DNA from: Diplonema japonicum
Taxonomy: Eukaryota; Protista; Euglenozoa: Diplonemea
Direction: 5' to 3'
NCBI GenBank assembly: GCA_964019335.1
Contig: OZ025692.1
Span: forward strand, 1-64,000
DNA length: 64,000 nt
In this document: piece after piece, positions 1-64,000 of the stretch
Numbering within the stretch: position 1 is the stretch's first letter
Layout: each line of letters opens with the position of its first letter
Program-made: the position numbers and the translations under genes
Notes under the pieces: model-generated
What the model saw: only the letters and a program-made list of their open reading frames with translations
Database searches by the model: none
Told to the model about the DNA's origin: nothing

Positions 1-375
1 GTTTGCGGGTTTGCGGGTTTGCGGGTTTGCGGGTTTGCGGGTTTGCGGGTTTGCGGGTTTGCGGGTTTGCGGGTTTGCGGGTTTGCGGGTTTGCGGGTTT
101 GCGGGTTTGCGGGTTTGCGGGTTTGCGGGTTTGCGGGTTTGCGGGTTTGCGGGTTTGCGGGTTTGCGGGTTTGCGGGTTTGCGGGTTTGCGGGTTTGCGG
201 GTTTGCGGGTTTGCGGGTTTGCGGGTTTGCGGGTTTGCGGGTTTGCGGGTTTGCGGGTTTGCGGGTTTGCGGGTTTGCGGGTTTGCGGGTTTGCGGGTTT
301 GCGGGTTTGCGGGTTTGCGGGCGGGTTTGCGGGTTTGCGGGTTTGCGGGTTTGCGGGATTTGCGGGTTTGCGGGT
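1..375 (+). repeat. Tandem 8-bp repeat (GTTTGCGG/TTTGCGGG)n, ~46 units, running off the left edge of the window; telomere-like G-rich unit
   Basis: 40 perfect units over 1-320, then a unit lacking TTTG at ~321 and a unit with an extra A (GGGATTTGC) at ~358; ends CGGGT at 375. Confidence 0.97.
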
Positions 376-3300
376 GAGGGACATGTTGGTGAAGCACTGC
401 TACAGCGGCGGGTTGCAAGCGGTGAAGGAGCAACAAGGCCTCCTGGGTGACGGGAGGAAGCCTGCTGACGTTTACCTCCCGATGGGGGTGGAAGGCGAGG
501 GCCCTCTGGCCATCGACGTGACGGTGGTCCACCCGTGTGCGAGCGCCCACCTGGCGGCGGCAATGGCGGTTCCGGGGGCGGCTGCGGAGAAACAGGCGGA
601 GTCGAAGCGGGCGAAGTACGCGAGCGACTGCGAGAGAGCCCGGATACGGTTCACCCCCTGTGCTCTGGAGACGTTTGGCGGGTTCGGGACCGACGCCAGG
701 AGGGTGCTGAAGAGGATCGCGGCGGAGGTGGCGAAGAAGAGGCAGCGGGACGCGACGGAGGTCTATAGGACCATGACAGAGGAACTGAGCGTAGCCCTCA
801 TGAGAGAGGTGGCAGTGGAGACGAGGAGGAGGCACCCGATCAAAGAGACACAAGCACCGCCCGACCCACCCCCGGCCCCAGACATCCCCCCCGATGGCCC
901 AGGAGACGAGGAAGCCCAGGCAGCGGGCGCCCCCCCACCCTCGACGGAGGACGCGTCAGGCACGACAAAAACCGAATCAGCCGACATGCCCGCTGGAGAG
1001 GAGGAAGTGTGCACGACGCAGGATGGCCCCAGCGCGATGGAGGAGGACCCGGCAGAGGACATGCCAGAGGAGCAGGCGGAGTTGCAGACAGGCCCTCTCT
1101 CATTGCAGGGGGAGGACTTCGGCTTGATGGAGGTGGAAAGCGAGGACGGGCTGGAGGGCGGTGCTCCGCAGGCGGACATCCCCGCCGCCCCCCCGGTCGT
1201 CGGAGGGACGGACTTGGCCCCCGCGGGGGAGGGGGGGACCCCTGACGCGACGGAGGTGAGGGAGCCCTGGGAGGCAGTGCCGCTACCAGACGTCTCCAGC
1301 CCCGACGCGATGGAGGATGATACGGCAGGGAGCTCGCTCGCAGAAGGGTGGGTCCCGCAGGCAGGCCCCGCTGCCCCGCGGGTGGACATCTCAGGTTCTA
1401 AAGAAAACGAAACAGCCGACTTGTCCATGGGGGAGGGAAGTCCTCAGGAGGAGGAGCCCGGCTTGATGGAGGAGGACACGGAAGAGAGCGGGGATGGGCA
1501 GGGCGGAGGGACGTCGCTGGGATACACCTCCACCCCGGCGGAGGAGGTGGGCCCGACCGACATGTCCGTGGAGGAGGAGGAGGAGAAGAGTGATTCGATA
1601 GAGGGTGGGGAACCCATGGAGGGGACGTCTCAGTCGGACGCCTCCGACTCCTCCTCGGAGGGCAACACTGGCACAGAAAACACCATCCAAGCCGCATTGC
1701 CTGAAGGAATGGAGGAGGAGGACGCGCAGGGAACGGACCGGATGGAGGTTGAGGGGGGCCTGACTCCGCCGCAGGCATCAGAGGGGAACACTGGCACAGA
1801 AAACACCATCCAAGCCGTATTGCCCGAAGGAATGGAGGAGGAGGGCTCGCAGGGGACGGTCCAGACGGAGGTTGAGGGGGGCCTAACCCCGCCACAGGCA
1901 TCAGAGGGGGATGAGCCTATGGGGCCACTCCTGCTCGAGGGACGGGCTGAGGTAAGTGGAGAACCGAGCAACCACCAGTTTCCCCTCTCTCCGTCCCCCT
2001 CGGGAAGGGAGGACGACCAGATGTCGTGGCAGGGGCCGCAGGAAGGGGAGGGGGGGCCCTCACCGTCATCTTCGATGGAGGAAGTCCTCTCGTCCGCCCC
2101 AGAGTCCAGCAGCGAAGGCCCCGGGGTCGGAGAAGGGGACGCAGAGTTGCAGAGCGCCGGAGGGGAGGGAGGTTCGGAGTCACCCGGGTCGGCCAGCCCG
2201 ATGAGGGAGGACGAAGGGAGCCCCGATCTGGAAGCGGCAGAAGCCGGAGGCCCGCCAGCGGCGGTGAGCCAGGAGGTGGAGCGGACCGGGCTGGGCGCGT
2301 TCTCTAGGGAGCAGATCATGGCGATCCTGGAGGCGGATGTCTTCTCTCCTGTACCCGCGGGAGAAAGCGGCCTGGGGACGACACAACCCTCACAGGGAGC
2401 GGCGGTGCTAACCCCAAGGGCCTCCCAGTCGGTGCTCGGAGGAGGGTGCGACTCCCCCATTGTGGCGGCGGTGTTGGAAGGGGCTGCCCGAGGCCCCCCT
2501 TCGTCGGAGGGGGACAGGGCAAGGCTTGGGGGAGACCGTGAGTCAGGCTCTCCGGAGGCCAGGAGCACGGGGAACACACCGTCCGTGACGCTTGTGGGAG
2601 CCATCGGGGAAAGCCTGGTGAGGAAGAGGGTCCCGTCCAACGAGGCCCTGTCCGCCCAGAGGGATCCCAAGGTACAGAGGCACCCAGCGTTGCTGGACGT
2701 CAGGGGGCCTGCGGTCCGCCCCTGGTTCCCAGTCCAACTAGAGTCAGACGAAGTTTACGTGGCGCGGGTTCTCTTCGAGGCGGACGGGGAGGAGGAGTCC
2801 CCCATCCAGTCGGAAGGCGTCGAACCCCCTATCCAGGCGGAGGGTGGTGAGTCCCATGTCCGGGAGCTCCCCGCCCAGGAGGAGGAGGCTGGGTCTCCCA
2901 CCCAGGCGGAGGTGGGTGAGTCCCCCACTCAGACGGAGGGCAGTGGATCCAGCATCCAGGTGGAGGATAGCGAATCCCCTACTCAGTCGGAGGGTGATGA
3001 GTCCCACATCCAGGAGGAAGGAGGGGAGTCCCCTGCCCAGGCGGAAGGTGAAGCTAATGAGCCCCCCATCCAGACGGGAGCGGCGGTGGAGGACGGGACC
3101 GCGCCCGAGCCCCTCGAGATTGATTCGCCGGAGGTCAGTGGGAACAGGGGTCTGGCGAGGAAGAGGGTGCCCTCGAATGAGGCTCAGTCCGCCCAGCGGA
3201 CCCCAAAAGTGAAGAAGGGTCGCGGCCAGCTGGACGTAAGAGAATCGAGCCTGGCCGCTGGCATGCGCGTGCTGTTCGGAGCGGTTCCGCCCCCTTCCCT

Positions 3301-3766
3301 GACCCCCTTGGCCGTGGGTAGCAGGCCGCCGCAGGAGGAAGGCGAAACGGCGCAATCTCCCATTCCGGGGGCGAGCGGTGCAGGGCTCTACTCTCCAGAG
3401 GCGAGGTTCCCGGAGGCGCCCGTGGTGTCCATGGCCGCGGACCTGTGCGAGTCGGACGGGATGGAGGCACATTCGGCCCCCTCCGGTGTGGACAGAGAGC
3501 CTTCGCCCGCTCGTCCGTCGCAGTCTCCCGTGCTGGGGGCTGAAGGCGGGGGGCGCCTCTCTCCGGAGGTCAGTACCCCAGAAACCTCCAACCCCGATGT
3601 CCGGGTAGAGGGCGGGGAAAAGGTCGCCAGAAAAAGGGTACCTTCCCACGAGACCCAGTCGGCCCAACGCGCCGCTAAGGTCGGGAAGGGCCCTGTCCAA
3701 CGAGATGTGAGGGGGCCCCAGGGTGGTCGATCCACCCCCCTGGGCTCGCAAGGGCCCAGGGCTTGA
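374..3766 (+). CDS. Remnant ORF: PD-(D/E)xK restriction-like endonuclease (~374-840) plus a long acidic Glu/Gly/Pro/Ser-rich disordered C-terminal extension
   Basis: Frame of track ORF 11..3766 beyond the repeat; stop-free for ~1130 codons; first ATG at 383. Confidence 0.75.
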   Translation: MRDMLVKHCYSGGLQAVKEQQGLLGDGRKPADVYLPMGVEGEGPLAIDVTVVHPCASAHLAAAMAVPGAAAEKQAESKRAKYASDCERARIRFTPCALETFGGFGTDARRVLKRIAAEVAKKRQRDATEVYRTMTEELSVALMREVAVETRRRHPIKETQAPPDPPPAPDIPPDGPGDEEAQAAGAPPPSTEDASGTTKTESADMPAGEEEVCTTQDGPSAMEEDPAEDMPEEQAELQTGPLSLQGEDFGLMEVESEDGLEGGAPQADIPAAPPVVGGTDLAPAGEGGTPDATEVREPWEAVPLPDVSSPDAMEDDTAGSSLAEGWVPQAGPAAPRVDISGSKENETADLSMGEGSPQEEEPGLMEEDTEESGDGQGGGTSLGYTSTPAEEVGPTDMSVEEEEEKSDSIEGGEPMEGTSQSDASDSSSEGNTGTENTIQAALPEGMEEEDAQGTDRMEVEGGLTPPQASEGNTGTENTIQAVLPEGMEEEGSQGTVQTEVEGGLTPPQASEGDEPMGPLLLEGRAEVSGEPSNHQFPLSPSPSGREDDQMSWQGPQEGEGGPSPSSSMEEVLSSAPESSSEGPGVGEGDAELQSAGGEGGSESPGSASPMREDEGSPDLEAAEAGGPPAAVSQEVERTGLGAFSREQIMAILEADVFSPVPAGESGLGTTQPSQGAAVLTPRASQSVLGGGCDSPIVAAVLEGAARGPPSSEGDRARLGGDRESGSPEARSTGNTPSVTLVGAIGESLVRKRVPSNEALSAQRDPKVQRHPALLDVRGPAVRPWFPVQLESDEVYVARVLFEADGEEESPIQSEGVEPPIQAEGGESHVRELPAQEEEAGSPTQAEVGESPTQTEGSGSSIQVEDSESPTQSEGDESHIQEEGGESPAQAEGEANEPPIQTGAAVEDGTAPEPLEIDSPEVSGNRGLARKRVPSNEAQSAQRTPKVKKGRGQLDVRESSLAAGMRVLFGAVPPPSLTPLAVGSRPPQEEGETAQSPIPGASGAGLYSPEARFPEAPVVSMAADLCESDGMEAHSAPSGVDREPSPARPSQSPVLGAEGGGRLSPEVSTPETSNPDVRVEGGEKVARKRVPSHETQSAQRAAKVGKGPVQRDVRGPQGGRSTPLGSQGPRA
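1655..1900 (+). repeat. Two tandem 123-bp (41-aa) direct repeats inside the ORF
   Basis: SEGNTGTENTIQAALPEGMEEE...GGLTPPQA at 1655-1777 and a near-identical copy at 1778-1900. Confidence 0.92.
2795..3079 (+). repeat. Degenerate 27-bp (9-aa) coding minisatellite, consensus ESPxQxEGx
   Basis: ESPIQSEGV, EPPIQAEGG, GSPTQAEVG, ESPTQTEGS, ESPTQSEGD, ESHIQEEGG, ESPAQAEGE. Confidence 0.8.
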
Positions 3767-3810
3767 GCAGCCAACATTAAGGGTTCCTGAGGGAAGCCCT
3801 CTTTAGAATT

Positions 3811-3949
3811 CCCCCCCCTTTTTTTTTTTTTTTTTTTTTTGCAAGAACGAGTCTTTGACTTGTCTAAACAAAAGGGGAACGTTGGCAACGTGTTTCGGGT
3901 TGACAAACGTCTCCAGGTTTTACCCGGCACGTACAAACAACGGCCAGTC

Positions 3950-4026
<77 letters not shown>

Positions 4027-5304
4027 CCATTACAACAAAACGACAAAGGGGAAAAAAAAAAAAAAAGAAAGTTAGCAAAAGAAAAAAAAAAGGGGACCGG
4101 GAGTTTTCCCCCTGAAGTTCCTTTGTTAAAACATGTTTGCTGTTGGGTTTCCGTTTCTTTTCTTTTTGGTTTTACTAGGAGTTTTCCTTCTACAGATTGT
4201 TTGCTGATGGTTTTGAGTTGATTCTTTTTTATTTTTTATCTTATGGTTTAACTAGAAGTTTTCCTTCTACAGCTTGTTCGCTGACGGGTGGGTTTATCAG
4301 GCGGGCTTCCATAGCTGGTGACCTATGGAAGCCTTCCCAAATTTTTTCTTTTTTTCAGGCCGGGCTGGGGAAGGACGGCAAGACCACCAACGGAGGAGAA
4401 ACCGCTGCAGAAAGGGGAAAGGTGCAGGAAGACGAAGAGGACGAGAGGGCGTCTCACAAAGACTCCCTTCAATTCATATATCTTTTATTTTCTTTTTATT
4501 TTTCTTTTCTTTATTTTCTTTCTCCCAACCCTACCCCCCCTCGAAAAAAAAAAGAAAAGAAAAGAAAAGATTCATTCCTCCCTAGTTTATTATATTTTGC
4601 ATCAGGTTCGCCGAGAAAATAAAAGGAAAAACAAGGAAAGAGAACGGCAACCAAATTTTAAATTTTTATTTTATCATCAAAGGAGGTTTGAAAAAGAGAA
4701 AAATTAAAGAGAAGAAAGAGGCCTTTTTCTCCTCTATCGATAAGTGATTCACGAACTCGAATCTTTATCACCACTTTTTTGTGCATGCCAGATTTTTTTT
4801 TTCTCCCGCCTTGTTAGAGAAGTTTTAATTTACTAGTAAAAAAATAAAAAAAGTGAAAAGAGGAGTAGAAGACGATCCGGTGGGGGGCATGGGAACCATA
4901 AACCGTGTCTTCCATCGCGATCGGCAAGGCGGGGGCTTTTCCGTCCCATGGGTGAAAAGAGGCGGATAAAACCACTATTCCGGACCCCCCCCAACACTGA
5001 GCATGCACTTTTTCCCCCATACATACCTCTCTTGTTTATCAAAATATCACCAATTTTACGGCGGACGCCAAGAAAAAAAAAAGCCAAGGAGAAGGAGTTT
5101 AGGGAAATAACAAAAGACCTACGGCCCCAAGGAAGGCGGTGAAAACAGCCATGGTGGGCCAGCCCTGGCAGACAGGGAGCCTGAACACCAAGAACACCGC
5201 GGAGCCAAATTTGCATCCGGAATTTTCGGTTTTCAAACTTACAAAAACCCCCTGTAGGCATCTGCGTCCGTCCAGCCCCATTTTGGCACCCCTTTTGGGT
5301 GCGG

Positions 5305-5347
<43 letters not shown>

Positions 5348-5520
5348 AAAAAAAAAAAAAAAAAAAAAAAGGAAAAACAAAAAGAAAAAAAAAAAAAGGA
5401 AAAAAAAAAAAAAATCTAAGTGGTTCTATCTAGCCTGGCCGTTGTAGCACCTGTTCCCTATTCTTTTATTTTTCCCTTTTTTTTTTTCTCAGAAAAAAAA
5501 AAAAAAAGTTTCACATCTTC
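3811..5520. repeat. AT-rich low-complexity spacer with long homopolymers
   Basis: T22 at 3819-3840, T73 at 3954-4026, near-pure A tract at 5305-5414, A15 at 5493-5507. A ~37-bp imperfect direct repeat (actagRagttttccttctacag..tgtt.gctga.gg) lies at ~4174 and ~4251. Confidence 0.9.
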
Positions 5521-5563
5521 CTATGGCGGGGGGGGGAGAACAGCCCCCCACACCCCCGCTGGC

Positions 5564-7980
5564 CTATCTGGCCAGCGAGCCTTTGGACCTCTTCTTGTGG
5601 GGTATGGGCCCCACCCGTGCCCTCCCCGACTCGAGCTGCAGCCAAGCCACCGCACTGTTCACCGGGGCCCAGTTCTCCTTGTTGCGCACCTTGACCGTGT
5701 CCCGCACCAGGTCGTCGCTCCCCAGCTCTTCCATCAACCTGTGCTCCGCCAAGAACTTGAACTGGGCCCGGTCATCCCCTTGAGCTCACCCCTGCATATG
5801 TTGGCTTCGACCACGGTGCCATCCGCCCCCGTACCCTTCAGATAGATGTAGCCACCCTCCACACAATCCGAGTCAGTACTGGCCGATCGGGCCCAGGCCC
5901 GCTTCTTGTCCTTCTTGCTCCACTTCAGCTCTTCCAGGGTGGGGAGGTCCGTGGCAACCACCTCAGGCCGCCTCTCCCTGTCTTCCTCCTTCTTCCGGGC
6001 CAACAGCCCAAGGTACCTCTCAAAGGAGACGTCCTCGAACAACCCCGGGACCGTCACCACCGCTGACTGCAGGTCGACCTCTTCAACACCCATCTTCCGC
6101 AGATGGTCCTGGACAGTGCGCCTCGTCTCCTTCTCGCAGGGCCCCCTCCCCTCGTAGACGTCGAGGGTGACCTTCCTTCCATCCCTCACCCACGCCTTCA
6201 CTTTGATCAGGTCCTTGACCTTTCCCACTGGGGCCCTTATCCTTGCGTCGCACCTCTCCAAGAACTCACGTAGTGTCACCTTGGTAGCGCCGGCTCCCGC
6301 CGCAATGCCCACTACCCCTTCCTTCCCCGGTGTCGGGTGGTGTCTGCACCCCCGGGTCTGCAACTTGACCACCCTCCATGCCGTTTCCAGAGTCCCCTTG
6401 AGCACGCCACCCTTGAAACGAACAGGTTGCACCGCCGAACACCCACACGCGTACGTGATCTGGAAATCCTGGACCGTCCTCGGGAACTCGAACTCGCGGT
6501 ATGTTTCCGACTTCTGCACCTCACAACCCACAATGCGGCTGCGGCGCTCTCCGTCCGACCCACCTTCCAAGCTTGCGAAGTACTGCTTTACCATCATGTA
6601 TCCAAGTCCAGCGATACCAATCTGGCCAGCCATAGCCACCTCCAGTGGAACACCCAGCGACTCGGCCTTCGCAAGAAGCATCTCCTCAGTCCTCTCCCTT
6701 CCAGGGTCCGTTCCTTCTTCAAGGATGATCTCCACCCGGCCCTCGAACTGGATGATGAACTTGAGCAGTCGGTCCCCCGGCCTCGCCCTCAGTGGCACCA
6801 TCGCTCTCGGAATTGGGATGCCCATCACCACATCAATCGGGTCAAGCTGAACGAAGTCTCCCCCTACTTCCACCTGCTGTTCCCTTTCCGGTGCCCGACT
6901 CCCATCAGCTGATCTCCCTCCGGCGTCTGGATCCCACCCCTAGGTGTGTCAGGCCCCGACTGGCTGCCTCCGCTCGGTGCGTTCCCGCCCTCTTTGGTCC
7001 CTTCGGGGGCGTCATCCGCCTGCGGCTTCAGAGTCCTCCCACCGCCCTGTCTCTTCGCAGCTTGTTCCCTACAGAATTCGCTCACGGTCATCTTCCTCGT
7101 AGCAGTTGTCGCACTCTGGTCCCCCTTGTTCGAGTCCCTCTGGGCCTCCGTATCCCCCTTAGGACACTGGACTCCTCCAAAATCCTCCACTTGGATCAGT
7201 TCTTCATCTCGTTTTGCTACTATCATCGCCAGGTACCTCTGCAACCTCTCCAGGTGTGCAAATCCGTGCCCCCTCGGCAAGATCCCGTGCAGTTCCAGGC
7301 AGAGAGGCCAGCCCGACCTGTCGCGTAGCGGTTCCAACCCGTCCCTCGCCAGCTCTTCCAGCGCAAGTGGGCATTCGTACAGCTGGTGCCGTAGCAGCGT
7401 CACTGTGTTCTGGTGTACTGCTGTGCATATGTCGCATCTATAATTCTGAGGAAGCATTGTCTCTCCGGGTGGTCTCCCGTCCTCTCTTTTCAAGTCATCA
7501 TTGTCCGGTTCCTCTTCCTCACTTGCCGGGTCGAGCGGAACGGTTTTCGGTCCCGCACTGGCGTGTGGGCTTATGTAGGGGACTGCTCCTGCTATGATCC
7601 TCCTGATCTGGTAGGCTACCACCGGATCCCTCTCCTCCTTCCACAGCCTATTCGTTTCAGGGTCAGCCCCAGCCTCGAGTCCTCGTACCGTGCTCCTTTC
7701 CTTCGTGAGGTCCCCGCACCGGGCCTTCCTCACAGCTTCCCTGAAGACGTGTCCTCTTTCTGGCCATCCCATGTTCTTGCAGTCCGTCATCGGCTCCAGC
7801 TCCATCCGATGTACGGCAGCCATCTTTTCATCAGGTTCCCAACCGGACCTCTTGGCGCCCCCCCTTCCACGTAGCGTTCTGCTATTTTCTGCAACCTTTG
7901 TCGCAGTCCTTCCTTTTCCATGCCCTCGGATATCATTTTGAGGGACCGGTACGCCACTAATGAGGTAGGGTCGTTGGTGT
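5564..7980 (-). pseudogene. 5'-truncated, frameshifted C-terminal part (~800 aa) of a non-LTR retrotransposon ORF: post-RT region, CCHC zinc knuckle, long extension
   Basis: Four overlapping minus-strand frames join with three single-base shifts. The joined protein reads DPTSLVAY..GPVGNLMKRWLPYIGWSW / GHVFREAVR..GLEAGAD..IRRIIAGAV..CDIC-x12-H-x4-CP (7371-7436)..WPLCLELHGILP / EVGGDF.. / DDRAQFKFLAEHR..stop at 5564. The motif order matches my recollection of protist LINE C-termini. Confidence 0.62.
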
Positions 7981-8526
7981 GAAAAAAAAAAAAAAAAGAA
8001 GAAGAGACCATGCCTTCCTCTCGGGTTAAATTTGTCATTGTGGGCTTGATTTTCATATTTATCATCATTTTTAATTTTCATGTTTGTCATATCAGTGGGC
8101 TTCCCCTAGTATTTGTGTGTCTTTTGAAACAAAAAAAAACACTCACAAGTCCCCACTTTTTATTCTTTTCCCCCCCAAAAAGAAGTTTCGTGCGGGGTGC
8201 ACTCCGCCCCGTTCCACTTTCTTCCTCTGTAGCTTAGCAAGCTGTTCAACGTGTTGTTTATTTTTCCCCCTCAAAAAAAGCCCCCGGCCCTTGGGCCAGG
8301 GTGTTCAAGTGGGGAGGAGGCGCGTCCCTCCTGTTATTTAGTTCCTCCGAGAGGGTGGTCCCGCAAAAAAACCCACTCTTGTGTTTTCTCTTTTTTTAAT
8401 CTCAAGACCTACCGCCAGCGGTGGTTCCATCCCCCCCCCCCCCCCCCCCCTTTTAAATAAAGCTATGGTGTTTCAATGAATCTCGCTGCCGCAGATGTGT
8501 TAAAGATGACTGGGGTTCACTCTAGC

Positions 8527-8947
8527 GCACTACAAGGTCCACACACGGGACACCCATAAAAGGGGCCCTGGAACCCTGCCGTGCTAGGGGTCTCAGCACC
8601 CATTGGCTCAGCTTTTTCTTTTTAAATTTAAATTGGGCTTTAATAAACTTCGAGCGCTTGGCTCATTGCACTGCAAGAGCCACATCCGGGCACCCCGATA
8701 AAGGGCCCCTGGACAACTTGCCGTGCTGGAGTCGCAAGACGTCGGTAAAAAATGATAATCAGTTGTCTTCTTTGTGCCGAGTAAGGGCTTACTTCTGCAC
8801 TATACCTTCGCTTTAAACATCGCAGATATTGATGTGTTGAAATGCTTGGAGCCTACTATTGCACTGCAAGAGCCACATCCGAGCACCCCGATAGGGGCCC
8901 TGGACAACTTGCCATGCTTTCAGCTTTTCTTTTTTTTTAAATTTGGG
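8527..8947 (+). repeat. Three dispersed copies of a ~60-bp element
   Basis: gcactgcaagagccacatcc..gcaccccgata.gggccc.tggacaacttgcc.tgct at 8665-8727 and 8858-8918, with a diverged copy at 8527-8585. The flanking cagctttt..tttaaattt..ggg is also duplicated (~8609, ~8921). Confidence 0.85.
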
Positions 8948-10307
8948 AGTTTCAACAAATCTGGAATGTGTTGTGTTTGCTGGGGCTCACGACAGCAGAA
9001 GCTCTTGGAGCCACAACAAATATTAAAGCACAAAGGGATTCCAAAGCCCTGCTGGTGCAGCTTATCGAAGAATGGTTGTGCGATAGAAAAAGAGAAAATG
9101 CCGAGGTTTGCTTAATTTTTGTCACTGCCCCTGGCACAGACTTCTCTGCAGTGACTCGCTTAAAGGGAGGTGTCGTTACTCACCTAGACCTAGCTAATGG
9201 TCTTGCTGCCCGGGGGAGGGAACAAACCCAATGTACGGAAGGGACAAGGGCGGAACGGGGAGAGGGCAACACAACCCCCAACCCCGGACGACGGCGAGGT
9301 GGAAGCGAGGCAGCAGAACACGATCGAGCAAGTAGACTGTAGCTTTAGAATCGTTGGTAGGAGGTTGGTCAGGGTTTGCCCTTGCTCTCGCTTTTCTCTG
9401 ACTTCCTTTGCCTTTCCCATTTTTACAGCCTTAGGAACATTTTTTATCTTTGGCAGGCAAGCTAGAGTAGCATTTTTCTTGTGTCTTTATTGGTTGTTTG
9501 CTGGTAATGCCTGTCCTGTTCTGCTGTGCTATCCATTCCCTTTCACAAATACTTTAGTATACTTAAGTATCTGTACTTCTTGGAGAACCTGCCTGAGAGA
9601 TGTGCTTGACAAGCCACGCACTGGGTGCAGCAAGAGACACTGCTGAGCACAGCTACTTCGCTTCGATGTTAAAAGGACTGTGCTGTCGTGCATACATAGT
9701 GTAAACCTGTGGTGTGGTAGAACATAAGGAAATGCCACAAAGCAGGGCGAGGCTTAGATGAATGAAATAGGAAAGAATCGATAAAAACTAGCGTTTTTGT
9801 GGCCATAGCTAGTTTTAATGTGACGATGAAGCGAAACCCGCAGTTTGCAACAAGAAGGGTCTGAACAGGTCGTAAGTCCTTACACGTAAGTGACAGCTTC
9901 GGTATGACCAAAAAGATAGAAAGATGGAATATATTTAGAGAAATAGTGAAGAACACCTCAGTCGTTAACTCTACCTTTCAAACCACTTCAGACGTGTGCA
10001 CCAATCTTCTTGTGCGCCCACATGGCCCCTTGCACCGAGCATACGTTCTCCCCTCCGCAGCACCACTTGCACCCGTAGTACCCAAATGATGGCTCACTCT
10101 TGCAAGTACTCTGGCATCATCATACTGCATTCATTCTCGTGTTTCGGGGAAAGTTCTTCCTCCAGCTTGTTTGCTCGCTTTTATTTTTCTTCAGAGTGCA
10201 GTTGGCATTAAAAAAACAATAAACAAGAATAATAAAGCATTTGTAACTTACGTTAAAAAGCCTAAATTAACCGTTACAGAATTAACTGGGGCAATGTGGA
10301 AACACTG

Positions 10308-13300
10308 CTACGACAGATCAATGAATCCGCAGAGCAACAAAACGGACGTTTTTAGGAACTGGAAGATGCAGAAATCAAGAAGAATACTTAGTAACCAAAT
10401 GAGGAACCAATCACTTGTACTGATGTTGTTGTTTTCAGAAAGGAAGTGACAACCGACCAGACAACAGACAATACCGAATAGGTGCATGACATAAGCAAGG
10501 TGCAAATAAGTGGTAGGGAGGATCGTGTCGCGTATGTGCGTCAAAAAATTATATGCCTTCAGATGATTGTGTTGGGCGATCTGTGAGTGTTGCTGTGCAG
10601 TAGTTTTTATATCATACATCATAAAGTGGTGTGTCGGCCACCACAGGGGCAGCGCACCCCTCGAAAGTCACACCGTTTATCTTAGGTGACGCCGAATTCA
10701 ATAAGCGTATGCCAACGAGGCCGCGCAACTAGTGAAAAGGTGGTCTAACGAATGGTCACATACTCGTATGTTTTTGATAGTTATTTCGTCAGCGGCAAAA
10801 AGAGTAATCGCTGTGCCAAACTTGCTCCCCGCATCCACAACTACATCTACACCCGTTCCTATCCCCTGGATAGTGAGAGAGCGCGGTACGCTGCTCATAC
10901 GAATAGGCGGGTATTCCCCTTCCAGAAGCACAATCACATCAAAAGGCCTCGAGCCCAACAATGCCTCGTCTACAGAAGGGAAAGGGTGCGTCTCCGTCAA
11001 GCCCAAGCTCTCAGAACCAATATACCTCACTTTAGCTGCGGTTTTTTTCGACTGTTGCTTCACGTACAACGTCCTTCCGGATTCCTGCTCTGTGAGCTCA
11101 CGCAACCTCCGTGTTGCGCTTGGGTCAGGCTTGTCTATTTGCATATCGTCAGCGAAGCGTGCTTTCTCTTGCTCTTCTTGGAAGGCTTCCTTCAGCCGTG
11201 TTGCCAGAGGTGCCGCTGGGCGCCTTGCAATGATCTCTTCTCGCTGTGTTGCATATTCCGCATCGAAGTACTCATCTGCCTCTGCATAGTGCCTCACCCA
11301 GTTGATACCTTCCGTCAGGGATCGGGGCTCGACGGGCTTCTTCCGCCCTGGACGCGTGGCGTGTCTGAAGATATGCGCTGCACGGATGAAGTCGCGAAGG
11401 AACTTAACGCTGCGGATTCCCTCATTCCAGCTAGGCGTGGGCTTACCCATTTTTGCAAGCTCCTCAACATCACTGATGTAGGGGAACTCGGGCTCCGCAA
11501 TGTTTTCCCAGTTGTGCAGCTCCTCTTTATAGTCACTGCTTGAGGCATTCAGGAGCACTTCGAACTCCTCTTGTGTGATTCCCAACTCATACTTCGCATG
11601 GTGAGATGCCCACAACATGCAGCTGTCTGGTGTTATCAGTGGGCCCAAGTCGGGTGATGCCTTCACAATCGAGTCCTTGAAGAAGCTTATAGCTTGGTAG
11701 AACTGGTGCTCATTTATCAGCTTGAGTGCAGTGTTCCACAACTCACATTCTTTCATATGAGACTCAATCCTCACAAGCACAGCATCAAGGGACAGGCTGT
11801 ACTCCGCTGCTGCCAATTCAATCATTTCGTCTAAGGGTTTTAGAGTGCTGCCACTGCATATGCCTGCGAAGCCATCCCTTCCATAGCTGCACGCCATGTA
11901 CAACAAGTGGATGCCGACGATATCCTTGTTGCGTTCGAAAGATAATTCAGCAAGGTTTTCATAATCCTCTCCCGTGAGCAGGAAAGCTACGCCTCTAGTG
12001 TTCATAAGGTTGCTACTTTTCTGTGTGCCGTGCAACTGTTGCTGCATCTTCGAAGCAGCCACCCCTATTGCCTCGCGTTCGTGCTCGATGGGCACCGACT
12101 CGGGAGTTGGTTTGGAAGAGTCTGACTTAGCATCGCTGCTGACACTGCTCTGGATGCATTCAGCCGAGCCCTCACTGCTCTTGGGGAAAAGACCTTGCAC
12201 CTCGTCCAAGTCATTGCTGATGTCATGAAGGTTGCGCACCGGCGCACCCTGAACTTCAAATGCCGCCAAAGCATCCTGCAAAGGGGTTTCTGCATCGCAA
12301 ATATCTTGATCCACATCCGAGAGTACCATTGGTAGAAGCCCTGCGACGCAACCCACCTTGTTTTGTATGAAGGCAGTCGAAGGCTGCGTCAGGAGCGGCG
12401 GGTACTGCTTAGGCAAATTGCCCATTAGCTTTGGTGCAACTCCCTTCTCCTCGCTTCCCTGGTGCGTAGTCTGTTCCTGAAGCTCTTGAATTTCACACAT
12501 TTCAGTCTTCTTTTCGTTTCCAAGAGGGCTTTTTGGAAAGACAGATGCGATCTCGTCCTGGTCTGCATCCGAGTTCAACATCGATAGCTTCATCAAAGTC
12601 GACCTGCGTCGCTGGAGCTTTTGCGTCTCAGGTTGCTTCTGGTGCTCATCACGATTTGTGATTGCATCAGTGAAAATTCTAGAGGTTTCCGTGTTTGGGT
12701 TGAGCTTTGTCGCCTTCGCAAACTTCCTGAGCTCTTCGCTGGAATAGAGAGGCACGTGGATGAAGGGGTAACAAAAAGCGATTGCCATCCCCTCTGTTAC
12801 CACAATAGCAAAGATACAATTCAACAGCAGCTTGTTGGGTGTGTTGTCAAAAGGGGACCACACGCCGTGCAGGAGCCCAATCACGACAAACAACAGCAGT
12901 GCCGTAAAATTCAGTGACAGGACACCTCGCACACATGAAAGAGGCGTCCTCCCAGACATCAGACGCAGCAATATATGACCGTGCTTATACTGCTGCTTCA
13001 GAGACACTTGGTAGAGATCTTCATGCAGCCACGCCATGAAGCTAAATGGTGCGGATTTTAATTCGTGCAACAGAGTAGCTCCCTTCGAATGCGAGACAAT
13101 CTTCAACGAGCGGCGTCGTAGCGCAGGGCCGTGACTTGATCGCACGTTTTGATTGTCAACACTTTCGGCCTGCTCAGGCATGAGTACCACATCTGAAGTC
13201 GGACACCAGTATTTCAGGATAATTTTCATTTTATTCTCTCTCCGCTTTACATCAGTCCTAAGAGCGGGTGCCAACGTCACAACCACCAACAATGCAAAGT

Positions 13301-16300
13301 AAGCCACAAGAGGGATCTTGAAATATTGTGCTCGGATTGTGTCTTGCAAACTGCTGTACTCGAATGGGAGTTGCGGCGGGAGCTCATCAGCTACTTCACC
13401 TGGAAACTGTAAAAGTGGCATCACAGTGAAAAACGACGTATGCTGTGTCTCACACACCCACCCTCCAGAACTGACGTGCACCAACTTGACTCCCTTTTGA
13501 GACCACTGCTTTTTGTGCTCGTCCCAGTAAACGCAAGCCCACGGCTCCGAGGTGTTAACAGGATTCTGGGGATCCTCATTGATGGTGATCCTGATGGGGT
13601 GTGCAGCCAGTCCGCTTACCCCGATAGGCTCCGAGTGCAATTTAAGTTGCAGGTCAACAACAGGGTACTTGGATGCTAAACTAAGCGGCGGTTCCTCAAA
13701 TACTATTGTTTGGATGTCAACGAAGTCGGTGACGTCAAGTCGTTTGGGTGCCCACTTGTAGGTGTTTAGACTCACCACAGTCCTATTGTATGTACTGCCG
13801 AATTCGTCAGTTGTAACCATTGGGTAGTCAAGCCTTACCATGAGAGGTGGCGACACTCTGTGCACACACGTCTTGCTCCCTACTACCTCCAGACATTGAT
13901 GTTCCCCAGGAATAGAAGTCGAAATGTAGCCAACCGCAAGAAGATCCGCCAAGTGCTGCAGAGAAGAACTGTGGCTCGTGAGCTCCAGTTTGCTTAGATA
14001 GCTAGACACATTCGCAACGTGGTTAATATAAGCCATGAGCTGCCCAATGGTCTGGCTGAGATCCGCAGCTGACGCAGCATTGATTTTTGACACATTGGCA
14101 GAAAAGGTGCTGTTAGGATGTTCGCCATTAACGTAAGAAAGCAGTTCGATGGCAGTCTCGATAAATGACTGTGTGACGTCTGCTGCACTTGCCGAAGACT
14201 TCCTGAGGATCTGAGCCACAACTTCAGTGGCGGGGCTCGTTGGTGCCCCCATCCTCCCGTCGCGGACACCCGATACCAGTGCATTCAATAAGCCTTGTCT
14301 CTGCTGCTGAGTAGAACTCGCTTGCAGGATCTGCCCACCTCTTTTGGCACCGGACAATGCATCTTGTTGAGACTTTAGGTCCATAACATGCAAAGCATTC
14401 AATACGCCTGACTGCAGCGAGTCCCCAGTCAGCGTTGCCGAGTTACTGAGCACATTATCAACTACCCCCGACACATCGCTACTGCCTAGGCGCTGTGCTG
14501 TTACTTCTACCGAAGCTTCTAAATATGCGGACTCGCCGTAGCTGTCGTAGACGGTGACCCTGAAGGTGACAGTGGACGTTTTCACGACGTGAGGGCTCAG
14601 AATGACGAGCACGGATCTGATGGTAGGTGTGGTAGTCAATCGAAACTGCTCCTGCTTCCCAGCAGAGGTGATGAAGTATCCTAACGAGTAGCTAAGCTCT
14701 GTAGCTTCCGGATCGCTCCACCCCTTAGCGATCAGCTCGATATCATCGACACCTCCTGCAATACTGTTTGCAGTCGGTCCTTTAATGGAGAAACTCCCGG
14801 CTGCAGGTGGCTTATTCACCACAATACTTATGGAAGACATCCCGGCGGCTGCGGCCCCGGGTGCCGTAACGTTAAGTGTAAACGTATAGTCTCCGGATAG
14901 GGTGCCTGCTGGGATTACCAAGTTTTCTTTCGTGTTTCCTAGCTGTGTAGTGCTGAGATCAAGAGTTGTTCCGCCCGAAACGGTCCATAAAAATGACAAG
15001 GATGCCACTTCCGAGTCAGAAGTCACCTTCCCTAGCAGTAGGAGTTTTGATGATGGATTGTGCATGTTGTTCGGCAGAGACTGCCACAAAGAATCAGTGG
15101 CCGGTTGCATCCGGATTATCTCCACAATAGGGATTGCGCCTGCAACCACTGTGGCGTGCACAGAGACTGGACTGGAGACATGTGAACCTTTTGAGACCAC
15201 AACTGTAAATCTGTACGCCCCGACTGGCATTTCACCCCCGGTCTCAACTTTCCAAACTCCTGCTTGCGAACTGCTGCCACTACAGGTTTGCAGCTTTCCT
15301 GTGCTTTGGCAAACTACAGTGTTGCCTCCAAGAACAAAGGTGCCCTGACACCCCTTGTCCACCCACATGCCATCTCCCTGATTGCCGCCGTAGGACACGT
15401 GAAGCGTACACGTCCCAGCTAATACCTTTGACAGTGTTGGATTGAAAGGATGGTCAGCGTTGCTCAAGCAGTCCCCGTCGGCATCTAGTATACATACAGA
15501 CCACACGTAGCTCATTTGCTGAGGTGAGCCATTAGGGTCCACGCTGCTTGTAGCGTCGATGCAAAGATGACAGCCAGATGAAGGTGCGGCAGAGGGCACC
15601 ACCCGATCGCCCCCAGAGATGAATGCCACAAGCGGTTCAAAGACAACTTCTACAGAAATGTCCACAGTCGACACCAACAACGGGTGATCTGCTGAAGTGA
15701 GATCCACTCGGAAAACATAAATTTCGCCAGCTGTTAGAGTAGAGGAAGCGATATCCAGCGTTGAAGTCGATGCAGAAGAACCCAACACCAAAGAAACGTG
15801 CGAGGTACACGACCAAGCAAATGACAGCATCGCTTTTTGTGCTGCAGTGACTGTTGTTACATTCCCTCCTTTGCAATTAGCAGGACCGCCGTTCACCTGC
15901 AGCTTTGTTCTCAACATCCTTTTTGTGGTTCGGTAAACTGAACCCACCACCTCCATCCTGGGGTATGACAAGACGCTTACTGTGACCTGTGTTGTGGCAC
16001 CACCAGCGTTCCCGAAGACGTCTACAGCTGTTAGCATGAAGCTATGCGTCCCCATTGGGACGATGTCTGCAGGAAGTGGTACTAACAAACTCGTCTCATT
16101 TTTCAAAATCTCTTTAAGAGCAGCGATCGCCAAACTATCAGTACTCGTCGTTGTCATACTCCAGCTGTAGGTTGGAGGGGTGGGGACGGTGTGCGTAGAA
16201 GAAAGAGCATCTAAAACAACTCCATCACACGTTCCAACAATAGACGGTGCTTGAACTCTTGGTATCGGGGCTTGGGTCACAGTGCCACCAATGGCGCTTG

Positions 16301-19300
16301 AGATTACATGATCATCAGCGCCACAGTTTGCAAATTTGCTGCTACAAGTCAAGTCTAGCACCTTCAGTACCACGCCAACTATGTCACCAGGACGAAGCGT
16401 AAAGCCGGGACCGAGTGTTGTCTGCAGTACCTTGTTTGATGTCCACGTGCAGGAGCTACCTATGCCAAGGGCAGCAAGTACAGTGCTGTCCCAGTACGCG
16501 GCACAAGAGGTGGTCACATCGGGATTTATGACGCTTGCTCCTCTGTCAGTAGATCTTGCAAAAGTAGCAGTCACAGCAGTTCCTGTGGACAGAAAGGCAA
16601 ACACGGGCCCATTATTAACACGCGAATAGTCAACGGCAACAGGCAGCTGCGTGATCATGGTTCCCGTTAGGCTGTCAGAGGCTACAGTCACCTTGAAAGC
16701 TACACTGCCCACGAACTTCTGATGCACAAATACTCCTAGGTGCAGTTGCAGAGGTGTCTCGTATGAGAAAGACCTCAGCTTACACATCAGCAGCTTGTCG
16801 TACGCGTCTGTCAACGCAAGCGGCACACAGGAAGGAGGGAATGCATTGAACCACGCCTTTCCTGATGTAGCTAAAGTAACATTCACAACAGGCTCCCTCA
16901 CGACAGATCTCTCTGCCACGGAGGCTAAATCTACCAGGATGATGCCACCGTACTGTGCAAACGTGCCGTTGGGGTTGCTGATGACACTCTGGACGGACGG
17001 CTCTTGCACGTTGTACACAAGTCTCTTGGAGGCAGTGTCGATGTTGTCACCTGTCAGTGTTGCTTCAAACAGCAGGTCACCTGTGAAGGTGTAGTTGTGT
17101 GAGACCTTGAAGGAGGCAGAGTGCTCCTCAAAAGGGCGCACGTCTGTGTTTATGCAGTAGAGGGTATTTTCGTTGACCATGTAGCACATGTTGGGGACCA
17201 CCTCCCAAACCGCACCTGTCACCTGCACAGTGATCCGCGCGTTTCCGATCCACGAGTCGGCAAGGTTCTTGAAACCCAAATAGTACTCCCTGTGCTGCGT
17301 GTAGATCACAGTACTTCCGTTGTCATAAACGTCAAAGCTGAAAGCAGCATTGCTAATGGGGAACAGAGTTTCCACAACAACAATATCGCTGTCTTTGTTG
17401 TAAGGGACGGCTGCTTCCACTCTTACACTAAGGGAGCCCCGTTTCCCTTTTGGAATGTACGCCATGAACCCAACTGCCGTGTCCTGTGCCTGTGTGACAG
17501 GAGCTACTTCTGTGCAGTTAAAACCGTTTAGCAGCGAGAAGCAGTCTCCAGGCGTAAAGGCCCAACCATTGCCCAGGTGGACTTGGAAGTCAGTTATCTC
17601 AGCAAGTACAGTTCCACGGTTTTTGAAATACATCACAAAGGAATGGTTCTTGCCTGTCTGCACTCTCGAAGGTCCAACAAGTACCACATATACGTCTCTG
17701 CGTTCCGCTTTGCAGAGCGTTGCATTTTCCTTGCAGCCATAGGTACTCACAGCAGGATACTCCGGCATAACAGTTGTGTTGAAAAGGAACTTCTGCTGCA
17801 CAACTGCCGTTACATTTACTGTGTCATCTGCAGGTGAGTCGACAAAGAGCGCAAACTGGTAGGTATTGGCCACTCCTTCAGCAAGGCGTTCGAAGTGACA
17901 CGTGGCTATCGCACTTGAGAGCGTGCACCCCTGAGGCAGCGATACGAATTGCGAGCCATGTGTTGTCTTAAGAGTTGCTACTACCAGATCTATTACTATG
18001 TTTCGGACATTAAGTTCATAAAGCGACACATGCCCATAGCGAGGAATGTTTAGAGGGTGTATAGAGGCATAGAAGCCATCTTTTTCTATGGAGACTGTGC
18101 TGATGAGGCGGTTGTTGCCAGGAGGTGGGACCTGCCCCGGGATATCAATGACGGTATGGTCGAAGACATATGTGTCTGCTACTAGTGTAAGATGCTGCGA
18201 CAGCCCTGCCATGACCCAGCCCACGACCTGGTACGAGTAGACTTCTCCGGTAGGGGGTATCTCACTCGCCAAGCATACTATCTCAAAGCTCGTTACCTGG
18301 CATTCTGTTGGGTATGTCACTCCAGGTAATGAGTTGTGGAACAACTGCATTCCCGTTTCGACACCTACCCACGTATCAACACCCATCTGGTTCCATACAG
18401 AGAACGGGTTACTGACGGTGTTCAGTACCTGGGCATCTCTGCGCGTTGTGACTGTGGCGTCACCCAAGACTTTGACTGACGCGTAAGCGGACATATACGA
18501 AGGGCCATGATTCACCACGTCAACTGTGAAAGAAAATTGCGAGTTCTGTTTCGCATAATTTCTGAATGTAGTGCCCACGGCCACGTCCCCCAGCTGTACT
18601 GCAAATCGTTCCTTGGTGATTAGAAGTACGCTTTCATTGAGCATAACACGGTTGCTGATTGTGCCCGCAACGTCGATCGAAATGTTGCCTCTGAAACCTT
18701 TGCTCACAAACACGTCAATCAGCAACTCATTACTGCCACCAGGCGACGTGTCGCCGAACCAACAAAACAGTGAGTTCTGCAACAACGGATTAGTTACGCA
18801 TGCAGTAGGGGGGCTCTGCACCACACCACCGTTGCTCACCGTCACCGTCGCGTTACCACCAGCCACCCAACCAGTGCCAGTATTCCTAAGAGCGACAGAG
18901 AATGGCGTTGAGAAGCCAGCGCTCAAAACTGAAGCCTCGGAAACCATAAACTCGGCACTTGGCAGTGCCACGCCGAAGGAGGCTGAGTCACTGTTATCAG
19001 AAGTGTTCGTGTCGATGTTGCCTGTTGTCGCCACAATAGTTAGCCCGCACTCTATCGACACCCACCGAGCTGGCACGAAGTTCACAGAAACGGAAGTCAC
19101 ACTCCCCACATGAACATCGCCAAGGCTGCAAGTAGCCACATCACCGTTTGCAACGCATTGCGAAGGAAGTGATGCGAATGAGCCCGGCAACGCTGTAAAG
19201 GTCACGACCACACCACCGGCGCTATAGTCACCTATATTCTCAATAACCGCAGTCACAGGTATGCCTACTCCGGCATTAACGATGGTTCCCGGCACAAGGA

Positions 19301-22300
19301 GCTGCGCTGTGACATCGGAAGCAACGACGGGGATGTCCTGATAAATAGAAAGCGACAACGCACTGTTATACTCATCTGTCACCGTAAGCAGTAATCTTAC
19401 TGACCTCGAGGCTGCGGTATTGATGCCAATGGAAATAGATGACGTGTGTATGCCAGAAAACTCACCCATAGCGCAGCTAAATGAGGAAAGCGACAACATG
19501 GTGCACGATCTGATCACCAATGGAGTCACGATTGTGGCATCCTCCAAGGCCACATGGAGCTGTACTGACTGGTAAGCGATAGTTGCTGCTTCGGCAATCA
19601 CCGAAAAGTTGATGTACCCAACCACATCTGCTTCTAAAGCAGTAAGGTTCTCCCCGATCATTCTCATAGATTCACCAGTGTTGGATACAATCAAGCTAGC
19701 CTCGTTATTAGAGAACAACGCTTCGAGTGAGAGTACTGATATCGTAGCACCCACCCGGGTTGTAGCAGAGGTTCGACTCGTGGCGGTTATAATGTCTAGC
19801 TGCTGTGTTGCCAGGGGCGCTAGCTCAGCAATGGTGCAAGTGATAGTTGCCGGATTCCACTCGCCAGTGCAGAACGAAGGCATCAAAACTATGGTGCCAC
19901 CTGAAGCGGTGATCGTGACCGCAATGCCGGAAGACCATGAAGTACTGTGGACCGACTTTACCGTTATTGTCCAGTAACAATTGCTGGACCTCGTACAAAC
20001 TGTGGTTGCGGAGACAACACTCACAGCCACGTCTCCTGGGCTCAGCACGTACTGAGGCATGGGGTTTACAAGAATCCTCGAATCACCGAGCACCTTGAGA
20101 CCACCTATCAGCTGTTGCACATTTGTGGCACGCTTTGACACATATAAAGAAAACATCCCTCGTTCCTCCTGCCCATATTGCACGTCGCCTATGAAGCACG
20201 TCCACAGACTGGGAGCCAGTACATCTGCTGTGCAGTTATGAGGACCTATTGGCGTGAATGCCTGGTTGCCAACCGTCAAGGTGATATTTGTACCAAGGGC
20301 AACAGATCCCGGCTGCATGTTACGCACGCTGTACGTAAATTGCTGCGACACACCAGTGTAAACTGAAGAAGACCCCGTGACTGTTAACTCCACGTTGGGC
20401 GTTCTTGTGAACGTTGCCCACTTGTCGATATTGTTGTAGACAAATCTTTCTGCAGATGCCGTCGTGCAACTTCCAGTCATGTTCACTGACTCAGGCGCAT
20501 TTGAAAGCGGCACAAAGACTTCGATATCAAAGGTAACCACTGCACCAGGCATCACTGCGCCAATGGCGCATGTTGCGTGCGTAGTGCTTGTGAGGTTACA
20601 CTTCCGATGGGGTGACATCACACCTTCTGTGACTGTTATGGTGACGACAGTCTCCTTTGCCTCATATGTCCCGATGGCTTCCACAGTTACTGTGAACACG
20701 GCGGACCCACCAACCGCAACAGTAGTGGAACCTTGCACACTGATGGCAAGGTCAGCATATGACACAGCTCGGAAAGTAGCGACGTTCAGATAAACAGCAG
20801 CAGGGCTGTCTACAAGGTAGCACACAGACCACGGGCCGGAGCTAGTGATCTCGTTGACATACTCGACTGTGGACCACTCGCCTAGGGGCGAGACGGATGT
20901 TACAGTGCGCTCAAATATGTTGGGAGTTACGCAAGGCGTCGATGAATTGTCAGTGGTGATGAATACTTTGTCTGTCCCTTGCAAGAGGGATCCGTAAAAA
21001 GTTAGTGCCAAAGCCTGGTCGATCAAAGGAGGGTCCGACACCATTGCTACTGAGCTGATACCCCCTTGCATAAACAAGGGCTTCCCGACATGATGCCAAC
21101 CGCTGGTGTCTGTGTATGCGCAAATCTCAACTCTACCTGCTTTGTACACCGCAAGGTTTCCAAGGGCAATTGTGTCGGGTTCACCTGCTTGGTCCACTAT
21201 TGTCACCGCTTCGCCTGTGCCGCACTCAGCATAGGCATCCACCCATTCAAGCTTGACGTTATTGCTGCTCGACAACCCACCGTTGTCAGCCCTCAGAACT
21301 ACTTGGATGAGCTCTCCTGCAATAGGGTTTTCTGGTAGAAGTGTGTAGGAAGAGGCACCTGTTTCCAAAACCTTCAACGGTAGCGGCAACATTCTCCACG
21401 CGTTGGCCTTGTGCTTGTAGCACACTGTGTACGAACCCGCAACCTCAGGTGCCTGGACCACAACAAAAGGCGGGGCAAATAGCTGGATGATAAAAATAGA
21501 CGTGTCAGTGCAATCCATTCCAATTTGTACGATGTTGACGTATTCTGTGACTTCGCTTCCCAGCTGTTCTCCCCCTAGGAAGTCCAGCTGCATTGGGTAC
21601 GAACCTTTCACCACTGTTGAAGGAAAGAAGCTGTTAGGATACGTCACAACCTCTTTGATGTCACCAAATTCATGCCACGTCTGGTGCGCCACGGAGTAGC
21701 ATATTTTAGCTGTCATGGTGACGTCGAAGAGAACACGTGCCCTGCTCCACTTGTCAGACCGTATCTCCTCAGCGTAAACAGCATGCTCCTCAGCCTTGTC
21801 TGCGCACGTATCGGTGGATGCGACATACGAGATCCTGTCGAGTGGTGTACTCCCGGTCCCCGAAGTGAGGAAACCTACACCCGTAACCATGAAAGTGACT
21901 GGCTCCTGAGCAACAATATCCAACGGGTAGTACAGGTAATCGATTGCTCTTTTGCGATTCACACGTAAGTAAGGCGTTACTTCTTGCGAGGGAGAGTTCT
22001 TCCTGGTGTAGCAAAGCGTCACATCTGCAAACATCGATGTGAAATGGTCACCACCAACTAACAAAGTGGCAGCTGTTATCTGCTCACTGTTAAAGGAGCT
22101 TATGAGAGTGGCTGCTGTCTGCGTCTCACCAGGGCAAGTGCTGAACGTCCACGAGACACTATCGCCAGCTGAAAGACCCGTGCCTGTGAAATGAACCACA
22201 AGATCCGTGTCAGCGAGCACTTCGTCACCCCCCGTGACGAGATAGGAAGATACACCCAGTGCTACGACAGCCACTTGATCGATACTGCTCCATTCCCGGG

Positions 22301-25300
22301 TTCTGAACTTGTAGCATATGATAACATCTTGGCTTGGCAATAAAATGCTAGTCTGGGGTGATGTGGACGAAGGTTCTCTGACAAAGTCCGCATTCAGCAC
22401 AGTGTCAGCAGAACAATTAGCACCAACAGCGTACCCCGCTTGATCCTCGCCATATGCAGACGAGAGGTAATTCCCTCCAAGGAAGACTGCCGAGATAGTA
22501 GACTTCTGCACTGCGTTACGTGGTACGACAGAAGTGGGAAGTTGTGTAATGTTCAACAAGTCGCCTACCTTATGCCAAATGTGCGACGCGCCCTCTAAAC
22601 GAACACACACATACACCTGTCTTGTAGTGGGTATCGATATTGCCACACTGACCGACGTGTTAGACTCCACCTGCAGCGAGTGGATCAGAGGTATCTGCCA
22701 ATTAGTGAAAGGTGTGCTGTCATAGCATGATGCATTTTGTGGGATTACAGCAACCTTGTGCTTTTTTACATCACTCACCACGTGCCCGTGGAAGACTGCC
22801 GACATGCGCACTCCTGCCAGCAGGTCACTTAGCCCAGTGGCATTGTATACTCCTTCAATTACTGCAATAGACCCAACCTTCAACCATGAACCTATATACA
22901 GCGTCTCCAGGGTTCTCTTTTCGACCTTGTAGCAGAAGTCCATCTTCGGAAAATAACCTGCCTCAACGAAAGTGCACTCCCCATATGTGTCGTTTACCAA
23001 CACTGGCTGCGAAACCTGTGTCACTGTGCCTAAGGCTTGTCGATCGTTATAAGCATCCTCACACCCACGGTGTTGCTCCACTAGCATGCATAAATCTGTG
23101 CTTGGGCCGTCTACAAAAGATAGACCTTGGCCCCATATCTTTAGCACCACAGACCCACCACGCACCACAATGACAGGGCTTGTTTGGTACGAGAGGACCT
23201 TAGGGGCTATGATGTCAATAGGGTGGCCTACTTTAAACATGGGCGATGTAGATGATGCTTGAAAGCAGATATCCACTGTTGTGGCCACCTGAACACTCAT
23301 TGTTGCCATTGTGTGCGTGTCATTAATCTGCGTTGTGGGGTACGAGTACCTCGACGAGCAGTCTGTGAGTGTGGGAACCCATGACACGCTTCCTGCTACA
23401 GGGCTCGTGAGCACGATGGGGAACTGCTCCTGCACGAACAGTCCAGCAGCAACATCGTATGAAGCTGGTCCTGAATAATGCACGGTTAGGTTCCGTGCCA
23501 ACTTTGTCCACTGGAATGTCTTGTACTTGTAGCACAGCTGGTAGGTACCTGCCACAGTAGGCATCCAGATGGGGCAGACTGGTGTCGTTTCGCTGCTTTC
23601 TAAGAACATGCCCCTGCTAGATTCACAAGAAGAACCATACTTCACAACGGAAACACGATCTTCGGCTGTCGTGGACAGCGACTCACCTCCCTCAAACAGG
23701 ACTCGAGTATAAACGGAAGCAACGGCATTCAGTGGGTAAAAGCTGCTCGGAAGTCGCACCACACGAACCACATCGCCAACGGGATGCCAAGGACCGCCAC
23801 CTACCTTGAAGCAAATCACGTATTTGCCAGGGTTGAAGAACGTGAACCTTCCATACGCTGTGCTGCTGTTTGCTGCGACTGCTGATGTGACTGTTGCTGT
23901 GAATGCCGTTGATGTCTCGTCGCACGTCTCAGTGTTTGGGATCCACCCGAACTGATGCTCGTGGGCCCATGTCTTGAAGCCACCGCCGTGGAAAGTGATG
24001 TTCATTGCTTGGCTGATCACAGGATCGGGGTATTGAAGAGTGAAGGAGGCCGCTGACGGTAGTACTTCTACAGCGGCGCCAACAGGAACGTACACACCAC
24101 AGCCAGCAACAGCGTAGCAAATTTTGTATGTGCCAGGTGTCGCAGGCAACCACTTCATTGACGTTGCGGCATTGTTTAAGATGACAGGCGAAGAAGTGGA
24201 CGTGGTGCCCCAGCAATCATACGGTGCCTGATAAGGAACAGACACTATAGAAACCCTGTCATAAGCAGTGAGTCCTAGCCCTGTAAAAGAGAGAGTCACA
24301 GCGCGCCCTACATAAGTACCATCCGTCACATCGTAACTGGTTTCGACTACAGACGCCTGCCCTTTCGGCTTCCCGTTGCAATCCCATTGCGATACCCCTG
24401 TAAGCGTTTCTGTGATGCTGTACAGTGTAATATTCTCCCACGTTGCAGTGCTGGCAAGCTGATAGCATATCTGAACGTAAGGCTCTGGCGGCGTCTCGTC
24501 TAAAGTGAATGACACGGCCACAGTCGTTCCACTCGCGTCGTGCTTTGCATCTAGCTGCCGCAGAGACCCAACATCACATCCAGGCCCGTACTGGTAAGCT
24601 ATCTTATCGTCGGACGTCAAACCATCACCACCAACAAGTGAAAGCTGGACAGCAGCGTTCCTTGGTAGGATTCCTGGCCCTTGCGGGGTGGCGGTTATTG
24701 GCAGCATTTTAACAAAGAACGGTATAGTAAGATCTTCTGGGAGGCCACCAAAAGGCCTGTAGCATATCGTGTAGAAACCAGACTGGTTGTATCCACCCGT
24801 GGTCCACTGCAGCGTTGCAGAGTCGACAAAGACAACGGCATCAAGCGGCTCACAAGTTTGGCCATGAATAGCCCAGCCCACTAGGTCTGCCGCTGTCAAA
24901 AAGGCCCCCGATAGTGTCACCAGTGTATTACCGCCGTTGTATGTAGGTGTGCTTTCGAAGCTGTACGTCTGTATGCCAACCTTCCGCACCTTAAAGTATG
25001 CGAACTTAACCCACACCGCGTCATGCAAGTAGCAGAGGTCGAAGTCCCCCAACTCATTAACAATAGTACTATACTGCTGTACTGTAGATGTCGACGTGCT
25101 TTCTGCCCACGAGCTGCCAAACCCTGGGCAGTCGGCACCACGAGGTACATGGCGTACATCAGTAGACGCTAGCGAAGTACCTGTTATTGAGGCAGTAAAA
25201 GTGCCACCTATGTACCCCTCAGCCGGAGAATAGGTCACTGAGTCAGGGCCGGTGTGGATTACAGTAATCCTTCCTATCCTCTTCCAAGCTCTGTTGCGGT

Positions 25301-28300
25301 GCTTGTAGCATACATCCATCGTGTTAGATTGCGATGCTACACTGAACACAAAGCCTATGTCAGCTACCGTCAGGTCGACAAAGACACCATCCCCATTGCC
25401 TTGTGCCAAATAGCATGATACTCCTACTTCAGCAAGTACCGCCTGGTCGGATGAGTGCATGTAATCTCCACGGAAACGTATTTCAGTACTGACAGAACTA
25501 CGGAATACCGTTGGTGTGAAAGACACTGGGGCCCTCCCGACAGTGAGGCTTGGACCTATCTCCGGCCACCATGTGCTGTTTACCTGAAAGCAAAATGCCC
25601 AACTGCCAGGTTTAGCAAAGCGCCACCAGAAAGACACCATGGTCGAGTTGGCCGAGAGAAGCGGTTTTGAAATAGTAGCGTGTGTCCTGTTGCTGCAATT
25701 ACCCTCGGAAGTGTGTATAGCAACCAATGAGTGTGACTTGTGGAACAAGGAACCATTCATTGTGACTTCAACAGCATCGTCTGTGATGAGAGGGTGCTCG
25801 GGGTACGTGGCATAGCTGATCGCCACCACTTCGCCAGGTAGTGCGTACCATGAACTCGATTTGTTGTAGCAAATGATTATTGGTACATCGCTGTCTATCC
25901 CCGACAGCTGCACAGAAACGAAGGTACTATTGACAAAGTTTAAACCTATGACATGATCAGCAGCCACATCAGAGCATGTAGTATCGCGTGTCCATGCAAT
26001 AGTGTCGTCAGGAGCCATACCGTACCCCATAATGTCAACAGTGGTGGGCGCATGCTGTGTCGCTGGTGTTGGATATGACGTAAAATTGTGCCCACCGCTC
26101 CTGTAGACAGTTAGAGGGTTCCCCACCCTGACCCATTCAGGGCTCTTCGCGTTGATTGGGTCATGCAGCGTCACACAAACATCAAACTGCTTTTCATAAC
26201 TTCCTATATCTCTAGGTACCACCACCGTGAACACCCCATCGCAGCTTGGGCACACACCCAGCCAAGACACGATAGATATCTCAGAAGGCACACACTCAGC
26301 ATCAGTGAGCACCAAACCCGCACGGGCCTCGCCACCGAAACCAACGCCTCGCAGCGAGACGGTAAATGGGTTTTCCATCAACGGGAACAATTTGCTTTCA
26401 TACGACACAGCACCCACTGGCAACACAGTTAAGGTATCTACCTTTTGCCAAGAGCCGCTTTTGTATCTGTAGCACGTGGAGTAGGTCCCAGGGTCAAGGT
26501 TAGCAACGAAGTCTACGGTAGGCTCACCAGAAGAACTCATCGAGGTAAAGGTTCCAAAGAAGGCTGCACTACTACAATCAGCAGTTACCGAACCAACTGC
26601 CCATTGGTCACTTTCAGTCAGAGACGATCCGCCCCCGAAACGGAGCAGAGTGGACGCAGTGCTCACGACGTTGTCCGGAATTGAGAACGAAGGCAGCCTA
26701 CCAACCACAAGCACGTTGGTGTTTATCTGTGCCCACTGCGAGCGGTACAGCTTATAACATAACGTGTAGGTGCCCGGTTCTCCCATCACAATGGAGCCAC
26801 TGACATGGAGCTGTGTGAACGTGATGTCCACAAAATGAACATGAGCAGGCAGTGTCTCATTTTCTGCTAGTGTGAAGTTCGCTCGCTCATATGTACTAAC
26901 GAGGTCGCAAGACGCACCTGGCACAACAGCAAACAGATCGTTTTCCAGTTCTAACGAAAGGCCACCGCCTGTTATGAAAAATCTCACAGACTCGCCCGCC
27001 ATTGGGTTTATGGGGTCCGACCGCCATGAGATGGCGTTGTAGGCAACCGTCACGACTTCATCTAGTGGTTGCACAGTGTTGTTAAAGACAACACACATGG
27101 TGTAGGTGCTTTCGTGCTTGAGAGTCATTGATGCGTACATCAAACTCGCTGTCGTGGGAATGGTGACAGACTTAGCAGCAACTCTGCCACTGCATGTCTC
27201 ACCACTGTCTACCGTAAAAATGTTGTGGCCTTCAGATGTATCAAATCCCCTGCCCTGGATGGTGATAGAGAAGCTCTGTCCAGGAATCGGCGTACCGGGT
27301 GTGGTCGTGTAGTCAGTTACCACTCCTGAAAAAAGCATCAGGGAGCCACACGGCTTCCATCTGGCACGTCTGTATTTGCAGCATAGATCTACAACATCGT
27401 CGCTGGAAGTGATTGTAAGCACTGCAGCAAGGGCTGCACCCTTCTCTGCGACACCGCTGCTAGTGGTCGCATCCACCGGGCACTCTCCCACAGGAGCCCA
27501 CCCGAACGCATCGTATATGCTCATCCCTTCCCAGCCATAGAATGCGATCTCTTGTGGCGAGTCGCGGGTCGCACGATTGGGCAAGTTCCACGTCGGAAGG
27601 CTGCCTACATACAACATGTTGCCAACCTCATAAAAAGGACCAAAACCGCCACTGTAGCATATTCGGTAATACCCCGCTTCGGGGAATACTTGCAGTGTCC
27701 CTGTTAATAACGTCGTATTTGTCTCATCTTCGAAATTGTACTTCGACACTGAGTGCACTGTGCCCATGCATGTACTGTTGGAAAAAGCCCAGCCAACCAG
27801 CGGTACTTTTGCATGTGGTAACGGTACTGCTGGATGGAAGTTGATGTGTGACGTAAAACCTGCCAACGGCGTCTCAGGGTCTGTGATATAAAAGACGGGT
27901 GTTGTTGTGACCACAAGCTTAGACCCCAGTTCGGCGCAGTAGGGAGTGCAGTAGCACAATTGCACTTCTTTCACACCTACCGGGACTGTGATAAAACCAA
28001 CCACAAGCTCAGTACTCTCCACGTGGGCGATGTACTTCGGAGTGACAGACGACGCGTTGCACGAACTGCCCCATCTCACCCAAGCAACTTTATCGCCATA
28101 ACCAAGACTAGGGCCTCTGATATTCAACCTGATAGGCCTAGCGCTAGTTGGGTACGTCGGAACAGTCGTGTAGGACATGGCACTGTCCATAACACGCGGC
28201 TGTCCAACAACCTTCCAAGGCTTTCCATAAGCACTGAAGCATATATCGATCACATCAACTCTTGTGGTGTTAACGTACAAGATGCCTGTGACTTTGTTGG

Positions 28301-31300
28301 CTTCAATAGATGTTATGAACCCCGCAGTGTTTGCAGTTTGACACCCTCCGGCAAGTGACCATGCTATTCTGTGCACAGCAGTGTCCCCAAAGAGGAAGCT
28401 ATCGAGTCCGCCGCCGCCTCGGATCGTAACTACTGTATCAATGTGCCGCACAATGGTCTCAGGCATAGCGGAATACGGGTGCGGGAAAGTAAACACACGA
28501 ACATCGGGCACACGAGCGTTATAACAGTTCTTTAACGTCCGCCACCCATCGTCCGCCTTACCGGGGGCCAGGCGTTCAGTGTTTACACGGTAGCATAGAC
28601 GGTACTCACCATGCTCAGGGAAGGTCAGGCTAGCTACAGCAACCGTGCCCGCTGTATCCACAGACAGGACAACATTATTGACCGCAGCGTTCTCTATTTC
28701 AAGACATGAGTCGCTCCCGTTCAGAAGTGCAAGCTGCCGAGGTATCGCTGCTATTCTGTCGTAACTTGTAAGCCCAGAACCACGAAGAATGACGCGTGAC
28801 GCTTCTTCGCTTTCTAGGTATGCTGTTTCGAACTCGAACTCGGCCACCCCAGGCTCCACCTCAATAGTCGTAGGACGTAACAAACCGAAGAAGTCCCATT
28901 CATGAGGACCAACACGATAACACATCTCAAACGTACCGTGCGAAGGAAGGTACATGCAAGACCGGGCCTCAAAACGTGAACTAGGCCACGAGTGACCCAT
29001 ATTGCTATATGCGGGATAATCCCCTGCAATCGGCCACGCAGACTTGCTGAAAGCCTCTACATCCAGCTGGCCGCAAGTATATCCGAAACCTCGTCGGTAA
29101 TGTGGCGACTGTGGTCCCGCGGCCACATATGACACAACTAAAGGGTTTATGGAAGGGCTCGGGTTAAAGAAAGGTGTGCTAGCATCATCACGGCTCCTCC
29201 GGCTGCTGAACAACATCTTGAGATTACTGTAGATAAACTCGGAAAAGCTCAGCAGCTCATCCTTGTTTGAGTCAGCACGTATGAAGTAAGCATATACTTC
29301 CGTCTTCTTCGGAGGAGTTGACCATTCGAGAGTGAGCAGATGCATCGCCTCCTTCACAACCAGCTGCCCGTCGTGGTCGGCATCAACATAAATAAAGAGC
29401 TGCACTGCCTTGTCTACAGCTGCAATGGTATAGTTCCCTCCGCTGCCGTCGGACTGCTGCAGAACCTCGCCTATGCTAACGATACCGTTACCATCAAGAT
29501 CAAGGTTAGCGAACAATGTCTGGGTGCGGTACAGATCGGTAGCATCACCATGGAAGGCAGGTGGACTTGCGCCTAAACCACAGCAACCGGAAACACGTAA
29601 AAGTGATACGAACTCGTTGAAATGCAAGGTACCATCTTTCGGGTCACTGTCATAGACATACAGCATGTCGATGCTGGAAATCACGAATTCAGAGAACTCA
29701 ACAGCACCCGAGCCATCGTAGTCAGCCAGCATGTACATGTCGGTGTACATGGCGAGCGACGAATTAAGCAGCTCCCATGCTGTGATATTTCCAGCGTAGA
29801 AAGGTTCGCGTTCTGTGTTCAACTCCACAAAGGCTTGGATCAGGTCATCGAAGTTAGCAGGTCGCTTGTACAACGCTACAAGATCAGCACCGAGGAACCT
29901 CACGTCGCAGTACTCATTGTCTGTCAGTTCATTATTTGCGTGATACAGTGCATCGGTTAAGGATATTCTGCCATCGCCAAAGTGGTCCATGTCGCCGATC
30001 AGCATAGACGTGTTAAAGGTGTCTGCCTGTGGCCCCTGCATATAAAGCACTTCCTCGCTTTCAAGCTCGCCATTACCATCGATGTCGTACTCATAGAACC
30101 AGCGCCTTATCCTTTCTGCCACCGTAACATCCGCGTAGGGATGGGGTATTATTTCCCACAGGTCGACAAGGCCATTTCCGTCCTTATCGAGATACATCAC
30201 AATGTCTTCCGCCTCAGGCACGCTCGAACCATTCGTAGCATTTAACAGCATGTAGAGTTGTGAGCCATCCAAAGTCTCTGTTGCTTCAAGAAATTCAATC
30301 AGCAACTGTGTCACCTCCTTGAGGTCTAGCTGAGAGCTTTTGTCCTTATCTGCTTTTACGAACACATCAGGGCTTCCCATAACCATCTCCCATAGCTCCA
30401 CATAACCAGACCCATCGAAGTCAGAGGCTGCGAATGTTAGCCCTGTGGCTGTGCTTGTGGGTGAGTACACCTGCGCTTCACTCAGCCCGATGGCATCGAT
30501 AGTGTTCAAGGAGTACAATGTAGCCTTGTCCCCGTACCAGCGCATAAGGACGTGAAAATGAAGTGGCCCATACTCAGCCAGTCCAGACCCCAGCGTGTCG
30601 AAGCACATATAGCCTGGTCTGTACTGGTTAGCATCGCAAGAGGTGTAGTTGTAAGCTCCCTCCATTGTGACGAGGACACTGAGGGTGTCCAGCCGCTCCC
30701 ACACGTTCAACAGAGCATGATGATAGCATATCTGAAGGTTGCCTTTCATCGTGAGGTTTAACGCTGCTGACGACACGCTGCGGAACCCCCAGTAGAGCGG
30801 TGGGTTGAAATCATTCAGATCGACGGCAACGGGGTTCGATATGTTTCGTGGCGGGACCTCCGTGGATTCCAGTCCCAAGGCGGAAAGGTAGTTGGGGTAG
30901 TGTTTCACCGCCAAAGCATTGTGATCCATGGTCACGTCGTTGCAGTCTGTCCCCTCGGCAACATAATTTATGAAATCGAAGGTTGACAACCACGTGCCGA
31001 AAATGATGAATTGCTCTTCATATCCGTGTGACAGGGTGTAGTGCCCCTTTGCGTGCACCTCCCTCGGCTCCACCTCCGTGATGGTAGGAGCCACGATGTC
31101 CGCCTTGCCACCAACGTCAAACCACATGACGCTATTGGGGTATGGCTCGGGGTTAAGACAAATACGCGTGTGCCTTGTGATATTAGTCTGGGTCGCAGTG
31201 ATCGTCATGATATGGTGGTCCTGGTCCAGTCTGGTCGTGAGGTTCATGGGCGTCCATATCCACCAGTTGCGGATAGTGCCATGCTCATCGCGGTGCATGC

Positions 31301-34300
31301 AGTCCTCGTCGAACCGTATCTGCATGTCATCATAAAGCCCTGTGTTCTTCACGGGGAGCTCGTACTCGTAATTATGTGCAATTGTCAGATTCGTGACCCA
31401 CTTGGTGATGTCACCATAGAACGCGTGGTAAGTGATCTGTATCTCATGCAGTTCCAAGACGCTTATGTAGAAGTTTGTATTTATCCTGAAATCACCTGCC
31501 ACGTCACTATCGACAGGGTGCGGCGAGGCTGCTGGGTGGTCTATCCGTGAAGTAGGGTACTCAGAAAGGCACATGACGCGCTCCGTCGGAGCATTGACAT
31601 GGGACGACGTCAATGCGATTGTCGCGTTGGTGTAGTACCCATCTCGAAGCCCATACATGTAGGTGAGAGGAATCGGAGTTGCCTGCCCCGTCAGGAGCCC
31701 AGTAGCGTTCGTGGGGCAGCTCGTCTGTCCATACAGCATCACTCTGTGATGAGCAAACATACCCCACCCTTGCACCTCCATCGACCCGTTGTAGCCAAGG
31801 TATACAAAAATTCTGTCGCAGTATTTAACACCCAAGCACTTTCCCCTAAAACTAGGTGCCCTCCATAAGTTATCAGAAGACCCTGGTTCATATGCGGGGT
31901 TGGGTATTATCAGCGACGGCCCTTGGCTGTACTTCAAGTTGTCATAGTTGTTGATCACGGATAGTACGATCTCTATACTCACGCGTATCCCTGACCTGTG
32001 AAAGTATCTGCTGGGGTATGGGTACACCGACACACACAAGTCTAGGTCGATGCTGTGTTGCAGTGTTTGCGCATGCGTAAGTTGGAATGAGGCATCGTAA
32101 TTCCTTCCGATCTTTCGGTAGAAGCGCTTCCTGCCATCCCTGCGACCCACAAGGCCACCAGTACCATCTCTGCCGCGTCCTTCGTCGATATTCTCCCACC
32201 ACCACCCCGAAGACGGGGTTGAGTAACTCGTAAGGTTCAAAGGCGTTTCAAGTCCTTCAACATATGCGTTCTCACAGTCGTAAGAGAGTTTCATGCGCAT
32301 CTCAGAGCCATGCAGCCCTACCCCGTAAAGCGTGTGGTTGGTGGTTGACCCGTACGGTATGGACAAGTACCGGGTAGGTGCCCCGAACATGCCTGTAACA
32401 GTCTCAGCATATACAACAGTGAAGTAGTTTCTTGTGTAAAAAATAGCAAAATCATCACACACGGTAGGATCCGTTGCCGCCCCTTTGCTATTTCCCCTGC
32501 AAGATACTTCCTCCCAACTGTCTCCGTGCCTGCAGATAGATATCCTTGTCGTGTCATTCACGGACAGGCCTCGGTTGTTGAAATACACAGAACCTGTGTC
32601 CGTGTTTACGTAGCAACCACGGGGAGCTGCACTGCTGTTGTACTCTTCTAGTGGAATCCCAGCGGATTCAGGAAGAAGCTTAAGCTGCTTTGCAGCAGTG
32701 CTGCACTCGACGGCAGTTGTGATGTACGATAGTTCAGCATTGCACCCAACGGTCTTTACATAACCAGTGTCGAGGAATCTCTCCGCAGTTTTTCCATCTC
32801 CTTCTGAAATGCACATTTTCAAATATTCGATTGGTACTTCGGTGTGCAAGCCCGTGATGTTCAACTCGGCATACGTCCCATTGAAGCCAACGTTCGTTAA
32901 AAACATAGGAGACCCTACCCCTGAAATGTCCAGATCATAACCGCATTCTTGCTGAAACGAGACCCGGTGCCAAGGTTTGAAACCGTGCCCATGGACTGTC
33001 AGAGTGGGAGTATTGTATCTATAGACACGTGTGTCCTCACCTATGTACCTGTACACATCATACACCTCCACGGCGTTGACCCTGATGGTGATGTCGATGG
33101 TGATGCCAGTGTCTAACCAGTTGTATTCAGAACCCTCAGGCCATAACGATATGCACAACTTCAATCCAAGCGCATGCTGATAGGTCTGTGCAGTGCTGAA
33201 CCGTACCCAATGCCTACCTGTCATGTTGGTCACGTTGGCACCAGCACTAAACTCGTAGAGGTTTCCGTATTGGGTTACATTCATACAGCTCCAAGCCATC
33301 TTCAGCATCATGCCATCTTCAAGACCTACGCCACTAAGTTCGTGCAGTCCGGTGTCGCCATACGGCACCTCAAGATGGTTCGTTTTGATTGAGTCCCGGC
33401 AGGATCCTACGCAAATGTGCTCGATTTCCACCACCGAGAGCCAGATTCCAGAGTCAATCCCAAAATCGTAGCCCGAAGCGTCCTCTGAGACGCAGATCTT
33501 CATGCTCTCGAACGGGTACGCAACGTGGATATGAGCTAAGGTCATATTTGACTTCAACCAATGATTGTTGATTGTGTCCTCCAAACCAGTGAGAACAATA
33601 GGTGTCGACCAGTCGCCCCGCCCACCAGGGCCGCCATCGATCATGTCATAAGTGGCATTGTGCGTGCATCGGGGGAGGATGGCTGCACGTACCCACGACT
33701 TCATACCATGACCCTCGATGTACAGTGTCGTGGCATGCCCTTTGTAAACGCGAACCCTCTCTCCTGACCGCGCGGAGTAGCCATAGGAGTACACATTTTC
33801 AAATTTGATTTGGACGTTGAGTCGCAAACCGGTGTCAAAAAACTTCAGATGCGCAGCAGGGTACACACTCAAGCAGACCCGCAGAGGTTCATCGTTTGAG
33901 ACGGTTATCACATGCTGCAAGGTCTGAGCTGGTGAAAAAGTTACAGTAGCATGGAGTCGGTCATCGCCATCCCCGTGCACTGCAAGCCATTCTGTCACAT
34001 TACTTGGTGTTTCAAGCCCTGTGATGTCTTCATCACACGTGGATGAGAAACTAACGAATTTCATTCTCGTGTCGTGCCTCAGCCCCACGCCAGCCAGCCT
34101 GTGGCTCGATGTTGTGGCGTATGGTACCACAAGCAATGTTGTGTTGTCAATAGTCTTTAGCTCCATCATCGTTGCGTATATACCAATGTCGATACTAAAG
34201 TCCCAGAACATGTCTGTGGAGGCGTACCCTCTTTGGAGCCAGTCGAAAGTGCGGGGCAGCAAATACCCCGTATTTGTATCAGCAGGAGACTCATACACCC

Positions 34301-37300
34301 CAGGATACTCAGACAAACAAATCTTTCTTTTGTTGAAGCTGGACCACACTTGGCTTGTAGTCAGGTTCACCGACGCCATGGTCGTCCCGTTCGTCTCTAG
34401 ATGCACAGGAATGATTGTCAAATCGCGTCCCCACCTTACGCTACCGTCGTGCCCCCTTGGAGAATATGTGTGTGGGAAGCGCGCACCGCAGTATGGGAGA
34501 ATAGCCAGTCTCTGCCACGGGTACATCCCTACGCCTGCGAGGCTTATGGTAGTGGGGTACCCTGTGTACAACATCACTTCGTCGCCTGTGGGATTCCAGA
34601 CGCTGTAACTGGCAGCACTTGTCACTTTTACTAAAATAGACATTCTGCGACCAGTTTCGAAGAAGGCTCGCGATGGCGATTTGTAAGGGGACAGGCATAC
34701 CAGCAGACGCTCGGAGTGCTGGAAGGACTGAGTTTGTGTGAAAGTAAACGAACCGTTGTAACCGTTGTAGTCTGCGGGACCACCATTGACATACATGTCA
34801 GACGTGAAAGCGAGGTACCTATCAGCCTCCAACGAGGCAGACATATTGATAGGCGTCATGGTGCCGGTCACAAATTCATCAGCTGTGTCGTTGCAAGCAT
34901 AATGAGCGAATTTGATCTGCATAGCATTGCCCAGCAGTGTCCCCGTCAAGTGGTGCGTCGATACAGATCCGTAGCTCACCCATGTTTCTGTAAGGCCATC
35001 TATGTAAGCCAACTCCACAACACCCAACTCCCAATTTCTGTAGTGGATGCTAAAGTCCGTTCCCTGCGCGTACTCGGAGACGCACAATAACAGTCCTACA
35101 GTTGACGTGTTCACATGCTCAAGCAGGAGCTCTACATCAGCACCAGTGGTGTTCATCCACGTCTGTTGATCAGACGACAGCTCATACGTCTCCCCCATGT
35201 AGTTCCCGAGGTTAGTGAGGTAGATGGGGGTGTGTTGCTCGTCATAAAATGACGATTCTTTGCTGCACTCAGGAAGGAACGCAACACGATGTTGCCTGAC
35301 ACCCGTCGCTGCTTTTTCGTTCCCCACACCTGACAAGAAGGTCCCGTCCGACTTTAGCATCCTGTCGCCATATGCACCATCGGGGGGTACCTGCGTGAGG
35401 TCGCCGTAAAAACCACGTCCCCAGAGCCTCAGTGCTGTAGGGTTTCCTTTGTACACAAAGATCTTACTCCCTGGCAGATGATGGGTGTCCCATGCAGTGA
35501 CACCCTGAACGTCGATCACCGTTTCCACTTGAAGCCCCGTATCAATAAAGCCCACCCCGTCGTTCCACAGCTTGATGCAGATGCGCATGTCTGTCTCGTG
35601 TCTATCAGTCTGGTCATGAGTCAGCGTAAATTTGGCCTGCGTGTTGTAAAGGGATCTGTACGCAAGGTCTATAGATGACGCACTGCCAGCATGATATGGG
35701 TAGCTCTCGGTGAGGTTTGCAGCGTACATGAACGAGGTTTGGTTGTATTCATCAGTACAACGCTTTTCTATTTTGATCTGCATATCAGGCAGCAAAAGGG
35801 TGCCAAGTACATGATGTGTGGTGGTGGAACCGTAAGGAAGGGACATAACATGCACTGGATTGTACCAGAGAGTGTCGTGCGCCCCACCTATTGCCCGTGA
35901 GATCTCTTTCAAGCGAACAACACCTATCTCGATCCACATGTCATCAGCGTAGTCAGCAATTGAGAAATCGGTGCCAGTCGAGTACTGAGAAAAGCAGAGC
36001 CTCGCACCCCAGAAGGCCTCCCCGACGTGTGATGTATTGATCCCAATCTCCGCCTTGACACCCATTCCTAGGTGCGCGTAGTATACCTCGTGCCCCCATG
36101 GCACGTTGGACTTCAGCCATGCTTCCGACCTGCCTTCATAGCGCGACTTAACAGACACCAACGGCATAGCCTCCCCGCGGCCTGACAAGTTTGCACTTGT
36201 GCTGCAATCATCTTGTATAGACACTCGATGATGCGACCACAGCCCGTCTCCAATGATCTCCAATGTCGTCGGCTGCTGGTAGTAAACCCTCACCTTGTCT
36301 AGCGAAAGCACTGAATGCTCGTATGATACTATGCTTTGCACCTTTATTAAAATAGAAGCATTCAGCCCTGAATCCACGAACGTCGTTGAGGGGTAGCCCC
36401 ACACGGCAACGCAAATTAACAGTTCCCTGCTGTGCTGGAAGGTCTGCTCTCTGGTTACTTGGAACGCGCCACCTGACATCACTTGGTACACATTAGTACC
36501 AACTTCCATTACGGTATCACATATCTGGTCATTGACCACGCAAACACAAGCACCGCTTGTGATCGAGTGGTAGAAGATAGAAGAGCAGCTAATATTGGCA
36601 ACAACGTGACCAACGCAAACACTGATATCTGTTGTCGTTGGTAGTACAGTCGTTGTTTCCTGCGTACCACTGCAATAGGTGTTTGGATACAGCACAGTGC
36701 CCGTGGCATCCCACCTTCCTCTGTCTCCAGGGTACCCCACCTTTGTGATATTCATAGGCGTATTCAACCCAACCACAGACGAGTTGCCGCACCCTTCTTG
36801 CGCTGTTGCAAACTTGAGTTGCATTGTTGGCAGCACCATCGTCCCGTTGAGGAAGTGCGGCGTTGACTCACCATACCGCAGGAACATCGATGTCGACCCA
36901 TCAACGGCTGTCAGCTCCACTACCGCCATCGTGAACTTGTTGTACTTATCGAAGATGCTGAAGTCCTGTCCAACTGCATACTGTGAAATGCACAGCTTGA
37001 GACCTTCCGTCGCACGTCCCGTGTGCCTTGGCAACAGTTGTACCTGCGCGTAGGTGCTGTCTCTCAATCCCGTAAGAAATATCGGATCTGCTTGGAGAGT
37101 TGTATTGCCCGCAGTATCATAATGAGGCAAGTACGTCAACGACGGTACAGAGCACTGCCACAAGAGTGCAACACGCTGGTGCGCGTAGAGACCTTCGCCT
37201 ATGAGTTCCAGAGTAGGGTTTGTCCCCTTGTAAACAAGCAGGTAACCTGCGGGGGCAGGTGAATAATAAGTAGAGGACGCGAGGTCGCTTCTAGGTACTG

Positions 37301-40300
37301 TCTGCCCTGTGAGCCGTACCGCTTGCAACTTGATGACAACATCAAAGGTCACACCCGTGTCGAAGAAGTATGGGTTAGGTTCACCATATAGGTCGAGGCA
37401 CACTCGCACGTCTCTGCGATGACTGTTCGTTTGTTCTTCAGTTAGGTTCATCCAAGCACCGTTGTTAATAAGCCCTCCTGCCGATGTCACATTGATTGGT
37501 GTGCGGTGATAGGTGTCGCTCATGTTGCAGTATGCTGCCAGCTTAATCTGCATGTGCTCGGCAACCAGAGATCCCTCGATGTAATGACTCGAAGTTGCAC
37601 CATACGGCACCACCACATGTGTCAGGGAGTCGATTGTGTTCAAGACCACAACTCCGATGTTTATAAGGGTATCTATGGGGAAGGACGACCCGTGGCTGTA
37701 CTCAGATACACATATTTTCAGCTTGAAGGGGTACCTCGTGTGGATCTCAGAGAGCTCGACCATTGCCTTCGTCCACCCGTTGTCTGTCTGGGAGAAATCA
37801 GACATGTGGGGGCGGCCATCCAAGTGTGTGAGTGCAATGGGGAGGTGAATGTCAGTGAGGTTGCTCAGTGAAGGCAGACAACTCTCCTGGAACGATACGC
37901 GCTGCCCCTTTGCCAAGCCATTTCCCTCAACAATTAATTCTGGTGTTGTGCCTTCATACAATAGTAGAGACTCTCCCAAGGTGAAGGTGTTGCTGTACGC
38001 TGTAACTGAAAGAAGGTTGATTACAAAATCAATAGTGAGCCACGTATCGAAGAACACGTCAAACGGCTCAGGATAGATGCTGAGACACACAGGAACCCTG
38101 AGCTCGTGCCGTTTGGACTGTGTTAATTCAAATGTGAACGTGATATTGCTGCTAATGTTCAAAGGTGTTGCCACCCCAGTCACGACACTGCTGCAGTTCC
38201 CCAAGGAGTTCATTCCTGTCTCAGCAAATTTAATTCTCATCTTCTCCCTGAGTCCTGTCCCCGACAGGGTGTGGGTCGTGATAGAACCATATGGCACTTC
38301 ACCTGTAGTGTTGTATGGGAGGCTGTTGGCGTACAACCCACTGATGCTGGCCAGCTCTACTACTCCGTATCGTATGCCTGTATCGATCGTGAAGTCCGAC
38401 CCAGAGGCAAACTCAGACAGGCACATTTGCCTTTCCGATAGTGCCACTTGCACGTGCTCCCACCCTAACTCCAGCTCACCGTAAGTGTCGCCTTGCAAGT
38501 TAACGATGAACAGGGGTGTTGCCTGTGGCTGGCTGCTGCTCGATGAATCAAAGAGCCATCTGCCACACTCAGTGAGCAGCGATATCCTGTGGTGAGCATA
38601 CAGCCCGTGGCCGATCACACTTACAGTAGTTGCATGCCCCACATAGACGAGGACCCTCTCACCTAGCACCTGTGCAGACGTGAATCGAGATTTTACAACA
38701 CCCCTTTTGAAAAGCCCATCCTGCATGAAGGGGAAGACGCTCCTCCCGTATAGCTTGCCGCCCCATGAGTACACGCCGTAGGTGCCTGCGTGAGAAAGGT
38801 CGATGGCCATGTCAGCTGTGAGCCCAGTATCGAAGAAGACGGAGTTTGGAGACGGCCACACTGCTATGCACACCTTGAGGCTCAAGTCATGTCGGTTGGT
38901 TTGGAACTCTGTTAAATTGAAGTACGCAGCTGATCCGTCTGAAGCAGCTACCTGCAGCTCCACAGGGTATTCACGAGACACATTGAACCCTATTTCACTA
39001 CTGGAACAGCTGTTGCTGAATTTTAGCTGCATCCCCTCGACTAGTCCCTCTCCGACTACCTCGTGTGCTGAAGTGGCACCATAAGGAACAACAAGTGACG
39101 TATTGCCTCCAACTGAGACTACTTCAACAATGCCGAAAAAGAAACCGCTGTCGATGGAAAAGTCGTTCCCTGTGCTGTACTCGGACAGGCACACACGCAG
39201 CCCACGATGCGCATAGGACACATGCTCATCAAGAAGGGCGACTTGCGCACGCCTATATGCAGTTGTTTCATGCCAGTGCGTGAGGTTAGTCATAAACACA
39301 GGTGAACAATGCCAGCACGACATATTTGCGTTCCCAGAGCATGCCTCTTGCAAACTTACCCTCTGATGGTTCTGAAAACCTCTGCCATGGATTGTCAGAA
39401 CAGGAGCATTGCCCTTGTATGTCAGTACCCGAGTTGGTGCAGCCGTTCGGGCCCTGGGGAATGCCCCCATAGGGTACCCTGCCTTGTCGTGCATTATCCA
39501 CCTATTGTCATGCATGTACCACTCGTTGGTGTCTATCTTATACTCATCAGGCACACCCCAGCTCCTCACCCACTCACCCCATGCGTACACGTACTCTATT
39601 GTGATTACAATGTCTATCGTCAAAGTCGTCTCGCTGAATTCAAGATGGGGAGACGGCCACACGTCTAAGCACACCTTAAGCCTGAGGCTGTGCCTATTTG
39701 TCTGCGTAGTCGTCATTCCTATGGCAGCTGCAAAGGAGTCCAAAGGAAACAATGGGGCACCTCTGGCCATCTCATCGTTTCCATATCTATAACGTGACTC
39801 TGTGGACCGCGGGTTGTACTCAATGGGGACAGGTGTTGCTAGCCCTGTGGACTCCGGCGTCCACCTGTCATAGCAGGTGCTGTCAGATGCAACAAACTTG
39901 ATTTGCATCGAGGTCCTGAGTCCAGTCCCGTTCAGAGGCAAGAGCACTGTCGAGCCGTATGCTATCTCGTTCGTCGTGTTGTAAGGGTGTCCAAAGGCCT
40001 TGGTGTTCAGGATGGCGTCCAGGCGCACAACACCTATGTAGAGGAGGGGGTCGACACCGAAATCGTCGCCCAACTCGTACTCAGAGATGCAGATCTTCTT
40101 AGCGAAGAATGGCACTGTTGTGTGTGATAGGTCCAAGAACAACTCAGCGTACTGGTGCGAAGTATCGTTCACCACGAGTGACATAGGAGTCCCATACGGG
40201 TAGGCTTCTTCATACACGTAGTTCATAGTAAATGGTGAAGATGACGCACGTTTCATTACTTCACTTGAGCGACTTGAGTTTGAGTTACAGAAGTCGTGTA

Positions 40301-43300
40301 TCACAGCACGGTGCCACGAGTACAAGCCCCTCCCTCGCACCTTGATGGTCGGCAATGTGTCGTAGTGCACAAGCACTGTGTCTGCATCAGGAAGTCCCGT
40401 ACCCCCCACGTAGTTGTCGTATGACGCCAAGTGTGTCGGTGTGATGGCAACGTCGATGTTCAGACCTGTATCTACAAATATATTACTAGGTGGAGGCCAC
40501 ACCCCAAAACAGATGCGCATTCCCAATGTGTGTTGGTATGTTTGATTTGTAGTCACTTGCACGAAAGGCATCCAATTAACTGGATAACCATGTGATGCCT
40601 GCTCCCCTTGCACCAGCACAGGAGACTGCAATCCCGTATTCATGCTTGTGCAAATCGAAGTGTACCGGTCGCTCTCCCTTTCAGTTTCTGTTATGGGCTC
40701 GAATTTTATCTGCATATGCTCCTTCAGGAACGTGCCTTCAAGGCCATGATAACTTGTTGCACCATAGGCAATCTCACGGGTGGTGTTGTAGGGGTGGCTG
40801 TAGTTTGCGAGGCCTAACATAGCTTTCAGCTCAGCCACTCCTACGAAAACTCTCGATTCGATAACAAAGTTTGAACCCGAAGAGAATTCAGAGATACAGA
40901 ACTGCCTCTTTACAAATGGTTCAGCAACATGCAAATCCTGCAGATCGATTGTTGCTTCTGTCGTTGTGTCGTTCAGCACCTCACTGTTCTCATGCAACAG
41001 CCATGACCCATCCCTCACCACGATGTCCATGGGCGCTTGGTCGAACGTGACGTTTGCATCACGCGTGCAGTTTTCAGCAATTTGTATTCTTTGTCCAGCG
41101 TACAAGCCTGTCCCCCTAACACGCAAGGTCTGTGTCTTCCCTCTATAAAGCCTGCTTGTACCTTCGTTGAAGGTCCACACTCCGTACGACTGAATAGACT
41201 TAATCTTGATAGCAAAGCTGACGTAGACACCTGTAGGGAAGAAGTAGGTGTTCGGGTAATCCCACATAGCCACACACATGTGGAGCCTAATGACGTGCCT
41301 GTAGGTCTGTGTCTGCGTGAAGGTGAAGACGCCCCTAGTGGTTATACCACTTTCTGTAGATACATTGAGTGGCGTATTGAAGCCGGTTGTGCCATACTCG
41401 CACACTTCCGAGAACTTCACTTGCATGTTGTCCCTCAGCCCGACACCATACAACGTGTGGTTCGAGGTTGCCCCGTACGGCACCTCCAGCAGATGTCTGG
41501 CACCGTACCTGTTAACCACGCTGCAGCACCCCGCCTCGACTGCTGAGATCTCTACAATACTCACCGCTATCCACGCCTCTCCGATACTGAAATCGCTGCC
41601 AGATGAATATTCTGAGAAGCACAACCACCTTAAGTCAAAGCTTTCCGCTACGTGCAGAGATGTCAAGTTGAGCTCTGCATATCTGTTCCACACACTCTCA
41701 CCGACGACGCTTGTCAGCGATAGGGCAGGCCCATATGCGAAGGAGCTGACGGACGAGGTACATGATGACAGAATTGCAGCTCTATGTGTGCTGAACAAGC
41801 CCCATCCCCAGAGCGTGACCGTCCCTGGGTAATCCTTTGCCATGTACACTGTTGTCTCATTCCTTCTGCTGATGGGAAATCCGTCAAAGCTTTGGTACGT
41901 GGGTTTCGCCCCCCAATAGTTCACAGGATACCCATTGTCATACTGCCCCGTACCCTCCTTTGGGTCGGGCATCAATGCCGTGCGTACCCTCACGCCCCAT
42001 GACTCGACTGTTAACGGTTGCACAAGGATTGACCACGTGAGACGTGTCTCACGCATTCGCTGTCCTGGTGCTGGCCACACGCTAATGCAGACAAAAAGGT
42101 TATGGGAGTGTCTGTACGACTGCGTCACCGTGAGATTCACATAACCAACAGTACCATTGTCTACGCTTGTGATGTTCATGGGGGTGGACAGTCCTGTCAC
42201 ACTGTCAGTGCATCCACCGTGCTCTAGTTTGATCTGCATGTCCTCGCGAAGACCGATACCGTGCAGCACATGACTAGACTCAGCACCGTATGGGACATGT
42301 AGGTGGGTCTTCTCGTCTATAGAGTGCAGCGCCACAATCACAACATCAATGAAAGTGTCGATGCTGAAGTCGTTGCCATTCTCGAACTCAGAAAGGCACA
42401 GGCGCTTCATGTCCACTTCCTCGTCAATATTAATCGAGATCAGTGAGAAATTCGCTTTGTGCGGACCGGTAGCACTAGTAAGATACATAGGTCGGCCCAT
42501 TCCAGACAGATTCGCAACAGGGCTGCAGTAGTCCTGTAGTGAGGCTCTGTGCCAGTTGTGGAAACCCAACCCTGACACGTCTACTTGCTGCGTGTCACCA
42601 ACATAGAAACGGAGTTCTTCCCCAGGGTGCACGCGTACATCAGGGTATGCATCACCACCGTCCACTTCTGCGTGGCTGAGCCTGACACCCAAGTCTACAT
42701 ATAGACCAGTGTCGAAGAACATGGTGCTTGGAGCAGGCCACACGCCCACACAGATGTGCTGCACGGCGTGTATGTACGACTGTGTAGTGGTCAACATGAA
42801 CTTAGCGGCCGCCCGTGTCCCAGTCACATTCATGGGGGATTCTGTGCCGTCAGTAGTTTCGTCGCAGTTGCCTTCGTCAAACTTGATCTGCATACCATCG
42901 ACGAGCCCTTCACCGTACAGGGTGTGCCACCCCGTTTCCCCATAGTTGATAGTGATCACCTTCATGTCGTCGACCAACCTTAGTATTGCCACAGACACGT
43001 ACAGCCCTGTCCATATCCTGAAGTCCCACCCGTCTGCGAACTCTGAAACACACAACATCTTCGAGTTGTATGGGACGCCCACTTGGAAAGACGTAGCGTC
43101 TATTTCAGCATAAGTGAAGCCGTCGCCCTCCTTCGTAAATGGATAGGGGTCTCCCACCCTAGCACCAGACGCATCGTATCTATTTGGGCGCAGCCTGCCA
43201 CTGCCAGGCGCCTGCAATGACGAAGGCATCCCTTCATAGTTCTTAAGTCCTTCTAGTGCCATTGGTAAACCAGCATTCGAAAGCATCACTGAGTCTGTGT

Positions 43301-46300
43301 CGTCAGTGCAGTTATCAAGGAAAGCCACTCTGTGATGGGCATAGAGACCTTGACCTACGAGCTGGATGGTGGTGGTGTTGCCGTAGTAAAGATACACAGT
43401 GGCAACCCGCCTTTGGTGCAGGTAATGCTGTGTAGAGTCATGCGATCCTCCAGAGGTAAGAGCATAGGAGTAGTCTACCATGTGTGCCACTGCAGGGCGC
43501 TCAAAGAAGTATGACGTGCCTGTAATGATATCGATGAAAGGGTCGACCGTAATGTTTGTTGTAAAGAACTTCACGCTTGGAGAGGGGTAAACGGCAATGC
43601 ACAGAGATAGTGTATGAGGCCAGGCATGCCTATTGGTTGCATACTCCGTGAATGTGAAGTTGCCTGTGGAATTCCAATCTCCCTGCACCACCATGGGCGT
43701 AGACTGCCCTGTTACATTCTCGCTGTCGCAGCCAAGACCCCACCAGTCCATGTACTTTTCAAGTTTCAACTGCATCCCTGTACCGATGATATTTCCAAAT
43801 ACTTTGTGCTGTGTCGTTGCACCATACGGCACAGGCAGCCTTGTAGCGTACAGCGATCCGTGTGGCCACTCAGTCAGCACCTCAACGGTATCAAGTTCAA
43901 CTACACCAAACCTCAGGTCCGTGTCAATCCTAAAATCTGAGCCGCTTTCATACTCTGACAAGCACAGTCTCAAGCGGTGCTCATGCCTCCCCAAAGCGCT
44001 GCTGACATGATGCGTCTCCATCAAAACCTCAGCACGCTGCCAGTCAAAGTCCCCGTTCTGCCCCCAGCCTGTGATATTATCGAACTTCATAGGCGCTGTT
44101 GGCGTGTAATCCACAACGTTCGCGGGATACTCACAGTAAGGCAGTATCGCTGCCCGTTGCCATGAAAAGAACCCCATCCCTTCCAATGTGATCGTGGGTG
44201 CGTAGCCAACGTACGTAAGCAACATGTCGCCCTCTGCTTCGGAACCAGCAATGATCCACTTGTCATAGGTGGATGCCTTTTCTACCTGTATTTTGATGGA
44301 GATTTCAACTCCTGTGTCGAAGAACACTCTGTTGGGAGCTGCGTACACCGATATGCACACTTTCAGCGGTGAATGCGTGTGCCTGTATGTTTGAGATACA
44401 GTGAGCTGGATATAAGCTCCGTGCCCACTGGGTGTTAAGACGCCCTTAGCGTGCTGATAAGCTCCCTTGTCTCCTTGGTTTAAAAGATAGGGGGGACCGA
44501 CTCCCCAGTTCCACGTGGGGCCCAGCCACGTCACATTAACTGGCTCCTCCCTTGTGTTCTGATGCCACATGTTATCGTCACAATGAGCATCGAAGTACAC
44601 TTGCATATCATCGCTGAGCCCTGTGCCAGCCAAGCGCAGGATGGGTGTGGCCCCGTAGGGTATGGTGTACGATGTGTTCCCATTGATGGTGTGCAGGGCA
44701 ACAATGTCAACATAGATGTTGGGATCAATTGTGAAGTCATTGCCTGAGGTGAATTCACTGATGCACATCTTCAGACCAGACACGGCATTTGCCACTTGCG
44801 TCCCTGAAGTCCACACGTTGGCGGTCTTCCTGTCAGAAGAAACGGGGCCTATCGTCATCGGGAAGTAGTTGCCTGCGTCACTATGAGTTACGTTGTCGAA
44901 GTTCGTGCAGTTTGGAAGAAAAGCTATCCTGTGGAAGTTGTCCAACCCATAGCCAACAAGGTCGATCTCTGTCGCATTGCCCTCAAAGATCTTCAGTGTG
45001 CCGCCAGGGTACACCCAATTCCCGTACGTTGCCACTTTACTTAAGACGATTTCAAAGGCTACTCTCAAACCAGTGTCCTCGAACCCTTCATTGGGATACG
45101 GCCACACAGACAGGCAGACCTTCAACCCCCTGACATGCCTATTACTCTGGGTCCTTGTCAACGTGAAATATGCCCCGTCGCCCTCGTCGCTATCTGCAGA
45201 GAACAGAGACACAGACGTTGAAAGGTCAGTGATGTTTGTATCGCACGTGTCGCTGAACTTCAGCTGCATGCCATCAAGCAGGACCAGACCAGAAGCATAA
45301 TGCGTAGCAGTGTCGCCATATGCCCACCATATGGTAGTTGCGTTGTCGAGCATGAGCAGCTGTACCACGCCGATGTCGATGCGTGTGTCGATCGAGAAGT
45401 CGGTGCCTGCGCTGTGTTCGGATAGACATAGTCTCATTCTTCTGATGGACTCGCTCAAATGATGAGTACCAGAAAAGTTGAGTTCCGCACGGTAGGCAGC
45501 ATCCTCCGCAATGTAGGGATACATGATGCTTGACCGGAGGTGGTCGTGCGTGTATCTCCATCCAGACCGTGTTGTTGCCGGACTTACGTACACCGGAGTT
45601 GACCGTCCCGTGAAAGTCTCTGTGACTTGGTTACTGCACCACAGGTCGTAAATAGACTTACCAGTTACCTCTCTAAGCAAGGCACGTTGCCACCAGAAGA
45701 AACCGTACCCGTACAAGACCACGCTGTGATCGTAGCCGATGTACAGAAACACCCTCTCGGGCCCCGCACGGGCCACCTTGTAGCCGTATGAAGAAGCCTC
45801 GTTGACCATGATTGCTATGTCAGCAACAAGACCTGTGTCGGCGAAGTAGGTGGCAGGAGACTCTTCCACAGCAAGACAGATCTTCATCGGACTTTTCGCG
45901 TCAACGGTTGCTGCGTCTTGAGTGCGAGAGTGCTGGAAGGTCTGTGTCTGCAGAAGATATAGCATTGAGGTCGACCGATCAGGCGGTGCAAAACCCACTG
46001 ACTGAGTCAGGTTGATGGGTGTCTCTAGACCTGTAACAGTCCTGTTGCAATCTGTCGAAAACTTAATCTGCATCCCGTCCTGAAGCCCTGTCCCGAACAA
46101 TGTGTGGTTAGAAGTGGCACCATATGGCACAGTCAGCATTGAGAAGTTCCCGTCAATACTAACAAGCTCAACAACAGTCACGTAAATAGCGTTGTTCGAC
46201 GCAAAGGCCATGGCAGTGTTGGCATCGAACTCATGAGCATGTAGCCTGTAATCTATTGTACCCTTCGAAACGCTGTCCTTCACCCCTAATGACACGCACA

Positions 46301-49300
46301 CTTCGCGCTTCCAAAACGCTTCAGCGACTGCGTCACTTGATATTGTGACTGTAGCTAGGGTTGTGCTTGATGGCACAATTGCCATAGGTGTTCCGCTACC
46401 CGTGATATTCGTCTGGTCGCTCCAATGCCGCACAACTTCACATGTCTCCAAAAATGCTATGTACTGATCCGAGTACAGACCCCACCCTATTACTGTCAGG
46501 GTCGGTGTGTAGCCCTTGTACACCTGTATCGTCATGTCCCTGTTCTTGTAGTTGTCTTCGTACCCAACGGAGTTCAAGATGACACCCACAGAGAACCTGT
46601 GTCCGCTGCTGAAGAACGATGAAGAAGGGTAAGGCCATACACCCACGCAGATGTCTAACTCTAATGCTTGCTGCTCGGTCTGGGCATAAGTAAGTTGTGC
46701 CCCTAGGGTCGTGCCACTGTCCCCTTGTATCGTGAATGGTGTCTCGAAGTTTGACACATTGGCAGATGTGCAGTCCTTGGCAAATTTGATCTGCATCCCG
46801 TCCCGTAGCCCCACGCCTTCGAAGGTGTGGTTTGCTGTGTCCCTGTAGGGGACAGATAGGTACGAGTAGTAGTAGTAGTCACGTGTTGTCGTTGTCCCAT
46901 CAATGGTGAGCAGCTCCACTACAGTTAAGAAGATTTTGTCAGTGAAAATGCTGAACAGCCACTGCACATCTGAGGCCTCGGCAACTGACATGCATACAGA
47001 CGCACGCTCATACGAGGAATTCGTGTGCTCCGTTGTTAAGTTAAGGTGCGCAGCGCTGTATCCAACGTTTGCGTCCCACGTCATTAGCGTTGAAATGTCT
47101 GACAGGAAAATAGGAGTCGCCTTCCCCTCGTTGAGCATAGTCTTTACTTCATTCCCGCACCCGTCAAGCTGCAGAGAAGCGCGGTGGTGGGACTCGAATC
47201 CCGACCCATTGAGCACAAGAGTTGGAGTCTGTCCGACATATACAAACACCTCTTCATTGTTCACGGCGGAGTAGCCGTACGAGGCGATTGACGTGATGTG
47301 CACGCCGATATCTGCAGTGAGGCCCGTGTCCTTAAAAGCAAGACTTGGGAAGGGATGCACACAGAGGCATATCTTCAAACCGTGTTCGTGTCGCCACGTG
47401 TTCTCTCGTGAAGGCACGAAGGCCGCTTCCTGGAATGACATTGACGATCTGTGGTCAGTGACGTTAGCAGGAGAGCTTGTGCTTGTCACGTTGCCATCGC
47501 ACGAGTAGCTGAACTTAACTTGCATCCCATTGTACAGCCCTGTTCCATTGACATGCAGCTCAGGCGACGAACCAAAGGCTAAGTGGATGTGTTCTAGCCA
47601 CTCGGGACCTAATGCTGCTTCTAAAGCAGCGGGTGTCGGGTGCCCTGCTACTGAAGCAAGCTCTGTCACTGTAACTGTCATCTGGCTGAACCAAATACTG
47701 AAGTCTTGTCCCTCAGCGTACTCACTCAAGCACACGTACCTTTTCAGGTATGCAACTGCAACGTGATCTTCAGTTATGTTAACCGTCGCAAGGGTGGTGA
47801 AGTACTGGTATTCGCTGCTATATTTCCAGTCGCCGTTTACAGTATACCACTTCCCATAGATACTTTTCGTGTACTGCATCCTTACAGGCTCGACGAACAT
47901 AGGTATTGCCTCTCGAGTGAGGTCATTGGCGTACGAGGAGCACGCCGTCTCTTGAAAGGAAACACGGTGCCACGCATAGAGCCCTTCACCCTTCACAGCA
48001 AGCTCAGTAGTGTAACCTTTCATGAGGCGGATGATGCTGTTGCTGTGGACGCTGTCGTCAAAGGGGAGTGCCTTTCGAGAGGGAAGCATCCTTGTTCCAC
48101 CTACCGAGAAGGCAGGGGTGGTGTATGACTCGTAAGACACCACTTCGTCGAAGCGTATCACAAGGGAGATGGTGATGTTGGTGTCTGCAAAATACGTATT
48201 CGGCTGTGGCCACACAGACAAACACACTTTCAAGTACTCTGCATGCTGGTACGTTTGCGTTGGGAGCAGTAGTAAGATGGGTTCCCCTGTGGCCGTGATG
48301 TTGATAGGAGTCTCAAGGCCGTCGATGGTCGCGTTGCAGCTCGTCGCAAACTTAATCTGCATGTTCTGCCGCAGCAGCACTCCACTGAGGTGCAGGACCT
48401 CATCGGTACCATAGGGCACTTCGACGTGAGTTGCATTGTTCACCGATACCAGCTCCACGACACCGTAAGCTATCCAGTTGTCGCTAAACACAGCTCTCTT
48501 CCCTGTCACATCGTGCGTTGGGAAACCCCCAATGTTGGGATCGTCTTCGTTTGAAGACTTCCCGAAGTCTGTGAAGAACTCTGCCGCAGGTATGTTGAAT
48601 CGGCCGTACTTGTTGTCAATCGCCGAGAAGCAGAACTGCAGCCAGTCGACAGCGGACGACGTGTGCCACGACTGCAGCTGCAGCCCTGCCTGTGTCGTAT
48701 CGTAGTAAGGATTAACAGCGTCACGTGAGTCATAAGAGTAGTTAAACGGCAAGACTGCCACAGACAGGGACTTGCCAGCAAGGGTAACTCCGGTAGTGCA
48801 TTTCTTCTGGAAAGACACGGACATCCATGGTCTAAAGCCTAAACCCTTCAGCGACAAGAGTGGTGTGGTGTCCTTGTAAACAAACACTTGATCGCCACGC
48901 AGGACCGTACTCTCCTCAGACGTTACGGAGTACGTAGAAACGCCTGACGTGAAGTACAACCCTGTGTCGAAGAACCAGGGGCTGGGGTACGCGTACACCC
49001 CGAGACAAACACGCAGCTCAATGGCTTGTCTAGCTGTCTGGTCTTCACGGACCTCCGTCCACAGAGTATTAGAGTAGTCCGAACCTTCTAGGGCTGAGTA
49101 GGATTCTGGTCCCGTTGGCGTATTGTTGGCTGTGGGGTTCCTGCTGTACCCTAAGCCCCACTCCATGTTGTGTGTCCGAGCCCAAAGAGGTTCATCGGGC
49201 CAGCTCTGGCTCTCACCAGTACCTTCACAATTAAGTGCAAATCGTATTTGCATGCCTGTCCGCAGCCCTGGCCCGTTAAACGTGTGGTTCGTGCGTGTCC

Positions 49301-52300
49301 CCCATCCCACCACAATGTACGTTTTGCTGTCGTCAATCGTCTCCAGCTCAACTACAGTAACATAAAAGGTGTCTAGTGTCGCGGAGAAGTCATTACCACT
49401 CTCGTACTGAGACACGCACAACACCATATCATCATAGTTCTCAACGGTGTGCACGTACCGCATCCGCAAATAAGCCCTGTCCACAGACACGTTGCCTGCC
49501 TTGTTGCCTAAGTCGGGGGTGTTATCACTCCTGTATGGAGTGTACGGGTCTGGCAGGAACGTAATAGGCTCATGTACGCCAGTGATGTTTGCACTGCTTG
49601 AGCAGCTCGAGTCCTGCAGTGACAGCCTGAAGTGATCGAAAAAGCCCGTCCCGTTGAGCATTAAAATGGGTGTTTGTTTCCTGTAAATGTACATCACCTC
49701 CCCGGGGCTCACTGTGTGCTCGTACACTTCGATCGTATTGATGCGTATTGTGAAGTCCACTCTGACGCCTGTGTCCACGAATATCTCGCTGGGAGACGGC
49801 CAGACTGCCATACACAGCTTCAGACCTTGTTCATGCCGCCAGCTTTGCACGTGTGTCCATCTCACGAGCCCAGAAGTGTCGCCTCGCGTGCGATGGAGCT
49901 TCCCCTCAGACCAGTAGGCAACCTCCTCAATAAAAGGATTGTCCGAGCCACTGATGTTAAAGGGCGTTCTGAAACCAGTAAATGGATATCCACAATCAGC
50001 AGTCGAACCAACGAATTGCATTTGCATGCCAGAAGCAAGCCCCGACCCAGTCAGTGCGTGGACAGTCATGTCTCCATACGGGAACTCAAGGTTCCAACTC
50101 CCATCCAGGAGCGTTAAGTTCACAGACACGATTTCAATATGCCAGTCGACCAAAAACTGCCAGTTGGAAGAGTACTCTGACAAGCACACCTTTTGTGTGT
50201 CAGACCATGGTGCATCGAAGCCCGTCATGTACTGGTCCAGCTCAGCCACTGCGGAGGTCGAACTGTCTGTTATCACCAGCGAAGTGGCGAAACCAGGCTT
50301 GCTGAGACTCTCCCCCGTCCCGGCAGTGAGGCCTGTACTTGGCTCCGGAAGCCCACGAACCCCGCAGTCTTGAAACACCCCAGCGCGTTCCCAGTCATAC
50401 AAGCCATGTCCTGTAAAGCTGATATTGGCAGCGTACCCCTTGTAGACACGAAGGGTCGCGTTTTGTGACTGAAGCCTAAACTCATCAGCACGTTCATCTG
50501 GGTATGTGGTAACCGGTAGCAGAGGGCCATCGAGCGAGGACGCCCAATTCACAACAATCAGAATATCAACCCGTAGCTGTGTCTCTACAAATGTGGCATC
50601 GGCATCAGCATACAATGCCAGACACGCCTTAAGATCTCGCCTGTGTCTCAGCGTGTGAGTTTGGGGTAGATAGAACCTCCCTGTCCTCCCACCGCCACTT
50701 CCTGTTGTGTCCTCGCCTATTGTCACATTGTAGACGTCCGTTAAGTTCAGCCCTTCTGCCCGCTCATCAGGACCCTGCTCTGTGCAATCGTAAAGGAACT
50801 TTATACGCATCCCCTCAACAAGGCCCACACCCTCTACTGGAATGTAGCCTGCCGTCCCGTAGTATGTCTCGAACCGCCTCTTGCCATCAACGAAGTCAAG
50901 GCTCACGATTTGCACATAGAGATCTGTCAGGAACATGAAATTGCTGCCGCTTGGTACCCTCGACAGGCACATGATGCTCCTCAAAGGTGCCGAGGCAGAG
51001 AATTGCGATCCTAGCAGCAAAGCCTTTGCAGTGCTTTTCACAGGCTGGGGTTGCGTAGTAACGTTCTGCAAAGTCATTGGTGCGTGCCAACCCGTGATTG
51101 GCGCTTCGGCCGAGCATCCACGTCCCACCTGCGACGGGTTCTCTGTCTGCAGCGAAATACGGTACCCATCTTCCAGGTTGAGACCTTGGAAACTGAGCCA
51201 AGTGTCGATGCCACGGTAGACGTACACTGTCCCGAGGGGACCTACTGTGATGTTGTTGACTGTTGCGTACTCAAGAATTGTCTCCAAAGTGATTGAATGC
51301 GTCTCAGTGACGGAATGCGTTTCAGAAAAGGTCTCCGTTGCAGTCGGCAGCGAAATTGATACTGTGAAGGTCTCAGTCGCGGTAGGTAGCGTCAGCGTGA
51401 ACGTCTGCGACAGCGTAAGAGACAGCGATTCCGTCGCAGAAGGAAGCGAAACAGATATAGTGAATGTTTCAGTGGCAGTAGGGAGGGTCAACGAAATGGT
51501 CTCTGTCTGACTTAAGGAGATGGTTTCCGAAAATGTGGGCAGTGTCAGTGAAATGGTCATTGTCAACGTTAAAGAAAAAGATTCTGTTGCAGTGGGAAGG
51601 GTGATACTCATTGTTTCTGTTGCCGTAGGGAGTGAAAGTGAGATTGTTTCCGTTGAAGTGGGCAAGGTTAACGTCTCAGTAGCTGTTGCAGTGGGAAGGG
51701 TCAAAGTGAATGTTACTGTTGCTGTGGGAAGCGTCAGCGTGAAAGTCTCTGTTGCGGTTGGAAGGGTGAGGGTAACAGTTTCTGTTGCAGTGGGCAATGT
51801 TAGCGTCAGGGTCTCGGTGCTTGTGGGGAGAGTCAGTGTGAAGGTCTCTGTCCCCGTTGGAAGAGTCAAAGTGAAAGTTTCTGTCGCTGTTGGGAGTGTC
51901 AAGGTGAAGGTTTCCGTCCCTGTTGGGAGGGAGAGGGTTACCGTATCTGTCGCAGTCGGGAGAGTCAGTGTAACGGTCTCCGTTGCCGTTGGCAAGGTCA
52001 GCGTGTGTGTCTCTGTCCCCGTTGGCAGTGTCAAGGTGAATGTCTCTGTCGCTGTTGGAAGCGTCAACGTGAACGTCTCAGTCCCTGTTGGGAGGGAGAG
52101 CGTCACAGTCTCCGTAGCAGTGGGAAGAGTCAGGGTTTCAGTCGCGGTGGATGTGGGAAGGGTCAGTGTAAAGGTCTCTGTCCCCGTTGGCAGTGTCAAG
52201 GTGAATGTCACTGTCGCTGTTGGAAGCGTCAGCGTGATAGTTTCAGTCCCTGTTGGGAGAGACAGAGTCACGGTTTCGGTCGCAGTGGGTAACGTCAGTG

Positions 52301-55300
52301 TCTCAGTCACAGTCGATGTTGGGAGGGTGAGTGTCGACGTTTCCGTAGCAGTAGGGAGGGTGAGGGTGAGAGTCTCTGTTCCAGTCGGAAGCGTAAACGT
52401 CACTGTCTCAGTCCCTGTTGGAAGCGTGAAAGTTTCTGTCACTGTGGCTGTTGGGAGTGTGACGGTTTCCGTTGCAGTCGCTGTAGGCAGTGTGAGTGTG
52501 AAGGTCTCTGTCCCTGTTGGGAGAGTCAGAGTGAGAGTCTCTGTCCTTGTTGGGAGGGTCAAACTGACAGTTTCAGTTCCTGTTGGAAGTGTCAGCGTAA
52601 CAGTCTCAGTAGAGGTAGGCAGTGTCAGAGTTTCAGTCGCTGTTGCAGTTGGAAGTGTGAGAGTGAGGGTCTCTGTAGCTGTCGGGAGAGTGAGCGATAT
52701 CGTCTCCGTCCCTGTCGGTAGAGTCAGAGTCACTGTCTCCGTTGCAGTGGGCAGTGTAAGCGTTTCTGTTGCAGTGGAGGTTGGAAGAGTGAGTGTCAAC
52801 GTAGCTGTAGCTGTCGGTAGAGTGAGAGTGAGTGTTTCAGTCTGAGTTGGCAACGTAAGTGTTTGTGTTTCAGTCCCTGTTGGGAGTGTGAATGTCACTG
52901 TCTCAGTTGCAGTTGGTAACGTCACTGTCTCCGTGGCTGTCGAAGTCGGGAGTGTGAGTGTGAGGGTCTCTGTGGCTGTTGGCAGTGTCAAGGTGAAGGT
53001 CTCTGTCCCAGTGGGAAGAGTGAAAGTAATAGTTTGAGTGCCAGTGGGGAGAGTGAAGGTCACTGTTGCTGTTGAGGTCGGAAGAGTCAAGGTTTCCGTC
53101 ACCGTTGCAGTGGGAAGGGTTAGTGTCAGTGTTTCCGTCGCCGTTGGCAATGTAAGTGTGAAAGTCTCCGTCCCTGTCGGTAGAGTCAGAGTCACTGTCT
53201 CCGTTGCAGTGGGCAGTGTGAGTGTTTCTGTTGCAGTGGAGGTTGGAAGAGTGAGTGTCAACGTGGCTGTAGCTGTCGGTAGGGTGAGAGTGAGTGTTTC
53301 AGTCTGAGTTGGCAACGTAAGTGTTTGTGTTTCAGTCCCTGTTGGGAGTGTGAATGTCACTGTCTCAGTTGCAGTTGGTAACGTCACTGTCTCCGTGGCT
53401 GTCGAAGTTGGGAGTGTGAGTGTGAGGGTCGCAGTAGCTGTCGGAAGCGTCAAAGTGACGGTCTCTGTCCTAGTGGGAAGAGTGAATGTAATAGTTTGAG
53501 TGCCAGTGGGGAGAGTGAAGGTCACTGTTGCTGTTGAGGTCGGAAGAGTTAAGGTTTCCGTCACCGTTGCAGTGGGAAGGGTTAGTGTCAGTGTTTCCGT
53601 CACCGTTGGCAATGTAAGTGTGAAAGTCTCCGTTCCAGTTGGAAGCGTGAAGGTCAGTGTCTCGGTGCCTGTGGGGAGCGAGACAGTCTCTGTTGCTGTG
53701 CTTGTCGGTAGTGTGAGTGTCAGAGTTTCAGTGGAGGTTGGAAGCGTGAGTGTAGACGTCTCCGTTGCCGTTGGTAACGACAAGGTAAGAGTCTCTGTCC
53801 CTGTAGGGAGAGTGAAGGTCACGGTCTCAGTTGCCGTTGGTAACGTCAACGTTTCGGTTTCCGTTGCAGTAGGAAGGGTCAGTGTCTCAGTTTCCGTTGC
53901 GGTTGGGAGAGTGAGTGTCAAGGTCTCCGTTCCGGTTGGCAGTGTCAGTGTCACTGTCTCTGTCCCTGTTGGAAGGGTAAATGTTGTTGTCTCTGTAGCA
54001 GTTGGCAGGGTCAACGTCTCAGTTGCGGTGCCTGTGGGGAGGGTGAGGGTTAACGTCTCCGTTCCTGTTGGCAACGTCAGTGTGAACGTCTCTGTTCTCG
54101 TGGGGAGGGTGAATGTCACAGTCTCTGTCGCTGTCGGGAGTGTGAGAGTCTCTGTCACAGTGCTTGTTGGCAACGTCAATGTGATTGTTGATGTGGATGT
54201 CGGGAGGGTGAGAGTGAGTGTCGCTGTACTTGTTGGCAGCGACAATGTAACTGTCTCTGTAGCAGTGGGGAGGGTGAAGGTCTCAGACTCTGTCTCTGTT
54301 GGAAGAGTCATCGTCTCTGTTGCTGTTGCTGTCGGCAGGGAAAGGGTAAGCGTTTCCGTTGAAGTCGGAAGTGATAGGGTTATTGTTTCGGTCCTAGTTG
54401 GTAGGGAGAATGTTAGTGTCTCAGTGCCGGTGTGCAAAGTAAAGGTCACTGTCTCAGTTGCAGTTGGGAGGGTTATTGTCTCAGTAGCTGTTGTTGTGGG
54501 CAGTGTGAGAGTGACGGTTTCTGTTGATGTTGGAAGCGTCAGAGTGAGTGTTTCCGTTCCCGTCGGCAGAGATAGCGTTAGTGTTTCGGTTCCTGTTGGC
54601 AACGTGAACGTTACCGTTGCGGTTGCTGTTGGGAGTGTTAACGTTGTAGTGGCCGTAGCTGTGGGAAGTGTGACTGTTTCTGTTTCTGTGCGTGTTGGGA
54701 GCGTAAAGGTAGTAGTCTCAGTTCCTGTTGGAAGGGTGAAAGTCACCGTTGCCGTAGCTGTTGGAAGCGTAAGCGTCAATGTTTCTGTGGATGTAGGAAG
54801 GGTTAGCGTCAATGTTTCTGTTGCTGTCGGAAGCGTAAGTGACAGAGTCTCAGTGGCGGTTGGAAGGGTCAGAGTCAGAGTTTGAGTGCCAGTGGGGAGA
54901 GTGAAGGTCACTGTTGCTGTTGAGGTCGGAAGAGTCAAGGTTTCCGTCACCGTTGCAGTGGGAAGGGTTAGTGTCAGTGTTTCCGTCGCTGTTGGCAATG
55001 TAAGTGTGAAAGTCTCCGTTCCAGTTCGGAGAGTGAAGGTCAGTGTCTCGGTGCCTGTGGGGAGCGAGACAGTCTCTGTTGCTGTGCTTGTCGGTAGTGT
55101 GAGTGTCAGAGTTTCAGTGGAGGTTGGAAGCGTGAGTGTAGACGTCTCCGTTGCCGTTGGTAACGACAAGGTAAGAGTCTCTGTCCCCGTAGGGAGAGTG
55201 AAGGTCACTGTCTCAGTTGCCGTTGGTAAAGTAAAAGTAATCGTCTCTGTTGCTGAGGGCAGGGTCAAGGTTAGCGATTCAGTTGTAGTTGGGAGCGTAT

Positions 55301-58300
55301 AGGTCAAAGTCTCGGTTGCAGTCGGTAGCGTAAAGGTTGCTGTCTCTGTCCCTGTTGGCAACGAAAAGGTAATGGTTTCCGTAACAGTGGGCAATGTGAG
55401 TGATTCCGTTGCAGTGGCTGTCGGCAGTGTAATCGTGAGGGTGTCAGTAGAAGTCGGTAGTGAGATTGTCAATGTTTCTGTGCGGGTCGGCAATGTAAAG
55501 GTTACACTTTCAGTTCCTGTTGGAAGCGTGAAGGTGTTTGATTCAGTGCTTGTCGGTAGTGTCAGTGTCTCAGTCGCTGTTGCAGTTGGCAGCGACAAGG
55601 TAAGTGTCTCTGTCCCTGTTGGCAAAGTCAGCGTGAAAGTCTCCGTCCCTGTCGGTAGAGTCAGAGTCACTGTCTCCGTTGCAGTGGGCAGTGTAAGTGT
55701 TTCTGTTGCAGTGGAGGTTGGAAGAGTGAGTGTCAACGTAGCTGTAGCTGTCGGTAGAGTGAGAGTGAGTGTTTCAGTCTGAGTTGGCAACGTAAGTGTT
55801 TGTGTTTCAGTCCCTGTTGGGAGTGTGAATGTCACTGTCTCAGTTGCAGTTGGTAACGTCACTGTCTCCGTGGCTGTCGAAGTCGGGAGTGTGAGTGTGA
55901 GGGTCGCAGTAGCTGTCGGAAGCGTCAAAGTGACGGTCTCTGTCCTAGTGGGAAGAGTGAATGTAATGGTTTGAGTGCCAGTGGGGAGAGTGAAAGTCAC
56001 TGTTTGTGTTGCAGTCGGGAGTGTGATTGTCTCAGTTGCGGTGCCAGTCGGCAGTGTAAAGGTGAGCGTCCCTGTTCTTGTCGGAAGAGTAAAGGTTATT
56101 GTTTCCGTGCTTGTAGGAAGAGTGACCGTTACAGTTTCTGTCGCTGTTGGAAGCGTCAACGTAGCTGTTGAAGTTGCTGTTGGGAGTGTTAAAGTGAGTG
56201 TTGCAGTCGATGTTGGGAGCGTTGATGTAACAGTCTCCGTTCCTGTCGGGAGTGTTAATGTCATTGTCTCTGTTCCAGTGGGGAGGGTGAGGGTCTCAGT
56301 TGCGGTAGTTGTGGGAAGTGTGAGGGTGAGGGTCTCTGTTCCCGTTGGAAGTGTTTGCGTTATGGTCTCCGTCCCTGTCGGCAGGGTGAAGGTCACTGTC
56401 TCTGTCTCTGTTGGGAGTGTCACTGTCTCTGTTGCTGTGACGGTTGGTAGGGTCAATGTCAGAGTCTCTGTTGCTGTGCTTGTTGGAAGCGTGAAGGTCA
56501 CTGTCTCGGTCGCGGTGGCCGTTGGAAGCGTGACCGTCAGGGTTGCCGTCCCCGTCGGGAGTGTAAGTGTTTGAGTCACTGTTGAAGTCGGCAGTGATAG
56601 TGTGAGAGACTCCGTCCCCGTTGGCAACGTCAATGTAAATGTTTCTGTGCCGGTTGGTAAAGAGAAGGTAACTGTCTCAGTCGCAGTCGGGAGTGTTAGA
56701 GTTTCAGTTAAGGTGCTTGTAGGCAAAGATAACGTGAGTGTTGCGGTGGTAGTAGGCAGTGTCAGCGTGAGAGTTTCTGTACTAGTAGGCAGCGTAAGTG
56801 TCACTGTGTCAGTTGCAGTCGCAAGTGTCAACGTCTGTGTCATTGTTGCAGTTGGAAGCGTCAAAGTTTCTGTTGCAGTAACGGTCGGTAGCGTGAGGGT
56901 AAATGTTTCTGTACCTGTCGGAAGCGTGAACGTTATTGTTTCGGTTGCAGTGGGAAGAGTGAAGGTGGATGTTTCAGTTACAGTAGGAAGGGTCAATGTC
57001 TCAGTCGCAGTGGACGTGGGAAGCGTTAATGTCACTGTTTCTGTTGATGTTGGCAACGATATTGTTAGAGTCTCGGTCTTTGTCGGAAGGGTGATTGTTT
57101 CAGTTGCCGTGCCCGTTGGAAGGGTGAAAGTCACTGTTTCAGTGATCGTCGGTAGAGTGACAGTGATTGTCGACGTCGTAGTTGGGAGTGTTAACGTTAG
57201 ACTTTCAGTTTGCGTAGGGAGAGTTAGGGTCAGAGTAGCCGTTCCTGTCGGCAACGTAAGTGTTTGTGTTTCAGTCCCTGTTGGGAGTGTGAATGTCACT
57301 GTCTCAGTTGCAGTTGGTAACGTCACTGTCTCCGTGGCTGTCGAAGTCGGGAGTGTGAGTGTGAGGGTCTCTGTGGCTGTTGGCAGTGTCAAGGTGAAGG
57401 TCTCTGTCCCAGTGGGAAGAGTGAATGTAATAGTTTGAGTGCCAGTGGGGAGAGTGAAGGTCACTGTTGCTGTTGAGGTCGGAAGAGTTAAGGTTTCCGT
57501 CACCGTTGCAGTGGGAAGGGTTAGTGTCAGTGTTTCCGTCACCGTTGGCAATGTAAGTGTGAAAGTCTCCGTTCCAGTTGGAAGCGTGAAGGTCAGTGTC
57601 TCGGTGCCTGTGGGGAGCGAGACAGTCTCTGTTGCTGTGCTTGTCGGTAGTGTGAGTGTCAGAGTTTCAGTGGAGGTTGGAAGCGTGAGTGTAGACGTCT
57701 CCGTTGCCGTTGGTAACGACAAGGTAAGAGTCTCTGTCCCTGTAGGGAGAGTGAAGGTCACGGTCTCAGTTGCCGTTGGTAACGTCAACGTTTCGGTTTC
57801 CGTTGCAGTAGGAAGGGTCAGTGTCTCAGTTTCCGTTGCGGTTGGGAGAGTGAGTGTCAAGGTCTCCGTTCCGGTTGGCAGTGTCAGTGTCACTGTCTCT
57901 GTCCCTGTTGGAAGGGTAAATGTTGTTGTCTCTGTAGCAGTTGGCAGGGTCAACGTCTCAGTTGCGGTGCCTGTGGGGAGGGTGAGGGTTAACGTCTCCG
58001 TTCCTGTTGGCAACGTCAGTGTGAACGTCTCTGTTCTCGTGGGGAGGGTGAATGTCACAGTCTCTGTCGCTGTCGGGAGTGTGAGAGTCTCTGTCACAGT
58101 GCTTGTTGGCAACGTCAATGTGATCGTTGATGTGGATGTCGGGAGGGTGAGAGTGAGTGTCTCCGTTCCCGTCGGGAGTGTTAATGTCATTGTCTCTGTT
58201 TCAGTGGGGAGGGTGAGGGTCTCAGTTGCGGTAGTTGTGGGAAGTGTGAGGGTGAGGGTCTCTGTTCCCGTTGGAAGTGTTTGCGTTATGGTCTCCGTCC

Positions 58301-61300
58301 CTGTCGGCAGGGTGAAGGTCACTGTCTCTGTCTCTGTTGGGAGTGTCACTGTCTCTGTTGCTGTGACGGTTGGTAGGGTCAATGTCAGAGTCTCTGTTGC
58401 TGTGCTTGTTGGAAGCGTGAAGGTCACTGTCTCGGTCGCGGTGGCCGTTGGAAGCGTGACCGTCAGGGTTGCCGTCCCCGTCGGGAGTGTAAGTGTTTGA
58501 GTCACTGTTGAAGTCAGCAGTGATAGTGTGAGAGACTCCGTCCCCGTTTGCAACGTCAATGTAAATGTTTCTGTGCCGGTTGGTAAAGAGAAGGTAACTG
58601 TCTCAGTCGCAGTCGGGAGTGTAATTGTGAACGTCGCTGTCCCTGTTGGGAGCGTAAGCGTCAAGGTTTCTGTTGCAGTGGGCAATGTCAGTGTCAGAGT
58701 CTCAGTGCTTGTAGGGAGTGTCAGTGTGAAAGTTTCTGTTGCAGTTGGAAGTGTCAACGTGAAGGTCGTTGTCGCTGTCGGAAGTGTCAACGTGATCGTC
58801 TCAGTCCCTGTAGGGAGGGTCAGCGTCACTGTCTCCGTAGCAGTGGGCAATGTCAGTGTCTCCGTCGTAGTCGCTGTTGGGAGGGTCATAGTGAAAGTTG
58901 CTGTCCTTGTTGGCAGTGTGAGTGTGAAGGTCTCTGTCCCTGTTGGGAGAGTCAGAGTGAGAGTCTCTGTCCTTGTTGGGAGGGTCAAACTGACAGTTTC
59001 AGTTCCTGTTGGAAGTGTCAGCGTAACAGTCTCAGTAGAGGTAGGCAGTGTCAGAGTTTCAGTCGCTGTTGCAGTTGGAAGTGTGAGAGTGAGGGTCTCT
59101 GTAGCTGTCGGGAGAGTGAGCGATATCGTCTCTGTGCCAGTCGGTAGAGTCAGAGTCACTGTCTCCGTTGCAGTGGGCAGTGTAAGCGTTTCTGTTGCAG
59201 TGGAGGTTGGAAGAGTGAGTGTCAACGTAGCTGTAGCTGTCGGTAGAGTGAGAGTGAGTGTTTCAGTCTGAGTTGGCAACGTAAGTGTTTGTGTTTCAGT
59301 CCCTGTTGGGAGTGTGAATGTCACTGTCTCAGTTGCAGTTGGTAACGTCACTGTCTCCGTGGCTGTCGAAGTCGGGAGTGTGAGTGTGAGGGTCTCTGTG
59401 GCTGTTGGCAGTGTCAAGGTGAAGGTCTCTGTCCCAGTAAGCAATGTGAATGTAGTAGTTTCCGTTACAGTCGGCAACGTCAGCGTCTCAGTGACGGTAG
59501 CAGAAGGGAGAGTAAGGGTAAAGGTGTCTGTTATTGTCGGGAGTGTCAGTGTCTGTGTCTCGGTATTTGTTGGCAACGTTTCAGTTACAGTCTCTGTGTA
59601 GCTTGGTAGTGTGAGTGTCAAGGTGTCAGTTTTCGATGGTACCGTGAGAGACACAGTTTGGGTAGTTGTAGGCAGCGTTACAGTCTCACTCATAGTACTG
59701 GTGGGCATGGTGAGTGTCCACGATGACGTCTCAGTGGGCAGAGAGAGAGACATGGTAACTGTCGCCGAGGGCAACGTCAGCGTTTCTGTGACAGTTCCAG
59801 TTGCAAGGGTGACAGTGCTTGTTAATGTCGTAGTGGGCAAGGTCACAGTTGAAGTCTCAGTCAGCGTCGGTAGCGAAAGAGTTTTCGTCTCTGTTGAGGT
59901 GGGTAGCGACAGCGACACAGTTTCAGTCGCGCTTGGAAGTGAAAGGGTCAGTGTCACGGTGCCTGTAGGCAGCGTTATAGTCGCTGTTGCAGTAGCAGAA
60001 GGAAGCGACACAGTAGCCGACACAGTTGCTGTAGGCAGTGTGTATGTCGCAGTTTCAGTGGCCGTGGGAAACGTAACAGAAAATGTAGATGTCCCCGTGG
60101 GCAATGTCATGGTTACTGTCTCGGTGGCAGTGGGAAGTGTCAAGGATGCACTTTCCGTCCCCGTGGGGAGCGAGAGAGTTTGTGTCATTGTAGCTGTGGG
60201 CAATGTCAGTGACATTGTCTCTGTTGCAGTGGGAAGGGTGAATGTTGAGGTTTCTGTAGAAGTAGGCAATGTCATAGACTCTGTGGTTGTTGCTGTGGGA
60301 AGCGTCAGCGTGAAAGTCTCTGTTGCGGTTGGAAGGGTGAGGGTAACAGTTTCTGTTGCAGTGGGCAATGTTAGCGTCAGGGTCTCGGTGCTTGTGGGGA
60401 GAGTCAGTGTGAAGGTCTCTGTCCCCGTTGGAAGAGTCGAAGTGAAAGTTTCTGTCGCTGTTGGGAGGGAGAGGGTTACCGTATCTGTCGCAGTCGGGAG
60501 AGTCAGTGTAACGGTCTCTGTTGCCGTCGGCAAGGTCAGCGTGTGTGTCTCTGTCCCCGTTGGCAGTGTCAAGGTGAATGTCTCTGTCGCTGTAGGAAAT
60601 GTCAACGTAATCGTTTCAGTCCTTGTTGGGAGGGAGAGCGTAACGGTCTCCGTAGCAGTGGGAAGAGTCAGGGTTTCAGTCGCGGTGGATGTGGGAAGGG
60701 TCACTGTGAAGGTCTCTGTCCCTGTTCGGAGTGTGAGGGTGAAGGTTTCTGTAACCGTTGGAAGAGATATCGTAAACGTCTCTGTCCTTGTTGGAAGAGT
60801 GATTGTTTCTGTCTCTGTGGCAGTGGGGAATGAGATCGTCATCGTGAAAGACTCCGTCCTCGTCGGAATAGTGATTGTTTCTGTCCCAGTTGCAGTGGAG
60901 GTTGGAAGAGTGAGTGTCAACGTAGCTGTAGCTGTCGGTAGGGTGAGAGTGAGTGTTTCAGTCTGAGTTGGCAACGTAAGTGTTTGTGTTTCAGTCCCTG
61001 TTGGGAGTGTGAATGTCACTGTCTCAGTTGCAGTTGGTAACGTCACTGTCTCCGTGGCTGTCGAAGTCGGGAGTGTGAGTGTGAGGGTCTCTGTGGCTGT
61101 TGGCAGTGTCAAGGTGAAGGTCTCTGTCCCAGTGGGAAGAGTGAATGTAATAGTTTGAGTGCCAGTGGGGAGAGTGAAGGTCACTGTTGCTGTTGAGGTC
61201 GGAAGAGTTAAGGTTTCCGTCACCGTTGCAGTGGGAAGGGTTAGTGTCAGTGTTTCCGTCACCGTTGGCAATGTAAGTGTGAAAGTCTCCGTTCCAGTTG

Positions 61301-62318
61301 GAAGCGTGAAGGTCAGTGTCTCGGTGCCTGTGGGGAGCGAGACAGTCTCTGTTGCTGTGCTTGTCGGTAGTGTGAGTGTCAGAGTTTCAGTGGAGGTTGG
61401 AAGCGTGAGTGTAGACGTCTCCGTTGCCGTTGGTAACGACAAGGTAAGAGTCTCTGTCCCTGTAGGGAGAGTGAAGGTCACGGTCTCAGTTGCCGTTGGT
61501 AACGTCAACGTTTCGGTTTCCGTTGCAGTAGGAAGGGTCAGTGTCTCAGTTTCCGTTGCGGTTGGGAGAGTGAGTGTCAAGGTCTCCGTTCCGGTTGGCA
61601 GTGTCAGTGTCACTGTCTCTGTCCCTGTTGGAAGGGTAAATGTTGTTGTCTCTGTAGCAGTTGGCAGGGTCAACGTCTCAGTTGCGGTGCCTGTGGGGAG
61701 GGTGAGGGTTAACGTCTCCGTTCCTGTTGGCAACGTCAGTGTGAACGTCTCTGTTCTCGTGGGGAGGGTGAATGTCACAGTCTCTGTCGCTGTCGGGAGT
61801 GTGAGAGTCTCTGTCACAGTGCTTGTTGGCAACGTCAATGTGATCGTTGATGTGGATGTCGGGAGGGTGAGAGTGAGTGTCGCTGTACTTGTTGGCAGCG
61901 ACAATGTAACTGTCTCTGTCCTCGTGGGGAGGGTGAAGGTCTCAGACTCTGTTTCTGTTGGAAGAGTCATCGTCTCTGTTGCTGTTGCTGTCGGCAGGGA
62001 AAGGGTAAGCGTTTCCGTTAATGTCGGAAGTGTAAGTGTCTCTGTCGCGGTGCCTGATGGGAGCGACAGCGAAACCGTCTCGGTCCTCGTGAGCAACGAG
62101 ATGGTGAGAGATTCTGTTGATGTCGGCAGCGTGGCGCTAACCGTGGAAGAGAAGGTGGGCAGAGTAGCAGTGACTGTCTCAGTCACAGTTGCCAAAGATA
62201 GCGTGAAAGAACCAGTCCCTGTAGGCAACGTGTAGGTGGAAGTCTTAGATGTCTGGGCATAGAGCGTGGGGCATGGTACCACCAGCACCAAAAGGAGCAC
62301 TGCATATCGCACAATCAT
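10308..62318 (-). CDS. Giant polycystin-1/REJ-GPS adhesion-receptor-like 5-TM surface protein, predicted 17,312 aa; exons 62318-10764, 10728-10618, 10580-10308
   Basis: ATG at 62318 with a hydrophobic signal peptide (MIVRYAVLLLVLVVPCPTLYA) and 17,185 stop-free codons containing REJ- and GPS-like motifs. Two GT-AG introns restore the beta-helix continuation and two more TM helices, ending at TAG 10308. Confidence 0.9.
10581..10617 (-). other. 37-nt spliceosomal intron (phase 0)
   Basis: GTATGATATAAAAACTACTGCACAGCAACACTCACAG; removal joins PLYD in frame to IAQHNH..., which encodes two TM helices. Confidence 0.82.
10729..10763 (-). other. 35-nt spliceosomal intron (phase 0)
   Basis: GTATGTGACCATTCGTTAGACCACCTTTTCACTAG; removal joins IKNIR to LRGLVGIRLLNSASPKINGVTFEGC, a natural beta-helix continuation. 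Confidence 0.87.
13422..13541 (-). other. GPS autoproteolysis motif (GAIN domain end)
   Basis: CVYWDEHKKQWSQKGV..VCETQHTSFF, located just before TM1 (IPLVAYFALLVVVTLAPAL). Confidence 0.88.
14500..16600 (-). other. REJ (receptor for egg jelly)/PKD-like module
   Basis: CDGVVLDALSS..YSWS, FAWSC..LTAGEIYVFRV, LVAFISGGDR..IDATSSVDP..SYVWSVC, NKPPAAGSFSI..GWSDPE..LSYSLGY. Confidence 0.82.
16630..20756 (-). other. Array of ~10 DUF11/CARDB-like Ig domains
   Basis: ADLAISVQG..FTVTVEAIG..A, VIENIGDYSAGGVVVT..DTNTSDNSDS, FTVDVVNHGPS, FKNRGTVLA motifs. Confidence 0.65.
20760..29000 (-). other. ~28 tandem ~95-aa two-Cys beta-sandwich-like modules
   Basis: Recurring G.GL...D......C ... G.Y..CY....W pattern (e.g. 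GEYRLCYR, GTYTLCYK, GTYKICYA, GTYQLCYK). Confidence 0.75.
29238..30422 (-). other. Cluster of 10 EF-hand-like Ca2+-binding loops
   Basis: DFDGSGYVELWE, DKDKSSQLDLKE, DKDGNGLVDLWE, DIDGNGELESEE, DHFGDGRISLTD, DYDGSGAVEFSE, DSDPKDGTLHFNE, DLDGNGIVSIGE, DADHDGQLVVKE, DSNKDELLSFSE. Confidence 0.88.
31095..51270 (-). other. ~25 tandem two-part (A/B) Cys-containing beta-rich modules of the giant protein
   Basis: Recurring G-x-GL/F..HRVS..C..CLSEY..G.DF (module A) alternates with PYG...G.GL..GMQIKF..C..L.VC..V.P.P..F.DTG (module B). I counted 25 MQIKF-like motifs. An Ig/IPT-like fold is inferred. Confidence 0.8.
51290..62245 (-). repeat. Coding 33-bp/11-aa Thr-rich tandem repeat (consensus TETLTLTLPT[A/G/S]), ~330 units, ~3,650 aa
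   Basis: Read directly from the translation; one Pro per unit, with Thr alternating with hydrophobic residues. Confidence 0.96.
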
Positions 62319-62668
62319 TGCATTGGTACCTGTTGTGGCTTGGAGCTGCTGCTGAGGGCTAACTAAATACTCGGAAAGAACGAATGGAGCTTATGCCCAA
62401 TGGTTTCTTTGGAAATGTGAGGCGGAAAATCCTGGTCTGCCAACGCAGATCAGTGGGGGGGAGTATGCATAGCGGGGTAAAGAACAACAAGTGGCGTGTG
62501 CCGGACTACACTACTTATACAAACAGATAGCCGCGGTCTCATAGGACCGTGGAGTAGGGGTGGACACAAGGACTACTGGGTACGTTAAACGGGTGGGGTG
62601 CAATCAAACAGGATCTGCTGATTAGCGGTTGTCAAGCCACTGCCAAGGTCATCTCATTAAAGAGTCGC

Positions 62669-64000
62669 TTAATGCAGGCTGGGGCTACCCGCTGCATGCG
62701 GAGCAGGGATGGGCTGGACGCAGGCCCTAATACGCGGGGGTGACGACGGATTATGTGGAGATGTGCTCAATGCAGCTACGCGGACCTGCAAAAACATAAA
62801 AACCATGAAAAGACATACCTTCTCGTCCGTGGTGGCCTGATACAGTCGCGCATTGCTGCCACGCAGCATGTCCTCTCTCTCTCTGTACTCAGACACCTGC
62901 CGATGGTTCTGATAAACATACAAACATACGTTCTGTTGCAGCCTTTGCAAGTTGCTCTTCAGGTGGTCTTCCATCATGCGGCTTTCCTTGAGCTTTCCCT
63001 CAAGGTCCTTGATGCCATTCTGAAGTCTTTCTTCCCTGATGGCCGTGTTCTTGATCTATTAAGTGTACATTATGGAAATGGATTTATAAAAGGGGCGGCG
63101 GAAAGGGACTCCGCGACGCCACGCAAGGCTTTGACGCTTATTCAGATTGTTAAGGGTAATTCAGAAAAAGACGGACAGCAAAGATGAAAAGGATTGACAT
63201 ACGTATTCTTCAAGACGGGTTTTCTCCGCCACCAGTGTTTCCTCTCTGACCTTAGCCTCTTTCAAGGCAGCCTGAAGCTGTGCTCCCCATTTCCTTAGCT
63301 GCTCTTCCCTTGTGGCAGCCTGCTTGAGCTTGTCTTCAAGAATTGCGATACTGTCTTTCAGCTTCTGCTCCCTTGCAGCCTGCTCTTTGATGTACCGGTC
63401 AAGCTTCGCGACCTTCTGCTTCAGTTGTTCCTCTCGCAAATGAGCATCATGCAGCTTGCCTTCCAGTTGCTGTGCCTTTGCGAGGGCAGCTTCTTCCCTT
63501 TGTCTTGCAGTTTTTGCTTTCTGTATTTCAGATTCGAGCTCTTGCTCTTTTGCCCTCACCATTTGCACCCCATTCTCCCTCTCCTGCGCAACTTCTCTTT
63601 CCAATGCTGCTATCCTCGCTTCGAGGGGCGCTTTTGCACCAGCAACACTCGCTGCCACCCAGGGCTGCAGGTACTTTAAAGATGTCTCCCACAGCCTGGG
63701 GTCTTCCTCGGGTGCAGGTGACCTGTCGGCAGAGTTCACGACGTCCAGCTTGACGGTGAGGAGCAATTCAAAAGAGTACTGGCCCTCGCCATCACCAGTC
63801 CCTTTGAAGAGCAGCTTCTGGAGGTCTGAGGGGCTTTTATGCCACCAGAACCTCCCGAACTTGTTTTTCTGTTGAACCTGCCCACAGGGGCTGAGGGTGT
63901 CCACCGCTTCGCCCAGCGTCTCAACAGTGCCGCAGCCGCCCTGCCCAGGGACTAGAACCTCGATCTTCGTATAGGCTGTGACCGAGGCAGCCAGGTTGTT
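62669..64000 (-). CDS. 3' part of a coiled-coil protein gene (5' end outside the window); exons >64000-63203, 63055-62930, 62896-62819, 62785-62669
   Basis: The frame of ORF 63161..63904 stays open to 64000. After splicing, EEY|IKNTAIREERLQNGIKDLEGKLKE parallels the upstream repeat DRYIKEQAAREQKLKDSIAILEDKLKQ. Heptad-rich E/K/Q/A sequence with a Pro/Ser-rich tail. Confidence 0.82.
62786..62818 (-). other. 33-nt stopless intron (phase 0)
   Basis: AAG|GTATGTCTTTTCATGGTTTTTATGTTTTTGCAG|GTC; strong donor, T-rich body, GCAG acceptor. Confidence 0.85.
62897..62929 (-). other. 33-nt stopless intron (phase 0)
   Basis: AAC|GTATGTTTGTATGTTTATCAGAACCATCGGCAG|GTG; alternative AG acceptors are nearby. 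Confidence 0.65.
63056..63202 (-). other. 147-nt intron (phase 0)
   Basis: TAC|GTATGTCAATCC...ACACTTAATAG|ATC; contains an in-frame stop; removal restores the coiled-coil repeat. Confidence 0.85.

Follow-up and report, generated by a model that had tools for sequence, protein, structure and literature searches.

A giant open reading frame in the marine protist Diplonema japonicum is shown to be one real, spliced and selectively maintained gene. Its product, at 17,312 aa and 1,877 kDa (about 1.9 MDa) once both mini-introns are removed, is among the largest proteins predicted in any eukaryote. An earlier note on this DNA had observed the frame, which is confirmed as real, and the interpretation attached to it is partly supported. 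We infer, as a somewhat probable reading, that the protein is a giant adhesive tether or a surface hair, anchored in the membrane and bearing a GAIN-type module next to it.

In the window (the whole stretch analysed, 64,000 nucleotides of contig OZ025692.1), the frame runs without a stop over 10698..62318 on the minus strand, or 17,206 codons from its ATG, with 0 internal stops compared to 430-1,134 in each of the five remaining frames. Exon 1 alone spans 51,555 nt (17,185 stop-free codons), and removing the mini-introns adds 127 residues, along with membrane helices 4 and 5 out of five, and places the stop at 10308. The single frame, the spliced 3' end and profile matches bear out the gene model, the size of ~17,300 aa and the domain order that had been claimed. 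The parts of the gene, from the start codon onward, are as follows.

62256..62318, minus strand: start codon (first ATG of the frame) and signal-peptide-like N-terminus, residues 1-21 (MIVRYAVLLLVLVVPCPTLYA|Q); Kyte-Doolittle peak 2.16 at residue 1
51510..62255, minus strand: Thr-rich array, residues 22 to about 3603; ~325 units of 11 residues, L-P-T-x-T-x-T-x-T-x-T
30936..51509, minus strand: 52 A modules, residues 3604-10461; 110-150 aa each, two conserved Cys, from an iterated self-profile
30462..30935, minus strand: junction segment between A modules and EF-hand block, residues 10462-10619
29199..30461, minus strand: extracellular EF-hand block, residues about 10620-11040; at least 7 canonical 12-residue loops
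20763..28844, minus strand: 27 B modules, residues 11159-13852; ~95 aa each, two invariant Cys, from a self-profile
16641..20741, minus strand: DUF11-like C modules, residues 13860-15226; 9 by self-profile, about 11 by Cys-pair spacing
14445..15779, minus strand: REJ domain, residues 15514-15958; Pfam PF02010, E 2.9e-40, 138.7 bits
13422..14444, minus strand: GAIN-like region ending in the GPS (residues 16261-16299, window 13422-13538)
13254..13316, minus strand: membrane helix 1, residues 16335-16355; Kyte-Doolittle 2.37
12927..13253, minus strand: first cytoplasmic loop, residues 16356-16464, 109 aa; 0 sequons, K+R 18 vs D+E 9
12759..12926, minus strand: membrane helices 2 and 3, residues 16465-16520; Kyte-Doolittle 2.38 and 2.14
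10764..12758, minus strand: exon-1 part of the cytoplasmic insert, residues 16521-17185; an acidic low-complexity stretch, a helical-looking region and a short beta-repeat-like end
10729..10763, minus strand: intron 1, 35 nt, GTATGT...CTAG; exactly absent from the X1 contig
10618..10728, minus strand: exon 2, 37 aa (LRGLVGIRLLNSASPKINGVTFEGCAAPVVADTPLYD), in frame with exon 1
10581..10617, minus strand: intron 2, 37 nt, GTATGA...CACAG; exactly absent from the X1 contig
10308..10580, minus strand: exon 3, 90 aa and TAG (10310-10308); carries membrane helices 4 and 5
about 10440-10505, minus strand: membrane helix 4, in exon 3; Kyte-Doolittle peak 1.99
about 10353-10409, minus strand: membrane helix 5, in exon 3; Kyte-Doolittle peak 2.13

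Both GT..AG mini-introns are missing from one 463-nt contig of run X1, presumed to be RNA (the sole run so classed, and the classing is a guess), whose sequence is ~1-2% divergent from the window and represents another strain or haplotype. Intron 1 agrees with the published D. japonicum intron profile, with its median of 41 nt and 5' splice site G/GTATG (PMC12621601). Of 15 differences between X1 contigs and the window in the exon-1 part of the cytoplasmic insert, 11 are synonymous and the other 4 conservative, and the gene shows the sequence signature of purifying selection. Coverage by the X1 RNA-type contigs is patchy, at depth 2-6, and lies within the 3.3 kb that precede the stop. Diplonemids trans-splice a leader onto their mRNAs, and this habit, like the confinement of RNA-type contigs to the 3' end, would suit a frame that is not one unit, either divided by internal trans-splicing or polyadenylation into several shorter mRNAs or expressed in its 3' part alone. 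We consider such a split very improbable: separate genes need stops and starts, which exon 1 does not offer, and every module is diverged and individually conserved. Moreover, when an mRNA is 52 kb long, poly(A)-primed libraries favour its 3' end, and the signal peptide lies at the far 5' end only, yet all downstream modules carry secreted-type disulfides and sequons.

The source assembly was built from PacBio HiFi reads (PMC13598402). Comparison with other DNA runs spanned 6 kb of the ORF (10250-16249, within a ~43-kb contig), where each of two runs from different studies showed 0 differences. The length of the Thr array comes from the long-read assembly alone, with short-read contigs apparently ending at the array edge, as judged from contig offsets. 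Its units are 65-78% alike in DNA, except for three ~1-kb blocks at 97-98%. These blocks and contig ends are what a size inflated by repeat mis-assembly would draw on, but the remaining units are easy for HiFi reads and the two runs from different studies match the window over the 6 kb compared; the intact frame, spliced introns and purifying selection speak against a decaying pseudogene. Either explanation is extremely improbable.

A signal peptide followed by a Thr stalk had been proposed; a hydrophobic N-terminus and the Thr array were found, and signal-peptide cleavage would fall after residue 21. The array is 44% Thr with 0 Cys and 0 N-x-S/T sequons, and has a lag-11 autocorrelation of 0.70. 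Neighbouring units share 72% identity in protein vs 64% in DNA. Since 287 of 309 units (93%) keep a length of exactly 11 aa while different codons encode 71% of the identical residues, the array is constrained at the protein level. AF2 returned a solenoid-like model with one strand per unit at low confidence (pLDDT 60). Its 11-residue register is rigid and each unit has about three hydrophobic residues, which sets the array apart from typical mucin PTS regions.

Beyond the array, self-profiles recovered 52 A modules (E 1e-36 to 5e-7) and 27 B modules, matching the ~50 and ~28 Cys-paired modules counted previously. The Cys columns are invariant or nearly invariant in the A-module alignment (A2), and C43 and C80 are invariant in the B-module alignment (A1). 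The AF2 model of a B module (pLDDT 87.4) has seven strands, and Foldseek on this model gave generic Ig, filamin and intimin matches only (TM 0.5-0.6); as modelled, the B modules are Ig-like beta-sandwiches. Because the B-module profile also detects A modules, the two sets are homologous. The A-module region holds 116 N-x-S/T sequons where about 53 are expected. No Pfam family was matched in the junction segment by profile search. The following block matches Pfam EF-hand_7 (E 4e-26, 5 stretches) and EF-hand_1 (E 9e-22), with canonical loops located by pattern at residues 10633, 10711, 10745, 10866, 10940, 10979 and 11016, and it is flanked by disulfide-bearing modules without an intervening membrane helix. 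Seawater contains ~10 mM Ca2+, so EF-hands in the ectodomain would be permanently filled and structural rather than sensing. Thus the EF-hands behind the proposed Ca2+ modulation are present, but their position weakens the modulation itself.

The C modules are matched by Pfam DUF11 (E 1.6e-8, 35.3 bits vs a cut-off of 24.6), and their Cys pairs, 9-18 residues apart, repeat every 105-155 residues. They pair one-to-one with modules of P0001, the one colinear, full-length relative among 1.84 billion representative proteins, which follows the giant module by module (3,281 aa aligned, 36% identical). In all, ~90 antibody-like domains lie in the ectodomain, among them the 79 Ig-like A and B modules. 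The EF-hands, DUF11-like array, REJ and GPS that had been claimed all score above Pfam cut-offs.

The genome search placed REJ at the same site as the protein-level Pfam match. The GPS scores 24-29 bits, above its cut-off, and contains the putative cleavage triad H16293-T16294|S16295 (window 13434-13442). Its alignment with 20 further REJ-GPS proteins is clean and shows a one-disulfide subtype (C..W..W..G[V]..C.T.H-T-S-F), in which the second disulfide is lost in a covarying manner and H-T-S is kept. Residues 15959-16260 match P0001 only, and so the full GAIN fold is one that we infer. Self-cleavage at the GPS may be expected from the His-Thr|Ser triad, and several relatives have H-T-T; the P0001 site is H-I-L, without a nucleophile. 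As the sole colinear relative lacks this residue, cleavage is not a conserved requirement, and the idea of a cleavable receptor is weakened accordingly.

Kyte-Doolittle analysis placed three helices in exon 1 and two in exon 3, the five expected, and a five-helix, N-out topology is predicted. Helix 1 is followed by K/R-rich RTDVKRRENKMK, consistent with the cytoplasmic side, and the helix 4-5 loop (SENNNISTSD) has a sequon and no positive charge, fitting a location outside. Sequons number 182 in the ectodomain vs 1 in 774 cytoplasmic residues. The signal-like N-terminus, two Cys per module, ectodomain sequons and K/R-rich cytoplasmic flanks together argue for this topology. Searched with Pfam at E up to 5, the first loop gave no PLAT; there was no Pfam 7tm match either, and sequence comparison detected no similarity of the membrane module to polycystin-1 helices. 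The loop shares the motifs W.PTSDVV and APF..AWLH.DLY with P0001. Between helices 3 and 4 lies a cytoplasmic insert of about 700-770 residues, conserved in part in P0001, as far as about residue 16810; its exon-1 part has 1 sequon in 665 aa, no Pfam family by profile search and no paralog by genome search. The cytoplasmic beta-helix suggested previously found no profile support, the language-model neighbours of the insert (including Beta_helix and DUF1565 clusters at 0.88) being a weak lead.

The polycystin-1 family (PKD1, PKD1L1-3, PKDREJ, suREJ1-3) shares with the giant a big N-terminal Ig-like ectodomain leading to REJ, a GPS/GAIN adjoining helix 1 and a multi-pass anchor (PMC3321182), in keeping with the REJ, GPS and membrane helices proposed earlier. 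The giant is about four times longer, has five helices rather than eleven, and carries H-T-S at a one-disulfide GPS where the family has H-L-T. It lacks Pfam PKD, LRR, C-lectin and WSC, having the Thr array, EF-hands and DUF11 modules instead, and its cytoplasmic insert further sets it apart. Without PLAT in the first loop and without the PKD_channel-like C-terminal half, it is polycystin-1-like and not a polycystin-1 orthologue. These features bear on whether the protein works in recognition, as a receptor of the sea-urchin REJ/PKDREJ type, in which REJ-GAIN would sense a ligand (gamete, prey or conspecific, soluble or cell-bound), ion flux would pass through polycystin-2-like partner channels and the repeats would be mainly a spacer. 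REJ plus GPS is the signature of that family, REJ-GPS proteins are common across many protists, and PKD_channel loci are plentiful in the genome (89 matches at about 75 ORFs). We nevertheless consider this reading unlikely, since the giant lacks PLAT and the six-helix channel-like half that joins polycystin-1 to the polycystin-2 tetramer, sexual stages of D. japonicum are undescribed in PMC5845003, and a filament making up 90% of the mass is poorly explained as a mere spacer.

A REJ-GPS core and upstream Ig-type repeats are also found in protist TIG/REJ/GPS proteins (P0022, P0084, P0129; cluster members from Bigelowiella natans, Mantamonas plastica and Percolomonas), which likewise lack Pfam PLAT and PKD_channel and whose GPS aligns well with that of the giant, including the G-V / C-x-T-x-H subtype. 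At 1,200-3,400 aa they are far shorter, and the Thr array, EF-hand block and DUF11 array occur in none of those scanned. Likeness to REJ-GPS proteins other than P0001 ends at the GPS, beyond which P0001 alone matches the membrane and cytoplasmic parts. Adhesion GPCRs likewise have a long adhesive ectodomain ending in a membrane-adjoining GAIN/GPS (PMC3321182). Unlike them, the giant has five predicted helices and no secretin/adhesion-class 7TM. Giant repeat adhesins and mucins such as the bacterial ice-binding adhesin MpIBP, MUC16 and Drosophila Dumpy resemble it in megadalton size and in long arrays of Ig-like extenders or Thr-rich repeats, and MpIBP also in Ca2+ sites within an extracellular filament; they are unrelated in sequence, lack REJ/GAIN and cross the membrane once or not at all. 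The diplonemid literature searched makes no mention of polycystin or REJ proteins, and no described protein with such a domain combination was found, as had been claimed from sequence. The combination is unmatched, but the protein is not unique in kind, as further giant ORFs in the D. japonicum genome also have the Thr array and the Ig-like modules, and as many protists have REJ-GPS proteins.

A likeness in design, and in design only, is seen in Chlamydomonas Mstax, a ~8,000-residue protein forming the central shaft of the mastigoneme, a ~600 nm surface hair; its N-terminus is distal, and its heavily glycosylated repeats lead to a membrane region of polycystin type and a cytosolic tail (bioRxiv 10.1101/2024.12.24.630281). 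Like Mstax, the giant would be a single polypeptide that starts at a distal N-terminus, passes through repeats and folded domains and ends in a membrane region with a cytosolic part. In Mstax the repeats are Hyp-rich, lectin domains occur and the membrane region is PKD2-like (channel-type), whereas the giant has Thr-ladder repeats, Ig-like modules and REJ/GPS with a five-helix anchor. This precedent, the hair coat and mucilaginous envelope on record (PMC5845003), and a Thr array common to many giant ORFs, as expected of a coat-protein family, would favour a purely structural coat or hair-shaft protein, the core of the diplonemid hair coat or mucilage, with REJ, GPS and helices as anchor or post-cleavage release site and no signalling. 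The missing nucleophile of P0001 points the same way, in that tethered-agonist-type signalling is not conserved. A cytoplasmic insert of ~770 residues, partly conserved and under purifying selection, exceeds the needs of an anchor, and we regard a purely structural role as rather doubtful.

The favoured tether or surface hair would be an N-out five-pass membrane glycoprotein whose ~16,300-residue ectodomain forms a single-polypeptide filament, from tip to membrane a 3,600-residue Thr-ladder array, 79 disulfide-bonded Ig-like domains split by the EF-hand block, ~11 DUF11 sandwiches, REJ and GAIN/GPS. This anatomy is compatible with the very long tether envisaged in the earlier note. Its reach would be roughly 0.45-1.3 micrometres, assuming ~4 nm per Ig-like domain and, for the Thr array, 0.25 nm per residue (extended, glycosylated) or ~0.5 nm per solenoid rung. 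D. japonicum bears a glycocalyx as well as a 'hair coat' over its apical part, the feeding apparatus and the flagella, and its sessile stage attaches through a coat (PMC5845003). Such a protein would lie glycosylated at the cell surface and serve in adhesion or mechanosensing, where a pulling force or ligand contact would be relayed via the polycystin-1-type REJ/GAIN unit to the five-helix anchor and cytoplasmic insert; it may take part in mechanosensing, prey capture or the coat.

The giant open reading frame occupies 62318 down to 10698 of the minus strand as a single frame of 17,206 codons counted from the first ATG, and it holds no internal stop against 430 to 1,134 in each of the other five frames over the same stretch, showing that it did not arise by chance. 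GC content along it is even (0.50-0.53), and a sharp change in GC skew is limited to the threonine-rich (Thr) array because of its ACN codons. The open frame of exon 1, which is 51,555 nt long, ends 21 codons past a G/GTATGT site, and removal of two mini-introns carries the frame on through a 37-residue exon and then a 90-residue exon to a TAG at 10310-10308. Summing the separately computed exon products gave a protein of 17,312 aa and 1,877 kDa, with the following layout.

Features of the giant gene and its predicted protein (residues numbered from the first ATG)
Residues 1-21, minus strand: hydrophobic, signal-peptide-like start
Residues 22 to ~3,600, minus strand: Thr array, ~325 units of the form L-P-T-x-T-x-T-x-T-x-T
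Residues 3,604-10,461, minus strand: 52 Ig-like A modules of 110-150 aa, two conserved Cys each
Residues ~10,620-11,040, minus strand: EF-hand block, preceded by a 160-residue junction
Residues 11,159-13,852, minus strand: 27 Ig-like B modules of ~95 aa, two invariant Cys each
Residues 13,860-15,226, minus strand: DUF11-like C modules, 9 by self-profile and ~11 by Cys-pair spacing
Residues 15,514-15,958, minus strand: REJ domain (PF02010, E 2.9e-40, 138.7 bits)
Residues 16,261-16,299, minus strand: GPS motif (PF01825, 24-29 bits against a cut-off of 22.5)
Starting at residues 16,335, 16,465 and 16,497, minus strand: membrane helices 1-3, in exon 1 (Kyte-Doolittle)
10763..10729, minus strand: intron 1, 35 nt, GT..AG, 3' end TAG
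10617..10581, minus strand: intron 2, 37 nt, GT..AG, 3' end CAG

When public runs were compared with positions 10250-16249, a contig of run X1, 463 nt in length, exactly lacked both mini-introns, whose ends read CT..AC on the plus strand; three DNA runs carried the unspliced sequence. The typing of X1 as 'RNA?' is a guess, and the run differs from the window by ~1-2%; its pieces, which make up the RNA support, lie in the last 3.3 kb of the giant gene and are partial and of low depth. Introns published for D. japonicum have a median length of 41 nt, a G/GTATG 5' splice site and usually a CAG 3' end (PMC12621601), and the predicted mini-introns match this profile. Eleven of the 15 differences between the RNA-type X1 contigs and the window were synonymous and the remaining four conservative. 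The earlier note's observation was upheld, and the intact frame, the spliced 3' introns, the predominance of synonymous differences and a full-length relative (P0001, below) speak for a functional gene. Splitting of this one frame into several mRNAs would be an artefact reading that we consider very improbable. A scan of exon 1 for GTATG...YAG found 51 GTATG where 50 were expected, so that in-frame mini-introns within exon 1 cannot be judged from sequence. Mis-assembly or a pseudogene, the other artefact reading, appears less probable still. The comparison with other DNA runs spans 6 kb of the giant frame, and the length of the Thr array comes from the HiFi assembly alone. Contigs from two independent short-read DNA runs (43,317 and 43,796 nt) both appear, from their contig offsets, to end at ~51746, the proximal edge of the Thr array, which evidently cannot be assembled through by short reads.

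Thr makes up 44% of the Thr array, Leu 17% and Pro 9%; the T-x-T alternation is regular, and 287 of 309 units are exactly 11 residues long. Neither Cys nor an N-x-S/T sequon occurs anywhere in the array. At the DNA level the units are 65-78% alike, except for three blocks of ~1 kb at 97-98%, and 71% of the residues that are identical between adjacent units are encoded by different codons. This divergence and codon turnover argue that the array is old and that its register has been held by selection on the peptide, rather than being a young satellite. Given an alignment of the units in register, AlphaFold2 placed one strand in each unit of a solenoid-like model, with a pLDDT of only 60, and a Foldseek search with this model returned solenoid-type chains only, none of them significant (E > 0.3). 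Mucin-type PTS domains are disordered, densely O-glycosylated tandem repeats rich in Pro, Thr and Ser; the array is Thr- and Pro-rich but also has 17% Leu, a strict 11-residue register and regular strands in the pLDDT 60 model. A strict ladder that has been kept despite near-saturated synonymous change presents a structural puzzle. Antisense to the array, the plus strand of window 51520-62235 contains five ORFs of 353-461 aa; these were rejected as genes and are by-products of the repeat composition.

The A and B modules constitute one family, since the B profile also picks up A modules. A B-module model (pLDDT 87) folded as a seven-strand Ig-like sandwich whose structural neighbours were generic Ig, filamin and intimin domains only. 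The EF-hand block matched EF-hand_7 (E 4e-26) and EF-hand_1 (E 9e-22) and contains seven canonical 12-residue loops of the D-x-[DNS]-x-[DNSG]-...-E type, which in EF-hand domains belong to paired helix-loop-helix units. Because an extracellular block would stay Ca2+-loaded in seawater, its predicted sites being continuously filled, stiffening is a more plausible role than sensing. The C modules are tandem copies that reached 35.3 bits for DUF11 (PF01345) in two stretches, against a cut-off of 24.6. Nothing meaningful came out of the PDB when its sequences were searched with the profiles of the B and C modules and with the segment from REJ to the third membrane helix (TM3).

REJ together with GAIN/GPS is the signature of polycystin-1 (PMC3321182), and the giant protein shares with that family an REJ domain in the ectodomain and a GPS directly before the first membrane helix. 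The GPS lies ~35 residues ahead of helix 1 and aligns with 20 other REJ-GPS proteins, and a putative GAIN fold would end in it. It belongs to a subtype in which the second disulfide is missing on both sides (G-V ... C-x-T-x-H). At the H-L|T cleavage position the giant protein has H16293-T16294-S16295, several relatives have H-T-T, and the only colinear relative, P0001, has H-I-L (at about residues 2663-2680) with no Ser, Thr or Cys nucleophile; self-cleavage of the giant protein is putative.

Two further Kyte-Doolittle helices in exon 3 bring the total to five. A predicted N-out, C-in, five-pass topology, in which the large insert of ~700 residues between helices 3 and 4 would be cytoplasmic, fits several observations: the N-terminal signal, the two Cys per module, the 182 N-x-S/T sequons ahead of helix 1 against one among the 774 residues that are predicted to be cytoplasmic, the K/R-rich flanks where the inner side is predicted, and an N-I-S sequon in the short loop between helices 4 and 5. 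The first loop is 109 aa long, K/R-rich and partly of low complexity. No Pfam family was found in the cytoplasmic insert, exon 2 or exon 3. The earlier note's interpretation held in part: the cytoplasmic beta-helix it had proposed was not borne out and was dropped, as no Pfam family matched the final 180 aa of exon 1, exon 2 or exon 3 at E up to 10 and the sole support, language-model neighbours at 0.87-0.88, fell below the lead threshold.

Polycystin-1 carries a PLAT domain in its first cytoplasmic loop, whereas PLAT/LH2 (PF01477) was absent from residues 15921-16520 of the giant protein at E up to 5. Polycystin-1 also has eleven helices, the last six of them PKD_channel-like, whereas the giant protein has five and no PF08016 match. 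As it has neither PLAT nor eleven helices nor a channel half, it is polycystin-1-like in design and falls outside the family. It likewise differs from adhesion GPCRs, which have a seven-helix secretin/adhesion-class domain, in having five helices and no 7tm Pfam match in residues 12501-17206. A precedent is Mstax, the central shaft protein of the Chlamydomonas mastigoneme, in which a single giant polypeptide, held by a polycystin-type anchor, forms the shaft of a surface hair; Mstax has ~8,000 residues, and the giant protein is about twice as long (bioRxiv 10.1101/2024.12.24.630281). The giant protein would be among the largest eukaryotic proteins predicted and by far the largest of the REJ/GAIN type. 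PKZILLA-1 (roughly 45,000 residues) and titin exceed its 17,312 residues. No described equivalent turned up in our literature search, in which diplonemid polycystins matched papers on polycystine radiolarians alone, and the protein is a new, extreme form of the REJ/GAIN receptor kind.

Across 1.84 billion representatives, searched exhaustively with the REJ-to-TM3 query, one full-length relative emerged, P0001 (E 1.5e-237), which is a fragmentary ORF of 3,241 aa on a 502-kb contig in ENA. Its colinearity with the giant protein, at 36% identity, starts in the last B module, takes in every C module, REJ, GPS and the three helices, and reaches the cytoplasmic part; this indicates that the array was already present in their common ancestor. 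The end of the P0001 ORF resembles read-through into an intron, and the giant gene has no intron there. When the final 3,457 residues were queried against a word-indexed protein collection, no match appeared at E 1e-5 even though P0001 is part of it, which we ascribe to low sensitivity at 36% identity and not to absence. All remaining matches covered REJ and/or GPS parts only and included proteins of Mantamonas, Percolomonas and Bigelowiella; some of them have a TIG-REJ-GPS layout without PLAT and without a channel domain. A reading of the giant protein as an REJ-type recognition receptor is one that we think improbable.

Within the genome assembly (62.5 Mb in 132 contigs; the HiFi assembly of D. 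japonicum YPF1604 has been described as 62.30 Mb and not yet annotated, PMC13598402), searches for paralogs of GPS-TM1-3 and of the cytoplasmic insert returned the gene itself only. Several further giant ORFs carry two-Cys Ig modules of the B type (C3:660-671 kb, 5,463 aa; C9:27532, 8,600 aa; C26:508-511 kb; and on contigs C13, C18 and C22). Thr arrays recur at C4:267254-267841 (11,951-aa ORF), C7:666-683 kb, C7:40.8 kb (6,755-aa ORF), C94:44-50 kb, C66:362-365 kb, C29:274-278 kb and C12:499-507 kb. Its recurrence in many very long ORFs makes the Thr ladder a widely shared stalk module in a family of giant proteins of this genome. One of these loci, C12:497000-516999, holds a 4,957-aa ORF in which a Thr array is accompanied by a weak GPS (19-26 bits) and by a likewise weak Kringle-like match; its overall layout is that of the giant gene, and it was rejected as a close paralog because BLASTP similarity was not significant (best E 0.12). 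PKD_channel (PF08016) gave 89 matches at ~75 ORFs genome-wide (best E 3e-30; examples at C40:493900-494457 and C38:301161-301718). For a protist genome of 62 Mb, a polycystin-2/TRPP-like channel family of this size stands out, and its members are possible partners of REJ/GPS proteins; polycystin-1 itself associates with a polycystin-2 channel by way of a C-terminal coiled coil.

The window makes up the opening 64 kb of its contig (C45), which places the 3' end of the giant gene ~10 kb from the contig end. The block at window 1-4000 is GC-rich (64-66%) and holds a 1,251-aa ORF, and two minus-strand ORFs (379 and 408 aa) lie in the region of window 1-4000 and 5734-8090. Pfam assigned no family to the flanking ORFs (11-3766 and 5734-8090), these three included. 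Upstream of the giant gene, at window 62670-64000 on the minus strand, a coiled-coil-rich neighbour extends beyond the window; it shows several apparent very short GTATG...AG introns (~20-130 nt) and ends ~350 nt before the giant-gene ATG.

The anatomy of the predicted protein is that of a membrane-anchored filament. Assuming ~4 nm for each of ~90 Ig-like domains, and taking the Thr array either as an extended, putatively glycosylated thread (~0.25 nm per residue) or as a solenoid (~0.5 nm per rung of 11-22 residues), the ectodomain would reach roughly 0.45-1.3 micrometres. The cell is 10-20 micrometres long. In D. japonicum a glycocalyx and hair coat cover the apical part, feeding apparatus and flagella, with coat-mediated attachment in the sessile stage (PMC5845003). 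We lean towards an adhesive tether or surface hair that passes load to the REJ/GAIN-5TM unit and the cytoplasmic insert. The rival reading as a purely structural coat protein we regard as unlikely. A more specific form of the tether or hair reading is speculative: the filament shaft of the hair coat on feeding apparatus and flagella may be this polypeptide, a solution independent of Mstax, with its distal 3,600 residues forming a Thr-ladder beta-solenoid and no mucin, and with hair tension read by the REJ/GAIN-5TM unit and the expanded polycystin-2-like channels. If true, the protein would serve a protist as a sensor of contact or flow that follows the polycystin principle but lacks the channel half of polycystin-1.

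These findings place the polycystin-1 juxtamembrane unit (REJ with GAIN/GPS) in Euglenozoa, without PLAT and the channel half and joined to a micrometre-scale filament. The same 62-Mb genome also contains further giant ORFs with Thr arrays or Ig modules, as long as 11,951 aa, and the ~75 ORFs that match polycystin-2-like channels. Together these point to a system of surface filaments and channels that is still unexplored, and the giant protein is a concrete candidate for the material of the diplonemid hair coat.
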